DNA of 64,000 nucleotides, taken from positions 1,184,001 to 1,248,000 of the forward strand of contig NZ_CP157522.1 in assembly GCF_049075655.1 (NCBI RefSeq). The letters are read 5' to 3'. This document shows positions 1-64,000 of the stretch, piece after piece. The position numbers and the translations under genes are program-made. The notes beneath the pieces are model-generated. The model had not been told where the DNA came from, did no database searches, and saw only the letters and a program-made list of their open reading frames with translations. Numbering within the stretch: position 1 is the first letter of the stretch; the number at the start of each line of letters is the position of its first letter. The DNA is from Methanothermococcus sp. Ax23. Lineage in GTDB: Archaea > AGJL01 > Methanococci > Methanococcales > Methanococcaceae.

Positions 1-2
1 GA

Positions 3-1274
3 ATTACTTACTTAATAAGCAAAGATGTAAAGATGACAAGAGATGTGCGAGCTCCTAAAAAGGGAGAAAAAGTATTTGGAAAAACACTTTGGGGAGTAGA
101 ATTGACAAAAGAGGCAGTTTCTGACATGGTTAAAGATGTTTTAATCGGAGCTCTAAACAAGGGAAATCTAACAATTGATGATTTGCATTTTGTTGTTAGA
201 AGTACTGGGGTTACAGCAGGATTTGCATCTCCTGAGGAAATAAGCAACATGATTATAGCACTTGCAGATGGCTGTTTAAAGGCAGGAATTCCACCATCAA
301 AAATGGCTCCCGCAATGACCAAAAATCAACTTCCGAAACCTTTTGATAACTATACATTAATGGATAAGATAATATTTGATGGTGCAGTTACTGGGGTTGT
401 TCCACCAACTGGCAAGGAAGTCGTGGCAAATGAAATGGAAGGTGAGCTCGTTACAGCAGGAATAAAAGTAGGTGCAAAATGGACAGATGTTGATTTCAGA
501 AATCCATGTATGAGTATTGATTTTGGAACTACGCTTGCAGGTAGGATTACAAATGATAATAAACCTTATGCAAATGTTGTTGGAAACCTGTGCGGTTTAG
601 CTGGGGCTATTGCCGATGCCATTGTTAGAGGTAGTGGATTAGTAAATAAAAACAAAGGAGCCGCATTAGATATTAAAAAGGAAAAGGGCAAGGTAGATAT
701 AAAACTTGCTGAAAAATATGCAGAAGAGGCACATAATTATATAAAAATATGTGAAGTTCCAAAAAATATGGAAAGATTTGGAACTGTTCCGGTAAATCCT
801 GAAAGTGCAGAGAAAGCGGGAACTGCATTAATAGGTTGTGATGTTGGGGAGAATGGAAGCGATATTCCTAAACTGGAAGAGATTGGAAGAAAAGTTATGG
901 AGGAAAGCAATATTCCAACACTGCTATATACTCTTGATATAGTATCGGCTGAAATAACCAAGAAACTCGTGCAGCTTGCAAACCAAAAAGGTCTTGTAAA
1001 TGAAAAAACTGCAATTGGAATAACTGGAAGGGCAGGTATCACAGGAGATAAGCCTAAATTGATAATCGAAAAGTTAGGGGAATTAAATATTTGGGAAAAA
1101 CCAGAGGAAAATATTGTGTTTGTTGAAGATGGTCTTGCATTAGGTTCCAGCATTATGGCAAGATGTATGAATTGCCTTGGAACGCCAAAAAATCCAATTG
1201 GAGGAAATAGAGGAGATAGATGTATATTAGGTGAAAGAAGAAAATGGCAGAAACAGAGAGGAATGATAAAATAA
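3..1274 (+). CDS. Methanogenesis marker 14 protein (5' end probably outside the window)
   Basis: Frame is open from position 3 (ITYLISKDVK-MTRDVRAPK). Motifs FVVRSTGVTAGF, SIDFGTTLAGR and GITGRAGITG match the actin-like marker-14 family. Confidence 0.85.
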   Translation: MTYLISKDVKMTRDVRAPKKGEKVFGKTLWGVELTKEAVSDMVKDVLIGALNKGNLTIDDLHFVVRSTGVTAGFASPEEISNMIIALADGCLKAGIPPSKMAPAMTKNQLPKPFDNYTLMDKIIFDGAVTGVVPPTGKEVVANEMEGELVTAGIKVGAKWTDVDFRNPCMSIDFGTTLAGRITNDNKPYANVVGNLCGLAGAIADAIVRGSGLVNKNKGAALDIKKEKGKVDIKLAEKYAEEAHNYIKICEVPKNMERFGTVPVNPESAEKAGTALIGCDVGENGSDIPKLEEIGRKVMEESNIPTLLYTLDIVSAEITKKLVQLANQKGLVNEKTAIGITGRAGITGDKPKLIIEKLGELNIWEKPEENIVFVEDGLALGSSIMARCMNCLGTPKNPIGGNRGDRCILGERRKWQKQRGMIK

Positions 1275-1354
1275 AAGATAATAAAAATAATAAAAATATT
1301 ATAAAAAATAAAAATACACTTATTAATTTTTTTATAAAATTAAAAAAATATATT

Positions 1355-2323
1355 TTAATCATGAATTCCTTTTTCCGTTATTCTGAATATTGCCTCAGCA
1401 TCTGGGAGATGAGGGGAATCGTATAATTTTGCAACCCTTTTATCTCCTTTTCCTTTCCTTAAAAAGAATCTAAATGTTGCAGCGTGTCCAACGATATGTC
1501 CTCCAATTGCCTGCTCAGCAGCTCCAAAGAATGCGTCAGGTCTTGCTGAAACTTGGTTTGTAATAAGAACAATACAGTTGTGGAGGTCAGCGAGCTTATT
1601 TAAAACTGCCATATGCCTTCCAAGTTTTTGCTGTCTCTCTGCAAGTTTTCCTCTTCCAGTATATTCATTTCTAAATGTGCTTGTCAGTGAATCTACAATT
1701 ACCAACTTTATGTTGTTTCCTGATTTTATGAGCTCTTCAATTTTTTCTGCAAAAAGCATCTGCATATCTGAATTGTATGCCCTAGCTACAAATGTATTAT
1801 CAAGCACCTTTTGGCCATCTATACCAAGAGCTTCGGCCATCTGAGTAATTCTTTCAGGCCTAAATGTTCCCTCTGTATCTATATAAACTGCTTTTGGATT
1901 TGATAATTCACCATCATTTATCCATTCATCATCTGCAAAAATTGTATCCTCACATTGAAGATTTACACATGCCTGATGCATGATTTGTGTTTTCCCACTT
2001 CCAAATATGCCTGCAAATTCAGTAATGGATTGACTTTCCAATCCACCGTTTAATATCCTATTTAATTCATCACTACCTGTGGATAATCTCCATACACTCT
2101 TTCTCTGGTTTAAAAGGTCTGCACCACTTTTAAAACCTAAATCACATAATTCTCTCGCTCCCATTATCATTTTGGCAGCTGCTTTCTCGCTAATTCCTTC
2201 AATGTCTGTGAGCTCGCCAATAGTTGCAGTAGCGATTTTCATAAAATCTATATATCCAGCTTCAATAAGTTTCTCAGCAGTTGAAGGTCCTACACCAGGT
2301 AAATCTGTTAAATTATCAGTCAT
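1355..2323 (-). CDS. radA: DNA repair and recombination protein RadA
   Basis: N-terminal HhH ([12 protein letters not shown]), Walker [32 protein letters not shown]; no intein. Confidence 0.98.
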
Positions 2324-2472
2324 ATATTCACCTATATTTATTAATCATAATTATTAACGAATATTATATCAATATATTTATATTTTGAGTGATAAATATT
2401 TAACACATCTCACTAAATATAGAATATATGACGAACTATTTATAATTTTTCACTATATAAATAGGTGCAAAA

Positions 2473-3027
2473 ATGATTAAAGATGACGATTTTTTTAGAA
2501 TGGACGGCGTTCCACTTACAAAAGAAGAAATAAGGGCGATAAGCACTGGTAAATTACAATTAAAACCTGATGATGTTGTTGTTGATATTGGATGCGGTAG
2601 TGGAGGAATGACTGTTGAAATAGCCAGAAGGTGCAAATTTGTCTATGCAATCGATAGCGTAGATGACGCCATAACCACTACAAAAAAGAATTTGGAAAGA
2701 TTTAATATTAAAAATTGTGAAGTAATAAAAGGGAATGCAGAGGATGTTTTATTTGATTTAGAATTTAACAAGGCATTTATTGGTGGAACAAAAAATATAG
2801 TTAATATTTTAAATATATTAAAAGAAAAAAATGTGAAACACATTGTGGCAAATACAATAGTGCTTGAAAATGCTGTGAATATAATAAATAATTTTAATAG
2901 TGATGATGATATATATGATGTAGATGTTGTAAATGTTTCTATTAGTTATGGGAAAAAAATAAATGCGGGACATATGATGATATCAAGAAATCCTATAACT
3001 ATAATAACGTGTAAAATGAAAAAATAA
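2473..3027 (+). CDS. cbiT: Cobalt-precorrin-6B C15-methyltransferase CbiT
   Basis: MIKDDDF..GVPLTKEEIRA N-terminus and SAM motif VDIGCGSGG. Confidence 0.92.
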   Translation: MIKDDDFFRMDGVPLTKEEIRAISTGKLQLKPDDVVVDIGCGSGGMTVEIARRCKFVYAIDSVDDAITTTKKNLERFNIKNCEVIKGNAEDVLFDLEFNKAFIGGTKNIVNILNILKEKNVKHIVANTIVLENAVNIINNFNSDDDIYDVDVVNVSISYGKKINAGHMMISRNPITIITCKMKK

Positions 3028-3149
3028 AAATAATTAAAAATAACTAATAGGTATGAAATAACAATTAAAACAAATTAAAAAATATGGTATAAAAATCCAA
3101 TCTCAATTTTTATTTTAATATATTTTTACAATATAAGGGGGAAGATTTT

Positions 3150-4709
3150 ATGAAACCTACGGCTTATTTTTGTATGGAGTTTGCAATAGACCAGCCTTTA
3201 AAAACTTATGCGGGAGGATTAGGGTTCTTAGCAGGTTCCCATTTCAAAGCTGCCAAAAGATTAAAGTATCCAATTGTTGGAGTATCAATGTTATGGAGCT
3301 ACGGATATTACGACCAGGTGCGAGATAAAGAAGGCAGAATGAAGGTTGATTATATCAGAAAATATTATGAATTTTTGGATGATATCAAATTAAAAATTCC
3401 AGTAACTATAAATAACACCACAGTTTGGGTAAAGGTATATAAACTTGAAGAAGATGTGTTTGGAACATGCCCAATATACTTTTTGACAACGGACATTCCT
3501 GAAAATGACCATCTATCAAGAACAATATCCTATAATTTATACGATGGAAATAATTTAACACATATCGCCCAAGAAATTGTTTTAGGAATAGGTGGCTACA
3601 AAGTCATAAGAGAATGTGAAGATGTTAAACTGTATCATATAAATGAGGCCCATCCTCTGCCATTAGGATTTAAAATGATTGAAGAATACGGTCTTGATTA
3701 TGTAAAAGAGCATTTAGTTTTCACAACCCATACCCCAGTCCCCGCAGGAAATGAAACACAGGATATTAATCTACTTAAAAATATGGGATTCTTTGGAAAT
3801 GTTGATATAAAACTTGCTGAAAAACTTGGAGGAAATCCATTTAATTTAACTGTTGCAGCATTAAGAATGTCTAAAAGGGCAAATGCAGTTTCAAAATTAC
3901 ACAAGAAAACAACTGAAGACATGTGGAGTTGGGTAAAAGATAAATGTCCTATAACATATATAACAAATGCTCAGGATAAATATTATTGGCAGGACCCCAT
4001 TATAAGAGATGCTGCAAAAGATTATGATTATAATAAATTAAGAAAAAGAAAGATGCAAATGAAAAAATTGCTGTTTGAAGAGGTTGCTGACCAAACTGGA
4101 AAGTTATTTGACCCGAATGTAATGACGGTGGTATGGGCGAGGAGATTTGCAGGATACAAAAGACCCTACTTGCCATTGTATGATGAAAATCGACTAAGAA
4201 AACTTTTAGAGGATAAGAAAATTCAAATAATTTGGGCTGGGAAGCCACACCCAAGCGATACAAATGCTCAGATTACGTTTAATTGGATAGTGTCAAAAAC
4301 AAGGGATTTAAAAGGTGCAGCGATATTAACGGGATATGAATTAAAATTAAGCAAATTATTAAAGATGGGCTCTGATATATGGTTAAATACTCCAAAACGA
4401 CCTAATGAAGCCTCAGGAACATCCGGAATAACAGCCTCAATGAATGCCTCTATACACATGAGCTCACTTGATGGTTGGCATGTTGAATGGACTGAAATGT
4501 ATCCAGATGATAGTTTCACAATAGGAGATGGAGTGCATACAGATGATGACTATGAGGCAAAGTGCATGTATGAACAGCTTGAAAAAGCATCAAATATGTA
4601 TGATACAGATGAATGGTGGAAAAAGGCATGCGACTGTGTGAATCATGTGGTTGAATATTTCGATGCAGAGCGAATGATTAAGGAATATGCTGAAAAAATG
4701 TATAAATAA
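3150..4709 (+). CDS. glgP: Alpha-glucan (glycogen) phosphorylase, short archaeal type
   Basis: AYFCMEF, YAGGLGFLAG, HINEAHP, WARRFAGYKR, EASGTSG motifs. Confidence 0.93.
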   Translation: MKPTAYFCMEFAIDQPLKTYAGGLGFLAGSHFKAAKRLKYPIVGVSMLWSYGYYDQVRDKEGRMKVDYIRKYYEFLDDIKLKIPVTINNTTVWVKVYKLEEDVFGTCPIYFLTTDIPENDHLSRTISYNLYDGNNLTHIAQEIVLGIGGYKVIRECEDVKLYHINEAHPLPLGFKMIEEYGLDYVKEHLVFTTHTPVPAGNETQDINLLKNMGFFGNVDIKLAEKLGGNPFNLTVAALRMSKRANAVSKLHKKTTEDMWSWVKDKCPITYITNAQDKYYWQDPIIRDAAKDYDYNKLRKRKMQMKKLLFEEVADQTGKLFDPNVMTVVWARRFAGYKRPYLPLYDENRLRKLLEDKKIQIIWAGKPHPSDTNAQITFNWIVSKTRDLKGAAILTGYELKLSKLLKMGSDIWLNTPKRPNEASGTSGITASMNASIHMSSLDGWHVEWTEMYPDDSFTIGDGVHTDDDYEAKCMYEQLEKASNMYDTDEWWKKACDCVNHVVEYFDAERMIKEYAEKMYK

Positions 4710-4811
4710 AATATATCATTTACTTTTTTTATAATTATTATTTAGCATTGTTATCTATTCCATCGATTCATTTTTATAACTTTAAATTTATTTTATTTTT
4801 TTGGTGATTTA

Positions 4812-6845
4812 ATGGATAGAGGCATTTATGAATTTAGAGAATATTATAAAAATAAATTTCCATACTACAATATAAGAGCTCAGCAAATAAAGATGATGGA
4901 AACCATATTTAACAGCGTGAATAATAAAAAGAATTTGGTGGTTGAAGCACCAACAGGAGTTGGAAAAACCCTTTCATATCTCATTCCATCGCTATATTTT
5001 GCAGAGAAGGGAAAAAGAGTTATGGTACTTACTGAAACAATTGACCAACAGGAAAGAATTTTTGAAGATTTGAATTCACTGAAACACAATTTAAAAGTAT
5101 CCTTTATGATGGGAAAAGGCAATTTCTTCTGCAAATCAAAAGGAGATAAAGCGAATAGACTATACTGTCAATTAAATAAAAAATGTCCCCACAGACCAAA
5201 TAAAAAACCATACTGTGTATGTGGAACAAAAAAGGAACCCCTTACAATAGACGGGATTACAAAATATTTCTGTCCATTTTGTATATGCGATTATCAAAAA
5301 TCAAAAATTGAATGCCTAAATGCCGATATAGTTGTAATGAACAACAGCATCTACTACTACATAAAGGAAGAAATTGATGCAAAAAGAAACACTGATATAA
5401 TAATCTGCGATGAGGCTCATAAGCTTGAAGGGAGCATAAGAAATTCCGCAACCATATCTATAAATCCAGAGATAGCACTTAACAGACTGAGGTTTATGGC
5501 ATACCATTTTGCGCCAAATACTTTGAGGAAGTATTTTAAACGACTTAGCGATAAATACAACAGCAATAACAATTCAAATAATTTAAATATATATAATGAT
5601 GAATATAACGAAGGTTTTTGGAAGATTATTCACAATTATGTCTCAAATTATGCAAATATTGAGGATTGTAAAAATACATTGATATTTGATGGAGAACACA
5701 TTACTTCTTGGAAGTTAAAGGAGGATGTGGCAATATTGGGAACTCTTTTAGATGGATACTATCAAATATTGGATATAAAGAAAAAAATAGAATCTCTTGA
5801 AGAAAATAAAGAACTGGATAAAAAAGACCTTAAATTTAAGATAGATAATAAGGCACTGGTTCCTTTGGAATTTCAATTTATATTCAATAAAAAAATATCT
5901 GATATGCCACTTATGGAGTTTATAGACAATATAAAGAACTTAAAAACTACAAACAGCAACTTTGTAATATACAGGAATGGGAGCTCACTACTATGTGAGC
6001 CAGTCCTTGTTTCATCCTACCTTAAAAAACTTTATGGAGATGCAACAGTAATACATTGTTCAGCCACTATTGGAAATTTAAAGGTTCATGCCCTTAAAAC
6101 TGGAATGGGGGCGTCCAATACACTTGTTTTAGATAGTCCTTTTTCGGAGCTCAGGAAAAAAATCATCGCTCTAAGTGATGGAGAGGATATGAAGTATGAC
6201 GGTAGAAAAGAATTAAAACGAAAAAAGGCAAATGAAAATATATTTAAACTGTTAAAATCTGCAAAATGCAACAGTTTGGTATTGTTTAAAAGCTTTGAGG
6301 ATTTAAACAGTACATACAAATATTTAATAAATAACAGCAACAAATTGAATCAACAAATATATTGTTATGAGTCAGGCATGGATGGAAAGGAGGCTAAGGA
6401 ATTAAAGGAACGCTTTGAAAGAGACGGAGGAATACTTCTTGCAACAGGAAGATTTGCCGAAGGTGTGGATATACCGGGAGACGCCTTAACAATGGTGATA
6501 ATTGACAGCCTTCCTTTTCCAGTTCCAACACCCTTATTGAATCGTGAGCAGAAACTACTTGAAGAGGGATTGAAAAAGAAAAATGTAAGTAGTAAAAATG
6601 CCCATTGGACGGCGTTTTTAATGACTTCATTCCATATTATGTCAAGAACAATCGTTCAGATGATTGGTAGATTGATTAGAACTGAGGATGATTACGGCGT
6701 TGTGGTTGTTCAGGATAAGAGATTCAATGATTGGGTTGCCGAGGAGATGAAAAAAAGAGGATATTTAAAGGATAATTATGTATCTATGAATATAGACAAA
6801 GCAGTTGAATATATCCCTAAGTTTTTGAATGATTTTAAATCTTAG
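4812..6845 (+). CDS. DinG/XPD-family ATP-dependent DNA helicase
   Basis: EAPTGVGKT, DEAH, EGVD, SLPFP and QMIGRLIRTEDDYG motifs; Cys-rich insertion. Confidence 0.9.
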   Translation: MDRGIYEFREYYKNKFPYYNIRAQQIKMMETIFNSVNNKKNLVVEAPTGVGKTLSYLIPSLYFAEKGKRVMVLTETIDQQERIFEDLNSLKHNLKVSFMMGKGNFFCKSKGDKANRLYCQLNKKCPHRPNKKPYCVCGTKKEPLTIDGITKYFCPFCICDYQKSKIECLNADIVVMNNSIYYYIKEEIDAKRNTDIIICDEAHKLEGSIRNSATISINPEIALNRLRFMAYHFAPNTLRKYFKRLSDKYNSNNNSNNLNIYNDEYNEGFWKIIHNYVSNYANIEDCKNTLIFDGEHITSWKLKEDVAILGTLLDGYYQILDIKKKIESLEENKELDKKDLKFKIDNKALVPLEFQFIFNKKISDMPLMEFIDNIKNLKTTNSNFVIYRNGSSLLCEPVLVSSYLKKLYGDATVIHCSATIGNLKVHALKTGMGASNTLVLDSPFSELRKKIIALSDGEDMKYDGRKELKRKKANENIFKLLKSAKCNSLVLFKSFEDLNSTYKYLINNSNKLNQQIYCYESGMDGKEAKELKERFERDGGILLATGRFAEGVDIPGDALTMVIIDSLPFPVPTPLLNREQKLLEEGLKKKNVSSKNAHWTAFLMTSFHIMSRTIVQMIGRLIRTEDDYGVVVVQDKRFNDWVAEEMKKRGYLKDNYVSMNIDKAVEYIPKFLNDFKS

Positions 6846-6961
6846 TAAATGAATAAAATAAAATTATTTATTAATTATTATTGATATTATTGGTATTATT
6901 CATTGTCATTAATATTATTAGTATTTATTAACCATTATTTAACTATTTATTCGGTGATAAA

Positions 6962-7939
6962 ATGATTACAGTTGGAATAGACCATGGAACATCGGGTATA
7001 AAGGCATGTATAAGGGAAAATAATAAAAACACATTTTTTAAAATGGGAAGGACTGAATTAAAAAATAAATCTTTTTTAGAGGAATTAAAAAATTATATCA
7101 ATTTAAAGGATATAGACCTTATTTCAGTATGCTACTCTATGGGAGATGGGATAAATAAAATACTTCCGATAGAGAAGGTAAAAAACAGAGGAGTAATAAA
7201 CATAGAAGGAGTTGGAGAAAAAATAGGCGGAGGAACAAAGGTTTATGATGAAATAAAAAACTCAGGGATTCCTGCGGTAGTAATTCCCGGACTGCATAAA
7301 AATACGGAATGTATGGATGAAAGATTCAGAGCTCTATTCTCTCATGTGGCATCACCAGAAAAAATATCCATAGCATACACAGCATATAAAACATTTGGAT
7401 TTAATGATTTTATATTATCGGATATTTCTTCAAATACTGTGAGCCTATTAATAAAGGATAAAAAGATTTTTGGGGGATTCGATGCCTGTATTGGTGCCAT
7501 AGGGCTATTACATGGTCCAATCGATTTGGAGATGATAAGGGACATCGACAGCCACAAAATCACAGCAAATGAAGCATTTTCAACTGCTGGGGCGATAAAA
7601 ATAGTTAGGGATAGATACAAAGGTGTAGAGGATACTAAGGCAGAAATTTTAAAAAACTACAAAACAGATGAAAGATGCCGCCTTGCAATAGATTCCCTTA
7701 TTTTAAGCGTTGCTATGGAAATAAGTTCCCTAATGTTCTTAAATAAAGGTAAAAATATAATTTTAGCAGGTTCTATTGCTACTACGGAAGAATATGAAGT
7801 TCCAGAGAAATTAAAAGAATATTTAGGTGGAAATGTATTTGTTTTGGAGGGGGAAAGCGGAGCTCTTGGGGGAGCTCTGATAGCTGAGGATATATTGAAA
7901 GGGGAAAGAGATATTTTAGGAATAAGTGTGGATTACTAA
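6962..7939 (+). CDS. Methanogenesis marker 12 protein
   Basis: VGIDHGTSG, YSMGDG, SDISSNTV, HGPIDLEMIR motifs. Confidence 0.88.
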   Translation: MITVGIDHGTSGIKACIRENNKNTFFKMGRTELKNKSFLEELKNYINLKDIDLISVCYSMGDGINKILPIEKVKNRGVINIEGVGEKIGGGTKVYDEIKNSGIPAVVIPGLHKNTECMDERFRALFSHVASPEKISIAYTAYKTFGFNDFILSDISSNTVSLLIKDKKIFGGFDACIGAIGLLHGPIDLEMIRDIDSHKITANEAFSTAGAIKIVRDRYKGVEDTKAEILKNYKTDERCRLAIDSLILSVAMEISSLMFLNKGKNIILAGSIATTEEYEVPEKLKEYLGGNVFVLEGESGALGGALIAEDILKGERDILGISVDY

Positions 7940-7952
7940 CACTATTCTTTTT

Positions 7953-9182
7953 TTATTTTTTCCTTTTTCTTATGCTTTTTAAACTTCGTTTTTTAACGAT
8001 TAACGGCGTTCTTTCCACTTCCAGCCCGTCGCTTGTTGGGTATCTCTCGGAAATATAGGCACTGAAATTTATATCATAATCTATATTTTTTAATTCGTCA
8101 ATCAAATCCTCCAAAACATAAGAATTTAAATATAAATTATTGCCGTTTATTTCATACGGAATTTCGTTATATTCTAATATATCAATTATTTCATTAATAT
8201 CATCCAAATTTTTAAAGGATATTATGCCCCTTAATATTAGCCCTTCATCAGTGATTATGTCATAATCCTTTGCTATGTTTTTTGCTCTATTTATAAGTCG
8301 ATTTTTCATCTGTATGCCGTCTTTTAAAGCAGATGGGCAGTAATGGATAATAAGGTTAAATCCATAATTGTTATCTTCGCTTTCTTCTTCTTTTTTCTTT
8401 TCCCCTTTTTCTTTGAAATAATTAATTACCTTTTGGGCTGTTTCTTCACTCCCTAAAATCTCTGATGCAAAATCGTTTTTTTCTGTAAATCCTTTCTCTT
8501 TTAAAATGTTGTAGTTGGTTTCAGAGTATTCCAATTCGTTAATATTTAGGAATTTTACGCCGATTTTGTTCAATTCTTCCGCTAAATAAATAATCTCTTC
8601 TTTATAGTTTGGTATTGCAGGGATTTCTACGCCCACATCTTTTATATATTCAATACATAATTTTAACTTATTTAGGAAATCATCCATGTAGTTTTTAAAC
8701 TCATCACTATCAAAGTCTTTTTTGCTGTATCTGTTGAAGAATTTTGTAGGATGAAGCCTTATTTCATCGAGTCCTGCCTCTTTAAGCATTTTTAATTTAT
8801 CCTCATCCAAATGAGTTGGTGTTGTGTATAAATGAGCGTGAAAGTTTGAGCCTTTAAATTCATTTTTCAGAGCTCCGATATATTCGCAGGTTCGTTCTAT
8901 TTTTAACAGTGGATTACCGCCAGTAATGCCTACTCCTTTACTTCCGCATAGGTGAGCTTCGTCAATAGCTTCTTCAACTGAGTTTATTTTCCGTTCGTTT
9001 GCATAGATAACATCTTTTTCTTTTCTGTTCTCTGAAACTGGGCAGTAAAAGCAGTTCTCGCCACATAGCCCTGTAATGAATAAAACGAGCTTTTCTCCTT
9101 TTATACAGTATTGACATCCAACTGGAAGGTTTTTAATATTTTTAAATAAACATCTTTGTAAGTCTTCAATATCCATAATCAT
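7953..9182 (-). CDS. Radical SAM protein of unknown function
   Basis: CxxxCxxC (CGENCFYC), GVGITGGNP, GLDEIRLHP. Confidence 0.88.
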   Translation of the reverse strand: MIMDIEDLQRCLFKNIKNLPVGCQYCIKGEKLVLFITGLCGENCFYCPVSENRKEKDVIYANERKINSVEEAIDEAHLCGSKGVGITGGNPLLKIERTCEYIGALKNEFKGSNFHAHLYTTPTHLDEDKLKMLKEAGLDEIRLHPTKFFNRYSKKDFDSDEFKNYMDDFLNKLKLCIEYIKDVGVEIPAIPNYKEEIIYLAEELNKIGVKFLNINELEYSETNYNILKEKGFTEKNDFASEILGSEETAQKVINYFKEKGEKKKEEESEDNNYGFNLIIHYCPSALKDGIQMKNRLINRAKNIAKDYDIITDEGLILRGIISFKNLDDINEIIDILEYNEIPYEINGNNLYLNSYVLEDLIDELKNIDYDINFSAYISERYPTSDGLEVERTPLIVKKRSLKSIRKRKK

Positions 9183-9196
9183 ACCTTAATTTATTT

Positions 9197-9955
9197 TTAT
9201 TTAATTTCTTCTAAAATCATATTCAGCAATTTTTCATCATTTGCAACAATTATATTATATCTATCTGTTGCGTTTAAATCGAATTTGAATTTAAATTCAT
9301 CTCCGTTTTCATCGGTAATTATTGCCCCAGCTTCCTTACAAATAATATAGGAAGATGCAATGTCCGTTGTTCTCACATAGGGTCTTATGTCAAATATACC
9401 ATCGAGAGCTCCCCTTGCAACATACGCCATCTCGATACCAAATGCCCCCATAATCCTTACCCGCCTAACCTTTCCGATTAAATTTAAATTTTTCCTTGAA
9501 TAATAACTTATTACCGCTTCTTTTTCATTGTATTCCTTTACCTTGATTTTTTCCCCATTTAAAAATGCTCCCTTCCCAGCAAATGCTTCATAGGTGTTTT
9601 TTGTTAAGAATTCATAGGTTAAACCATAATAGGGATTGTTATCTTTGAATACTGCAAAACAAAATCCAAAACATGGAAATCCCGTTGTAAAATTAAAGGA
9701 ACCGTCTATTGGGTCGATTACCACAGTCCATTCACTATTGTTATCTATTGTCCCAGTTTCTTCGCTCACGATATTAACATTTAATGGTTTTAAGTGTTTT
9801 AAAACATTATCTTCACTTATTCTATCCACTAACTCGGTAGTGTCTCCGCTTGGGGAATATCCGACAATTTTGGCTCCTTCTTTTTTACCAAAATATGGCA
9901 TTACATCTTTTTCAATTTCTTTTGCTATTTTCAATCCGAGCTCATTCCAGTTCAT
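9197..9955 (-). CDS. suhB: Bifunctional inositol monophosphatase / fructose-1,6-bisphosphatase
   Basis: IVSEE, VIDPIDGSFNF and DIASSYII motifs. Confidence 0.92.
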   Translation of the reverse strand: MNWNELGLKIAKEIEKDVMPYFGKKEGAKIVGYSPSGDTTELVDRISEDNVLKHLKPLNVNIVSEETGTIDNNSEWTVVIDPIDGSFNFTTGFPCFGFCFAVFKDNNPYYGLTYEFLTKNTYEAFAGKGAFLNGEKIKVKEYNEKEAVISYYSRKNLNLIGKVRRVRIMGAFGIEMAYVARGALDGIFDIRPYVRTTDIASSYIICKEAGAIITDENGDEFKFKFDLNATDRYNIIVANDEKLLNMILEEIK

Positions 9956-10121
9956 ATTTTCTCCTTCATTTTTAATGGATTATTAATTCTTAAAAAATAA
10001 AAAATAACTTGTAATATACTAAATATAATATTTATCAACGGTACTTAAAATAATATTTGAAAAATAAAATTTTTTGATATTATCGGTGGATTTCTTTTCT
10101 ATTGCTATTGGTGTAAATATA

Positions 10122-11423
10122 TTAATTGCTATTCAAATACTCTTCTATCTTCTCCGCAAGGATTTCATAAGTCCATTTTAATTTATTTTCATCCCTTTCA
10201 AGAAGTGTTGTTCTAAATCCATTTAGTTCAGAGTTAAAGGACGACATCGGAACAATACATAAACCTGATGATGCCAGCAAATTATAAACAAATCTCATAT
10301 CATGAGGTTTTCCCTTTGATATTTCATCAACATATTTTCTGAGCTCAGGGTTTTCTATTTTTAGCTTTTGATTATCATTTAAATATTCTTCGTCAAACAC
10401 GACCCCCATGTAAAAGGCACCGTTTGTTTTATTTACGATGAGCCCATCAATAGGTTTTAATTTATTGTATGCAAAGTTTGAAGCTTTTTCATAGTAATTT
10501 CTTCTTTCATCCAAGTATTTATGGAATTTCGGATTGCTCATAATCTTAGGTATGACCTTTTGAGGTAAGGTTGTAGAGCACACTTCAATCATCTTAAATT
10601 TACAGATACCTTCAACATATTTTTTAAATATTGGGTCTTTATCTGCGTTATAGGTTTCCATCCATCCACATCTTGCACCAGGCCACGGGAGCTCCTTTGA
10701 TATTCCCTTTAAAGATATTCCGCACACATCATCTATTACTTCTGATAAGTATGTGTGCTTTTTGCCATCATAAACTAAATGATGGTATATCTCATCGCAT
10801 AGTATAAACAAATCGTATTCATTTGCAATATCTACAACTTCATCCAATACATTTTTTGAATAAACTGCACCAGTTGGGTTTCCGGGGTTTATTACCAATA
10901 TTCCAGATACTGAGGGGTTGTATTTAACCTTATTTCTTAAATCGTCCATATCAGGATACCAGTTGTTGTTTTCATCCATCTTATACATAAGGGGCGGGCA
11001 TCTTGCATGTAGTCCTTCTGCTGATGAATGGGTTGGATATGCGGGCGAAGGTCCAATTACTCTTGATTCCTTTTTTAATAATCCATATATTTTTGTAATT
11101 GCATCACCAAGCCCATTGAAAAATATTATATCATCTGCTGTAATCTGAGCTCCGTTCTTTTTATTGTTCTCTTCTGCAAGAAATTCCCTAGTCTCTAAAA
11201 GTCCCTTTGTTGGGCAGTATATGTATGAATCATCTTCCATAACTGTTTCTGCAATTATCTCTTTTATCCAGTCTGGAACTTTCTCTCCCTTTATAATCGG
11301 GTCTCCTATGTTTTCCCATGTAATGTTTAGTCCGTAGCTCTCCACTTTTTTTGCAACTTCAACAATTTCTCTTATTTCATAGGTGAGCTCGGTTGCTCCT
11401 TCGTGTATAATATTTGTTCTCAT
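10122..11423 (-). CDS. PLP-dependent class I/II aminotransferase
   Basis: WENIGDP, INPGNPTGAVY, CDEIY, GISKELPWPGARCGW. Confidence 0.9.
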   Translation of the reverse strand: MRTNIIHEGATELTYEIREIVEVAKKVESYGLNITWENIGDPIIKGEKVPDWIKEIIAETVMEDDSYIYCPTKGLLETREFLAEENNKKNGAQITADDIIFFNGLGDAITKIYGLLKKESRVIGPSPAYPTHSSAEGLHARCPPLMYKMDENNNWYPDMDDLRNKVKYNPSVSGILVINPGNPTGAVYSKNVLDEVVDIANEYDLFILCDEIYHHLVYDGKKHTYLSEVIDDVCGISLKGISKELPWPGARCGWMETYNADKDPIFKKYVEGICKFKMIEVCSTTLPQKVIPKIMSNPKFHKYLDERRNYYEKASNFAYNKLKPIDGLIVNKTNGAFYMGVVFDEEYLNDNQKLKIENPELRKYVDEISKGKPHDMRFVYNLLASSGLCIVPMSSFNSELNGFRTTLLERDENKLKWTYEILAEKIEEYLNSN

Positions 11424-11698
11424 CCTATCACATTGTTATATTATTATTGATTTTATTATTATTTTCATTTATGTTAAATAGAGTCCTATTTAATTACCTT
11501 TCCTTAAAAAATTAAATGTATTTAAGGAAAAATGAGTTTATAGTATATAATACTTTCGATTATTTAATTAAAATAGAGCGGTATTATATAACAGGTATTT
11601 TTTATATATTTCTAAAAAATAGCATATTAATGGTTATTATATAAAAATTTAAATAATAATAGGTATTATTTAATTTCATACATAAATTGGTGAAAAAC

Positions 11699-14600
11699 AT
11701 GGTGCATTTATCCGAGATTCATTTAAAAAATTTCAAATCATTTAAAAACGCCAAATTAAAAATACCTTCTGGATTTACGGCAATATTGGGTCCCAACGGC
11801 TCAGGGAAGTCAAATATAATCGACGGAATATGTTTTGTTCTTGGAAAAACATCTGCAAAATCACTGAGGGCAGGAAAATTCAATGAGTTAATTACCTATC
11901 ACAAAAACAAAAGAGCAGATTATGCAGAAGTGATTTTATTTTTTGATAATAAGGATAGAAAGATTCCAATAGATTCTGACAAGGTTGGAATATCGAGAAA
12001 GGTAAAATTAAAGGGAGATAACAATTACTATTTAATATGGTATGAGAAGAAAGAAGGGAAGGAAGGTAAAGAAGAGAAAGAAGGAAAAGACAACAAACCA
12101 ATAGAAAAACGAAAAAAAATGAAAAAATCCCAAATAATAGACATATTCAACAGAATTTCACTAAGTGGGGATGGATTAAATATTATTCTTCAAGGAGACC
12201 TTATAAGATTAATTGAAATGTCCCCAAGGGAAAGAAGAAAGGTAATTGATGAAATAAGCGGGATTTCGGAATATGATGAAAAAAAGGAAAAATCACAAAA
12301 AGAATTGGAAAAAGCGAGGGAATATATTGAAAAAATAGACATAAGAATAAACGAAGTAAGGGCAAACCTTGAAAAACTTAAAAAAGAAAAGGATGATGCG
12401 GAGAAGTATCTAAAACTAAGCGAGGAGTTGAAAACTACAAAATACATACTTACTTCAAAAAAGGTAGAGCTCCTAAAAGTTGTGCTGGAAGATACTGAAA
12501 AAAATATAAATGCCCTAAAAGAATTAAAGGAAAAATTTCAGGGCGATATGCATAATATAGATGGTGAAATACTTAATTTAAAAAATAAGCTTGAAAATAT
12601 TATAAATGAATTAAAGGAAAAGGGAAACGAGGAAGTAATGGAGCTCCACAAGTCCATAAAGGAACTTGAATTAAATATTGAAAATGATAAGAAACAGCTT
12701 AACAATAGTTTGGATGATTTAAAGAATTCAAAAACTCAGTTAGAAATTAAAGAAAAGGAATTAAATGAAACTCGGGAAAAGATAGACAATATAAGAAAAG
12801 AAACGATGGAAAAGGAAAAGGAAATAAAAACCATCAAAGAAACCATAAAAAATTTAGAGGATGAAAGGAGCTCCTTAAAATCATCTGTGGAGAAAAGTGA
12901 AACTCACATAAACATACTCAAACAGCAAGAAAGAAAGCTTTCCGAGAGATTAAATGAATACCAAAAGGAACTGCACAAGTTAAGAACTGAATTAAACGAT
13001 GTAGATGGGAAAATAAATAAAAAATCCTTTGATTTAAAACGAAACAATGAAACTATTGAAAAACTGAAAGAAGAGCTTAATTTAATAAATAAAAATACCG
13101 ATGATACAAAAACTCTTTATAAGGAACTTGAAGATATTGTTGTGGAATTGGAATTTTCAAAGAAGATGTTGCAAAAATATGAGGATGAGAAGAAGGAGCT
13201 CCAAAGTAAAAGAGATAACTTATACTCAGAATACGCCAAGGAAAATGCAAAAATTAAGGCATTAAAGGAGATGGAAAATTTCAATGTAAATAGCACAATA
13301 AAAAGCATATTGGACGCTAAACTTCCCGGCGTTGTGGATATTGTTGGAAATCTCGGAAAAACAAAAAATGAGTATAAAACAGCAATTGAAATTGCAGGGG
13401 GAGGAAGGTTAAACCATATCGTAGTTAAGAGGATGGATGACGGAGCTCGGGCGATAGAGTATTTAAAAAGAAACAAACTTGGAAGGGCTACATTTTTACC
13501 TATGGACAGAATAAGGGGAAATGAACCACGCCACATAAATGAGGATGGAGTAATTGGAAGAGCCGTTGATTTGGTGGAATTTAAGGAGGAATATAGAAAC
13601 ATATTCAATTATGTGTTTGGAAACACCATTATTGTAAAGGATTTGGAAACTGCGAAGAATCTTTCAAAAAAGTATAAAGTTAGGTTCGTATCTCTTGAAG
13701 GGGATGTTGTGGAGGCTTCTGGTGCTATGGTTGGGGGAAGTATCAGGCGGTCTTCAAATATAAAGGTTGAAATAGACACTTCAAAGCTTGAAAAACTTGC
13801 AAATGAGTTAAAGGAAATAGAAAATAAACTAAACGGTGCTGATGGAATAAATAACAAGATTGACGAGATTAGCAGAAAGATAAACATATATTCCGCTAGG
13901 AAGATGGAATTAGAAAATAAATTGAGACTTATAAAAGAAAATGAAAATAGAAAAATGGATATTATTAAAAATAATAATACAAAAATAAAAGAAATTGAGC
14001 TGATAAATAAAAAACTTGGGGATGAACTGGAAGAACTGGAAGATTTAAAAGAAGAATTAGAGCATAAAATAAAAAATCTTGAAAATAAAATCGATGAGAC
14101 AATATCCACGAGGGAAAGGGTATTGAAGGAACTGAAATCATACGAAGACTCCACACTTATAAAAAGAATTAGGGATGTGGAGGGTGAAATAGAAACACTT
14201 AGTAAAAAGAAGGATGAACTGGAAAATGATACAAAACGAAATGCAGTTCTTATAAAAGAAGTTCTCATTCCTAAGATGGCAGAAACTACTGAGAAAATAA
14301 AAGAATTAAATGAAAAAATAGCCATGCTTCAAAAAAATATAGAGTTTTATAAGAACAATATTGAAAAAAATGTGCAAGTTTTGAGGGATAAGAAGGAGAG
14401 ATATGTAGAGCTCACCAAAGATTTGGAAGAGCTCACTGAGAAAAAGGCAATGTATGAAAAGCAAATAGAGGAACTAAACAATAACAAAAAAGAACTTATT
14501 GAAAAGATTGGCGGTATTAATAAAGAAATAAACACACTATTGATTGATAAGGCAAAATACGAAACTCGATTGGAAGATGAAGAGAAAAAACTTTATTTAT

Positions 14601-15289
14601 GTGAAAAAATCGAAGATGTGTCTGATGAATTATTTAATAAAATAAGTGCTATGGAAATAAATGAGCTGGAAAAGTATGTCATAAAACTTGAAAATAGTAT
14701 AAAAAGACTTGAACCAATAAACATGAGGGCTATTGAGGATTACGAGTATATAGAAGAAAGATATAAAGAGTTATTTGATAAAAGGAAAGAATATGAAGAA
14801 GATGAGAAAAAATATCTTCAATTAATCGAAGAAGTTGAGAAGAGGAAGAAAGAGGTATTTATGGAAGTATATGAAAAGATTGCCAAAAATTACGAGGAGA
14901 TATATAAGGACATTGGAGGAACTGGAAAATTGAGTTTAGAAAATCCTGAAAATCCATTTGAAGGAGGACTTTTAATCGATGCCTCACCGAGAAACAAAAG
15001 CCTTCAAAGTTTAGATGTGATGAGTGGTGGGGAAAAATCCTTAACTGCACTGGCATTCCTCTTTGCTATTCAGAGATTAACTCCTGCACCGTTCTATGTG
15101 CTTGATGAGGTTGATGCGGCACTTGATACAAAAAATGCGACGCTAATAGGTGATATGATTAAAAATGCGTCAAAGGAATCTCAATTTGTAGTAATATCTC
15201 ATAGAGAACAGATGATAAGTAAGGCGGATACACTTTATGGAGTTTATATGGAAGATGGATTAAGTAAGATTGTAGGTGTTAAGTTATAA
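11699..15289 (+). CDS. smc: Chromosome segregation protein SMC
   Basis: Walker A GPNGSGKS, long coiled coils, hinge GRATFLP, signature MSGGE, Walker B LDEVDAALD; ATG at 11699 follows a GGTGA RBS. Confidence 0.98.
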   Translation: MVHLSEIHLKNFKSFKNAKLKIPSGFTAILGPNGSGKSNIIDGICFVLGKTSAKSLRAGKFNELITYHKNKRADYAEVILFFDNKDRKIPIDSDKVGISRKVKLKGDNNYYLIWYEKKEGKEGKEEKEGKDNKPIEKRKKMKKSQIIDIFNRISLSGDGLNIILQGDLIRLIEMSPRERRKVIDEISGISEYDEKKEKSQKELEKAREYIEKIDIRINEVRANLEKLKKEKDDAEKYLKLSEELKTTKYILTSKKVELLKVVLEDTEKNINALKELKEKFQGDMHNIDGEILNLKNKLENIINELKEKGNEEVMELHKSIKELELNIENDKKQLNNSLDDLKNSKTQLEIKEKELNETREKIDNIRKETMEKEKEIKTIKETIKNLEDERSSLKSSVEKSETHINILKQQERKLSERLNEYQKELHKLRTELNDVDGKINKKSFDLKRNNETIEKLKEELNLINKNTDDTKTLYKELEDIVVELEFSKKMLQKYEDEKKELQSKRDNLYSEYAKENAKIKALKEMENFNVNSTIKSILDAKLPGVVDIVGNLGKTKNEYKTAIEIAGGGRLNHIVVKRMDDGARAIEYLKRNKLGRATFLPMDRIRGNEPRHINEDGVIGRAVDLVEFKEEYRNIFNYVFGNTIIVKDLETAKNLSKKYKVRFVSLEGDVVEASGAMVGGSIRRSSNIKVEIDTSKLEKLANELKEIENKLNGADGINNKIDEISRKINIYSARKMELENKLRLIKENENRKMDIIKNNNTKIKEIELINKKLGDELEELEDLKEELEHKIKNLENKIDETISTRERVLKELKSYEDSTLIKRIRDVEGEIETLSKKKDELENDTKRNAVLIKEVLIPKMAETTEKIKELNEKIAMLQKNIEFYKNNIEKNVQVLRDKKERYVELTKDLEELTEKKAMYEKQIEELNNNKKELIEKIGGINKEINTLLIDKAKYETRLEDEEKKLYLCEKIEDVSDELFNKISAMEINELEKYVIKLENSIKRLEPINMRAIEDYEYIEERYKELFDKRKEYEEDEKKYLQLIEEVEKRKKEVFMEVYEKIAKNYEEIYKDIGGTGKLSLENPENPFEGGLLIDASPRNKSLQSLDVMSGGEKSLTALAFLFAIQRLTPAPFYVLDEVDAALDTKNATLIGDMIKNASKESQFVVISHREQMISKADTLYGVYMEDGLSKIVGVKL

Positions 15290-15346
15290 GCAAAGATGCA
15301 ATTTAAATAAAAATTCTATTTTTAAAAATAGGTTGGTGGTGATAAT

Positions 15347-17449
15347 ATGAAAAAAGAGCAAATAACAAAAAATATTACAGTTCCAAATAAAAATATGGAA
15401 ATCCTTAAAAAATATTTTTCTCATTGTTTTGATAAAAATGGAAATTTTGATTTTGAAAAATTCAAAAAAGAACTTTCTAAAAATGAAATGGACTTTTCCA
15501 AAGAATCTTATGGTATGGATTGGTTGGGAAAATCTTATGCTCGACTTTTAGCAAGTGATGAAGCAAGGACTCTTTTAAAAGAAAATGAAGAATGGAATAA
15601 AAAAGAGGAACATAAAAATTCTGAAAATCTTCTTATTAAAGGGGATAATTTAGAAGTTTTAAAGCACTTATCAAATGCTTATTATGAAAAGATAAAGATG
15701 ATTTATATTGACCCGCCATATAATACTGGAAATGATGGTTTTGTTTATCAGGATGATAGAAAATTTACAGTTGAAGAATTTTCAAAGTTGGCAGGAGTTG
15801 ATGAGGAAAAGGCAAAAAGAATTTTGGATTTTGTAGATAGCAAAAGTAATTCCCATAGTGCATGGCTTACCTTTATGTATCCAAGATTATACATTGCAAG
15901 GCAACTTTTAAGAGATGATGGAGTTATTTTTGTAAGTATTGATGATAATGAGGTTGCACAATTAAGAATTTTAATGGATGAAATTTTTGGGGAAGAGAAT
16001 TTTGTTGGAATTATTACAAGAGTCACTAAAAAAGGAGGAAATAAAGGTGATTTCTTAAAACCAAAAAAAGACTTCATCATTACTTTTTTCAAAGATTTAA
16101 GTAAGGTTTCTAAAGAAAATTTTGGAAAGCAAATACTAATTGATAAAGACAAAATAGATTGGAAAGAGGAAATTTTTAACGGTAAAAAAAGAAGATTTAT
16201 AATTGGTGATATACCTTATAGAGAAAAACTAGAGGTAAGAAAAAATCAAAGGTATTATATAGAAGCCCCAGATGGAACACTTTTAATTCCCAAAGGAAAT
16301 GTTTTTCCAAAAGAAAAAAAAGATGGAGCAACGGTTGAACCGCAATCTGAAGAAGATAAATGCTGGACTTGGTCGGTAGATAGATATCTTGAAGAAAAGA
16401 AAAAAGGTAGATTCTATTTTTTAAAAAGTGATAAATCACCTTTTTTAGATGAAAATGGAAAACAAGCAAAATGGACTGTATATAAAAAAATATTTGAAGA
16501 TGAACTAACGACAAAAACAGAAGTTTTAACAGATTTACTCGTAGATAACAAATTTGAAAACTCAAAAGGAACTAAGGAGTTAGACCTTTTAAAAATTCCG
16601 TTTAGCAATCCTAAGCCAACAAATTTAATTAAATACTTGATAGATATATCTTGTAATAAAAACGACTTAATCCTCGACTTCTTCGCAGGTTCAGGAACAA
16701 CAGGAGATGCTGTAATGCAACTTAACGCCGAAGATGGAGGAAACAGAAAATATATTTTAGTTCAACTTGATGAACCTATTGACCCAAAGAAAAATAAAAC
16801 CGCTTACGATTTTGTGAAAAATGAATTAAAAGTTGAAAATCCTACAATTTTTGAAATTACAAAAGAAAGATTAATTAGAGCAGGAAAGAAAATAAAAGAA
16901 GAAATAAATAAATCCATTGAAGAAAAAGAAAACGAGATAAAAAAACTTAAAAGTCAATTAACAGACAATAGCGAAAAAATAGAAAAACTTAAACAAGAAA
17001 TTGAAAACTTAAAAAATCAAGATTTAGGTTTTAAAATATTTGAAACAATTCCAATTTGGGAAGATTATAATTTTGAAGCAGAAAAATTTGACCCACAATT
17101 AAAACTTTTTGACGAAAGCAAACTAACCGAAGAAGATTTAAAAACACTTCTTACAACATGGAAAACTTATGACGGCATACCTTTAACAAAAAACCTAAAT
17201 GAAATAGATTTAGACGGATACAAAGGATATTATTATGAAAATAAACTTTATTTAATACATAAAGGATTTACTACAAAAAACCTAAAAAAATTATTAACTG
17301 AAATTGATGAGAATGAAAATTTCAACCCTACAACAATCATATCTTTTGGATATAATTTTGAAAGTAAATCTTTAAGAGAAATCGCAGAAAATGTAAAAAA
17401 TTACGCTAACAAGAAACAAATAAATATTGATTTTATAATTAGATACTAA
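15347..17449 (+). CDS. mod: Type III restriction-modification methyltransferase (Mod), EcoP15I-like
   Basis: IKGDNLEVLK, catalytic DPPY, SAM-binding DFFAGSGTT in beta-class order with an intervening TRD; adjacent to Res. Confidence 0.95.
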   Translation: MKKEQITKNITVPNKNMEILKKYFSHCFDKNGNFDFEKFKKELSKNEMDFSKESYGMDWLGKSYARLLASDEARTLLKENEEWNKKEEHKNSENLLIKGDNLEVLKHLSNAYYEKIKMIYIDPPYNTGNDGFVYQDDRKFTVEEFSKLAGVDEEKAKRILDFVDSKSNSHSAWLTFMYPRLYIARQLLRDDGVIFVSIDDNEVAQLRILMDEIFGEENFVGIITRVTKKGGNKGDFLKPKKDFIITFFKDLSKVSKENFGKQILIDKDKIDWKEEIFNGKKRRFIIGDIPYREKLEVRKNQRYYIEAPDGTLLIPKGNVFPKEKKDGATVEPQSEEDKCWTWSVDRYLEEKKKGRFYFLKSDKSPFLDENGKQAKWTVYKKIFEDELTTKTEVLTDLLVDNKFENSKGTKELDLLKIPFSNPKPTNLIKYLIDISCNKNDLILDFFAGSGTTGDAVMQLNAEDGGNRKYILVQLDEPIDPKKNKTAYDFVKNELKVENPTIFEITKERLIRAGKKIKEEINKSIEEKENEIKKLKSQLTDNSEKIEKLKQEIENLKNQDLGFKIFETIPIWEDYNFEAEKFDPQLKLFDESKLTEEDLKTLLTTWKTYDGIPLTKNLNEIDLDGYKGYYYENKLYLIHKGFTTKNLKKLLTEIDENENFNPTTIISFGYNFESKSLREIAENVKNYANKKQINIDFIIRY

Positions 17450-17481
17450 CATTTAGATAGATTTACAGGGAGCGGATTAAA

Positions 17482-20361
17482 ATGACAGTATTTAATTTTG
17501 AAAAAAATTTAGAGCATCAAACTAAGGCAGTAAAATCAGTTGTTAGCGTTTTTGATGGAGTAGAAATAATAAAACCAACGGGAATAAAAAAGGACTATGT
17601 TAATCCAATATTTAATAAAGATACCAATTTTAGATATGTTCAAAACATTGGAAACATTCAAGAACAAAACAATATTGAAAGAAGCGTAAAAGGAAAAAGC
17701 AACATCATAGATGTTATGATGGAAACAGGGACAGGAAAAACCTATACATATACAAAAACCATTTTTGAATTAAATAAACTTTATGGAATTTTTAAATTTG
17801 TTATTGTAGTACCAACAATACCTATTAAAGCAGGAACGATTAATTTCTTAAAATCAGAAAGTGCAAGGGAACATTTTAAAGAACAATACGGAAAAACAAT
17901 AGAACTCCATATTGTAGAAAGTAAAAAAAACAGTAAAAATAAAAAATCTTATATGCCACAGGCAGTAAGTAGTTTTGTAAATGCTGGAAGTTTTGAAAAA
18001 AATAAAATCCATGTTTTAATTATAAATAGGGGCATGATTAATTCCAAAACAATGCAACAAAAATTTGATAGGACTTTATTAGATGAATATACAACACCAT
18101 TTGAGGCAATATCATCTACTAAACCATTTATGATTATTGACGAACCACATAAATTTGACAAAGATAAAAAGACATGGCAAAATATCCAAAAAATGAAGCC
18201 CCAATTTATCATCAGATACGGAGCTACCTTTAAAGAATATGAAAACCTTGTTTATACCCTAACGGCGGTTGATGCATTTAATAGAAATTTAGTAAAAGGT
18301 GTTGAGGGACACATTATTGATTTCGAAGAAGGAAAAAATGTTTTGGTTAAGTTTGTTAATTCTGACGGAAAAGAAGCAACATTTGAACTTATTGAAAACG
18401 GTAAAAAAAAGAAGTTTAAACTAATTAAGGGGGAAAGTTTAGAAAAAATACATAATAACATGAAAGATTTGTTTATTGAAAAAATCAATAAAACAACTGT
18501 TGTTTTATCTAATGGTTTAGAGTTAGTAAAGGGTCAAAAAAGCAGTGAGATAAATCCATATTCTTATAGTGAAACATTAATGGAGTTAATGATTAAAAAG
18601 GCAATACAAAAACATTTTGAATTAGAGAAACAATATTTAACAAGAGAAGTAAAAATAAAACCACTAACATTATTTTTTATAGACAATATTAAAGAATACA
18701 GAAATGAAAATGGATATATTAGAAAAACAGTTGAAAAATACATAGAAGCAGAAGTTAAAAAGTTATTAAAAACTGAAAAAGATGAATTCTACAAAGCATA
18801 TTTAAAAAAGACATTAGATGATATTTCAAAAACTCATGGAGGATATTTTGCCGAAGATAAAAAAGAGACTGATGAGGTGATAGAAAAAGAGATTAATGAA
18901 ATTTTACACGATAAACAGGCAATTCTTGATTTAGAAAATCCAAGAAGATTCATTTTTTCAAAATGGACTTTAAGAGAGGGCTGGGACAATCCAAACATTT
19001 TCCAAATCTGTAAATTAAGAAGTAGCGGTTCTGAAATTTCAAAATTGCAAGAAGTGGGAAGGGGTTTAAGATTACCTGTAAATCAATACGGAAATAGAGT
19101 AAAAGACGAACAGTTTTATTTAAATTATTTTGTCGATTTTACAGAAAGCGATTTTGTAGATAAATTAGTAAATGAAATAAATGAAAAATCTGGAACTCTA
19201 TCAATAAAAAATATTCCTAAAAAACTAAATGATGAAATGATTAAAAAAATTTGTGAGATTTACAAATTGGATGAAGAAGAATTATTAGAAGAATTGGACA
19301 ATAAAAATGTCATTAAAAGAAATAATGAATTTAAAGAAGGTGGATTTGAATATATAAAAGCAAATTATCCACTTATCTTTAAAGGAATTGATTCAAATAA
19401 AATAAGAAATGCAAAAGATAAAAAGAAAAAGGTTAAAATAAGAACAGAAAAATATAGCGAATTAAAAGAACTCTGGGAAAAACTTAATGAAAAAGTCATC
19501 TTAGAATATAAAATTGAAAATGAAGACAAATTTAAAGAACTTTTCAAAAACTTTTTAGAAAACAATACTTCTTTTTCAATTAAAGGAATAAATGAGAAAA
19601 TAGCGAAAATATCTATTGAAAATAATCAAGCTACCACCATGGAAGAAACTACCATTTCTGAAAATGAAGTAATACCTATTCCAACAATGAGATACGACGA
19701 GTTTTTAAAACAACTATCGGAGCTCCTACATACAAACCTAAAAACATTACATCAATGTTTCGTAGAAACAAAAATAAATATAAATAAATATTTAAATCAA
19801 TCTACAATTAGAATCATTAAACAAAAATTTGATAATTACTTAATGTATAATGCAATTGATAAATTTGGCATTGAATATCAAAAAATAACAAATACAATTC
19901 ATCCAACAAAATTTACTGATAAAAATGGAAATGTAATAAATGAAATTGATGCTTCCCTAATTGGAACTTTGTATTCTAACGAGAAAGTAGCAGAAAATTA
20001 TTTTTTTAATGAATTGTTTTATGATTCAGAATTAGAAAAAGAAAATATAACAGAGAGAATAAAAGAAGTAATTGTTTTTACAAAAATACCTAAAAATTCA
20101 ATTAAAATTCCAATTGCAGGAGGTAAAAGTTATTCTCCTGATTTTGCCTATGTTTTAAATTTTGAAGACGGGCAGAAAAAACTATATTTTATTGTAGAAA
20201 CAAAAAATGTAGATGATGAAGATAAATTGAGACCTGAGGAAGCACAAAAAATAAAATATGCCGAGAAATTTTTTAATAATAATATAAAAATAAAGTTTAA
20301 AACACAATTTAGCAGTAAAAAAATAGCAGACCTAATCCAAGAAATATATACAGAACCATAG
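17482..20361 (+). CDS. res: Type III restriction endonuclease (Res)
   Basis: METGTGKT, IIDEPH, LREGWDNPN, QEVGRGLRL, C-terminal PD-(D/E)xK nuclease SPDF...IVETK. Confidence 0.95.
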   Translation: MTVFNFEKNLEHQTKAVKSVVSVFDGVEIIKPTGIKKDYVNPIFNKDTNFRYVQNIGNIQEQNNIERSVKGKSNIIDVMMETGTGKTYTYTKTIFELNKLYGIFKFVIVVPTIPIKAGTINFLKSESAREHFKEQYGKTIELHIVESKKNSKNKKSYMPQAVSSFVNAGSFEKNKIHVLIINRGMINSKTMQQKFDRTLLDEYTTPFEAISSTKPFMIIDEPHKFDKDKKTWQNIQKMKPQFIIRYGATFKEYENLVYTLTAVDAFNRNLVKGVEGHIIDFEEGKNVLVKFVNSDGKEATFELIENGKKKKFKLIKGESLEKIHNNMKDLFIEKINKTTVVLSNGLELVKGQKSSEINPYSYSETLMELMIKKAIQKHFELEKQYLTREVKIKPLTLFFIDNIKEYRNENGYIRKTVEKYIEAEVKKLLKTEKDEFYKAYLKKTLDDISKTHGGYFAEDKKETDEVIEKEINEILHDKQAILDLENPRRFIFSKWTLREGWDNPNIFQICKLRSSGSEISKLQEVGRGLRLPVNQYGNRVKDEQFYLNYFVDFTESDFVDKLVNEINEKSGTLSIKNIPKKLNDEMIKKICEIYKLDEEELLEELDNKNVIKRNNEFKEGGFEYIKANYPLIFKGIDSNKIRNAKDKKKKVKIRTEKYSELKELWEKLNEKVILEYKIENEDKFKELFKNFLENNTSFSIKGINEKIAKISIENNQATTMEETTISENEVIPIPTMRYDEFLKQLSELLHTNLKTLHQCFVETKININKYLNQSTIRIIKQKFDNYLMYNAIDKFGIEYQKITNTIHPTKFTDKNGNVINEIDASLIGTLYSNEKVAENYFFNELFYDSELEKENITERIKEVIVFTKIPKNSIKIPIAGGKSYSPDFAYVLNFEDGQKKLYFIVETKNVDDEDKLRPEEAQKIKYAEKFFNNNIKIKFKTQFSSKKIADLIQEIYTEP

Positions 20362-20516
20362 TTTCCACCATGCTTAATATTTATTATTTCTCTCTAAGGA
20401 GCTCATAGCAACATCATAATTATAAAAATTAATGCTATCTTAATCATAAGTGAAAAGAAAAATAATATATAATAATAATAAAAAAAGGAAATGGTATAAA
20501 AATTAACGGTGAAAAC

Positions 20517-21866
20517 ATGGCAGTACATCCAATTGATTTTAGATATGGTTCAAAGGAAATGAAAGAAGTTTGGGAAGAAGAAACAAAACTTCAAAAAATG
20601 CTTGAAGTTGAGGCAGCTATCGCAAGAGCTCAGGGTGAGCTCGGCATAATTCCAAAGGAAGCAGCAGAAGAAATAAATAGAAAGGCATCAACAAAATATG
20701 TAAAACTGGAAAGAGCAAAGGAAATTGAAAGAGAAACAAGACACGATATTGTAGCTATGGTAAAGGCATTTGCAGAAGTATGCGAAGGAAATGCAGGAGA
20801 ATACATACATTTCGGTGCAACATCCAATGATATTGTTGATACATCCCAATCACTCCAATTTAAAGATGCCATTGCCATATTATTGGATAAATTAAAAACA
20901 TTGAGGGATGAGTTAATTAAAAAGGCAGAGGAGCACAAATATACAGTATGTATTGGAAGAACACACGGACAGCATGCTATCCCCACAACATACGGCATGA
21001 AGTTTGCACTATGGGCAGCTGAAATTCAGAGGCATATCGATAGATTGGAAGCATGCAAAGAAAGATTATGCGTTTCAATGATTACAGGTGCCGTTGGAAC
21101 AATGGCGGCTCTTGGAAAGGACGGTATAAAAATCCACAAAAGAGTTGGAGAGATACTTGGATTAAATCCAGTTTTAATATCAAATCAGGTAATTCAAAGG
21201 GACAGGCATGCTGAATTTATGGCAATTCTTGCATTAATTGCCCAAACTCTTAACAAAATAGGTATCACAGTAAGAAGTATGCAGAGAACGGAAATAAAAG
21301 AACTTGAAGAAGAATTCGATGCATCAAAACAGACAGGTTCATCAACAATGCCACATAAAAGAAATCCAATTACATTTGAACAGATTTGCGGGCTTTCAAG
21401 AGTGATTAAAGCAAATGCTCTTGCTGAATTTGACAACATACCACTATGGGAAGAGAGGGATTTAACAAATTCATCTCCTGAAAGGTGTTTATTCCCTGAA
21501 TCCTGCGTTCTCTTAGACCATATTTTGAACCTTGCAATTAAAGGTATGAGAAAATTAACTGTAAATATTGAGAATGTAAATAGAAACCTTGAATTAACAA
21601 AAGGACTTATAATGGCAGAAAGGGCAATGATTACTCTTGCTAAAAAAGGTATGGGAAGGCAGACTGCTCATGAAGTTGTAAGGAAGTGTGCAATGAAGGC
21701 TCATGATGAAAACAGACATTTAAAAGAAGTTTTAAGAGAGAATGAAGATGTAATGAAGTATCTATCTGAGAATGAGCTCGACGAATTATTTGACTACAAA
21801 ACATACATTGGTCTTGCTCCTGAAATAGTTGATGAAGTAATTACCACATTGAAAAACAAGGAATAA
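20517..21866 (+). CDS. purB: Adenylosuccinate lyase
   Basis: HFGATSND, GRTHGQHA and GSSTMPHKRNP signature. Confidence 0.97.
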   Translation: MAVHPIDFRYGSKEMKEVWEEETKLQKMLEVEAAIARAQGELGIIPKEAAEEINRKASTKYVKLERAKEIERETRHDIVAMVKAFAEVCEGNAGEYIHFGATSNDIVDTSQSLQFKDAIAILLDKLKTLRDELIKKAEEHKYTVCIGRTHGQHAIPTTYGMKFALWAAEIQRHIDRLEACKERLCVSMITGAVGTMAALGKDGIKIHKRVGEILGLNPVLISNQVIQRDRHAEFMAILALIAQTLNKIGITVRSMQRTEIKELEEEFDASKQTGSSTMPHKRNPITFEQICGLSRVIKANALAEFDNIPLWEERDLTNSSPERCLFPESCVLLDHILNLAIKGMRKLTVNIENVNRNLELTKGLIMAERAMITLAKKGMGRQTAHEVVRKCAMKAHDENRHLKEVLRENEDVMKYLSENELDELFDYKTYIGLAPEIVDEVITTLKNKE

Positions 21867-21874
21867 GGAAGAAT

Positions 21875-22036
21875 ATGGGCTGGATAGATGATTATTTACA
21901 CATCCTCCAATGCCCTTTTTGTAAGGGGGATTTGGAACTAATTAAAGAAAATGGAAAGGAAGCATTAATCTGTAAAAAATGCAAAAAAACCTTTAAAATA
22001 GTGGATAATATACCCATACTGCTAAAAGAAAAGTGA
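21875..22036 (+). CDS. Trm112-family zinc-ribbon protein (53 aa, below the ORF-track cutoff)
   Basis: Hand translation MGWIDDYLHILQCPFCKGDLEL...LICKKCKKTFKIVDNIPILLKEK; fills the purB-thpR gap. Confidence 0.85.
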   Translation: MGWIDDYLHILQCPFCKGDLELIKENGKEALICKKCKKTFKIVDNIPILLKEK

Positions 22037-22040
22037 AATT

Positions 22041-22556
22041 ATGAGATGCTTTTTAGCAATTGAATTAAATGAGGATATAAAAGAAAAACTTGAAGAATTA
22101 AAATCCCACTTTAAAATAAATGGTATCAAATTGGTTGAAAAAGAAAATCTCCACATAACAGTTAAATTTTTAGGAGATATTGACGAAGAAATGGTGGAAA
22201 AAATAAAAAATTTAGATTTATCCATTAAACCAGTTAAAAGCGATGTAAAATACATGGGCGTTTTTCCAAATGAAAATTACATAAGGGTAATATGGATAGG
22301 TGCCACCAATCTAATACCCATTTTTAAAGAAATTGACAAAAAACTTTTAGAGCTCGGCTTTAAAAAAGAAAAGGATTATGTTCCGCACATAACCATTGGA
22401 AGAGTTAAATTTACCAAAGATAAAAAACTGCTAAAAAATAAAATTGATAAGTATAAACATGTAGAGCTCGGCACACTTGAAGTTAAAAATATTGTTTTAA
22501 TGAAAAGCGAATTAACAAGAGAAGGTCCAATTTACGAAGTAATTAAAAGATGGTAA
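22041..22556 (+). CDS. thpR: RNA 2',3'-cyclic phosphodiesterase (2H family)
   Basis: MRCFLAIEL N-terminus and two HxT motifs (LHITVKFLG, PHITIGR). Confidence 0.92.
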   Translation: MRCFLAIELNEDIKEKLEELKSHFKINGIKLVEKENLHITVKFLGDIDEEMVEKIKNLDLSIKPVKSDVKYMGVFPNENYIRVIWIGATNLIPIFKEIDKKLLELGFKKEKDYVPHITIGRVKFTKDKKLLKNKIDKYKHVELGTLEVKNIVLMKSELTREGPIYEVIKRW

Positions 22557-22571
22557 TATGGAAAATACATT

Positions 22572-22600
22572 TTCCAACCTCGCTATCCCTTCGGTTGGAA
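22572..22600. repeat. Inverted repeat between convergent thpR and lig (possible terminator or degenerate hairpin repeat)
   Basis: TTCCAACC-13 nt-GGTTGGAA, GC-richer than the surroundings. Confidence 0.45.
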
Positions 22601-22622
22601 CCTATAATTTTTGCATAATACC

Positions 22623-24356
22623 TTATTTTTTATTTTTACCCTTACCTTTCTGGATTGCGAATATCCTTTTTATATCTTCCAATGTGTTTATATCATCAAT
22701 GGATTTATCCTCTCTTATCCTAACAACTCTTGGGAATCTAAGGGCATAACCACATTCATATTTATCAGATTCCTGAATTTCTTCATAGGATACCTCTAAA
22801 ACGATTTTTGGCTCTACAATTGCTTCTCCATCTATTTCATTTATCTTAATTGATTCTATCATTTCCGTTAATCTGCCGAGTTCCTCCTCAGTCAATCCAC
22901 TTCCAACATGACCAATTGGATATAAGTTTCCTTCTTCATCCTTAACAGATATTTCAAATGAGCCATACCAATCCTTTCTCTTTCCCATGCCCATTTTTGC
23001 CCTTGTAATTACCACATCAAGGCTTTCCAATGTAGGTTTAAATTTATACATTGTTCTTACTCTACTTCCGGGCGTATATGGTGCATTTGGATTTTTAATC
23101 ATTATGCCCTCATGACCAATGTTTAAACTCCACTTATAAAACTCCATTGCTTTTTCTAAATTGTCTGTTGTTAATTTGTAGGATATATCTATTTTCTTTT
23201 TGGATTTTATTTCATTTTCTATCTTTGCTTTGTCTCTTTCCCAATCGTTTGTTCCAATTATATTTTCAAGTATTTTTCTTCTCTCTTTTAGCGGTAAATC
23301 AATTAGTGATTCATTGTAATATAATATATCAAATAAATAAACCCTTAAATTAATCTCCTCTTTCATCTTATCAATATCGTATTTTCGCCTAAATCTTCGT
23401 AATATGTCCTGAAATGGTCTTGGATGTCCAGTTTTTAGGTCAATAGCCACACATTCCCCTTCCACTATTATATTGTCCTCTTCCATGTTTTTTACTTCTT
23501 CCACTATCTCTGGAATTGAATTTGTAATATCTTCCAGTTTTCTGCTGTATATTTTAACATTTTCATCTTTTTTATGGATTTGAACCCTTGCACCATCATA
23601 TTTTGTTTCAAACTGCGGAGCTCCCATTTCAATTATGGCATCATCGATTGAAGATATAAGTTGGGCAAGCATGGGTTTAATTGGTCTAAATATTCTTAGT
23701 TTTAAATCCTCATCTTTATCAATATCTACATTTAACATCAACTTTTCCGCAATAAGCCCAATATCATTTACAACTGCATAGATTTTTTCCAATTTTTCCT
23801 TTGGAATATTAAAATATACTGAGAATGCACTTAAAATTGTTGGAACGCTCATTCCTATTCTCATATCCTCTAAAATAAGTCTTGCAAGGTATCTTCGCTC
23901 TATTGGTGAAGATTTTAAAAGTAAGCTTGAAATATGCCTTATCTTTTTTTTCTGGGAATTTGTTCCTTCAATCTCCGATATTTTTTTTAAGGTATCATAT
24001 ACATCGTCAAGTGTTGGGGGCGTTTGAAAGAGAGAAACCTGCTTTATCTCGGAGCTCAGTTTTTCAACTGCTACCCCAATATCCCCAGTTTCTTTAATGC
24101 TGTTTAATAATTTTTTTTCATTTATTCCTATGGTTTTAACTGCCTCTATCAATAGGTTTGGACCTATGCCGAGCTCCTTATTTTCATACTCTGCAAACAC
24201 TCTCCCAATGGCGATATAACATATTTTTTTCAAATCTTCTGCTGAACCCTTTTCCTTTGTTAATCTTATTAACTCAACAAAGTAGTCCATTTTTTCCAAT
24301 CTTTTTGTCGTGCTTTCTATTTTGTAAAATATATCGCATACATCTTTAAATAGCAT
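22623..24356 (-). CDS. lig: ATP-dependent DNA ligase
   Basis: PMLAQ, active site ETKYDGARVQIH, EGIMIK, ALRFPRVVRIREDK. Confidence 0.97.
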   Translation of the reverse strand: MLFKDVCDIFYKIESTTKRLEKMDYFVELIRLTKEKGSAEDLKKICYIAIGRVFAEYENKELGIGPNLLIEAVKTIGINEKKLLNSIKETGDIGVAVEKLSSEIKQVSLFQTPPTLDDVYDTLKKISEIEGTNSQKKKIRHISSLLLKSSPIERRYLARLILEDMRIGMSVPTILSAFSVYFNIPKEKLEKIYAVVNDIGLIAEKLMLNVDIDKDEDLKLRIFRPIKPMLAQLISSIDDAIIEMGAPQFETKYDGARVQIHKKDENVKIYSRKLEDITNSIPEIVEEVKNMEEDNIIVEGECVAIDLKTGHPRPFQDILRRFRRKYDIDKMKEEINLRVYLFDILYYNESLIDLPLKERRKILENIIGTNDWERDKAKIENEIKSKKKIDISYKLTTDNLEKAMEFYKWSLNIGHEGIMIKNPNAPYTPGSRVRTMYKFKPTLESLDVVITRAKMGMGKRKDWYGSFEISVKDEEGNLYPIGHVGSGLTEEELGRLTEMIESIKINEIDGEAIVEPKIVLEVSYEEIQESDKYECGYALRFPRVVRIREDKSIDDINTLEDIKRIFAIQKGKGKNKK

Positions 24357-24475
24357 TATTCCACCAGCAAAATTAAAAATAAAAATAGAATTAAATAAAA
24401 TAAAAATAATAAACTATTAACTCAAAACATAAAAAATTAGATTAAAATATCATGCTATATTTAATTATTTATTAA

Positions 24476-24814
24476 TTATTTACTTAAATTCATTATGGTG
24501 CTTAATGTATTGTTGAATTCATTAATACTGCGGTTAATCTCTTCCAAACTACCATTATCAACGGAGCTCAGATTGCCACTTAGCACATCACTACTCAGTA
24601 TCTTTTCCGTAGTATTCAGTGATTTTTCAGTAAGTTTTACGTAGTTATCTACATTAAATAGGTTAGTTATATCAGCAGTATTTTTTTGAGAATTTTGCAA
24701 TATATCGGCATACCCTGTATTTGACATAAATTTGGCAAAATACCCTAGTGTAATCAATATAATTATTAAGGTTATTATGTTTTTATAAAACTTTAACAGC
24801 ATAAAAATCACCAA
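24476..24814 (-). CDS. Hypothetical protein with N-terminal membrane anchor/signal
   Basis: 112-aa ORF with a hydrophobic N-terminal stretch, co-oriented between hisD and lig. Confidence 0.6.
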   Translation of the reverse strand: MVIFMLLKFYKNIITLIIILITLGYFAKFMSNTGYADILQNSQKNTADITNLFNVDNYVKLTEKSLNTTEKILSSDVLSGNLSSVDNGSLEEINRSINEFNNTLSTIMNLSK

Positions 24815-24854
24815 AAATAAATTAAAAATATTTTTGATACATTTATAATTGTTG

Positions 24855-26138
24855 TTAAATTAATCTTTTTCTTACAGATTCAGCATGATTATACAACCCC
24901 TCTGCCTCTGCAAGTGTAATCACAATATCTGCTATACTTTTTAATCCTTCCTTTGTGAGCTCCTGCACAGTGGGTTTTTTTATGAATGTATCAACGCTTA
25001 AACCAGAATACATCTTTGCACATCCGCTTGTTGGCAGAACATGGTTCGTTCCGCTTGCATAGTCCCCAACTGGAACAGGAGCATAACTTCCTAAGAATAT
25101 GCTTCCAGCATTTTTTATATCTTTTAAAACTTCCCTTGGATTTTCAGTAATTATCTCCAAATGCTCTGGTGCATATTCATTTGATAATTTTATGCACTCA
25201 TCTAGCTCCCCATACACTATTGCAGAGTTTTTTAATGACTCGTTGATTATTTCTGTTCGTTTTATGTTATTTTCATTATTTATTAATTCCATGATTTTAT
25301 ATTTAATACTTTCTGCCTTTTCCTTTGATGTGGTTGTGATTATACATGAAGAATTTGGGTCGTGTTCCGCCTGAGCTAAAAAGTCCATTGCAATATATTC
25401 ATCATTTGCTGTTTCATCGCATATTATCAATACCTCAGAAGGTCCTGCTGGGAAGTCAATTGCCACATTACCATAAACCATCATTTTAGCCGCAGTTACA
25501 AAGATATTTCCCGGTCCAACGATGATATCCACTTTTGGAACTGTTTCTGTTCCATAAGCCAGAGCTCCTATTGCCTGAGCTCCTCCAATTTTATATATCT
25601 CATCAGCCTTTGCTATGTCTGATGCCACAAGTGTTGCAGGATTGCCTTCCGTCCCATTTGGTGGTGAAACCACAACAACCTTTTCCACGCCTGCAACCTT
25701 TGCAGGAACCACATTCATTAAAACAGTTGATGGATAAAATGCTCTTCCCCCGGGAACATAACATCCTGCTTTTTCTATTGGTCTTATTATCTGCCCTGCC
25801 TTTATTCCATTGTTGTTTATCTCCCATTCTTTAAGATTTTTAAACTGAATTTCGTGGAATGATTTTATATTATCGTGTGCCTTTTCAATTGCTTCTATGA
25901 TTTTATAATCTATCTTATTGTATGCCTGTTCAATTTCTTCCTTATGGACCTTAAAATCATCAATATCAACTTTATCAAACTTCTTTGTATATTCCCTTAA
26001 CGCATTATCTCCGTTATTTTTTACATTGTCCAATATTTCCTTTACAATGGGGAATATATTTTCAAGGTTCATTTTATTTCTATTGAATATTATATTTTTT
26101 TCTTCGTCTGTTAAATCGGTTATTTTTTTAATTATCAT
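24855..26138 (-). CDS. hisD: Histidinol dehydrogenase
   Basis: YVPGG, GGAQAIGALAYG, AGPSE, QAEHD, YAPEHL, GTNHVLPT. Confidence 0.97.
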   Translation of the reverse strand: MIIKKITDLTDEEKNIIFNRNKMNLENIFPIVKEILDNVKNNGDNALREYTKKFDKVDIDDFKVHKEEIEQAYNKIDYKIIEAIEKAHDNIKSFHEIQFKNLKEWEINNNGIKAGQIIRPIEKAGCYVPGGRAFYPSTVLMNVVPAKVAGVEKVVVVSPPNGTEGNPATLVASDIAKADEIYKIGGAQAIGALAYGTETVPKVDIIVGPGNIFVTAAKMMVYGNVAIDFPAGPSEVLIICDETANDEYIAMDFLAQAEHDPNSSCIITTTSKEKAESIKYKIMELINNENNIKRTEIINESLKNSAIVYGELDECIKLSNEYAPEHLEIITENPREVLKDIKNAGSIFLGSYAPVPVGDYASGTNHVLPTSGCAKMYSGLSVDTFIKKPTVQELTKEGLKSIADIVITLAEAEGLYNHAESVRKRLI

Positions 26139-26174
26139 GTTGTTCCTCCTTATCGTGTTTTTCCTTTTTTTATT

Positions 26175-26648
26175 TTACATTACTTCTATAATGCTTATTT
26201 TCTCGCATACTCGTTTAACTAAATCATCTTCATTATTATATTCATTATTATCATCTAATCCTTTAATATTGTATGTCCTTTTTATATTTTCCATTTTTGA
26301 TGGGGTGAGCTCTAAAACTGAGTCATCAATTTCTCCACCAACAGTATTTAATAATTTATTTAGTGTTTCTTCATCTTCGCACACTATACAGATGTTTGAT
26401 TTTTTCCTTTCGTCTGGCTTTACACCGATAATTTTTATGGCATTAGATATTTGCCGTTGTGCCGATGCCCTTACAAGTATTTCCATCCAAAAGCTGTTTG
26501 TAATTGGTTTTTTTGATTTTGCCTGATTTACAGCATGAATTATATGTTTTTTTGTAGCAATTAAATCGGCATTCAGTATTTGAAATGGAAGTTTCAAATT
26601 AAATATATCGTTTATTATTTTTGCATCCCTTACTCCAACTATTATCAT
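26175..26648 (-). CDS. cgi121: KEOPS complex subunit Cgi121
   Basis: EILVRASAQRQISNAIKIIGV motif; size fits. Confidence 0.88.
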   Translation of the reverse strand: MIIVGVRDAKIINDIFNLKLPFQILNADLIATKKHIIHAVNQAKSKKPITNSFWMEILVRASAQRQISNAIKIIGVKPDERKKSNICIVCEDEETLNKLLNTVGGEIDDSVLELTPSKMENIKRTYNIKGLDDNNEYNNEDDLVKRVCEKISIIEVM

Positions 26649-26785
26649 TTTTTATCCCTTTAATAGGTATATCTATTTTATATCAATAATTATTATATCA
26701 TTTAACTTATAATAACTTTTTTATTTAAGTTTTTAGAATACCTAAATAACTAAAATGAAATAAAATTAAAATACATGGTGAAAAA

Positions 26786-27502
26786 ATGAAGGTAATCTTG
26801 GTTGGTGCTGGACCTGGTGATGAAGAATTAATTACATTAAAGGGACTAAATGCAATAAAAAATGCCGATGTAATTGTTTATGATGATTTAATTGGTGAAA
26901 ATCTCCTTAAATATGCAAAAGAAGGTGCAGAGTTAATATATGTTGGTAAAAGAAAGGGGAAGCACTCGCATAAGCAGGAAGAGATAAATCAAATACTTGT
27001 CGAAAAAGCGAAAGAAAATAAAACCGTAGTTAGATTAAAAGGTGGGGATTCCTTTATATTTGGAAGAGGGGGTGAAGAAATACTTGAATTGAAAAAACAC
27101 AGCATACCTTATGAATTAATCCCCGGCATTACATCATCAATAGCAGTTCCAGAAGTTGCAAATATCCCCCTAACCCATAGAAAGGTGGCAACTTCATTTA
27201 CAGTGGTTACAGGACATGAAGCAGAAGATAAGGATAAAAAACAGGTTAAATTAAGCGAATTGAATGCAGATACTATTGTAATACTCATGGGCATCACAAA
27301 CTTAAAGAACCATGTTGCCGAGCTCCTAAAAAATAGCCGCAGAAATGAAAACACACCAGTGGCCATAATTACAAACGGGACACGACCAAATCAGAAGGTA
27401 ATAAAAGGAACATTGGGAGATATTGTAAAAAAGGCAGAAGAAAACAACATTGCACCGCCGGGAATTATTGTAGTAGGGGACGTTGTAAATGTTTTGGAAT
27501 AA
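26786..27502 (+). CDS. cobA: Uroporphyrinogen-III C-methyltransferase
   Basis: LVGAGPGD, VVRLKGGDSFIFGRGGEE, PGITS, VTGH. Confidence 0.95.
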   Translation: MKVILVGAGPGDEELITLKGLNAIKNADVIVYDDLIGENLLKYAKEGAELIYVGKRKGKHSHKQEEINQILVEKAKENKTVVRLKGGDSFIFGRGGEEILELKKHSIPYELIPGITSSIAVPEVANIPLTHRKVATSFTVVTGHEAEDKDKKQVKLSELNADTIVILMGITNLKNHVAELLKNSRRNENTPVAIITNGTRPNQKVIKGTLGDIVKKAEENNIAPPGIIVVGDVVNVLE

Positions 27503-27630
27503 TAATTTATACGATAAGAGTAATAAGATAGTGAGTGAGGAAAATAAAAAATAAAACAATAAACAAAATAAATAAAACAGAACATAAAAAAATAAAAAAA
27601 TTAATGTAAAAATGTAAAAAAGGTGAATAT

Positions 27631-28209
27631 ATGGATGAAGATTTAAAAAAGACAATAGAATTTCACGGTCATTTCTGTCCTGGTTTAGCTATGGGGTATA
27701 GAGTGGCAAAATATGTTAAAAACCACTACAAAAAATCAGAAGATGAAGAGCTCGTGGCAATAGTATATAACAACTCATGCGGTGTTGATGCAATCCAATA
27801 TTTGCTTGGATGCACATTTGGAAAGGGAAATTTAATATTTAGGGACTATGGAAAGCATGTTTATGTCTTTTATTCAAGAGAGCATAAAAAAGGTATTAGA
27901 GTTTCATTTAAAGACGAAATAAATAAGGAAATGAATAGTATGTGGGATAAATTAAAGAATGTTTCAGAAGAAGAAAGAATGGAACTTATGAAGGAATTAA
28001 AAGGTGAATGTGCTGAAAAAATATTAAACTTATCCGATGAGGAGCTCCTAAATATTAAGGAGGTGGATATTCCAGAACCTAATAAAGCCAAAATATACTC
28101 ATCCCTTAAATGTGAAGAATGTGGAGAGTATTTTATGGAAATTAAGGGAAGATTAATAGATGGAAAAGTTGTATGTATGGAATGCTTTGAAAAATTAGTC
28201 AATCAATAA
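27631..28209 (+). CDS. FmdE/FwdE-family protein
   Basis: EFHGHFCPGL, CGVDAIQ, GCTFGKGNL, C-terminal CxxC..CxxC zinc finger. Confidence 0.9.
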   Translation: MDEDLKKTIEFHGHFCPGLAMGYRVAKYVKNHYKKSEDEELVAIVYNNSCGVDAIQYLLGCTFGKGNLIFRDYGKHVYVFYSREHKKGIRVSFKDEINKEMNSMWDKLKNVSEEERMELMKELKGECAEKILNLSDEELLNIKEVDIPEPNKAKIYSSLKCEECGEYFMEIKGRLIDGKVVCMECFEKLVNQ

Positions 28210-28223
28210 ATTCAATGAAAGTA

Positions 28224-28985
28224 TTAATATAGATTTATTAATTTATTTATCATTTCATAGATTTTATTATTTTTTAATAATTTTAAGCGAATTTTGACAT
28301 CTGCTGAATTTCCCAGGGCTGACCAGAGTATGGAGTCAATATGAAGGGGAGGAATTCCTGTTTCTTTCGATATGTTATTCCAAAATTTTATTACATTGTT
28401 ATCCGTAAATCTTTTCGTGTATTTTTCTATTCTACTGTCTTTTGGTATCTCAATTTCATAAGGATATGGGATAAATTTTTTAAAGACCATCCTTGAAGCA
28501 TATCCAAACATTTTAACAGCAAATACAACAGTTTTTGATTCCTTTTTCGTGTTTAACTGCTTTGCAATACTGTCCCTAAACAGATTCATATTTAAATAAT
28601 AATTCTCTAAATCTGCAATAGATAAATCATCTAAAAATGGCTTTATTTTATTGATTCTCTTTATTTTTATGTTGTTCAGTCGTTTGTTTCCTTTTGAATT
28701 GGATAAAAATAATATATACTCTTCAAATAAATCATTTTTGTTTTTGGAGACGTTATCCCAGTTATATTCTGAAAATTCCTTCCACCAGTTTTCACCAGTG
28801 GTTGAGAGCTGATAGGATACAATGGCGTTAATTATTACCAATTTTAAAAATAATTCATCGTTGTTTAATGTTTTTTGAAGATTTTCTAAATAATGATATT
28901 GTAAATCCACATTTTCTTCAATGGTTTTTGCAGACTCTATGCCCAATTCTTTTAATATTGTTTTTAGGATACTTATATTATTCAT
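28224..28985 (-). CDS. Archaeal 8-oxoguanine glycosylase/AP lyase (AGOG)
   Basis: IEENVDLQY, SYQLSTTGENWW, KTVVFAVKMFGY, IPPLHIDSILW. Confidence 0.88.
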   Translation of the reverse strand: MNNISILKTILKELGIESAKTIEENVDLQYHYLENLQKTLNNDELFLKLVIINAIVSYQLSTTGENWWKEFSEYNWDNVSKNKNDLFEEYILFLSNSKGNKRLNNIKIKRINKIKPFLDDLSIADLENYYLNMNLFRDSIAKQLNTKKESKTVVFAVKMFGYASRMVFKKFIPYPYEIEIPKDSRIEKYTKRFTDNNVIKFWNNISKETGIPPLHIDSILWSALGNSADVKIRLKLLKNNKIYEMINKLINLY

Positions 28986-29129
28986 ATTATCACATCAATA
29001 TACTATAAATATAACTAAAAAATATAACTATTTATGTTATATATTATCCAATTTTAATCATTATTTTCATTTTCATTATTTAATGTATATTATAATTTAA
29101 ATAACCCAAATAATTTAAAGGTGTAGAGT

Positions 29130-30779
29130 ATGGCAGTTAAGGTCAAAAATTTATCTAAAAATTACGGTAAAAAAAAGGTGCTCGATAATATTAGTTTTGA
29201 AGCTAAAAAAGGAGAAGTATTAGGGATAATCGGTAAATCAGGTGCAGGGAAATCCACACTGATTAGAATTTTAAGAGGGACCGATAAGGAATACAGCGGC
29301 GAGATTGAAATTTGCGGTAGAACCGATAATTTTAGGGAAATTACTGCGATACATTTACAAAGGAACTTTGCACTATGGGCTGAACCTGCAATATACAACA
29401 TAATAAGGAAATTATATGCCATAAGAAACAATTCCGACGAATCCCTACCTATGGAAGATGAATGGGAAGAATACGAAAAAACCGCAATAGAGATTTTGAA
29501 ATTAGTTGGATTGGAGCATAAAAAGGAAGCATTTTCAAACATACTCAGCGGTGGAGAGAAACAGAGGTTAATATTGGGAAGGCAGATAGCTAAAATATAC
29601 GAAAAAGGAGAAGGAGTTTTACTACTTGATGAACCAGCTACAATGTCATGTCCAGCTTCAAAACAGATTTTGTTAGATGTTTTAAAAAATATCAATGAAA
29701 AATTAAATATTACAATGGTAATCACATCCCATCTTCCAGAAATTCACGAATACCTATGCGATAGATGTATTCTTTTAGAAGAAGGAGTTATAAAATTGGA
29801 GGGGGAACCAAAAGAAGTAATTAATGAATTTTTGAGAGATATGGAAGAACCATATGTTAGAAAAACCACTCCAAATGACAAGAATATTATAAGTGTAAAT
29901 AATGTATCCAAAAGATATTTTGTTGTGCATGGTGGAGAAACCCTTAATATGAAGGATGTTTCCTTTAATGTGAAAGAGGGCGAGATATTATCTATTATTG
30001 GACCAAGTGGAACTGGAAAATCCGTTCTTTTAAGACTTCTCGGCGGTGTTGAATCCCCTGACAAAGGAAATATAATTGTTGATGGAATAGATTTAAACGA
30101 CTATGGATGGGAAAGAGTAAATTTAAGAAGAAGAATGGGAATTATGCATCAGGAGTTTTCATTAACTCACTATCTACCTGTTGAGGATATGCTAAAATAT
30201 AGACTTGGAATTAAAGGGGAAAAAGCGGTGGCAAATGCAAAATTAAAATCCCAAGAGCTCGGCATATCTCCAAAAGTTGTAGATGCCATCTATCAGTTGA
30301 TTGACCTTCCAGAACAGGAAATGAAAAACAAACTTGGAAAATTGGGCATATCTGAGGATGTAGTAAAAATGCTCTTCCCTGCTGTTGTGGATGAGTTCCA
30401 TCCAAAAGATGTCCTTAGAGCTCTTGACTTGGATGAGGAGATTTTGAAGAAAACACCATTGGAACTAAGCGGCGGTGAAAAGGTAAGGGTTGCTCTTGCA
30501 TTGCAGCTTATAACAAAACCTAAAATTTTATTACTTGATGAGCCATTTGGTGATTTAGACCCGATTACACTTAGGGATGTTTCAAACTATCTTAAAAAGA
30601 TAAATGATGAGTTTGGAACTACTATGGTATTGATAAGCCACCATATCCAGCTAATTAAAGAAATAAGCGACAGAGCAATATTAATAGATGAGGGAAAAAT
30701 AATAATGGATGGAAAGCCAGAAGATGTCTGCAATACATTTATTGAAAGAAGCAATTCAAAGTTTTCACTTACGAAGTAA
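29130..30779 (+). CDS. Double-domain ABC ATPase, methyl-coenzyme M reductase component A2-like paralogue
   Basis: Two ABC cassettes (GKSGAGKS/LSGGEKQR; GPSGTGKS/LSGGEKVR), AIHLQRNFALW, no membrane partner. Confidence 0.8.
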   Translation: MAVKVKNLSKNYGKKKVLDNISFEAKKGEVLGIIGKSGAGKSTLIRILRGTDKEYSGEIEICGRTDNFREITAIHLQRNFALWAEPAIYNIIRKLYAIRNNSDESLPMEDEWEEYEKTAIEILKLVGLEHKKEAFSNILSGGEKQRLILGRQIAKIYEKGEGVLLLDEPATMSCPASKQILLDVLKNINEKLNITMVITSHLPEIHEYLCDRCILLEEGVIKLEGEPKEVINEFLRDMEEPYVRKTTPNDKNIISVNNVSKRYFVVHGGETLNMKDVSFNVKEGEILSIIGPSGTGKSVLLRLLGGVESPDKGNIIVDGIDLNDYGWERVNLRRRMGIMHQEFSLTHYLPVEDMLKYRLGIKGEKAVANAKLKSQELGISPKVVDAIYQLIDLPEQEMKNKLGKLGISEDVVKMLFPAVVDEFHPKDVLRALDLDEEILKKTPLELSGGEKVRVALALQLITKPKILLLDEPFGDLDPITLRDVSNYLKKINDEFGTTMVLISHHIQLIKEISDRAILIDEGKIIMDGKPEDVCNTFIERSNSKFSLTK

Positions 30780-30814
30780 GTGAGCAACGAAAACCGTAAG
30801 GTTTTCGTCTAATT
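30762..30814. repeat. Double-hairpin dispersed repeat, copy A (overlaps stop codon of the ABC ATPase)
   Basis: TCACTTAC-GAA-GTAAGTGA, linker GCA, ACGAAAACC-GTAA-GGTTTTCGT, CTAATT; reverse complement aligns to 63326-63380. Confidence 0.8.
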
Positions 30815-30885
30815 GAGTAAATAAAGGAAATAACCTTTATTTTTTTATATTTTTATTAGTATATTATTTATTTTATCATAATAGG

Positions 30886-32034
30886 GTGATTTTATTGATA
30901 GAGATTGATAAAAGGGCATACAATTCTATTTTAAATTTTTCAAGAATTATCTACAAAAATGCAGTATTAAATAAAGAGGATTTGCCAGATAAGGAGCAGA
31001 TAATAAAATTATATTATAAAAATAAATTTGTAGCTAAGGCAATATATGATAGCGGAGCTCCGACAATTAAAATACTAACTCTAAAAGATGAAGAGATAAA
31101 CAAGGACTTTTTTTACAATAGAATAAAAAAAGCTAAGGAATATAGGGAGTATATATTGAATTATAAAGATACATACAGGATGATATATGCAGAGGCGGAT
31201 TGTTTGCCTTCAATCATACTTGATAAGTATAACAACATAGCATCAATGCAGGTGTCTTCAAAAGTTATGGAAAAATACATTCCTATTATATTTGAATGTT
31301 TAAATGAACTTACTGATATCAATACACTCTATGTTCAAAGTGCAAAAAAAGGAAGTAAAATAAAATCAAAAATATATGGAGATAAAAACAATATTGAAAC
31401 CATAATAAATGAAGGAAATGCGAAAATTAAGGTAAATTTAAAGGGACATAAAACTGGATTCTTCTTAGACCAAAGAGAAAATAGGATAGATTTAGAGAAT
31501 TATGTTAAAAAAGGAGATAAAGTTTTAGATATTTGTTGTTATACTGGTGGTTTTTCTGTCCATTGTGGCATAAAAGGGGCGGAAGTCGTAGGAGTTGATA
31601 TGTCAGATAAGGCGTTGGAGGTTGCAGAGGAAAATATGGAACTGAATAATATAAAGAATTATAACTTCATTGTAGGAAATGCCTTTGATGTAATGAGGAA
31701 AATGATTGATAAAAACGAAAAATTCGATATTGTAATTTTAGACCCGCCGGCTTTTACAAAATCGTCAAAGGATGTTAAAAATGCGTTGAAGGCATACAGC
31801 ACAATGAATTACTTAGGATTAAAACTTGCAAAGAGGATGTTTATCACATGTTCCTGTTCTCACCATATCGATAGAGAGATGTTTAAAAACATGGTGGTCT
31901 CTTCTTCATTAAGGGCTAAAAAAGAAATTAGGCAAATTGGAGGATACAGAACTCAATCCCCCGACCATATAATAACAATGGCGAATAAAAATTTGGAGTA
32001 TTTAAAATGTTTGTTTTTTGGAGTGGAGGATTAA
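30886..32034 (+). CDS. RlmI-like SAM-dependent RNA methyltransferase
   Basis: HKTGFFLDQRENR, VLDICCYTGGF, ILDPPAF, TCSCS. Confidence 0.88.
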   Translation: MILLIEIDKRAYNSILNFSRIIYKNAVLNKEDLPDKEQIIKLYYKNKFVAKAIYDSGAPTIKILTLKDEEINKDFFYNRIKKAKEYREYILNYKDTYRMIYAEADCLPSIILDKYNNIASMQVSSKVMEKYIPIIFECLNELTDINTLYVQSAKKGSKIKSKIYGDKNNIETIINEGNAKIKVNLKGHKTGFFLDQRENRIDLENYVKKGDKVLDICCYTGGFSVHCGIKGAEVVGVDMSDKALEVAEENMELNNIKNYNFIVGNAFDVMRKMIDKNEKFDIVILDPPAFTKSSKDVKNALKAYSTMNYLGLKLAKRMFITCSCSHHIDREMFKNMVVSSSLRAKKEIRQIGGYRTQSPDHIITMANKNLEYLKCLFFGVED

Positions 32035-32124
32035 TTAATATAAACAATAATAAATGAGAAAGAAAGAAAAAATAAAAAAAGAAAAGAAAAAGAAGAAAAA
32101 GGAAAAATAATTAAAAAACAAAAT

Positions 32125-32469
32125 TTAGAATGTGATGACTTTATCACTTTCTTTTGTAAATGCAACTAAATCATGCATTGTAGCCAGTTGCACACCATCT
32201 ACTAAATCCTCTTCACTTAAACCTCTCGCCTTACTGCATGGACCGCATGCTTTTACAACTGCCCCAGCTTCAATGCAGTTTTTTAAATATTCCAAATAGT
32301 TTGGAACTTCTGCTGGATTTTGAGATGTTTTTGCAACATAGACGCCATCTTCAAGGAGGAATATATTAATATCAATACCTTCTAAGAGTGATGTTAAAGC
32401 AAATCTAAGGGCGGAATATGCCCTTTCCTGCCCGTATGGCGCTGTTGTGATTATTACCGTGAATTTCAA
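32125..32469 (-). CDS. DsrE/DsrF-family sulfur relay protein
   Basis: APYGQERAYSALR, FLLEDGV, CGPCSKARG; paired with TusA. Confidence 0.88.
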   Translation of the reverse strand: MKFTVIITTAPYGQERAYSALRFALTSLLEGIDINIFLLEDGVYVAKTSQNPAEVPNYLEYLKNCIEAGAVVKACGPCSKARGLSEEDLVDGVQLATMHDLVAFTKESDKVITF

Positions 32470-32493
32470 AATATCACCTTATTTTATAATTAT

Positions 32494-32709
32494 TTACTTT
32501 TTTATTACAATTTTAAATCCACTTTCAGTTTCTTCGGCAGATACAACAGTATGACCATGTTCTTCAACAAATCTTGTAATATTTTCAAGTGCTGGTTTAT
32601 AGTCCCCTATTACTGTTAATTCCTCTCCATCACCCATTGAATCAAGAGCTTTTTTTGTTTTCAATACTGGGATTGGACATACTGTTCCACTAACGTCGAG
32701 CTCCATCAT
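32494..32709 (-). CDS. TusA-family sulfur carrier protein
   Basis: LDVSGTVCPIPV motif, 71 aa. Confidence 0.9.
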   Translation of the reverse strand: MMELDVSGTVCPIPVLKTKKALDSMGDGEELTVIGDYKPALENITRFVEEHGHTVVSAEETESGFKIVIKK

Positions 32710-33117
32710 ATCACCATAATTATTAGATTTCTTAATAATAACTTAAAACATTATTATTCTATATAAAACTAAAACGTATTTAATGGAATATTATGCATTA
32801 GTTTATTATATAAATATTTTCATTAACTAATTTAATATATAACCAATTATTAATTAATTTAATAGTTCTAAATGTCGGTAGTTTTATATATATTTGTAAA
32901 TACAATTATATAACAAACTGCTGAGAATTATGATAAATTGAATGAAAACCGAAATTTTTCTTACCTTACCTTTAACTTAGTTAAGGCAATTTTTTTACTG
33001 TGGGATACCGCTACATGGCGATAAAATTTCTTCATTTTGTTTATCGAGAAAAATTCTCAAAGGGAGTTTAATCTTTTTATCGGAGTAGATATAGAAATAA
33101 ATACATATGTGATTCTT

Positions 33118-33564
33118 ATGAAACTTTACTACAAAAGAGGCCAAATTTCTATTGATGCAGTATTGGCAATACTTTTTATGTTATTACTGACTTCATTAGT
33201 TAGCTACAATGTGTTTAATAGCTTAAATGGAATTAGACATTCGGAAATTGCCGAGAGGGGGCATTCAATACTTGATGTTTTTGAAAATTATGCTTTAATT
33301 GCATATTCAAAAAATGTTAATATGTATATGACCTTTAAACCAATTGGAGATATTAATTTCACAATATATTTTTCAAATAAAAAAATAAGCGTTAATGATA
33401 CTATGAATATACTATTTAAACCTGAATATGATGAAAATGGCACATATATAAATATAACTGGGGAGAATTGGGGGTATAATTCATTTAACTTGCCCCAAAA
33501 TATTGTAAATATATCATTTGGGGATTTTTACGTCTGTAAAAATCTTACAGTTAGGATTAAATAA
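33118..33564 (+). CDS. Class III signal peptide (type IV pilin-like) protein
   Basis: Likely start MKLYYKRG|QISIDAVLAILF: KRG/Q prepilin motif followed by a hydrophobic helix. Confidence 0.8.
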   Translation: MKLYYKRGQISIDAVLAILFMLLLTSLVSYNVFNSLNGIRHSEIAERGHSILDVFENYALIAYSKNVNMYMTFKPIGDINFTIYFSNKKISVNDTMNILFKPEYDENGTYINITGENWGYNSFNLPQNIVNISFGDFYVCKNLTVRIK

Positions 33565-33673
33565 CAAGGTTTTCTCTTTTTTAATATTGTTATAATTAAC
33601 ACATACATATTATATATCAAATTATGTTATATTATAATTATTTATAATTTTAACAGTATTTGAGGAACATATT

Positions 33674-35557
33674 ATGACGTTGGCAAAGTTGAAGTCAAAA
33701 AAGGGTTATATATTCACCTACGAGGCCATAGTAGTTGCTATTATATTTGTTATAGTCTTTTATGTAGGCCATTTTGCAATTACTCATAATATTTTAACAG
33801 TTCATGAAGAAAAAAGAAATATCGAATCATTTGAAAAAGCCAACCTAATAACTGATGTATTATATAAACAACATGAGCTCCCCTCTAATTCATATATTCC
33901 AGATTATAAAAAATTTCTAGATAAAATAAAAGAAAGGTATTATACCTCAGAGAGCAAAATTCCAGGAACATTTGACCCATTTGCACAGGCTAATTTAAAT
34001 TATGCATATAACGACAGTTGGATGTATGAAATAAATATATCAAATCCTAATAACTATGATTTAACAGATTATCAAGTTTTAATTACATTGACCCCGTCAA
34101 ATTTCAACTTTGACTTTTCGCCAGATGGGAAAAATATAAGTTTTTGGGAAAACGACAGCGGGACAATTACTGAAATTCCCTATTGGATTGAAACTTGGGA
34201 ATATAATCAAAAAGCAAGGATCTGGATAAAAGTAAATAAAATTCCTAAAAATAGTAGTGTTATGGTTTATTTAAAAAGGAATCAAATTGGAAATCCGACA
34301 ATAGAGGATAATGGAAATGAGGTATTTATATTCTTCGACAATTTTGAGGATGGAAATTTATGGGATAAATGGGAGATTGTAGTAGGTAATCAAAGCGATT
34401 GGGAGCTCACCCAAGATAACACCTTGCCGTTTTATAATAATAATTCAGGAATCAATTATGTTGCTCATTTAAAACCCAGTAGTGTGGAATATAGAAGTAT
34501 AATATCAAAAAATCCATTAAATGTTAATGATGGCGATAAATATATCCTTGAAGCCGTTGTTAAGGGACATACCGGAGTAGTTGGCGGAAGTGCAGATAGT
34601 CCCGATACGATGGTCGGATTTTATTCGGATAAAAACGCAAATTATTTTTATAATTCATTTACCGGTGATTATCAGCTTTTTGCAATATGTTATAATTATG
34701 ACGAAGATGACGAGCTATCAAATATATTTACAAAAGATAATATATGGTATGAAGAAAAATTCATATTAGAACAAAATGATAGTCCAAAGTATAGAGTCTG
34801 TAATTCATCTATCTGGGAATTCTTTAATGGACACTATGGGGACCCAAATCCAAATGATAATACAAATTCAATGCTCAATACATATTGTATGGTTACAGAA
34901 AATCCTGGAAATAGTAAGTATATTCTTTTAGGAACTGGTCAAGGTTCCCATAGTGAAGAATATTGGTTTGATAATATTAAAGTAAGAAAATATGCCCCAA
35001 AGGTATCGGTTTCTGTAAGTGAAAATATTGTGAGCTCTACAATTTTGGAATCTACAATATCATATAATTTTGCAAATGTTCCAAATGTATCTTTAACAAA
35101 TGTAAATCTGATTTCGGTAAATTATTCAGTTATTTACTCGGATAATGACTATGTGAAAACAAGAAATCTACTAGTTCCAATAAAAACTTGGAGATATTCC
35201 AACAACAAAATAGCATCTGAAAATATATCCCAGGGTGAAATTTTATATTTTGCCGCCAGGAGACCTTCAACGCTAGTTTATATTAACGCTTCTTCAACAG
35301 AGCCAACGGATGCACTGTTTTTAGTTAATGGAGTTCCATTTAAAATGTATCTGAACAGCACTCCAAAAATTACCGGATTTGGAAAAGTCATAAACACACA
35401 TAATTGGGAATATTACGAACCTAATGAGATAAAATTATTAAATGTATCAAACAATGCATTAATAACCCTGAATATTACATATAATCAACCTTCTACAATT
35501 TATGTATTAAAATTAAAACCTGAAAATATATCATGTGTTGTTGAATTAAAGAATTAG
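33674..35557 (+). CDS. Pilin-like DUF2341-domain protein
   Basis: KSKKG|YIFTYEA prepilin-like leader; INISNPN..LTDYQV..IPYWIETW..IWIKV..VFIFFDNFE and FDNIKVRKY. Confidence 0.8.
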   Translation: MTLAKLKSKKGYIFTYEAIVVAIIFVIVFYVGHFAITHNILTVHEEKRNIESFEKANLITDVLYKQHELPSNSYIPDYKKFLDKIKERYYTSESKIPGTFDPFAQANLNYAYNDSWMYEINISNPNNYDLTDYQVLITLTPSNFNFDFSPDGKNISFWENDSGTITEIPYWIETWEYNQKARIWIKVNKIPKNSSVMVYLKRNQIGNPTIEDNGNEVFIFFDNFEDGNLWDKWEIVVGNQSDWELTQDNTLPFYNNNSGINYVAHLKPSSVEYRSIISKNPLNVNDGDKYILEAVVKGHTGVVGGSADSPDTMVGFYSDKNANYFYNSFTGDYQLFAICYNYDEDDELSNIFTKDNIWYEEKFILEQNDSPKYRVCNSSIWEFFNGHYGDPNPNDNTNSMLNTYCMVTENPGNSKYILLGTGQGSHSEEYWFDNIKVRKYAPKVSVSVSENIVSSTILESTISYNFANVPNVSLTNVNLISVNYSVIYSDNDYVKTRNLLVPIKTWRYSNNKIASENISQGEILYFAARRPSTLVYINASSTEPTDALFLVNGVPFKMYLNSTPKITGFGKVINTHNWEYYEPNEIKLLNVSNNALITLNITYNQPSTIYVLKLKPENISCVVELKN

Positions 35558-35567
35558 GGGATATATT

Positions 35568-36107
35568 ATGATATTTGATAGTGATATATTAATTGCAGTT
35601 ATTATTATTATCGTGGGCATGGGGTTCTTTACATCTTCGATGGTAGAGCATACAAACAACTATGCAGACGCTGTAAAAACAAATATATTATATGATAAAG
35701 TAGTTTATCAACTAAAATCCCTAATTTCGGATGGGACTTTGGAAACTGCTGTTTTATTGCTAAATACTAACAACTCAGACATTGCAAAGAGTGTTTTAAA
35801 AAACAAGATAGGGCTTAAAAATTATGAATTAAAAATTGGAAATTATCCCATTATCCCACCACAAGGCGATTTAAATAGCACTAAAACTATTATGGTATCA
35901 GCCACCATACTAATGAATAGAACAGAAGGATGGTATGGAATTTACGGAAACGATGATGAATTACATATAACAAATAAATATTTTATAAGCGAAAATGAGA
36001 CGTATAACTACTTAAATACATATTATAACAGTTATCCGTATAAAAAAGCCATATATTATTTTAATTCAAGTAATCCTATAAATATCACACTAATTTATGG
36101 TGATTAA
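35568..36107 (+). CDS. Pilus-cluster hypothetical protein with N-terminal hydrophobic helix
   Basis: MIFDSDILIAVIIIIVGMGFF; tightly packed in the operon. Confidence 0.7.
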   Translation: MIFDSDILIAVIIIIVGMGFFTSSMVEHTNNYADAVKTNILYDKVVYQLKSLISDGTLETAVLLLNTNNSDIAKSVLKNKIGLKNYELKIGNYPIIPPQGDLNSTKTIMVSATILMNRTEGWYGIYGNDDELHITNKYFISENETYNYLNTYYNSYPYKKAIYYFNSSNPINITLIYGD

Positions 36108-38000
36108 ATGTATGCATCTCAAAGTATGATTATATTGGTTTTACTGTTGTTCTTAACTGGAACATTGTTATACAACACCATCGATATTCAAAAACAGCAG
36201 ATATTAAATGAGATGAAGGCATCTTCTGTTGATTTAAAATCTACGGCAATAGAACATGTAGTTTCTTCATCCATTTCTGTGGTATTTAACAAGGCATTGA
36301 ATGATGCAGAACTGAGAGTTATAAGACTATATAATGAAAATCCCAACAATCCCAATGAAGCATTTTTTAAAAACACTACGGAAGTTTTAGAATTTCTAAA
36401 AAATGATACTGTTAATATAACAAGCAATAATTATTTAGCAAATGCAAGTGAATATTATAAAAATCAAGGATATAATTTTTCATATAAATTCAACATAACA
36501 AACATAACCATGGTAGATGGATTTACATTTAAGATAGATTATATTTTTGAATATAACTTATCAAGTGGTGGAACTGCAAATAAATCAAAGTGTATAAATT
36601 CCTCCCAATATATAACTGTAAAAACAGTTTTAGATGCTTACCATTACATAAAACCAACCTATGTCGGAAGTATAAATATTTCAAATCCGAACGATAAATA
36701 TTTAAATGATTTTCAAGTTAAAGTTGTTTTAAACAATAGCAATTTCAATTTTTCGCTGGAACCAAATGGAACTGGTTTAAGATTCTATGATGAGAATAGG
36801 AACTATGTTCCATATTGGGTAGAATATTGGAATTATTCAAACGATAATATAGATAATGATAAGGCAATTATTTGGCTAAAAGTTCCACAGTTAAAAGCTA
36901 ATGCAAATACAACGATATATATGATATCCACATACCCAAAAATATCAGAAAGTAAGGGGGATTTAGTATTTGAACTATTTGACGGCTTTGAATATAATGA
37001 TTCAATCTACTCTAAATGGAATGTATTATATGGGGCTTGGGATTACAGCAACAATGATAATCCACTTTATAATCCACTATATAATAGACAGATAATTGAT
37101 TGTAAAGGAGCTCCGCCAGTTGCAAGAATGATTTCAAACGATAATATAAGTTTAAATAATTATATTATTGAAGTGGATGCAAAAGGAAATAATGATTATG
37201 AATATCCTATTGGGCGGGGTCGGCAGCAGCGGGTTTCTTGGCCTGCCCCAAATATAATGGTGGGATATTTTGCAAATCCTCAGTATTATGGAGAAACCAC
37301 AACTCATCCAGATGCCTATTATACATTGGATTTAGGCGGGAGGTGCGATGAGTCAGGCAATCCTGCACTTTGGTCTGATGGTAATGATTTATATTGGATG
37401 AATGGAGGGAAATGGGATTGGGATATATCTGAGTGGGTAGATTATAATTATATAGATTTTAATGGAACTGACATGTGTAATGAATATCCAATTAGTTACT
37501 ATACCATCCATAGAACCAATATTACATATAACGGAACTGTATCACCACAAAAAAACACATGGTATCATATAAAAATCCTTATCACTGGAACAACAGTTAA
37601 AGGAGCATACTCTAATTTAAGTGATTATCTACAAAATAATGAAAATAATTGGATGATTAGTGAAAATATAAATAACCCATACGGAAGTTATTTTGAACTT
37701 GGAACATCAATGGGATTCCACGATTATACTCAAAATGTATATTTTGATAATTTCAGAGTAAGAAAATACGCTCCAATGGAACCAACGGCAACAGCATACA
37801 AAAACATGGTTAGAAAAACGGGAATTATATATATTTCCCCAAATAGGGATTATGGAACTCATTATGGGGGCGAAGAAAGTTATAACCCCTACTTTGTAGA
37901 AGATACTTCAAATATATATCCTTCCATCATAGACATGCTCGCTGGAAAAGATACAAAAGAATGGAAATATGGATATAGTATAAAATTAGAAGGTTATTAA
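36108..38000 (+). CDS. DUF2341-domain secreted/pilus-associated protein
   Basis: N-terminal hydrophobic helix; INISNPN..LNDFQV..VPYWVEYW..IWLKV..FELFDGFE and FDNFRVRKY, paralogous to 33674-35557. Confidence 0.8.
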   Translation: MYASQSMIILVLLLFLTGTLLYNTIDIQKQQILNEMKASSVDLKSTAIEHVVSSSISVVFNKALNDAELRVIRLYNENPNNPNEAFFKNTTEVLEFLKNDTVNITSNNYLANASEYYKNQGYNFSYKFNITNITMVDGFTFKIDYIFEYNLSSGGTANKSKCINSSQYITVKTVLDAYHYIKPTYVGSINISNPNDKYLNDFQVKVVLNNSNFNFSLEPNGTGLRFYDENRNYVPYWVEYWNYSNDNIDNDKAIIWLKVPQLKANANTTIYMISTYPKISESKGDLVFELFDGFEYNDSIYSKWNVLYGAWDYSNNDNPLYNPLYNRQIIDCKGAPPVARMISNDNISLNNYIIEVDAKGNNDYEYPIGRGRQQRVSWPAPNIMVGYFANPQYYGETTTHPDAYYTLDLGGRCDESGNPALWSDGNDLYWMNGGKWDWDISEWVDYNYIDFNGTDMCNEYPISYYTIHRTNITYNGTVSPQKNTWYHIKILITGTTVKGAYSNLSDYLQNNENNWMISENINNPYGSYFELGTSMGFHDYTQNVYFDNFRVRKYAPMEPTATAYKNMVRKTGIIYISPNRDYGTHYGGEESYNPYFVEDTSNIYPSIIDMLAGKDTKEWKYGYSIKLEGY

Positions 38001-38326
38001 TTTATCTTATTTAATTTTTCATCTAATAACAACCTTATACACTCATCAACATCATCAGTTTCACACTTGTATATTTCAATGCCCTTTTTCGATAAACTCT
38101 CCATGCTATTTTTACCCATATTTATACAAATTACAACATCTGGCTTTTCACCTAATACAACCTTAACAGCCTTGCCATGACCTTGACCATCACAGGGGAC
38201 GCTTTCTACAACTTTTGTATTTGCTACTTCTTTTTTGTCGTTGTCTATATTAACAATTAAGAAATACGGAGCTCTACCAAAATGAGCACATATTTTATCA
38301 CTTTCCATGGGTATTGTAATTTTCAT
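37997..38326 (-). CDS. NifB/NifX (Nitro_FeMo-Co) family protein
   Basis: ICAHFGRAPYFLIV motif, 109 aa. Confidence 0.88.
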   Translation of the reverse strand: MKITIPMESDKICAHFGRAPYFLIVNIDNDKKEVANTKVVESVPCDGQGHGKAVKVVLGEKPDVVICINMGKNSMESLSKKGIEIYKCETDDVDECIRLLLDEKLNKIN

Positions 38327-38359
38327 AATTTCACCATTATTCTTTGTTCTTTGCCATCC

Positions 38360-39931
38360 TTACTTACTCATTATTTTATTTATTCCATCAATAATTGCTT
38401 CAACAGATGCCCTTACTATATCCTCATTTGCCGCTTTTGCAGTGATTTCTTTTCCATATCCTTCTAATTTAACAATTACTTCCGCTAAAGCGTCTGTCCC
38501 ACCAGTGATGGCATTTATGTGATATTCTTTTATTTTTATCTTTTCTCCTATTATGGATTGAATTGCCTTTAATGCGGCATCCACAGGTCCAACTCCAACC
38601 TTTGAAGTAATATATTTCTCATTATTTATTATCAAAGCCACGCTTGCTGTTGGAATTACTTTGTTTCCAGTCATTACTGCTATTTGCTCCAAATTAACGA
38701 TTCTTTCTGATTTTACAGTTCTCTTTGTAATATCTTCAACAATTGCTATTACATCGGCATCGGTAATCATTTTACCTTTATCTCCGATGTCTTTTATTCT
38801 GTTTATTATCTCTTTAAACTGCTCTTCTGAAACATTCTTCCCAACTTCCAGCCCGAGCTCCTTCAACTTTGATTGGATAGCATGAGCTCCGGTATGTTTT
38901 CCCAATATAATTTTTCTCTTCTGACCAACAATTTCAGGAGGTATTGGTTCATAAGTGAGAGCATGTGCAAGCACTCCGTGGGCGTGGATACCACTTTCAT
39001 GGGCAAATGAATTTTCCCCAACTACTGCCTTATTTGGCTGGGTTTTTATTCCCGTGAGTTTTGATACTAAATTAGATATTTCTGTTAATTTTTCGGTTTT
39101 TATATTGGATTCTACACCGTAAATCATCTTTAAGGACATTACCGCTTCTTCAAGAGCTGCATTTCCTGCTCTTTCACCTAACCCATTTATTGTGCAGTGT
39201 ATCTGCTCAGCCCCACCTTCAACTGCACCTAATGAATTTGCCACGGCAAGACCAAAGTCATTATGACAGTGAACAGAAATAGGAATAGTTAGTTCCTTTT
39301 TTAACTCGCTTATTAAATAAGTCATTGCCCTAGGAATCATTACACCAACGGTATCGGGAACATTTATTCTGTCTGCTCCTGCATCTTCTGCATTTTTATA
39401 AACTTCTATCAAATAATCAATTTCTGTCCTTGTGGCATCTTCTGCTGAGAACTCCACTTTTATTCCATGTTCCTTTATATATTCTATGGCATCCACTGCT
39501 TTGTTTATTATTTCTTCTTTGCTCATTTTTAATTTATATTCTCTATGGAGGGGAGATGTTGCTATAAATGTATGTATGCTATCAACACCGCAATCTATTG
39601 CAACATCTATATCTTTTTTAACTGCCCTTGCAAGACCGCAAATTTCTGCATCCATGTTTAAAGATGTTATTTTTTTAATGGCTTCCTGCTCCCCATGGGA
39701 TGAAATAGGAAATCCTGCTTCTATAACATCCACACCTAAGTTATTTAGATTTACAGCAATTTCCACCTTTTCATCAGGGGTTAGGGATACTCCGGGAGTT
39801 TGCTCTCCGTCTCTCAGGGTGGTGTCGAAAATTTTAACCTTCTTCGGAATGTTCAGATGATTAATGGCATTTTTAATTATATCATTAGTTTGATTATAAG
39901 GTTCCATAATTTTCACCACATTCTTTCTCAT
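38360..39931 (-). CDS. leuA: 2-isopropylmalate synthase (exact start uncertain)
   Basis: [32 protein letters not shown]-terminal regulatory domain GVGPVDA; a citramalate synthase paralogue is not fully excluded. Confidence 0.8.
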
Positions 39932-40214
39932 TAAATAATGTATTTTTTGGATAATATTACCTAAATTAATTATTATAAATTAATTGCTTCTATTTTATAA
40001 AAAGTTTAATAATATTGATAATGATATATATTTGTAGTATTTAGATGTATTGTGTATAATGAATGTATATTAATGAACATATTATAACGATGTTTATATT
40101 GCCCATTTAGACATCACTATAACTGTAATTTTAAAAAATTTAAATTACATTTTTATAGGGGGCGTTCTTATTTTATTATAAAATATTAATTTCCAATTTA
40201 AATTTGGTGAGATT

Positions 40215-41210
40215 GTGGAAATTTTATTAAGCGTATTTATTCTTTTAATGGGATTGGTATTGTTGAATTATGGAAGCGATTGGTTTGTGCTTGGAAGCTC
40301 GAGGATAGCAAAATATCTAAATGTTTCAGATTTTGTTATAGGGGCAACCATAGTTGCATTTGGAACATCCTTGCCTGAGATAATTACAAGTGTTTATGCG
40401 GCGTATGCAAATTTACCAGGCATTGCAGTTGGAAACTCCCTTGGAAGTTGTATTGCTAATATTGGATTGATACTTGGAATAAGTGCCATAATTTATCCAA
40501 TAGTTGTAAGGCATAATTCAGTTTTAAAAAACGGTTATATTTATTTAATATTTACAATTGTAGCATTTATACTTGGATATGATGGATTTGGATTTATTGA
40601 TGGGCTGATTTTATTTATTTTACTTTTGGGGTATATTGTCCATACTATTAAAAATGGAGGGACTCCAACGGTTGAAGAGGAAGGAGCTCCTAAAAAAATT
40701 TCCATGACTACGGCAGTAATATTTACTATTGTAGGATTGTTGTCGGTAATTATTGGAAGTGAATTGTTTGTTGATGGGGCAAAAGGCATAGCCGCATTTC
40801 TTGGAATATCTGATAAAATTATTGGATTTACCCTTGTTGCATTTGGAACTTCTCTCCCTGAGCTCGTAGTATCAATCACCGCAGTTAGGAGAAAGCTTGG
40901 AGATATAGTGCTTGGAAATGTGATAGGTAGCAATATGGCAAATATTGGCTGTGCTTTGGCATTTTCTGGTATGATATCATATATTCCACCTGTCAAATTC
41001 GAAATGAATGTAAATCTATTTCTTGTTGTCCTTATGGTGATATATATGAGTAAAAATTTAATACTGGATAAAATAAGAAATAAAAAGGTAAATACAAATA
41101 TCAACGATAAAACAAATTTAGAAGAATATTCAAAAATCGGAAGAATAGAGGGAATTTCTCTTGTTTTAATTTATATGATATTCATTCTAAAAATATCCAA
41201 TATATTTTAA
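40215..41210 (+). CDS. Calcium/sodium antiporter (CaCA family)
   Basis: Two alpha repeats AFGTSLPE and GNxxGS; multiple TM helices. Confidence 0.93.
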   Translation: MEILLSVFILLMGLVLLNYGSDWFVLGSSRIAKYLNVSDFVIGATIVAFGTSLPEIITSVYAAYANLPGIAVGNSLGSCIANIGLILGISAIIYPIVVRHNSVLKNGYIYLIFTIVAFILGYDGFGFIDGLILFILLLGYIVHTIKNGGTPTVEEEGAPKKISMTTAVIFTIVGLLSVIIGSELFVDGAKGIAAFLGISDKIIGFTLVAFGTSLPELVVSITAVRRKLGDIVLGNVIGSNMANIGCALAFSGMISYIPPVKFEMNVNLFLVVLMVIYMSKNLILDKIRNKKVNTNINDKTNLEEYSKIGRIEGISLVLIYMIFILKISNIF

Positions 41211-41311
41211 TAAAAAGTAAAAAATAAAGATAAAATAAAAAGGTAGGATAAATTAGGAAAATTAAAATAAAAGAAAATAAAAAAAGATAAATAAATTAAA
41301 TAAGTGAAATT

Positions 41312-42787
41312 ATGAAAACTGTAAAAATAAAAATAAATAGGAATGGAGTATTTGAAGAATATGAGGTTCCTGAAAATATAACGGTTTTAGATGCTCTGAA
41401 TTACATAAATAAAACCTACAACAAAAATATTCAATACAGGGCATCATGTAGGGCAGGGCAGTGCGGGAGCTGTGCTATGACCATAAACGATGAGCCAAGA
41501 CTTTCCTGTAAAACAAAGGTTAAAGATGGCATGAAAATAGAGCCATTAGAAGGATTTAATGTAATTAAAGATTTAATCGTTGATAGGTCATCATATTATA
41601 AAAAATTATATAATTTACGAAATTACTTGCAGTATGATGAAGAGGAGGAGCTCTCAACAATACATCCAGAGGACATAAAAGATTTAAAAAATATAAGGGG
41701 ATGTATAGACTGTTTAAGCTGTCTTTCAAAATGTCCGGCAAGGAAGTTCTCAGATTATTCTGGACCAACTCTTATACGACAGCTTGCAAGATTTGCATTT
41801 GACCCTAGGGATGACGGAGATAGGGAAAAAGAAGCCTATTTTGAAAATATATATAACTGCACTACATGTGGGAAGTGCGTTGAAGTATGTCCAAAGGAGA
41901 TTGACATAGTCCATAACGCCATAGAGAAGTTAAGAGCATTATCTTTTAAAAATGGATGTTATTTAAAAAATCATTTGGTAGTTAGAGAAAATGTTTTAAA
42001 AGGCAATAGGTCAGTGGTGAAGGAAGAAACTCCATTGTTAGAGGATGAAAATATAAAAGACGAATATATTGTAGAAAATGAAAAAATGAGAGTTGCATTC
42101 TTCACCGGATGTTTGGTTGATTATAGGCTTCAAGATGTAGGGAAAAGTGCTATAAGGGTGCTGAATGCCCATGGAGTCTCTGTAATAATTCCAAAAAATC
42201 AAATCTGCTGTGGTTCCCCATTTTTAAGAACTGGTCAAAGGGATATTGCAGATAAGTTAAAAAAGCATAATTTGGATATTTTCAATAATCTAGATGTAGA
42301 TGCAGTGGTTACCATATGTGCAGGATGTGGAAGCACATTGAAAAACGATTATAAGGAGAAAGAATTTAAGGTTATGGACATTACCGAGGTTTTGAATACT
42401 GTTGGACTTATTGAATACAAATCATTGGATATAAAAATAACCTACCACGACCCATGCCATTTGAGAAGGGGACAAAAGGTATATGTTGAACCACGAAATA
42501 TTTTAAAAAATATACCTAAATTAAAGTTTATAGAGATGGAAATACCAGACCAATGCTGTGGTGCCGGCGGCGGTGTTAGAAGTGGAAAACCAGAAGTTTC
42601 TTCTGCGATAGGTAAAAGAAAGGCTAAAATGATTTATGATACTGATGCGGATTATGTAATTACGGTATGTCCATTCTGTGAATATCATATAAGGGATAGT
42701 TTAAATAAGTTAAAGAATGAAGAAAACAATTTAAAAGATATCGAGGTTATGAACATTGTTTCATTGCTTGATAAAGTGATTGAATAG
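41312..42787 (+). CDS. tfrB: Thiol:fumarate reductase (CoM/CoB) subunit B
   Basis: 2Fe-2S motif SCRAGQCGSC, two 4Fe-4S motifs, two CCG domains. Confidence 0.88.
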   Translation: MKTVKIKINRNGVFEEYEVPENITVLDALNYINKTYNKNIQYRASCRAGQCGSCAMTINDEPRLSCKTKVKDGMKIEPLEGFNVIKDLIVDRSSYYKKLYNLRNYLQYDEEEELSTIHPEDIKDLKNIRGCIDCLSCLSKCPARKFSDYSGPTLIRQLARFAFDPRDDGDREKEAYFENIYNCTTCGKCVEVCPKEIDIVHNAIEKLRALSFKNGCYLKNHLVVRENVLKGNRSVVKEETPLLEDENIKDEYIVENEKMRVAFFTGCLVDYRLQDVGKSAIRVLNAHGVSVIIPKNQICCGSPFLRTGQRDIADKLKKHNLDIFNNLDVDAVVTICAGCGSTLKNDYKEKEFKVMDITEVLNTVGLIEYKSLDIKITYHDPCHLRRGQKVYVEPRNILKNIPKLKFIEMEIPDQCCGAGGGVRSGKPEVSSAIGKRKAKMIYDTDADYVITVCPFCEYHIRDSLNKLKNEENNLKDIEVMNIVSLLDKVIE

Positions 42788-42865
42788 CACATTTGAAATA
42801 ATGGAATTGAAATAAAATCAATAATTAAAAATAATAATAAATTTTTAAGATATAATAATTATTAA

Positions 42866-44104
42866 ATGAGTGATACAATGGATGACATATTAGAAATTGT
42901 AGAAAAACTAAAAAATAAGGAGATAAAACCATATCAACTTGACAGTATGTTCGATTCAAAAAAATCTGTTGAAATAAGAAGGAAATACATAGAATCTTTA
43001 ACAAAAACAGATTTTAAGCATATCAATAATTACAGTATAGATGAAAAAGAGGCTATGAAAAAGAACATAGAAAATATGATTGGTGCGGTGCAGATTCCTT
43101 TGGGTTTTGCAGGACCTTTAAAGATAAATGGAAAATATGCAGATGGGGAATATTATATACCATTAGCAACAACGGAAGGAGCATTGGTAGCTTCGGTAAA
43201 TAGGGGCTGTGGAGTTATCACCAAATGCGGTGGATGCACAGTTAGGGTTGTTGATGATAAAATGACAAGAGCTCCGGTAATCGAAACCAAATCTATAACC
43301 GACGCTATCAAATTAAAGGAGTGGATTGAAAACAACTTCCAAAAAATAAAAGAGGTTGCCGAAACCACCACAAGACATGGAAAATTAATATCCATTCATC
43401 CAATAATAATTGTTGGACGGTATGTATATCCAAGATTTACCTATAAAACAGGAGATGCCATGGGTATGAACATGGTAACCATAGCCACCGAAAAGGCGTG
43501 CAATTTCATTGAAAATGAGCTGAAAAAGGAAGAAAACGGAAGCATCAAAGTTCATACTGTGGCATTAAGTGGAAATGTCTGCACAGATAAAAAACCTGCT
43601 GGAATAAATTTAATAGAAGGCAGGGGGAAAACGATAATAGCAGAGGTCTTTTTAAAAGAGGAGGAAATAAAAAAATATTTAAAAACAACTTCAAAAGCAA
43701 TAGAACAGGTGAATATGTATAAAAACTTTATAGGTTCTGCCATAAGCAACTCAATGGGATTCAATGCCCATTATGCAAATATAATCGGAGCTCTATTCCT
43801 TGCAACAGGTCAGGATGAGGCACATATTGTTGAGGGAAGCTTAGGTATAACAGTTGCAGAATGTGTTGAGGGCGGTCTTTATTTCTCCGTTACACTTCCA
43901 GATGTTCCTGTTGGGACTGTTGGGGGTGGAACAAGAGTAGAAACCCAAAAAGAGTGTTTAGAAATGATTGGTTGCAGTGGTGGAGATAAAGCACTTAAAT
44001 TTGCCGAAATAGTCGGTGGAGCAGTTTTAGCGGGAGAGTTATCACTTATGGGAGCTCTGGCAGCAGGTCATTTAGCAAAGGCACATTCGGAGCTCGGAAG
44101 GTAA
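42866..44104 (+). CDS. hmgA: HMG-CoA reductase (class I)
   Basis: ENMIG, LATTEGALVAS, DAMGMN, VGTVGGGT, GELSL. Confidence 0.97.
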   Translation: MSDTMDDILEIVEKLKNKEIKPYQLDSMFDSKKSVEIRRKYIESLTKTDFKHINNYSIDEKEAMKKNIENMIGAVQIPLGFAGPLKINGKYADGEYYIPLATTEGALVASVNRGCGVITKCGGCTVRVVDDKMTRAPVIETKSITDAIKLKEWIENNFQKIKEVAETTTRHGKLISIHPIIIVGRYVYPRFTYKTGDAMGMNMVTIATEKACNFIENELKKEENGSIKVHTVALSGNVCTDKKPAGINLIEGRGKTIIAEVFLKEEEIKKYLKTTSKAIEQVNMYKNFIGSAISNSMGFNAHYANIIGALFLATGQDEAHIVEGSLGITVAECVEGGLYFSVTLPDVPVGTVGGGTRVETQKECLEMIGCSGGDKALKFAEIVGGAVLAGELSLMGALAAGHLAKAHSELGR

Positions 44105-44173
44105 TGCTAAATAATATATAAAGAACAGTGAATCTTTAAATATTTTTTTGATTATGTATAATATGGTGATATT

Positions 44174-44443
44174 ATGAAAAAACCAACATTGTATGTAAGA
44201 ATTCATTACCCGGGCAGTGTATTGGAAGGAGAATTCGATTTTGATGCAGTGGTGAAGCTTAAAGACAAATATATGAAATACCTTGAAACAGGCAAAGGGT
44301 ACGGATTGATGATATTTAATGAAAATAAGAAAAAATTTGCAATAATAAACTTTGAAAATATATGTGCAATAGAGGTTGAAAAAACCCTAATATTCATGGA
44401 TGAGTATGAAAAGAAATGGGGACAAATTACGGATATTAGATAA
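44174..44443 (+). CDS. Hypothetical protein
   Basis: 89-aa ORF with GGTGA RBS. Confidence 0.65.
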   Translation: MKKPTLYVRIHYPGSVLEGEFDFDAVVKLKDKYMKYLETGKGYGLMIFNENKKKFAIINFENICAIEVEKTLIFMDEYEKKWGQITDIR

Positions 44444-44491
44444 TAAATAATATTATATTATCCAAATATTAACAATGTATAATGTGATATT

Positions 44492-44959
44492 GTGAAAACT
44501 AAAAACTTAAAAATAGCAAAAAATGCCACAGTAATTGGGGATGTGAAACTTGAAGAAGATGTAAATATATGGTATGGTGCGGTTTTAAGAGGGGATGTTG
44601 ATAAAATCGTTGTTAAAAAAGGCTCAAATATCCAAGATAACTGCGTAATTCACTGTTCAGAAGGATATCCTACAATAATTGGAGAATACGTTTCAATTGG
44701 CCATGGGGCAGTTATTCATGGATGCACAATTGGGGATAATGTTCTTATTGGAATGAATTCAACAATTCTAAATGGTGCAAAAATAGGAGATAACTGCATT
44801 GTCGGAGCTCACTCACTAATAACTCAGAACAAAATAATACCACCAAACAGTTTGGTTATGGGAGCTCCTGCAAAGGTTGTTAGAATGTTAAATGATGAAG
44901 AAATAAAATCCATAAGGAATAACGCATTAAGATATATCGAATTATCAAAAAGTTTATAA
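44492..44959 (+). CDS. Gamma-carbonic-anhydrase-family protein
   Basis: IWYGAVLRGD, SNIQDNCVIH, IGHGAVIHG hexapeptide repeats. Confidence 0.92.
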   Translation: MKTKNLKIAKNATVIGDVKLEEDVNIWYGAVLRGDVDKIVVKKGSNIQDNCVIHCSEGYPTIIGEYVSIGHGAVIHGCTIGDNVLIGMNSTILNGAKIGDNCIVGAHSLITQNKIIPPNSLVMGAPAKVVRMLNDEEIKSIRNNALRYIELSKSL

Positions 44960-45114
44960 CAAATGATATATAAAAAAGAAAATGTTAATAAAAAAATGAA
45001 AAAATAAATAAATTTTTCATTTCATATATGTAATAAAAAAATAAGTCTTTTTGGGCTTTTCTTCATATATTGAATTTAGAATAAAATTAATTAATATATA
45101 AAAAGGTGCATAAT

Positions 45115-45534
45115 ATGGATTCAGTAAAATTAGGATTTGTAATTGCAGAATTTAACAGAGATTTAACATATATGATGGAAAAACTTGCAGAAGAACATGC
45201 AGAGTTTTTAAATGCTGAGGTAAAATATAAAATCGTTGTTCCCGGAGCATTCGACATGCCTATTGCAATTAAAAGACTTTTAGAAAAGGAGGATGTTGAT
45301 GCAGTGGTAACTATTGGATGTGTAATTGAAGGAGACACCGAACACGATGAAATAGTTGTTCAAAATGCGGCAAGGAAAATAGCAGACTTATCATTGGATT
45401 ACAATAAACCTGTTGCTTTGGGAATCTCAGGACCTGGTATGACAAGATTACAAGCAGAAGAAAGAATTGACTATGGTAAAAGAGCAGTTGAAGCTGCTGT
45501 AAAAATGGTAAAGAGATTAAAAGAATTAGAATAA
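45115..45534 (+). CDS. ribH: 6,7-dimethyl-8-ribityllumazine synthase
   Basis: [24 protein letters not shown]. Confidence 0.95.
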
Positions 45535-45608
45535 TGAAATAATAAGAATAACGATAATCATAATATAAAAAATCATAAAATAGAGAAATATAAATATTCG
45601 TGGTTCTC

Positions 45609-45908
45609 ATGAAAGATGTATTAAGGGAAGAGTTTGATATAATAAAACAGCGAATTAAAGACAAACCAGAAGGTTCATACACCGCATATTTAACAACAGA
45701 TGATGACAAAAAAACAGCATTAAATAAAATCTGTGAAAAAATAGGGGAAGAGGCAACAGAAACTATACTTGCGGCGAAGGATGGAGTAAAGGAGGAGCTC
45801 CTATATGAAAGTGCAGATTTGATATATCACACATTGGTATTGCTGGCGTACTGTGGAGTGGAATATGATGAAATAATGAATGAATTTGAGAGACGAAGAA
45901 AGAAATAA
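45609..45908 (+). CDS. hisE: Phosphoribosyl-ATP pyrophosphatase
   Basis: [23 protein letters not shown]. Confidence 0.95.
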
Positions 45909-45959
45909 AAGAAAAAAGTAAAAAAATATTAAATAAAATAAATTAAATAAAAATTATTC

Positions 45960-46898
45960 TTATAATTCTTTTTTATCAATTAATTCTTTTAATATTTTTG
46001 GGAATAATACCCCTTCAATGAGTTTTAAAACATCTGTTCTTGTAATAATACCCACTACATTATCGTTTTCATCTACGACTATTAGCCTACCAACTCCTTT
46101 TTTCTCCATTAAAATAAGAGCATCATATACTTTTTTATCAGGCGTTATCGTTAAAGGGTTTCTTACCATAATTTTTTCTATATATTCATTTTCCATACTA
46201 TTTGAAAGAGCATATGCAAGGTCATGAAGTGTTAAAATACCCACCAACTTATCATTAGATATAATTGGGACTCCATTTATATTGTTGTCATAAAATATTT
46301 TGGCAGCATCCTTTATCTTTACATCTGGGCTTAACCATATTAAATCTTCCTTAACTGCTATGCTTTTCACAGTTATGTTTGGAATACTTGTAACTCCTAC
46401 AACATCTATTAACAATATATGGTCTATATCGTCCCTTCCAGCCACCTTACCAAAAATTATTATTTTATTATGGTGAGTAGGCCCTATTTTTACAACGTCC
46501 CCTTCATTGAATATTTTCGTATCCCCTTTAATATATATCATTGAAGAACAGGATTTTTCATGTGCAACGGTATCAAAAACTATTTTTTCAACATAAACTC
46601 CTTCAACTCTTTCATCCCCCTTGTAAATGGGCACAACTATCTCTTCTTCACTGGATATTAATCCTACTGCCCTATATGCATGACTTGTTGGAACGTATCC
46701 TCCTTTTGGTCCCGGCACCCCATCTACTAAATTCAATGCTCTCAAAGCCTGCATTTGATTTCTAATAGTCCCTGGATTTCTATTTAATCTAATTGCTATT
46801 TCTGTTCCTTTAACTGGTCTATTTTTTTCTTTATATATTGCTATTAATTCTTGAAGTATCTCTTTTTGGACAATAGTTAAATCCATAAAAACACCCAT
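45960..46898 (-). CDS. Winged-HTH plus CBS-pair putative regulator
   Basis: RNPGTIRNQMQALR..GPKGGY HTH; C-terminal CBS pair. Confidence 0.85.
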   Translation of the reverse strand: MGVFMDLTIVQKEILQELIAIYKEKNRPVKGTEIAIRLNRNPGTIRNQMQALRALNLVDGVPGPKGGYVPTSHAYRAVGLISSEEEIVVPIYKGDERVEGVYVEKIVFDTVAHEKSCSSMIYIKGDTKIFNEGDVVKIGPTHHNKIIIFGKVAGRDDIDHILLIDVVGVTSIPNITVKSIAVKEDLIWLSPDVKIKDAAKIFYDNNINGVPIISNDKLVGILTLHDLAYALSNSMENEYIEKIMVRNPLTITPDKKVYDALILMEKKGVGRLIVVDENDNVVGIITRTDVLKLIEGVLFPKILKELIDKKEL

Positions 46899-46984
46899 TA
46901 TAAATGATTATAATTACAGTTATAAATTATGATATATACAATATAAAAATGTTTTTATTTATATAGCATATTACAAAAAAGAGA

Positions 46985-47740
46985 TTAAAAATCTAATGAA
47001 ATTATCTCAACACCTAAGGCATCTTCCATATATTTTTTAAATAATTTCAATCCATAAACCTCTGTTCCATAATGTCCCCCATCTATCACACATAAACCGA
47101 GCTCCTCCGCAAGTATCTTTGAGTGGTGGGTTAAGTCCCCAGATATATATACATCTGCGAGCTCCGAAACATACTTCACAGATTTTTGGGATAGTCCATA
47201 ACCAGAGAGAACGGCTACTTTTAAATTTTCTTCATTATTTACAACTTCTGAATTTACAACAACGGGGTTTTTTGTAATATGTTCTTTTGTAATATTCAAT
47301 ATATCATCAAAAGTTCCATTATATGTTCCTATTCTACCTAATCCATTTTCATATAGGCATTTAGCATTTTTTAAGTCGTATAAATCAACAAGGGCATCAT
47401 TTAATCCATTTTTACATATATCTAAATTCGTATGAGCCGAGTATAGTATTATTTCATTTTCCATCAATATCTTTAATTTTGCATACATTACTCCCGTAAA
47501 TGTTCTGATAGGGTCTTTTAAAATCGGATGATGAGTAAATAAAAAATTAACTCCTTCCTTTTTTGCCTTTTTTACAACATTTAAAGAAGGGTCTAATGCT
47601 ATACCGATTTTTTCAATATCTTTGTTTAAATCATCTCCAACTTGAAGCCCTATATTATCCCCTTCAATTGCGAGCTCTGCTGGTGCAAATTCTTCTATGA
47701 AATTTATAATATCTTGTGCTTTTATAGCTTTTATATTCAT
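46985..47740 (-). CDS. Nif3-like dinuclear metal-centre protein (HcgD-like)
   Basis: DNIGLQVG, THHP, SAHTNLD, SGDLTHH, GHYGTE. Confidence 0.9.
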   Translation of the reverse strand: MNIKAIKAQDIINFIEEFAPAELAIEGDNIGLQVGDDLNKDIEKIGIALDPSLNVVKKAKKEGVNFLFTHHPILKDPIRTFTGVMYAKLKILMENEIILYSAHTNLDICKNGLNDALVDLYDLKNAKCLYENGLGRIGTYNGTFDDILNITKEHITKNPVVVNSEVVNNEENLKVAVLSGYGLSQKSVKYVSELADVYISGDLTHHSKILAEELGLCVIDGGHYGTEVYGLKLFKKYMEDALGVEIISLDF

Positions 47741-48369
47741 TTTATCCCCTTCGCTGTGATTATCTGCAATTCCTCATAGGGAAACTTCATTGATGCGGTT
47801 TTTTTAGCTTCAAATCCATGTTTTTTTAACAATTCTATTGTTTTTTCTTCCCCAGTTAATGATGATTGCACTATCTGGATTGTTCCATTTTCTTTTAAAT
47901 AATCCCCAACTTCATGGATAAATCTATCAAGAACTTTTCTTCCATCAATCCCGCCATCAAATGCATAGTTTAAATATTTTTCAAGTTTTTCCTCTTCCGA
48001 TGTTGGTAGGTATGGGGCATTGAATAGTATTACATCGAATTTTGATTTGAGTTTATTCTTTATCTCATCCATATTTTTAAATAAATCGCTTTCAAAAAAG
48101 AAAATATTTTCGTTTAATTTTAATTTATTTAATAATGCGTTTTCCTTTGCAGTTTCTATTGCGTATGGATTTATATCTATTCCAACTACCTTTTTAGCTC
48201 CACTTTTTAGTGAATTTATTGCCTGAATTCCTGTTCCTGTTCCCACATCTAAAACTGTTTTATTTTTCACATCCACTAAATTATTTAATAGGAGCTCACT
48301 ATCCTCAGCAGGTTCATAAACTTTTGGGTGGATTTTTATCAATATATTCTTTATTTCTATTACTCTCAT
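47737..48369 (-). CDS. HemK2/Mtq2-family protein methyltransferase
   Basis: VYEPAEDSELL, LDVGTGTG, FNAPYLP, FDGGIDG. Confidence 0.9.
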   Translation of the reverse strand: MRVIEIKNILIKIHPKVYEPAEDSELLLNNLVDVKNKTVLDVGTGTGIQAINSLKSGAKKVVGIDINPYAIETAKENALLNKLKLNENIFFFESDLFKNMDEIKNKLKSKFDVILFNAPYLPTSEEEKLEKYLNYAFDGGIDGRKVLDRFIHEVGDYLKENGTIQIVQSSLTGEEKTIELLKKHGFEAKKTASMKFPYEELQIITAKGIK

Positions 48370-48400
48370 AATTATTCCTTATGTAGTATTTTCATTAAAA

Positions 48401-48458
48401 CTTGACAAAACCCTTTGGGTTTTGTAAGTCAGTGAATCCAAAGGATTCACTTCGACTT
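48401..48458. repeat. Double-hairpin element overlapping the PUA-gene stop codon
   Basis: ACAAAACCC-TTT-GGGTTTTGT, then AGTGAATCC-AAA-GGATTCACT bracketed by AAGTC/GACTT. Confidence 0.7.
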
Positions 48459-48926
48459 CCAAATATCATCTCCAATATAGTGAATGGTTTTAATTGCTTT
48501 GCCTTTGTTTGATTCTTTCATTGTTTTTCCATCCATTAATGCTTCACCAACACATAAAGGTCTATTGTGGGTTTCATCCACTACAAAAACAACATCCCCT
48601 TCTTTAATGTTCTCATCTGCTTCCACTATCCCCGGAGCCATTACATCAGCACCATTTGCTAAGAATTTCACAGCTCCCATATCAACTACTACCTTACCTT
48701 TATCCAACTCATGGTTCAATAGGGTTTTTAATGTAGGATATACTTTATCGTTTATTTTAAATGCTATTGGTTCATTGTCTATTAAAATCATTTCATAATC
48801 TTCCGTTATGGCGAGCTCGGCGTTTGCCTTTTTTGGAATTACTTCAATTCCGAATATATTATCTAACTCTTCTTTTATTCTTTTTAGTTCCTTCTTTTTT
48901 AAGCAGTATCTTCTTTTTATTTCCAA
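48447..48926 (-). CDS. PUA-domain RNA-binding protein
   Basis: VVVDMGAVKFLANGADVMAPGI, KGKAIKTIHYIGD. Confidence 0.9.
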   Translation of the reverse strand: MEIKRRYCLKKKELKRIKEELDNIFGIEVIPKKANAELAITEDYEMILIDNEPIAFKINDKVYPTLKTLLNHELDKGKVVVDMGAVKFLANGADVMAPGIVEADENIKEGDVVFVVDETHNRPLCVGEALMDGKTMKESNKGKAIKTIHYIGDDIWKSK

Positions 48927-48998
48927 TTTATCACCATTAATTTAATCCATTTATTTTTTAAATTTTTCAATATATGTTAAGGTTTTGATGTCATTTCC

Positions 48999-49009
48999 TC
49001 GGAGCTCCT
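48999..49009. repeat. Direct repeat TCGGAGCTCCT, left of the TA cassette
   Basis: Identical 11-mer at 49657-49667. Confidence 0.75.
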
Positions 49010-49014
49010 ATTTA

Positions 49015-49356
49015 TCACTTGTCGAGCTCTTTTAATATCTTTTCAATGGTTTCCTTTGTTTCTGGAATATCTTCTTTAATGACTTTCCAGACTAATTCTA
49101 AATTAACATTAGAATATGAATGAATCAATTTATCCCGCATACCTGCAATGTCCCTCCAAGGCACTTCTGGATAGTTTTCCCTTAAATCATCAGGTATATT
49201 TTTCACCGCCTCGCCTATTATCTCAATACATCTACATACTGAATACTGAGTCTTTTTATCCCTTAAAAATTCTTTGTAATCCATATTTTCTACAAATTCT
49301 TCTGCCAAGCCCATATTTTCGATAATATCAATTAGATATATATCAACTTTCTTCAA
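49015..49356 (-). CDS. HEPN (HepT/DUF86) toxin
   Basis: [25 protein letters not shown] (RxxxxH); overlaps the upstream MNT gene. Confidence 0.92.
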
Positions 49357-49645
49357 TAGGAATCTCCTCCTTTAAGATTGTTTCTTTTAATTCCTTCCTA
49401 ATATCATTTTTTAACACCAAATCTACTTTAATACTTAACAAATCAGATAGATAATTTTCTAAATTCACAAATTTTAATAAACTAGGTAATTCATAAAATT
49501 CAACTAAAATATCAATATCTGAAGTTTCTTTCTGCTCCCCTCTTGCATAACTTCCAAATATTCCAATAGTTTTAACTTTGTATTTTTCTTTTAGTTCCTT
49601 TTTGTGTTCTAAAAGTATCTTTTTTATTTCGTTTAAGGTTTTCAT
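49343..49645 (-). CDS. Minimal nucleotidyltransferase (MntA-like) antitoxin
   Basis: [21 protein letters not shown] motif. Confidence 0.92.
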
Positions 49646-49656
49646 ATTATCCCCCT

Positions 49657-49667
49657 TCGGAGCTCCT
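49657..49667. repeat. Direct repeat TCGGAGCTCCT, right of the TA cassette
   Basis: Identical 11-mer at 48999-49009. Confidence 0.75.
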
Positions 49668-49783
49668 TGATATATTATAACCTATACTAATTTTAATTTT
49701 TTATTATATTTTCGATGATGTTATTATTTTTATTTCTTTCTTTTTACATTTATTATTTCCTTTTTAATTATAATTATTATTAC

Positions 49784-50863
49784 CTATTCTAAAAATTCAT
49801 AAACTGTGTTTCGCTCCTTTGGAATTCTTCCGATTCTTGAAATCATATCCTTTATTTCATCAACAGATACATAAACTCCATGCTCTGCTCCCGCAGATTT
49901 TGAAATATTTTCCTCCATAAGTGTTCCGCCGAAATCATTGGCCCCACATTTTAAACCGATTTGAGCCATTTTAAACCCTAACTTAACCCATGATACCTGG
50001 ATATTTTTTATAAGGTCTTTAAATAATATCCTACTAATGGCATAAACCTTTAAGTCCTCCAAACCAGTAGCTCCCCCCCGAGCTCTCCCTTCATAATATA
50101 TTGGTGCTAATTTATGCATAAAACTTAATGGGACAAATTCGGTAAAGCCCCCAGTTTCTTCCTGAATTTCTTTTAAAATAAATAAATGATTCACCATGTG
50201 CTTATACTCTTCAATATGTCCATACATCATGGTAGATGTTGTTTTTATGCCGACTTTATGGGCTGTTTTTACTACTTTAACCCATTCCTTAGTTGATAAT
50301 TTTGTTGGGCAGAGCTCCGACCTAATCTCATCATCAAGTATTTCAGCGGCTGTTCCCGGCATTGTGTTTAATCCATTTTCTTTCAGCATTTTAAGTGCTT
50401 CTTTAATATCAAGTCCGGCGTTTTCAGCCCCAAATTTAATTTCCATTGGTGAAAATGCGTGAATGTGTATATCCCCATAAGGTTTTGTAATGTCATGAAC
50501 TTTTTTCAATATCTCTATCTGGAAGTTTGTATCCACAATAGGATGAAGTCCCCCTTGGATGCATACCTCTGTGCATCCCAATTTTTTTGCTTCCAATGCC
50601 CTTTTTGCAATCTCATCAATATCTAAAAAATAGGCATTTTTATCCTTCTCACTTACTCTAAATGCGCAGAATTTACAATCTCCAACGCAAATATTTGTGA
50701 AATTAATGTTTCTATTGACAATATAGCTCACAACATCCCCTACAATTTCCCTTCTAAGATTGTCAGCGCATTTTAGAATATTAAAAAAGTTTTCAGTATC
50801 TTCAAATAATTCCAAACAATCCTTTTTCGAAATATCTCCTTCACAATATTTTTCTAAATCCAT
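49784..50863 (-). CDS. cofH: FO synthase subunit 2 (radical SAM)
   Basis: NRNINFTNICVGDCKFCAF, EVCIQGGLHP, MPGTAAEIL, GANDFGGTLMEE. Confidence 0.93.
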   Translation of the reverse strand: MDLEKYCEGDISKKDCLELFEDTENFFNILKCADNLRREIVGDVVSYIVNRNINFTNICVGDCKFCAFRVSEKDKNAYFLDIDEIAKRALEAKKLGCTEVCIQGGLHPIVDTNFQIEILKKVHDITKPYGDIHIHAFSPMEIKFGAENAGLDIKEALKMLKENGLNTMPGTAAEILDDEIRSELCPTKLSTKEWVKVVKTAHKVGIKTTSTMMYGHIEEYKHMVNHLFILKEIQEETGGFTEFVPLSFMHKLAPIYYEGRARGGATGLEDLKVYAISRILFKDLIKNIQVSWVKLGFKMAQIGLKCGANDFGGTLMEENISKSAGAEHGVYVSVDEIKDMISRIGRIPKERNTVYEFLE

Positions 50864-51090
50864 GAAACCACCAATATGTTTTAAGTGAGAATCCTTATAG
50901 TTACCTACTTACTTGATAATTACTAATATTTAATAATATTTTAGAACATTTTAAAATATAGTATAATAAATGTAAAATATAATAAAAATAAAGCATATAA
51001 TTTATTTTATACCATATATTAGATTATTTAATCATTATTTTAAAATTTAAGGGCGTATGTTATTATATAAATACTTTTCTATTTAAATTA

Positions 51091-51110
51091 AATGGAAACT
51101 AAATATATAC
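51091..51110 (+). promoter_or_regulatory. Putative BRE/TATA promoter of mer
   Basis: GGAAACTAAATATATA about 65 bp upstream of the mer start; the AT-rich background limits specificity. Confidence 0.4.
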
Positions 51111-51153
51111 CAATAAAAACAATATATTAGTGGTAATACTGCCTAACCCATAA

Positions 51154-52146
<993 letters not shown>

Positions 52147-52163
52147 ATTATTAAAATTATGTA

Positions 52164-52185
52164 TCTTTTTTCTTTTCTTTTTTCC
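52164..52185 (+). terminator. Oligo-T terminator downstream of mer
   Basis: TCTTTTTTCTTTTCTTTTTTCC immediately 3' of the stop codon. Confidence 0.5.
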
Positions 52186-52227
52186 TTATTCTTAAATAAT
52201 TTAAAATTAAAAAAGAAAATATTTATA

Positions 52228-52407
52228 TTATTTCAAATTAAGCTCTTTTATCAGTGCTCCAATCTTTGACGGATTCACTATATTTACATCTATCTTTTTA
52301 TCTTTTACAGTTATTTCAACTGTCCTTTGACCTTCAACAGATAATTGGAGACCAACTCCTTTTTTTTCAAGAGTATCTATTATTCCCACCAGCATTTCCA
52401 TATCCAT
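52228..52407 (-). CDS. Small hypothetical protein (59 aa, below the ORF-track cutoff)
   Basis: MDMEMLVGIIDTLEKKGVGLQLSVEGQRTVEITVKDKKIDVNIVNPSKIGALIKELNLK; GTGAT RBS-like motif upstream; coding-like composition. Confidence 0.65.
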   Translation of the reverse strand: MDMEMLVGIIDTLEKKGVGLQLSVEGQRTVEITVKDKKIDVNIVNPSKIGALIKELNLK

Positions 52408-52459
52408 ATTATCACTTTTTTATTTTATATTATATTCGTTTAATATCTATTATTGCTTT

Positions 52460-53839
52460 TTATTGCTTGTTATCTTCTATCTTTTTAAATTTATCACAGG
52501 CATTTTCAGCTGCAAGAGCAAGCGGGTCAATTACCATTGAAACTGGCGGAGCATAGCAGAACTCCATATTTGCCAGTTCATCACAAGTCATATTTTTCAC
52601 AATACCTATGGATACTGCATCCACTCTTTCGGCAACTCTTTCTCCCCCCACAATCTGACATCCTACAATATTTTTGTTCATATCACATATTAATTTAACT
52701 TCTATTAACTTTCCACCTGGATAGTATCTTGCCCTTGTAAGTGCCTTTGACTTTCCAACTACAACTTCAAGTCTGTTTTGATGAGCTCCGAGCTCACTCA
52801 TGCCTGTTCCAGCCATTTCAATATCTCCAATTTTTGATACCATGGCATTTAAAACTGGGTTGAATTTAGCTTCAATACCCACGATATTTTTTCCTGCAAC
52901 TTTACCCTGTCTTACAGCTGTTGTTCCAAATGGTGATAAGGTAATCTGCTTTGTGATTAAATCCACAACTTCCACACAGTCTCCAACTGCGTATATGTTT
53001 GGAATTGAAGTTTGCATTTTTTCATTTACCTTTATAGCCCATCTTCCTATTTCACAACCTGCCTTTTTTGCCAGTTCTATGTTTGGTCTGACACCTGTTG
53101 CCATTATAACCATGTCACACTCGTAGAGCTCCCCATCTATTACCGCACCATTTACCTTACCTTCTTCATCCCCAACAATCTTACCTAATGGTTTTTCAAG
53201 TATAAACTTAATACCAACATCTTCTTCCAAATACTTCATAACAATTTTAGCCATATCTATATCCAGAGCTCTCGGTAATATTTGGGGTGCCATTTCAACA
53301 ACTATTACATCAAGACCGAGCTCCTTCAATGCGTATGCTGTTTCAAGTCCAATTGCCCCAGCGCCTGCAACTATTGCACTTTTTGAATTTTCCGCATACT
53401 CTTTTATCTTTATACCATCTTCAATTGTCCTTAGTTTAAAGACGCCTTTTAAATCCACCCCTTCAATCGGTGGAACAAATGGTGAGCCCCCAGTAGCCAA
53501 AACAAGGTAATCATAAGTTAATTCTATTTCATTGTTTTCTTTATCTTTATATATTATTTTATTATTCTCTGAATCCACATCCAAAACTTCTGACTCTGTG
53601 ATTACATCGATATGCCTATCTTTTTTGTATTCTTCGGGAGTGTGCATTATTATATCTTCAAATGAAGGTATTTCATTACATATTACATAGGGAATAGCAC
53701 ATGGTGAATATGCTATATATTTATCCTTTGTAATCACTACTATTTCCATTTCTTTATTATATCTTCTTATAGTTGAAGCGGTGGTTAATCCTGCGGCTCC
53801 ACTTCCAATTACAACAACTCTCATTTCTTCACCTGACAT
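52460..53839 (-). CDS. FAD-dependent NADH oxidase / CoA-disulfide reductase family
   Basis: GSGAAG, YSPCAIP redox Cys, GAGAIG, IYAVGDC, CYAPP. Confidence 0.9.
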   Translation of the reverse strand: MSGEEMRVVVIGSGAAGLTTASTIRRYNKEMEIVVITKDKYIAYSPCAIPYVICNEIPSFEDIIMHTPEEYKKDRHIDVITESEVLDVDSENNKIIYKDKENNEIELTYDYLVLATGGSPFVPPIEGVDLKGVFKLRTIEDGIKIKEYAENSKSAIVAGAGAIGLETAYALKELGLDVIVVEMAPQILPRALDIDMAKIVMKYLEEDVGIKFILEKPLGKIVGDEEGKVNGAVIDGELYECDMVIMATGVRPNIELAKKAGCEIGRWAIKVNEKMQTSIPNIYAVGDCVEVVDLITKQITLSPFGTTAVRQGKVAGKNIVGIEAKFNPVLNAMVSKIGDIEMAGTGMSELGAHQNRLEVVVGKSKALTRARYYPGGKLIEVKLICDMNKNIVGCQIVGGERVAERVDAVSIGIVKNMTCDELANMEFCYAPPVSMVIDPLALAAENACDKFKKIEDNKQ

Positions 53840-54002
53840 ACATTGAATTATTAAAATTATTAATAACTATATAATAAAATACTTTTAGTATGAAACATTA
53901 TTAGTATATAAGTATTTTGATGGATAAATAACTATGTTTTGAAGAAATAATGGAATTAAATAATGAATTGATTTTCAGTATCTTTCACTTCGTTTTGTAT
54001 TA

Positions 54003-55049
54003 TTATTCAATAGGGAATCTTAATATTGCCCCTATTCCACCAAGACCTTTTAATTGTTTTCCTGCGTCGTGTTCTGTGGAAATAATTACTGTTTTTCCAC
54101 CGATACTCTCAACCGAATTTACCATATCTTCAATCTTTTTTCTATTTTTTCTCAAAAACTCATCGGTTATAAGGAGCGTCTCTATTGCAGAGTAGTTTAA
54201 AGCATTTTTAACATCGTCAATTCCATAAACTGCAAGACCCTTTTTTGAAATCTCTTCTAAAAGTTTATTTACAAGCTGAGTTTCTTTACTTAGTCTTGCC
54301 TGACCATATATTCTGTCAATTATTCCAGATTTTAAAACTTCACTAAGCCCCAGTCTTCCAGTATGGTTTGTAGATTCAAATATAGCTCTTTGATAGATAT
54401 CTTTGTATTTTTCAGATAAATATTTTTGAAAATTATTTTTCCCAAATCCAGGACCTGCAACAAGAATTTTACCATCGTATGGACTTAATACATCGACTAT
54501 TTCATTATAGTAGCTGAATTTCTCCTGTTCTTGCCGTTTATAATCCAATTTTTTTGATAGACCTGATTTTATATGTGCCACTTCCTTTGCACCATACTCC
54601 CTAATTAAAAATACATTGGCTTCATTTTCATCCATAATAACTACTACGACCTTTGGCTTTTTTGCAGAATCTTCCGCATCTTTCAATCTCTCCAAATCCC
54701 ATCTCTTCCAATTTTTTTGAATAGATACTTCTGTGAGCGGTTCTATATCTATAGTATGGTAGGAACCCAATGGAACATCATCAGGACCGTGTATTATCTT
54801 GCCGCTCACTCTCAATCTATTTGTATCCTCGTGGAAATTTATTTTTTCTGCCTTAATACCTAAATACACTCTTCTTTTTGCTCCCCTATCTGCCCTTAAT
54901 TTATCTCCTTTATCTTCAACCCTACGTTCTGTCATGGCAGAAACTGCATTATTTTTTTCAATGATATTGTAAAGATGCCAGAGGTCATCTAAATTCTCAG
55001 GCATTACTTTAATTATATTTTTTTCAGGAATTTCCTTAATAATTTTCAT
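54003..55049 (-). CDS. pelA: Pelota (ribosome rescue)
   Basis: PENLDDLWHL, GSYHTIDI, AGPGF, GLGGIGAILRF. Confidence 0.95.
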   Translation of the reverse strand: MKIIKEIPEKNIIKVMPENLDDLWHLYNIIEKNNAVSAMTERRVEDKGDKLRADRGAKRRVYLGIKAEKINFHEDTNRLRVSGKIIHGPDDVPLGSYHTIDIEPLTEVSIQKNWKRWDLERLKDAEDSAKKPKVVVVIMDENEANVFLIREYGAKEVAHIKSGLSKKLDYKRQEQEKFSYYNEIVDVLSPYDGKILVAGPGFGKNNFQKYLSEKYKDIYQRAIFESTNHTGRLGLSEVLKSGIIDRIYGQARLSKETQLVNKLLEEISKKGLAVYGIDDVKNALNYSAIETLLITDEFLRKNRKKIEDMVNSVESIGGKTVIISTEHDAGKQLKGLGGIGAILRFPIE

Positions 55050-55127
55050 AATACCTAACCTTAAATTGTTATATACAATATAGTAGCATAATAAAATTAC
55101 TTAAAAACTTAATAAAAACTTATTTAC

Positions 55128-55547
55128 TTACTCAATAAATGAGAGCTCACCATCTTCAAGAATATTTATTATGAATGGCTTCTTAACGATTCTTTTGTCA
55201 ATATTATCTTTCGCATTTTTATGTATTAAATCAAGTATTTCCAATGAACTGTAATTTACATGGATATCATTTTCATCAGAGGTTTTAAATACCATCTTCG
55301 GAATATCAAAAACATCAACGCCTTCTTTGACAACTAATTTTACAGGAGCCATTATATCGTTGTAAATCCTTAATGTGTTCCTTGCTTTTTCTACATTTTC
55401 CTTTGCTCTTTTTTCTATCATGCTAATATTCGCCCTACTGGTATTCATCATTGTCGCGATTTCTTCCTGAGTTAATCCTTTTTTCCTTAATTTTAATACT
55501 TTTATTTGGGTGTCTGTTAAAAACGATTCCATAAAATCCCCCGGCAT
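55128..55547 (-). CDS. Tfx-family DNA-binding protein
   Basis: [43 protein letters not shown]. Confidence 0.9.
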
Positions 55548-55696
55548 ATTTTTTAAATATATGGTATATAAATTATAGAATTATTTTTTAAATATAATAT
55601 TATATATTAGTTTAACAATAAAAATGTGTCTTTATCGCTAAAAATATATGATAAAAAATAATATTATGTATTAATTCTTGGCAATATGGTGGATTA

Positions 55697-56602
<906 letters not shown>

Positions 56603-56896
56603 TCATTAAACTTAGTTTCAAGGTTGTAAAATTATAAAAACTCTTATTTATTTTTAAAATTTTTTAAATACTTGATAATATTGGTTAAAGATATATAAGT
56701 TAAAAAACCAACTGACAAACATAACAATATAACCCATTATTTTAAATTATTTTCTATTTTCTATTTATTGATTATTTCATTATTAAAATTATTAATTAAA
56801 TACTTATTCTACAAAGGAAATAATATTATAAATACTTTAAAAATTATCCATCATAAATATAATTAAAATTATTGTAAAAAATTAAAAAGTGAAAAT

Positions 56897-58054
56897 ATGT
56901 ATGATTTTATCATAATTGGTTCAGGTATTGGCGGAAGCACCGTATTTAAGGAGTTAAATAATAAACACCCTGATAAAAAGATACTGCTACTTGAAAAAGG
57001 AGATGAGCCCAAGTATGTTGCAGAAGGAAATGATGTGCAAGTTTTATATCTAAATTCCCTTGGCGGTTCTGCACTATATTCTGTTGGAAATGCCATTAGA
57101 ATTGATTTAAAATATATAGGCATTAAAGAAGATATCTATGATGAGATTGAAAAAGAACTAAATGTTAATCCTGTCCCCATGGATTTTATCAATGAAACTA
57201 CAAAAAAATTATTTGATTATGGATTTAAACAAACTCCAAAATACATAAACTTCAATAAATGCAACTCCTGTGGGATGTGTGCAAGTAGATTATGCCATGC
57301 AAAATGGACACCGCGGGATTTTTTAAAGCAATACAAAAACAGCATGATACTACATAATTTTGAAGTTTTAAATATTAAAAAAGAAAATGAATTATTTTTT
57401 GTTGAAGGATTTAACAGCAAAAATAATAAAAAAATGATATTTAAGGGAAAAACTGTCATAGTTTCAGCAGGGGGAGTTAATTCCCCAAGAATATTAAGTT
57501 CAATATTGGATAACGAACATCTTGGAAAAAACCTTTTTGTAGATACATTCATTACAGTTGGAGGATTTTTAGAAGGCGCAAATTTAAACAAGTCTGTCCC
57601 TATGTCAGTTTATAGAAAATATAATGGTTTTCTTCTTTCACCCCATTATTCAATATTATTATATGATGAAATAAAAAAAGAAAATAAAGATATAAAAAAC
57701 AACGATGTATTTGGTCTAATGATTAAAATAAAGGACGAAAATAATGGAGTAGTTGGAAAAGATTATGTATATAAAAACATAACAGAAAAGGATGAAGAAC
57801 TACTGTCAAAAGGATTTAAAGAGGCATTAAATATACTGTCAGATATTGGAGTAAATAATATGTACAAAACCATTCCAAGAGGTTCTCATCCATCAGGAAC
57901 TTGTGCCGTTGGAAAGGTAGTAAATAAAGATTTTGAAACTGAAATAGATGGTTTGTTTGTCTGTGATGCATCGGTATTTCCAGAATCTCTCGGACTACCG
58001 CCAATTCTTGGAATAATTGCAATTGGTAAAAAATTGGCAAATTGCTTGCAGTAA
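56897..58054 (+). CDS. GMC-like FAD-dependent oxidoreductase with Fe-S motif
   Basis: IIGSGIGG, CNSCGMC..C, VSAGG, HPSGTC, VCDASVFP. Confidence 0.8.
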   Translation: MYDFIIIGSGIGGSTVFKELNNKHPDKKILLLEKGDEPKYVAEGNDVQVLYLNSLGGSALYSVGNAIRIDLKYIGIKEDIYDEIEKELNVNPVPMDFINETTKKLFDYGFKQTPKYINFNKCNSCGMCASRLCHAKWTPRDFLKQYKNSMILHNFEVLNIKKENELFFVEGFNSKNNKKMIFKGKTVIVSAGGVNSPRILSSILDNEHLGKNLFVDTFITVGGFLEGANLNKSVPMSVYRKYNGFLLSPHYSILLYDEIKKENKDIKNNDVFGLMIKIKDENNGVVGKDYVYKNITEKDEELLSKGFKEALNILSDIGVNNMYKTIPRGSHPSGTCAVGKVVNKDFETEIDGLFVCDASVFPESLGLPPILGIIAIGKKLANCLQ

Positions 58055-58075
58055 TTTAAAATTAAAATTTATTTT

Positions 58076-59059
58076 TTAGAGATATTTTTTTATATTTTCA
58101 ACGATATTATCAATAAATTCATCCAAATTTATACCTTTTACAACATCGGCAACTGGAATATTTAGTTTATATGATATATCATTCAGTAAATCTTTAAAAT
58201 CTTTTTCATTTAAATTTAAATTTTTGCTGTTTATAGTAATCCCAATTACCTTTTTACCACTTAATAATTCTATGATATTTATATTCCTTTTTATGTCCTC
58301 AATATCAACAGTATTTGATGCAAGTATAATATAATCAGGCTTTGAACCAAGAAGAATGGATAAACTAATAACTCCTCCCCCTCTTCCCGTTCCAACCTCT
58401 AATGGATTTGAAAATATCCCGGTTTGCCCAGATACAATTATTAAATCTTTATTTTTTAAATCAACTTTTTTAACAGCCCCAAATATTGTAGATGCAACAT
58501 GGCATGTAGGGATAAGTTGTGGAATTACCATTTCGTCAATACCGCATAATTTTGCCTGGGGCTCTGTTCCAACAGTGCCGATTTCAAAATATTTTTCGAG
58601 CTCTCTTTTTAATACCATGGATGTGGTAAATTTTCCACTTCTTCTACTGGTGCCCATGATGGTAATTACTTTTGATTTAATACCATTTATTCCCATTTCT
58701 GCATATTTTTTAAAGTCATCAAATGAATTAGGATTTGAGCAGTCGAAAAATTCAATATTATATCTTTTGGCGATATGTAGGAGCTCCCTATAATCATTTA
58801 TTCTATAAAGCCTTGCCATATTGTATATGTTTTTTCCCTTTTTCATCTCATGAATTATAGTTTCTTTCCAGATTTCAACCTCTGATGGTTCAAGAATTTC
58901 CTTTGTCCAAATGAATGTGTCATAATTGTAGTTATCACCCAAACTGCTGTTGCGGTCATGGTCTATACATCCATATCCTGTTATAGATATGTTGGCAAAT
59001 TTTTCTAATCCGTCTGAAACTTTGTTTTTATGAGATAATTTTGCCGCTTTTATAATCAT
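58076..59059 (-). CDS. DUF1611-like P-loop protein
   Basis: GTSRRSGKFTT, GTEPQ, ILLGSKPDYIIL resemble the DUF1611 family. Confidence 0.65.
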   Translation of the reverse strand: MIIKAAKLSHKNKVSDGLEKFANISITGYGCIDHDRNSSLGDNYNYDTFIWTKEILEPSEVEIWKETIIHEMKKGKNIYNMARLYRINDYRELLHIAKRYNIEFFDCSNPNSFDDFKKYAEMGINGIKSKVITIMGTSRRSGKFTTSMVLKRELEKYFEIGTVGTEPQAKLCGIDEMVIPQLIPTCHVASTIFGAVKKVDLKNKDLIIVSGQTGIFSNPLEVGTGRGGGVISLSILLGSKPDYIILASNTVDIEDIKRNINIIELLSGKKVIGITINSKNLNLNEKDFKDLLNDISYKLNIPVADVVKGINLDEFIDNIVENIKKYL

Positions 59060-59245
59060 ACCATCCCTTGTATAGTTTTAACAAATTATATACTCATTTA
59101 TTTATATTTTTTGTTGAACTCTAATCAAATAATATTAATCATATATAAACTTTTTCATTTACATCAAATAGGATATTTAATAAATTTAATTTAATATAAT
59201 TTACATTATTCTAAGGTTATATCTTTATAATAAAGGAGGGAATTT

Positions 59246-59668
59246 ATGAAAGATTATTTAGTTAATATCAAGATTAATGATATTATGGCAAAAGATGTTA
59301 TTTATACTCATCCAGATACTGGCGTGGTTAAGGCATTTGAAACTCTTTTAAAGTATAAAATAAGCTGCTTACCTGTTGTAGATGGCGATAAAAAAGTTAT
59401 TGGTATTATTACTACTACTGACATAGGTTATAATCTAATACTTGATGAATACACCCTTGACACAAGAGTTAGTGATGTTATGACAAGGGATGTAATATCA
59501 ATAACCCCCAATGAATCCATAATGGATGCCATAAAAAAGATGGATGAATATGGACATAAGGGCGAAATAATAAATCAGCTCCCGGTAGTGGATGAAAATA
59601 ATAGATTAGTTGGAGTTATATCCGATGGTGATATAATCAGAGCTCTATCTAAATTTTTAAAAAAATAA
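59246..59668 (+). CDS. CBS-domain pair protein
   Basis: [15 protein letters not shown] and QLPVVD..GVISDGD. Confidence 0.92.
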
Positions 59669-59692
59669 TTAAAAAATATAAAAAATAATTTT

Positions 59693-60850
59693 TTATTCAG
59701 TATAGGTAATACCTTCTGCTTCAAGAGCCTTTTTTATCATTACATACTGTATTGATACAGGCAATGGATGACCTATTTTTACCTGTTTTCCTTCCTTATG
59801 CTGTTCTTTTATCCAATTTACAAACTCATCCCAATTATTTACTGGAATATCGCTTCTTACAACAACCGCTGAACCTTCACCGTGCAATGCACTTATGATT
59901 TTTGCCTTTGTTCCTTTGTCAATAGCGAATACTGCTGGTGGAACTCCGTTGAATCCTACATCAACCTGGTTTTGAGCCATTAATGTCATTATTTTTGCTC
60001 CACCTTCTGAAACTTGTATTAATTCGACATTTGCTATTTTTTTGCCGTTTTCGTATAATTCATATTGTTTTTTAGGTGTTATTTCTTTTAGATATATATT
60101 GTATTTATTTTTAAACAATTCTGGATATTTCGCCGCAACAAACAATGCTGCATGGTGGTCTGTTGGTAAATATGCAACTTTTAATGTTGGAACTTCACCA
60201 GATACTTCTGGTGTGATATTTTCATTTATTTCATTTGTTATTTCGCTGTAAGGTTTAAAATCAAACAACACATTTTTAATTTTTTCCCTATCGGAAATGT
60301 TTAATTTACCACTAAGGGAGTTTTGAGAATTCAAAACTTCTACAAATTCCACTGTTCCATTTATTATAGTATTTGGGTCTGTGAAGTATTTTATATTTGG
60401 AATGGATAGTTCTTCAACTTCTTTATCAACACCAAGCCAGTTTGCACTTGCATCTACTGCAAGGGTTTTATTGTTGTTTATTTCATTTGTTGAAAGAACC
60501 ATTAATTTTAGGAGCTCATCCACTGCAAGTTTTTTATTATTTAATGCATCATCTGATGCTACAATAACACAGCAAGGATGGTTTTTCCACATGCCATTTG
60601 GTGGTAAATCTTGGCTATATATGATAGGCTTTCCTATATTTTTTGTTTTTAGAATTTCTGGCGTAGGTTCCCATGCAATTACTGCATCAAGTTCTTTTGT
60701 GCTGAGAAGCTGGGGCATTGAGCCCTGACCTTTACAATTCACAAGCTTTACCATTGCAGTTTCTGATGAAGTTTTATCATCAACACATCCACTGAACATG
60801 ACCGCTCCAAGAACCGCCAAGCCCACAAATAAAACTGCTAATTTTTTAAT
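59693..60850 (-). CDS. ABC transporter substrate-binding lipoprotein (SsuA/NrtA/NMT1-like); start probably ATT at 60850, otherwise GTG at 60826
   Basis: Lipobox FSGC, IAWEP, HPCCV, VAYLPTDHHAALFVA, EGSAVVV. Confidence 0.8.
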   Translation of the reverse strand: MKKLAVLFVGLAVLGAVMFSGCVDDKTSSETAMVKLVNCKGQGSMPQLLSTKELDAVIAWEPTPEILKTKNIGKPIIYSQDLPPNGMWKNHPCCVIVASDDALNNKKLAVDELLKLMVLSTNEINNNKTLAVDASANWLGVDKEVEELSIPNIKYFTDPNTIINGTVEFVEVLNSQNSLSGKLNISDREKIKNVLFDFKPYSEITNEINENITPEVSGEVPTLKVAYLPTDHHAALFVAAKYPELFKNKYNIYLKEITPKKQYELYENGKKIANVELIQVSEGGAKIMTLMAQNQVDVGFNGVPPAVFAIDKGTKAKIISALHGEGSAVVVRSDIPVNNWDEFVNWIKEQHKEGKQVKIGHPLPVSIQYVMIKKALEAEGITYTE

Positions 60851-61104
60851 ATTATCACCTCTTAATGAAATTTTAATATATGTAGAAATTATAATAATAT
60901 ATATAAGTTATGATTTTTTTATGAAAATAATAATATAATTTCTTAAAATAAAATATGACTACATATAATACATAAATAAAGATATTTATATTCTCTACAA
61001 TTTACTATAAGAAAAAATAAAAAATCAAATAAATAGATGATTATATAATAAAATATATAATAAATACCTAATAAAAACATATAATAAAATAGATAAAAAA
61101 GTTA

Positions 61105-62247
61105 TTATTCTTTCTCTAGACTATACATTGGCGGGAGCTCATCATCCACACCAGGAACAAATCCAACTGTATCTCTATACCTCAACTGCATTCTATGATA
61201 AATATACGCCACTGGAATCTCCATTGGACATACGTCTTCACACTGACCGCAGTTTATACAGCTGAAACTCATGTGGGACAGTCTGATGCCTTGGAACATT
61301 ACCGGGTCAGGTGGAATCTCTCCTTTATCCATGTAATCTTCATTTAAAGCACACTCCCTACAAAAGCATATTGGGCAGGCATCCCTGCAACCGTAGCATT
61401 TTATGCACCTGTTCCAATACTCCTTCCATTTTTCAATGGAAGGGTATTTCTCTTCAAGCTGTTCCTTTTGAGCAGATTTAGCAAGGTTAATCATAATTTT
61501 TTCAATCTTTTCCCTAATCTTAATGCCCTTTTCAGAAGGGGTTTTGACCTTAATATATCCTTCTTTTTCAGCATTTTCAATTAACTCCCTTCCTTTTTCT
61601 GAACACACTTCAACAAAAGTCCATCCATCTTCTGCTCCCCAGTTTCCACAGGCAATATCTGCATTTCTTGGAATCTTTAATTCACATCTCTGGCAGTTTT
61701 TTCTCCTTCCAAATCCTTTCTCTTCTAAATCGTGTATTTTAATAGCTTTATGGGTCCCATCCTTTAATTCTATTATGAATTTACCACTATCTATCTCTTC
61801 CTTGACAACATCCTCAGGATTTACGCCGTAAAACATCTCTATCATTTTCATGGCAGTAATTGGTGGAATTGTTCCACCGCAGTTTAAACCTATTGTGTAG
61901 ATATTATCCTTATCTATCTGGTGTCTTTTTTGGAGCTCCTTTATAGCCATGGCATCACATGGCTTTACAGCTACGGCTAATTTTAAATCATTTAAATATT
62001 TGCTTATAATATTTCCAAAGTTTGTTGGAGCACAATGTAGAGAACCACATGTTTGGATGAGCTCCTCTGAGCTTTTTACAAGGGTGGGTATTCCATCATA
62101 AACATCTTCTCCCTTTTTTAGGGCTAAAACTCCATCAACAAGTTCTTTATCTAACAGATATTTGAATAATGAAGATACTGCCCCACCACATTCAGCATGT
62201 TTTAATATGATCTCATCTGTTGATTGGATTAAAAGGTATTTATCCAT
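61105..62247 (-). CDS. F420-binding FdhB/FrhB-family subunit
   Basis: [36 protein letters not shown], two 4Fe-4S motifs. Confidence 0.9.
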
Positions 62248-63078
62248 ATTTGCATCACCACCTTATTTTATTTTTTATTACTCTTTTAAATCAAGTCCCA
62301 TTTTTTCTGCCAGTTTTACAATTATTTCATTATCTGGTATGGCATCTCCTGGAGCTCCTACTATCTTATTTATCTTTTGAGTCTTCCCCTCTGTATTTGT
62401 AAAGGTTCCATCCTTTTCAGCCCAGCATGATGCTGGAAGAACAACATTAGAAAGATTACATGTTTCATTCATTATTATACTTTGAGTAATCAAAAAATCA
62501 AGAGATTTTAATACATCCCCATTACACATTGCGGGATTTTCTCCCATTATGTATAAGCATTTAACATTTTTGATTAATTCAAGTAGTTCGTCCTTATTCA
62601 ATGGTGGAAGTAGTTTCATTGCACCCATTGTGTTGCAATGTTTTAAAACTGGAAGTAATTTACATTTTGTTTTTTCTGAGATACTATAAACCAAATCTAT
62701 ATCTTCTTGGTTTGTCAATTTATTAAATATTATTATGGAGTTCTCATCAAGTTTTTTTAGGATTTCTTCATCCATGTTCTTCAAAAATTCAGAGAAATTG
62801 TTTATTTTTATAAACTTATCAGAATTTAATCTAATAATGTCTTTTTCTTCATAATTTACAGAAACTATTTCAGCCCCATTTTCCTTTGCTTTAATTACCC
62901 TCCTTCCAATTAAAGAACTCTCCCCAAACACATCACTAAGAATTAAAATAAATTTGCTATTTTCAATATCATCAAAAGATGCTATACTCTTATCCAAATC
63001 AATTTTTGGAGAACCACATATGCAAACTCCAATGTTTTTTACGATAAACCGCCGAGAAAGCCAACGATTTTAATCGTT

Positions 63079-63115
63079 ATACAAAACATAGTTTTGTAAA
63101 ATCTCTTACGAGATT
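63079..63115. repeat. 37-bp double-hairpin insert nested in the IS left-end hairpin
   Basis: TACAAAAC-ATA-GTTTTGTA and AATCTC-TTAC-GAGATT; removal restores CCAACGATTTTAATCGTTGG. Confidence 0.7.
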
Positions 63116-63325
63116 GGATGAGAGGCGGACATTATAATTAGTCAGTAGTAAAACATAAATATTTGAAGTTTCATAGTGAATAATGCTACCAGTCCAAGTA
63201 TCTATGGGTAGGGTTAGTAAAAACTCTACCGCTGGTAGTGGTTGGAAGTGCATAGCGTAGCCCTGAACCCATTAATGGGTAGGGGTAGTGGGCTTGGCCA
63301 CCCTTGTAGGGTTAAACCCTGCTAA

Positions 63326-63380
63326 AATTAGACGAAATCACTTCGTGATTTCGTTGCTCGCTTACTACCGTAAGCGAGAA
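63326..63380. repeat. Double-hairpin dispersed repeat, copy B
   Basis: AATTAG-ACGAAATCAC-TTC-GTGATTTCGT-TG-CTCGCTTAC-TACC-GTAAGCGAG; homologous to the reverse complement of 30762-30814. Confidence 0.8.
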
Positions 63381-63828
63381 CCCCACGACTTCAGTCGTGG
63401 GAGTAGGTCAGACCAAGTGCATCTGCAAATTTTTTCAAGGCGTAATTGTCTTCATTCGTGCATATTCCAGAACCTATAATACCAATTTCATCTGGTTTGT
63501 AGGACTTTAATTTATTAGATACCAAATTCAGTGCATCATCCCAGCTTGATTCAACAAATTTTCCATTTTTCTTTATTAATGGTGTCTTTAATCTCTTTTC
63601 ATCATTTACAATTTTATAACATTCTCTTCCATTGTTGCAGTTTTTTCCTTCATTTATGGGATGCCTCTTGTTTGGATAGGTTCCTATGACTTTTCCATCT
63701 TTTGTTATTAAATCTACTCCACAACCAACACTGCATCCGGGACATATCGTGTGCATAATCTTCATTGTTTCACCGTCTTTTTCTTTTTTTGGTTTTATAT
63801 TCCGAGCTCCCACTCCCATTATCAATAA

Positions 63829-63999
63829 TCACATTGCAACTTTGGGATATGTTTTCACTATTTGATGGGAAGTATGGGTGGTTCCAATATGAGCTCCTTT
63901 TGTTAAGTTTATAATATTCACCATAATTTGAAATGCGTTATCAAGTATTGATTGCGAAACTTCCTTTGAAACCTTATTATCCTTTTGATGCATGCTACA
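63829..63999 (-). CDS. Possible 3' end of an unidentified gene running off the window
   Basis: Open frame ...SKEVSQSILDNAFQIMVNIINLTKGAHIGTTHTSHQIVKTYPKVAM*; no recognisable motif. Confidence 0.35.
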   Translation of the reverse strand, partial: CSMHQKDNKVSKEVSQSILDNAFQIMVNIINLTKGAHIGTTHTSHQIVKTYPKVAM

Positions 64000-64000
64000 T

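Follow-up and report, generated by a model that had tools for sequence, protein, structure and literature searches.

The stretch of DNA analyzed here, a 64,000-nt window of the genome G000, carries the hexamer GAGCTC exactly 96 times, in line with the original prediction of about 96, with every coordinate quoted there confirmed. With phases and coding status taken from our own ORF map, phases 0, 1 and 2 hold 50, 36 and 6 of these sites, the other 4 lie in non-coding DNA, and both strands are used. The features of the window are as follows, with the basis for each in brackets; the other genomes named are relatives of G000.

49..63896: dispersed array of 96 GAGCTC sites, 1.5 per kb (count against 4.34 expected)
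148..153, plus strand: phase-1 example, xGA-GCT-Cxx, Gly/Arg-Ala-Leu/Pro/His/Gln/Arg (ORF map)
444..449, plus strand: phase-0 example, GAG-CTC, Glu-Leu (ORF map)
5981..5986, plus strand: phase-2 example, xxG-AGC-TCx, x-Ser-Ser (ORF map)
14435..19719, plus strand: longest GAGCTC-free stretch of the window, with a type III restriction-modification pair (site list)
20399..20404: non-coding site (ORF map)
20626..20642, plus strand: two sites at 11-bp spacing, AGA-GCT-CAG-GGT-GAG-CTC, common to G000 and G012 (alignment)
22350..22355: site private to G000; GAACTG in G003, GAATTG in G012, GAACTT in G010 (comparison)
24957..24962: site lost in G003 (GAGTTC), kept in G000, G012 and G013 (comparison)
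32698..32703: non-coding site, GAGCTC also in G003, G012 and G010 (ORF map and genome comparison)
33875..33880: G000 site differing from G003 (GAATTA) at 3 of 6 positions, flanks nearly identical (alignment)
34403..34408: G000 site differing from G003 (AACATT) at 4 of 6 positions, with an amino-acid change (alignment)
37108..37113: G000 site differing from G003 (ATGCCC) at 3 of 6 positions; ATGCTC in G005 (alignment)
38855..38860: site lost in G003 (AAGCTC), kept in G000, G012 and G013 (comparison)
49002..49007: non-coding site (ORF map)
49660..49665: non-coding site (ORF map)
52783..52795, minus strand: two sites 7 bp apart, phases 1 and 0, in the same gene (count and ORF map)

None of 100 dinucleotide-preserving shuffles of the window reached 96 sites (mean 4.34, SD 2.41, maximum 13), which agrees with the earlier estimate of about 4 expected and a roughly 20-fold excess. 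Sites had been placed in all three codon phases and on both strands, and those at 444 (phase 0), 148 (phase 1) and 5981 (phase 2) bear this out; no single frame accounts for the sites. Four sites had been called intergenic: those at 20399, 49002 and 49660 are indeed non-coding, but the one at 63804 lies inside a minus-strand ORF (63391-63825). The start of this ORF may be over-extended.

Across the 1.67-Mb genome, GAGCTC occurs 2089 times (1.25 per kb), against 124.7 expected at order 0. Markov models of order 1, 2, 3 and 4 predict 106.0, 159.7, 428.6 and 1305.6 occurrences, giving observed/expected ratios (O/E) of 19.7, 13.1, 4.87 and 1.60, respectively. The fall to 1.60 when 5-mer frequencies are held reflects a circular control, because GAGCT mostly continues to C (81%, versus 19% for [ACT]AGCT) and GAGCTC contains 41% of all AGCT. 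Among hexamers with at least 100 occurrences GAGCTC has the highest order-1 O/E; the runners-up, GGAGCT/AGCTCC, are words that overlap it (6.14), and the second palindrome, ATATAT, reaches 1.81. The unit of enrichment is the complete hexamer, since only the G..C cell of the NAGCTN table is inflated (2085, with 126-325 in the other 15 cells; odds ratio 18). The flanks of the sites carry at most 0.21 bit of information, and GAGCTC is therefore not part of a longer repeat or mobile element. A second, plasmid-like contig of 7.7 kb has 4 sites (order-1 O/E 17.6). That GAGCTC qualifies as a highly iterated palindrome is near certain; the original prediction knew of no description in Methanococcales, and we found none of an archaeal GAGCTC iteration in the literature searched.

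In the coding DNA of G000 the sites are distributed 1100/629/225 over phases 0/1/2, and non-coding DNA holds 131 against 4.34 expected (~30-fold), with similar densities whatever the orientation of the neighboring genes (0.66 per kb in tandem, 0.50 in convergent and 0.45 in divergent spacers). A synonymous shuffle that preserved the proteins (30 runs) yielded a mean of 192 sites and a maximum of 228 versus the 1955 coding sites seen, a ~10-fold excess. Because all phases are used, non-coding DNA and the plasmid-like contig are enriched and the protein-preserving shuffle is so far exceeded, the enrichment originates at the DNA level, independently of coding, and not in amino-acid or codon usage; the earlier view of a HIP1-like, DNA-level phenomenon for which amino-acid usage was an unlikely cause is upheld. 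Glu-Leu codon pairs account for 56% of the coding sites. GAG-CTC encodes 1100 of the 3962 Glu-Leu dipeptides genome-wide, versus 66.8 expected, and holds 1100 of the 2874 CTC codons, as anticipated from the suggestion that the sites force this rare codon.

The distribution among relatives is restricted and patchy. Enrichment is seen in just 5 of the 40 genomes that make up the phylum-level group, G012 (2070 sites), G010 (1645), G013 (1515) and G003 (1321) joining G000, and the remaining 35 have 4-229 GAGCTC. Equally close relatives are depleted: G008, G002 and G007 have only 9, 16 and 4 sites although they are 74-79% identical to G000, and G010 and G013 are no closer to G000 than these are. 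G005, with 14 sites, avoids AGCT-containing words as a class (AAGCTT 0.03, GAGCTC 0.08). In genus g3, counts are ordinary in all seven genomes (66-103). Within G000, recent arrivals are without sites, as exemplified by the type III restriction-modification island (Mod 15347-17449, Res 17482-20361), which has 1 GAGCTC in 5 kb and, beyond window position 15289, no match in G003, G012, G010, G013 or G005.

Retention, loss and gain were counted in one 60-kb region. There G012 holds its sites far above the synonymous background, retaining 66 of 80 G000 sites versus 43% for all hexamers and, where Glu-Leu is conserved, 31 of 34 GAG-CTC versus 37 of 80 other codon pairs (p=3e-6), a retention that fits selection and ongoing conversion bias alike because a mutated site is a near-cognate substrate. 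G003 is a natural "off" state, in which sites decay at the neutral rate: it retains 53 of 83 G000 sites against a background of 57%, has lost 20 of 64 ancestral sites versus 3 of 47 in G000 (p=0.002), and has 1 private gain, where G000 has 7-10 and G012 has 10. Nearly all G003 sites (53 of 57) occur in G000, and 20 of the 30 G000 sites missing from G003 are present in G012. Sharing of G000 sites with G010 (15 of 69) and G013 (16 of 60) is about that of the hexamer background; at conserved Glu-Leu it is above chance (odds ratios 3.5 and 8.8, respectively), a pattern that fits one origin of the word as well as several.

Gains are multi-substitution and centered on the motif. At lineage-specific sites the hexamer shows a mismatch of 0.38-0.50 and the adjoining ±3 bp one of 0.19-0.42, with a return to background (0.10-0.23) within ~10 bp. 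That gains are directional is also indicated by the synonymous neighbors of GAG-CTC, of which the two that a single transition separates from it, GAA-CTC and GAG-CTT, are depleted most. Many gains comprise 2-4 substitutions, some of which alter amino acids; the private site at 22350..22355 took two substitutions on a branch of ~0.05 substitutions per site. In the pair at 20626..20642, where G003 has AGGCAC and GAACTT, the first site requires Arg, and G003 and G005 have Lys (AAG).

Our preferred reading, still tentative and held with a probability of about 0.4, is that GAGCTC is bound by a symmetric factor favoring site-bearing "self" DNA and is a recognition word of the HIP1 type. A directional, lineage-specific force would write the 6-bp word into all resident DNA, using ordinary point substitutions as raw material. 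The factor that reads GAGCTC would be symmetric (dimeric), probably a protein, and specific for this sequence in double-strand DNA, and it would give DNA with sites an advantage as "self" DNA. We infer that this advantage concerns DNA exchange or self-recognition; it may, for example, take the form of uptake, of escape from degradation, or of recombination or gene conversion, whether among genome copies or from cell to cell. Molecular drive, selection or both would then spread alleles nearer to GAGCTC, and sites already present would be kept. On current views, HIP1 and bacterial uptake sequences work in this way.

HIP1 (GCGATCGC), as described in passages of PMC5861425 and PMC4390886, resembles GAGCTC in being a short palindrome, present at ~1 per kb and 15-300-fold over-represented, found in all frames of genes as well as in intergenic DNA, more conserved from genome to genome than the background, and patchy in relatives, some lineages having a variant or no word. 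A portion of PMC13756078 reports that HIP1 increases transformation efficiency and proposes it as an uptake sequence. GAGCTC differs from the cyanobacterial word in being an archaeal hexamer rather than an octamer, unrelated in sequence, with neither 10-90-kb periodicity nor a co-occurring orphan methyltransferase found. The USS of Pasteurellaceae and DUS of Neisseriaceae mark self DNA, occur at ~1 per kb in coding DNA in tolerated frames, are lineage-specific, and are thought to build up through uptake bias plus recombination. GAGCTC shares their density, coding location and lineage specificity, but USS and DUS are asymmetric words of 9-12 bp read by bacterial competence machinery, whereas the uptake role of the palindromic GAGCTC is putative, and the far lower specificity of a 6-bp word speaks against the mechanism. 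Uptake sequences are also mentioned in a section of PMC5861425.

No reading protein was found, all tested candidates failing the phyletic pattern, and none of the uptake-tag, recombination-signal and organizing-protein roles suggested earlier could be tied to a gene. If genus g3 is, as we guess, the home of the naturally transformable M. maripaludis, its ordinary counts mean that competence in the family does not need GAGCTC. Unlike USS and DUS hosts, the enriched genomes are without detected ComEC or DprA; among 41 genomes ComEC was found in none, and DprA only in G019, which is not enriched, and in the outgroup G040, whose match falls short of the family cut-off. That bacterial competence families do not track enrichment is weak counter-evidence to uptake, because archaea are said, in a passage of PMC10133366, to have no ComEC homologue. 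Chi, the word of the RecBCD/AddAB helicase-nucleases, is likewise short, over-represented and a mark of self DNA, and a UvrD-like helicase adjoins a PD-(D/E)xK nuclease in G000, G010 and G013; however, Chi is far less enriched and, as part of PMC5861425 notes, asymmetric and strand-biased, and the parallel fails in G012 and G003, which are without this pair.

It is unlikely, in our judgment, that GAGCTC is instead recognized and modified by a DNA-modifying enzyme (a methyltransferase or a DpdA-like 7-deazaguanine transglycosylase), with selection acting on the density of a modified word that serves repair, replication or self-marking. HIP1 is found together with orphan methyltransferases, as stated in part of PMC4390886, and a four-gene cluster of G000 (C1:1537329-1542521), itself rich in sites (18 in 5.2 kb), encodes a DUF6884/DpdC-like protein, the helicase, the nuclease and a DpdA-like protein (PADLOC DpdA E=1e-123). 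DpdA and nuclease occur together in 3 of 5 enriched genomes (G000, G010 and G013) versus 1 of 36 others (Fisher p=0.004, uncorrected for kinship), and the site-losing G003 is without the cluster. Yet the cluster is missing from G012 (99% complete), which retains sites like G000 and made its own private gains, and present in G032, whose count is ordinary (130). Nor did a co-occurring methyltransferase, which the original prediction proposed to look for, appear: G000, G010, G012 and G013 share no PF00145, PF01555, PF02384 or PF02086 enzyme (of PF01555, G010 has one enzyme only and G012 none), and a 300-aa methyltransferase of G000 occurs elsewhere only in G003, where it carries a stop codon, and in members of family f2 that are not enriched. 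As a rule, the words that modification systems recognize are avoided or neutral rather than enriched. GAGCTC, which we take to be a SacI-type word, is like restriction-modification targets a 6-bp palindrome, and few in G005, G008, G002 and G007; but such targets are avoided, whereas in G000 GAGCTC is enriched and it is other words (CTGCAG, GTGCAC, GTTAAC, CTCGAG and GATC-containing words) that are avoided.

We also think it improbable that the word is the neutral by-product of biased repair or conversion without function, in which a sequence-specific nuclease or glycosylase would act on mismatches in near-cognate words, turning one-off words into GAGCTC and restoring mutated sites. Vsr/Dcm very-short-patch repair can raise a methylated palindrome and lower its deamination product, and CCWGG is over-represented under it in E. 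coli, an effect that is small beside 20-fold. Such a bias would account for the depletion of the two synonymous neighbors one transition away (GAA-CTC 0.30 and GAG-CTT 0.31, versus GAG-CTG 0.84), for gains that stay within the hexamer ±3 bp and bring in no divergent flanks, for high loss together with few gains in G003, as expected from one activity, and for near-equal O/E in core genes (18.2) and genes without a G005 counterpart (16.7). Vsr/Dcm repair needs a cytosine-5 methyltransferase, however, and no PF00145 enzyme was found above cut-off in G000, G003, G010 and G012, four of the five enriched genomes. One-off words are not strongly depleted genome-wide (GAGTTC/GAACTC, the deamination product, 1.21; GAGCTG 1.20; GAGCTA 0.91), gains of 2-4 substitutions with amino-acid changes are poorly explained by a single-mismatch bias, and searches of families other than Vsr found no candidate enzyme. 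With no methyltransferase of the families searched common to the site-maintaining genomes and no 5-methylcytosine enzyme above cut-off in four of the five enriched genomes, the methyltransferase-directed repair of the original prediction is unsupported; the interpretation given there is, as a whole, supported in part.

Very unlikely is a role in chromosome architecture, GAGCTC being bound by a nucleoid or condensin-type organizing protein. Passages of PMC5861425 propose this for HIP1 from its periodicity, and the density of GAGCTC is even over the chromosome, each full 50-kb bin holding 49-78 sites, with near-Poisson counts per 5 kb (mean 6.27, variance 7.60), but a test with 1000 permutations found no periodicity at 5-200 kb (p=0.28), enrichment extends to the small plasmid-like contig, and close lineages are without the word or avoid it. 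An artifact of codon-pair or oligonucleotide bias, a hidden repeat family or assembly, which the order-4 O/E and the share of Glu-Leu pairs might suggest, is refuted by the circularity of that control, the phases, the non-coding excess, the protein-preserving shuffle, the nearly uninformative flanks and the same enrichment in four other independently assembled genomes.

The accumulation of GAGCTC affects the protein sequences of the organism. Glu-Leu dipeptides number 2739 in G000 versus 2316 in G005 orthologues, despite Glu and Leu singly being ~5% rarer; Leu-Glu stands at 0.74 and Gly-Ala-Pro at 2.4-fold. If GAGCTC is, as we favor, a word by which a symmetric factor recognizes self DNA, its determinant would be a gene open to loss or transfer.

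The window, which spans positions 1184001-1248000 of the main contig (C1), contains exactly 96 copies of GAGCTC, in agreement with the hand count of about 96 in the original prediction, and every coordinate quoted there was confirmed. Dinucleotide-preserving shuffles gave 4.34 ± 2.41 copies, with none of 100 shuffles above 13. Across the Methanothermococcus sp. Ax23 genome (G000; 1,662,948 + 7,732 bp, 31.9% G+C), 2089 copies are present (1.25 per kb), against Markov expectations of 124.7 (order 0), 106.0 (order 1; observed/expected ratio, O/E, of 19.7), 159.7 (order 2; 13.1), 428.6 (order 3; 4.87), and 1305.6 (order 4; 1.60). The excess therefore holds under the Markov check that had been called for, and its drop at the 5-mer level is circular, because the excess in the NAGCTN 4×4 table is confined to the G..C cell (2085 copies, with 126-325 in each of the remaining fifteen) and the base after GAGCT is C in 81% of cases, compared with 19% after [ACT]AGCT. 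AGCT itself has an O/E of 1.17, and 41% of its copies sit within GAGCTC; this ratio and the single inflated cell identify the full hexamer as the unit. GAGCTC is the most over-represented hexamer in G000, followed in rank by its own overlapping words, and no other palindromic hexamer has an O/E above 1.81. The second contig (7,732 bp) carries 4 copies (O/E 17.6). Because the flanks are nearly uninformative, with no position above 0.21 bit and the most frequent octamer, GGAGCTCC, making up 331 of the 2085 sites, a longer repeat with GAGCTC at its core is ruled out.

The coding context of the sites was examined with a simple map of open reading frames (ORFs) of at least 80 aa, 1609 in number and covering 86.6% of the G000 chromosome. 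Genome-wide, the sites are distributed over codon phases as follows.

Phase 0, GAG-CTC (Glu-Leu): 1100 sites
Phase 1, xGA-GCT-Cxx: 629 sites
Phase 2, xxG-AGC-TCx: 225 sites
Outside ORFs: 131 sites, against 4.34 expected from non-coding composition

By strand of the host gene, the counts are 966 and 988, and the window itself divides 50/36/6 over phases 0/1/2 with 4 non-coding sites, so that the word does occur in all three phases, on both strands, and in intergenic DNA, as first claimed. We then permuted synonymous codons within each gene in 30 replicates, leaving the proteins and per-gene codon usage unchanged; even this null, which is already raised by the motif's own codons, gave a mean of 192 GAGCTC (maximum 228) against 1955 observed in coding DNA, upholding the earlier view that amino-acid usage is an unlikely cause. 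Glu-Leu dipeptides are encoded as GAG-CTC in 1100 of 3962 cases (28%; expectation 66.8), and 1100 of 2874 CTC codons lie within GAGCTC, in line with the remark that the word forces GC-rich codons on this genome.

Non-coding sites in G000 showed no favored distance from gene starts and no preference for promoters or terminators; spacer densities were 0.66 (tandem), 0.50 (convergent), and 0.45 (divergent) per kb. Spacing between sites is near geometric (median 532 versus 552 expected), with gaps below 15 bp short of expectation (10 versus 23.3) and gaps of 20-49 bp modestly above it (117 versus 75.0). The numbers of sites in 5-kb bins come close to a Poisson distribution (mean 6.27, variance 7.60), except for some nine 5-kb stretches that have no site; several of these contain ORFs without a counterpart in the GAGCTC-poor relative G005. 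When normalized for composition, O/E is 18.2 for core genes and 16.7 for ORFs without a G005 counterpart. A spectral test on 1-kb bins, a simpler method than that of PMC5861425, detected no periodicity between 5 and 200 kb (p = 0.28, 1000 permutations). An interspersed repeat or mobile element of the REP/MITE kind was rejected on the uninformative flanks, the location of 94% of sites within ORFs, and the near-geometric spacing.

To place the trait among relatives, we surveyed 40 genomes, the entire phylum-level group in the collection, plus the outgroup G040. Five are enriched (G000, 2089; G012, 2070; G010, 1645; G013, 1515; G003, 1321), and the remaining 35 hold 4-229 copies each; the outgroup has 490, yet the reversed control word reaches 340 there as well. 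With the sites masked, a tree built on 8609 aligned columns gave (G005, G013, (G010, (G012, (G000, G003)))). G008, G002, and G007, which are GAGCTC-poor like G005 (9, 16, and 4 copies), are 74-79% identical to G000, and over the same segments the enriched G010 and G013 are 74-81% identical; the ranges overlap, so enriched and depleted genomes lie at equal distance from G000. G005 avoids AGCT-containing palindromes as a class over its whole genome (AAGCTT 0.03, GAGCTC 0.08, and TAGCTA 0.17 of the order-1 expectation), as if under an AluI-type restriction system. G000 has its own avoided words, including GTNNAC palindromes (GTGCAC 7, GTTAAC 22, GTCGAC 4, GTATAC 23 sites), CTNNAG palindromes (CTGCAG 18, CTTAAG 20, CTCGAG 8, CTATAG 29), and hexamers with GATC, CTAG, or GTAC, which points to several restriction specificities.

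Gain and loss of sites were counted over one region, a 60-kb orthologous alignment. In G012, 66 of 80 G000 sites are kept, against 43% of all hexamers identical, whereas G003 keeps 53 of 83 against a 57% background; conservation is thus above background with G012 and not with G003. At conserved Glu-Leu positions, GAG-CTC is unchanged in G012 in 31 of 34 cases versus 37 of 80 for other codon pairs (p = 3e-6), and in G003 in 27 of 38 versus 60 of 89 (p = 0.84). G003 has 53 of its 57 sites in common with G000 and lacks 30 G000 sites, 20 of which are present in G012 and several in G013 too. Inferred ancestral sites have been lost at 20 of 64 positions in G003 and 3 of 47 in G000 (p = 0.002), and private sites number 1 in G003, 7-10 in G000, and 10 in G012. 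Given a 4-fold-site identity of 0.76 between G000 and G003, neutral decay would account for roughly the loss seen in G003, and we read the maintenance of sites as active in G000 and G012 but switched off in G003. More distantly, 15 of 69 G000 sites are kept in G010 (background 24%), 16 of 60 in G013 (21%), and 0 of 61 in G005. Most sites in G010 and in G013 stand at different positions from those in G000, but sharing is modestly above chance: conserved Glu-Leu pairs divide into 7 shared, 20 G000-only, 5 G010-only, and 50 neither (odds ratio 3.5, p = 0.05), and into 7 shared, 13 G000-only, 3 G013-only, and 49 neither (odds ratio 8.8, p = 0.004). The word may have arisen once, long ago, and then kept accumulating with secondary loss in places, or it may have started up several times.

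The gains are directional and local. At lineage-specific sites in the G012, G010, and G013 comparisons, hexamer mismatch is 0.38-0.50, above the expectation given at least one difference; over the three bases on each side it is 0.19-0.42, and within about ten bases it is again at the background of 0.10-0.23. Import of divergent tracts at gained sites was rejected on these flanks at background divergence. Four gains in the window illustrate the changes involved.

Window 22350: two changes after G000 and G003 diverged
Window 33875: three changes
Window 34403: four changes, Asn-Ile to Glu-Leu
Window 20626: AAG-GCA to AGA-GCT, Lys to Arg

Synonymous neighbors one transition away from GAG-CTC are the most depleted (GAA-CTC 0.30, GAG-CTT 0.31) and transversion neighbors less so (GAG-CTA 0.56, GAG-CTG 0.84), the pattern to be expected if a directional pressure draws on ordinary mutations. 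The effect extends to the proteome: in 1111 orthologue alignments, G000 has 2739 Glu-Leu dipeptides versus 2316 in G005 (18% more), even though each of the two residues is itself about 5% rarer in G000. The G000/G005 ratio is 0.74 for Leu-Glu, 1.23 for Ser-Ser, 2.4 for Gly-Ala-Pro, and 2.0 for Gly-Ala-His.

In these respects GAGCTC works like a highly iterated palindrome, the class to which HIP1 of cyanobacteria belongs. Taking as members words with an O/E of at least 15 at about 0.3-3 per kb, GAGCTC falls within the range (1.25 per kb, O/E 19.7, top hexamer), and it shares with the class its presence in all frames and intergenic DNA beyond peptide or codon usage, and its cross-genome conservation (with G012). 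It differs in having no co-occurring orphan methyltransferase for its core among four families and no periodic spacing of 10-90 kb. HIP1 is the word GCGATCGC in the phylum Cyanobacteria; GAGCTC, a different word in a different domain, is not HIP1 itself. DNA uptake sequences (USS/DUS) are asymmetric words of 9-12 bp, unlike the present word, a palindrome of 6 bp whose flanks carry no more than 0.21 bit per position. Chi is asymmetric with a strand bias that follows replication, whereas GAGCTC, being its own reverse complement, has no orientation, and a UvrD-adjacent nuclease that might form a Chi-like cognate helicase-nuclease occurs only in G000, G010, G013, and G032, not in G012 or G003. Vsr-type repair involves a cytosine-5 methyltransferase, of which G000, G003, G010, and G012 have no match above the cut-off, and a depleted deamination product, which was not seen for GAGCTC. 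By the features tested, the word lies outside the uptake-sequence, Chi, Vsr-driven, and REP families. We saw no account of an excess of GAGCTC in Methanococcales, or in archaea at large, in the literature searched, supplements and many subscription papers aside.

Our preferred explanation, to which we give a probability of about 0.4, is that GAGCTC is read by a sequence-specific, probably dimeric DNA factor whose action would favor site-bearing DNA in exchange or self-recognition, be it uptake, recombination or gene conversion, or protection. A DNA-reading factor is proposed because the target of the force is the whole symmetric hexamer, in every kind of resident DNA, because the sites are held against synonymous drift and are made via several substitutions, even at an amino-acid cost, and because the force is lineage-specific and can be lost. 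Exchange or self-recognition is favored by analogy with HIP1 and uptake sequences, as described in PMC13756078 and PMC5861425, and because an architectural role fits poorly. Bacterial competence genes offer little guidance: ComEC was found in none of the 41 genomes, and DprA was not found in the enriched genomes, its matches being limited to G019 and, at a score under the family cut-off, the outgroup. These absences say little, since archaeal uptake uses other parts, which are largely unknown beyond pili and a TctA-like protein according to PMC10133366.

Alternatively, GAGCTC could be a DNA modification site, which we consider unlikely. No PF00145 cytosine-5 methyltransferase exceeds the Pfam cut-off in genus g1, including G000, G003, G010, and G012; G013 has one such match. 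G000, G010, G012, and G013 have no methyltransferase in common from PF00145, PF01555, PF02384, or PF02086, since family scans found one PF01555 enzyme and no PF02384 DNA methyltransferase in G010, no PF01555 enzyme in G012, and D12-class methyltransferases in G012 and G003 only (scans of G012, G010, G013, G003, and G005). RE_SacI (PF09566) had no match in the 41 genomes, but as 14 control genomes were silent too, this negative carries no information. The methyltransferases of G000 all lie within cassettes with distributions unlike that of the GAGCTC trait, and three candidates were rejected. A 300-aa PF01555 enzyme (C1:1437541-1438443, main contig) has its sole other occurrences in G003, where a stop codon interrupts it, and in seven genomes of family f2 that are not enriched. 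An Eco57I-type enzyme and its 216-aa neighbor (C1:353653-357512) are found in G000 and G013 only, of 41 genomes, and the type III Mod/Res pair of the window is confined to G000.

Two of these cassettes merit description in their own right. The Eco57I/TaqI_C-type methyltransferase (1069 aa) and its 216-aa partner, which has no Pfam match, are 77% and 89% identical to the G013 copy (C1:16235-19939), where the median protein is about 71% identical, and the two look like a horizontally exchanged restriction-modification pair. The type III pair (window 15347-20361) lies in the longest GAGCTC-free stretch of the window and encodes a 700-aa Mod (N6_N4_Mtase and EcoP15I C-terminal domain) and a 959-aa Res (ResIII and endonuclease domain); it has no match in G003, G012, G010, G013, or G005, and is probably a recent insertion. 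Separately, CTGCAG is avoided only in G000 (18), G003 (21), G010 (28), and G012 (24), four of the five enriched genomes; the other 19 family genomes have 168-606 copies, and the first 800 kb of G013 hold 3.7 times as many as expected. No common methyltransferase accounting for this avoidance was found in the four genomes.

A further locus, C1:1537329-1542521 in G000, encodes a DUF6884/DpdC-like protein, a UvrD-like helicase, a PD-(D/E)xK nuclease, and a DpdA-like DNA-guanine transglycosylase (PADLOC DpdA, E = 1e-123); next comes a DDE transposase. The cluster, with 18 GAGCTC in 5.2 kb, suggests that an archaeon modifies its DNA with 7-deazaguanine. Of the 41 genomes, G000, G010, G013, and G032, the last with an ordinary GAGCTC count, have DpdA and the nuclease, and neither was found in the other 37. 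The cluster cannot be required for maintenance, because G012 lacks it and still maintains its sites; its association with GAGCTC is a suggestive, if imperfect, lead. That the reader is a DpdA-like transglycosylase acting with the helicase-nuclease cluster has, in our estimation, a slim chance of being right.

Several other loci were seen in passing. A weak second TGT/DpdA-like match (E = 2.8e-5; G000:C1:813616-814239) lies within GAGCTC-free ORFs without a G005 counterpart at 809.5-816 kb, possibly an integrated element. By eye, we recognized a McrC and McrB-like pair (modification-dependent restriction; G000:C1:1527725-1531046) at a distance of 6 kb from the DpdA-like cluster, with a counterpart in G013 (65% and 51% identity) but no G005 match; two near-identical TnpB/IS200-IS605-type-like ORFs (G000:C1:47322-48638 and 1510598-1511905); and a cas4-cas1-cas2-cas6-like set (G000, 144.9-147.2 kb), the last two without a G005 counterpart. 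An intergenic stretch of about 50 nt in the window (30763-30815), with hairpins cacttac-gaa-gtaagtg and cgaaaacc-gtaa-ggttttcg, has many matches in G003, G012, G010, and G013 at 82-97% identity and tested negative as a tRNA; similar multi-matching short intergenic stretches lie at about 24369-24486, 27541-27633, 28997-29100, and 32035-32124.

We give no greater credence to GAGCTC as a product of neutral biased repair. The methyltransferase-directed form of repair raised in the original prediction is not supported, as no PF00145 match exceeds the cut-off in G000, G003, G010, or G012 and the deamination word is not depleted genome-wide: GAGTTC/GAACTC occurs 466 times in G000 versus 385 expected (O/E 1.21), and in the Glu-Leu context GAA-CTC is at 0.30, but GAG-CTT is at 0.31. 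A role as a chromosome-architecture site is more improbable still, as the small replicon is enriched and close relatives manage without the word. An artefact can be dismissed with near certainty, the tests having ruled it out together with codon or dicodon bias and hidden repeats.

Returning to a DNA-reading factor, a screen of G000 ORFs against all of G005 and the first 800 kb of G013 found 418 of 1609 absent or poor in G005, 69 of them well matched in the G013 part; those inspected (51 + 12) were mostly metabolic or mobile genes by eye, and few were run against families. A membrane PLD-type nuclease (C1:1153260-1153850) was rejected, being present in 15 of 41 genomes, non-enriched ones among them. 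The natural contrasts are favorable, with enriched, ordinary, and depleted genomes at one phylogenetic distance and G003 enriched yet no longer maintaining its sites, so that the determinant should be findable by a full gene-content comparison and testable by simple assays.

To our knowledge, highly iterated palindromes have been studied almost solely in cyanobacteria. There, after three decades, their function has only now been tied to transformation, according to PMC13756078. An archaeal case that uses a different word and shows neither a matching methyltransferase nor long-range periodicity would make the phenomenon general and would free it from the Dam/DmtC methylation system. The force on GAGCTC has visibly altered proteins, which bears on their annotation and evolution, and GAGCTC-free stretches are flags of recently acquired DNA. 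If the DpdA-like protein were the reader, 7-deazaguanine DNA modification or a Chi-like control of a nuclease would be tied to a highly iterated palindrome. Tentatively, and with more doubt than we attach to a DNA-reading factor as such, GAGCTC may be the first archaeal "self-DNA" signal, in which a transferable and losable factor would bias exchange, gene conversion, or protection strongly enough to have altered some 2000 positions, even where this changed the amino acid, in as many as three separate lineages, having been switched off in G003.
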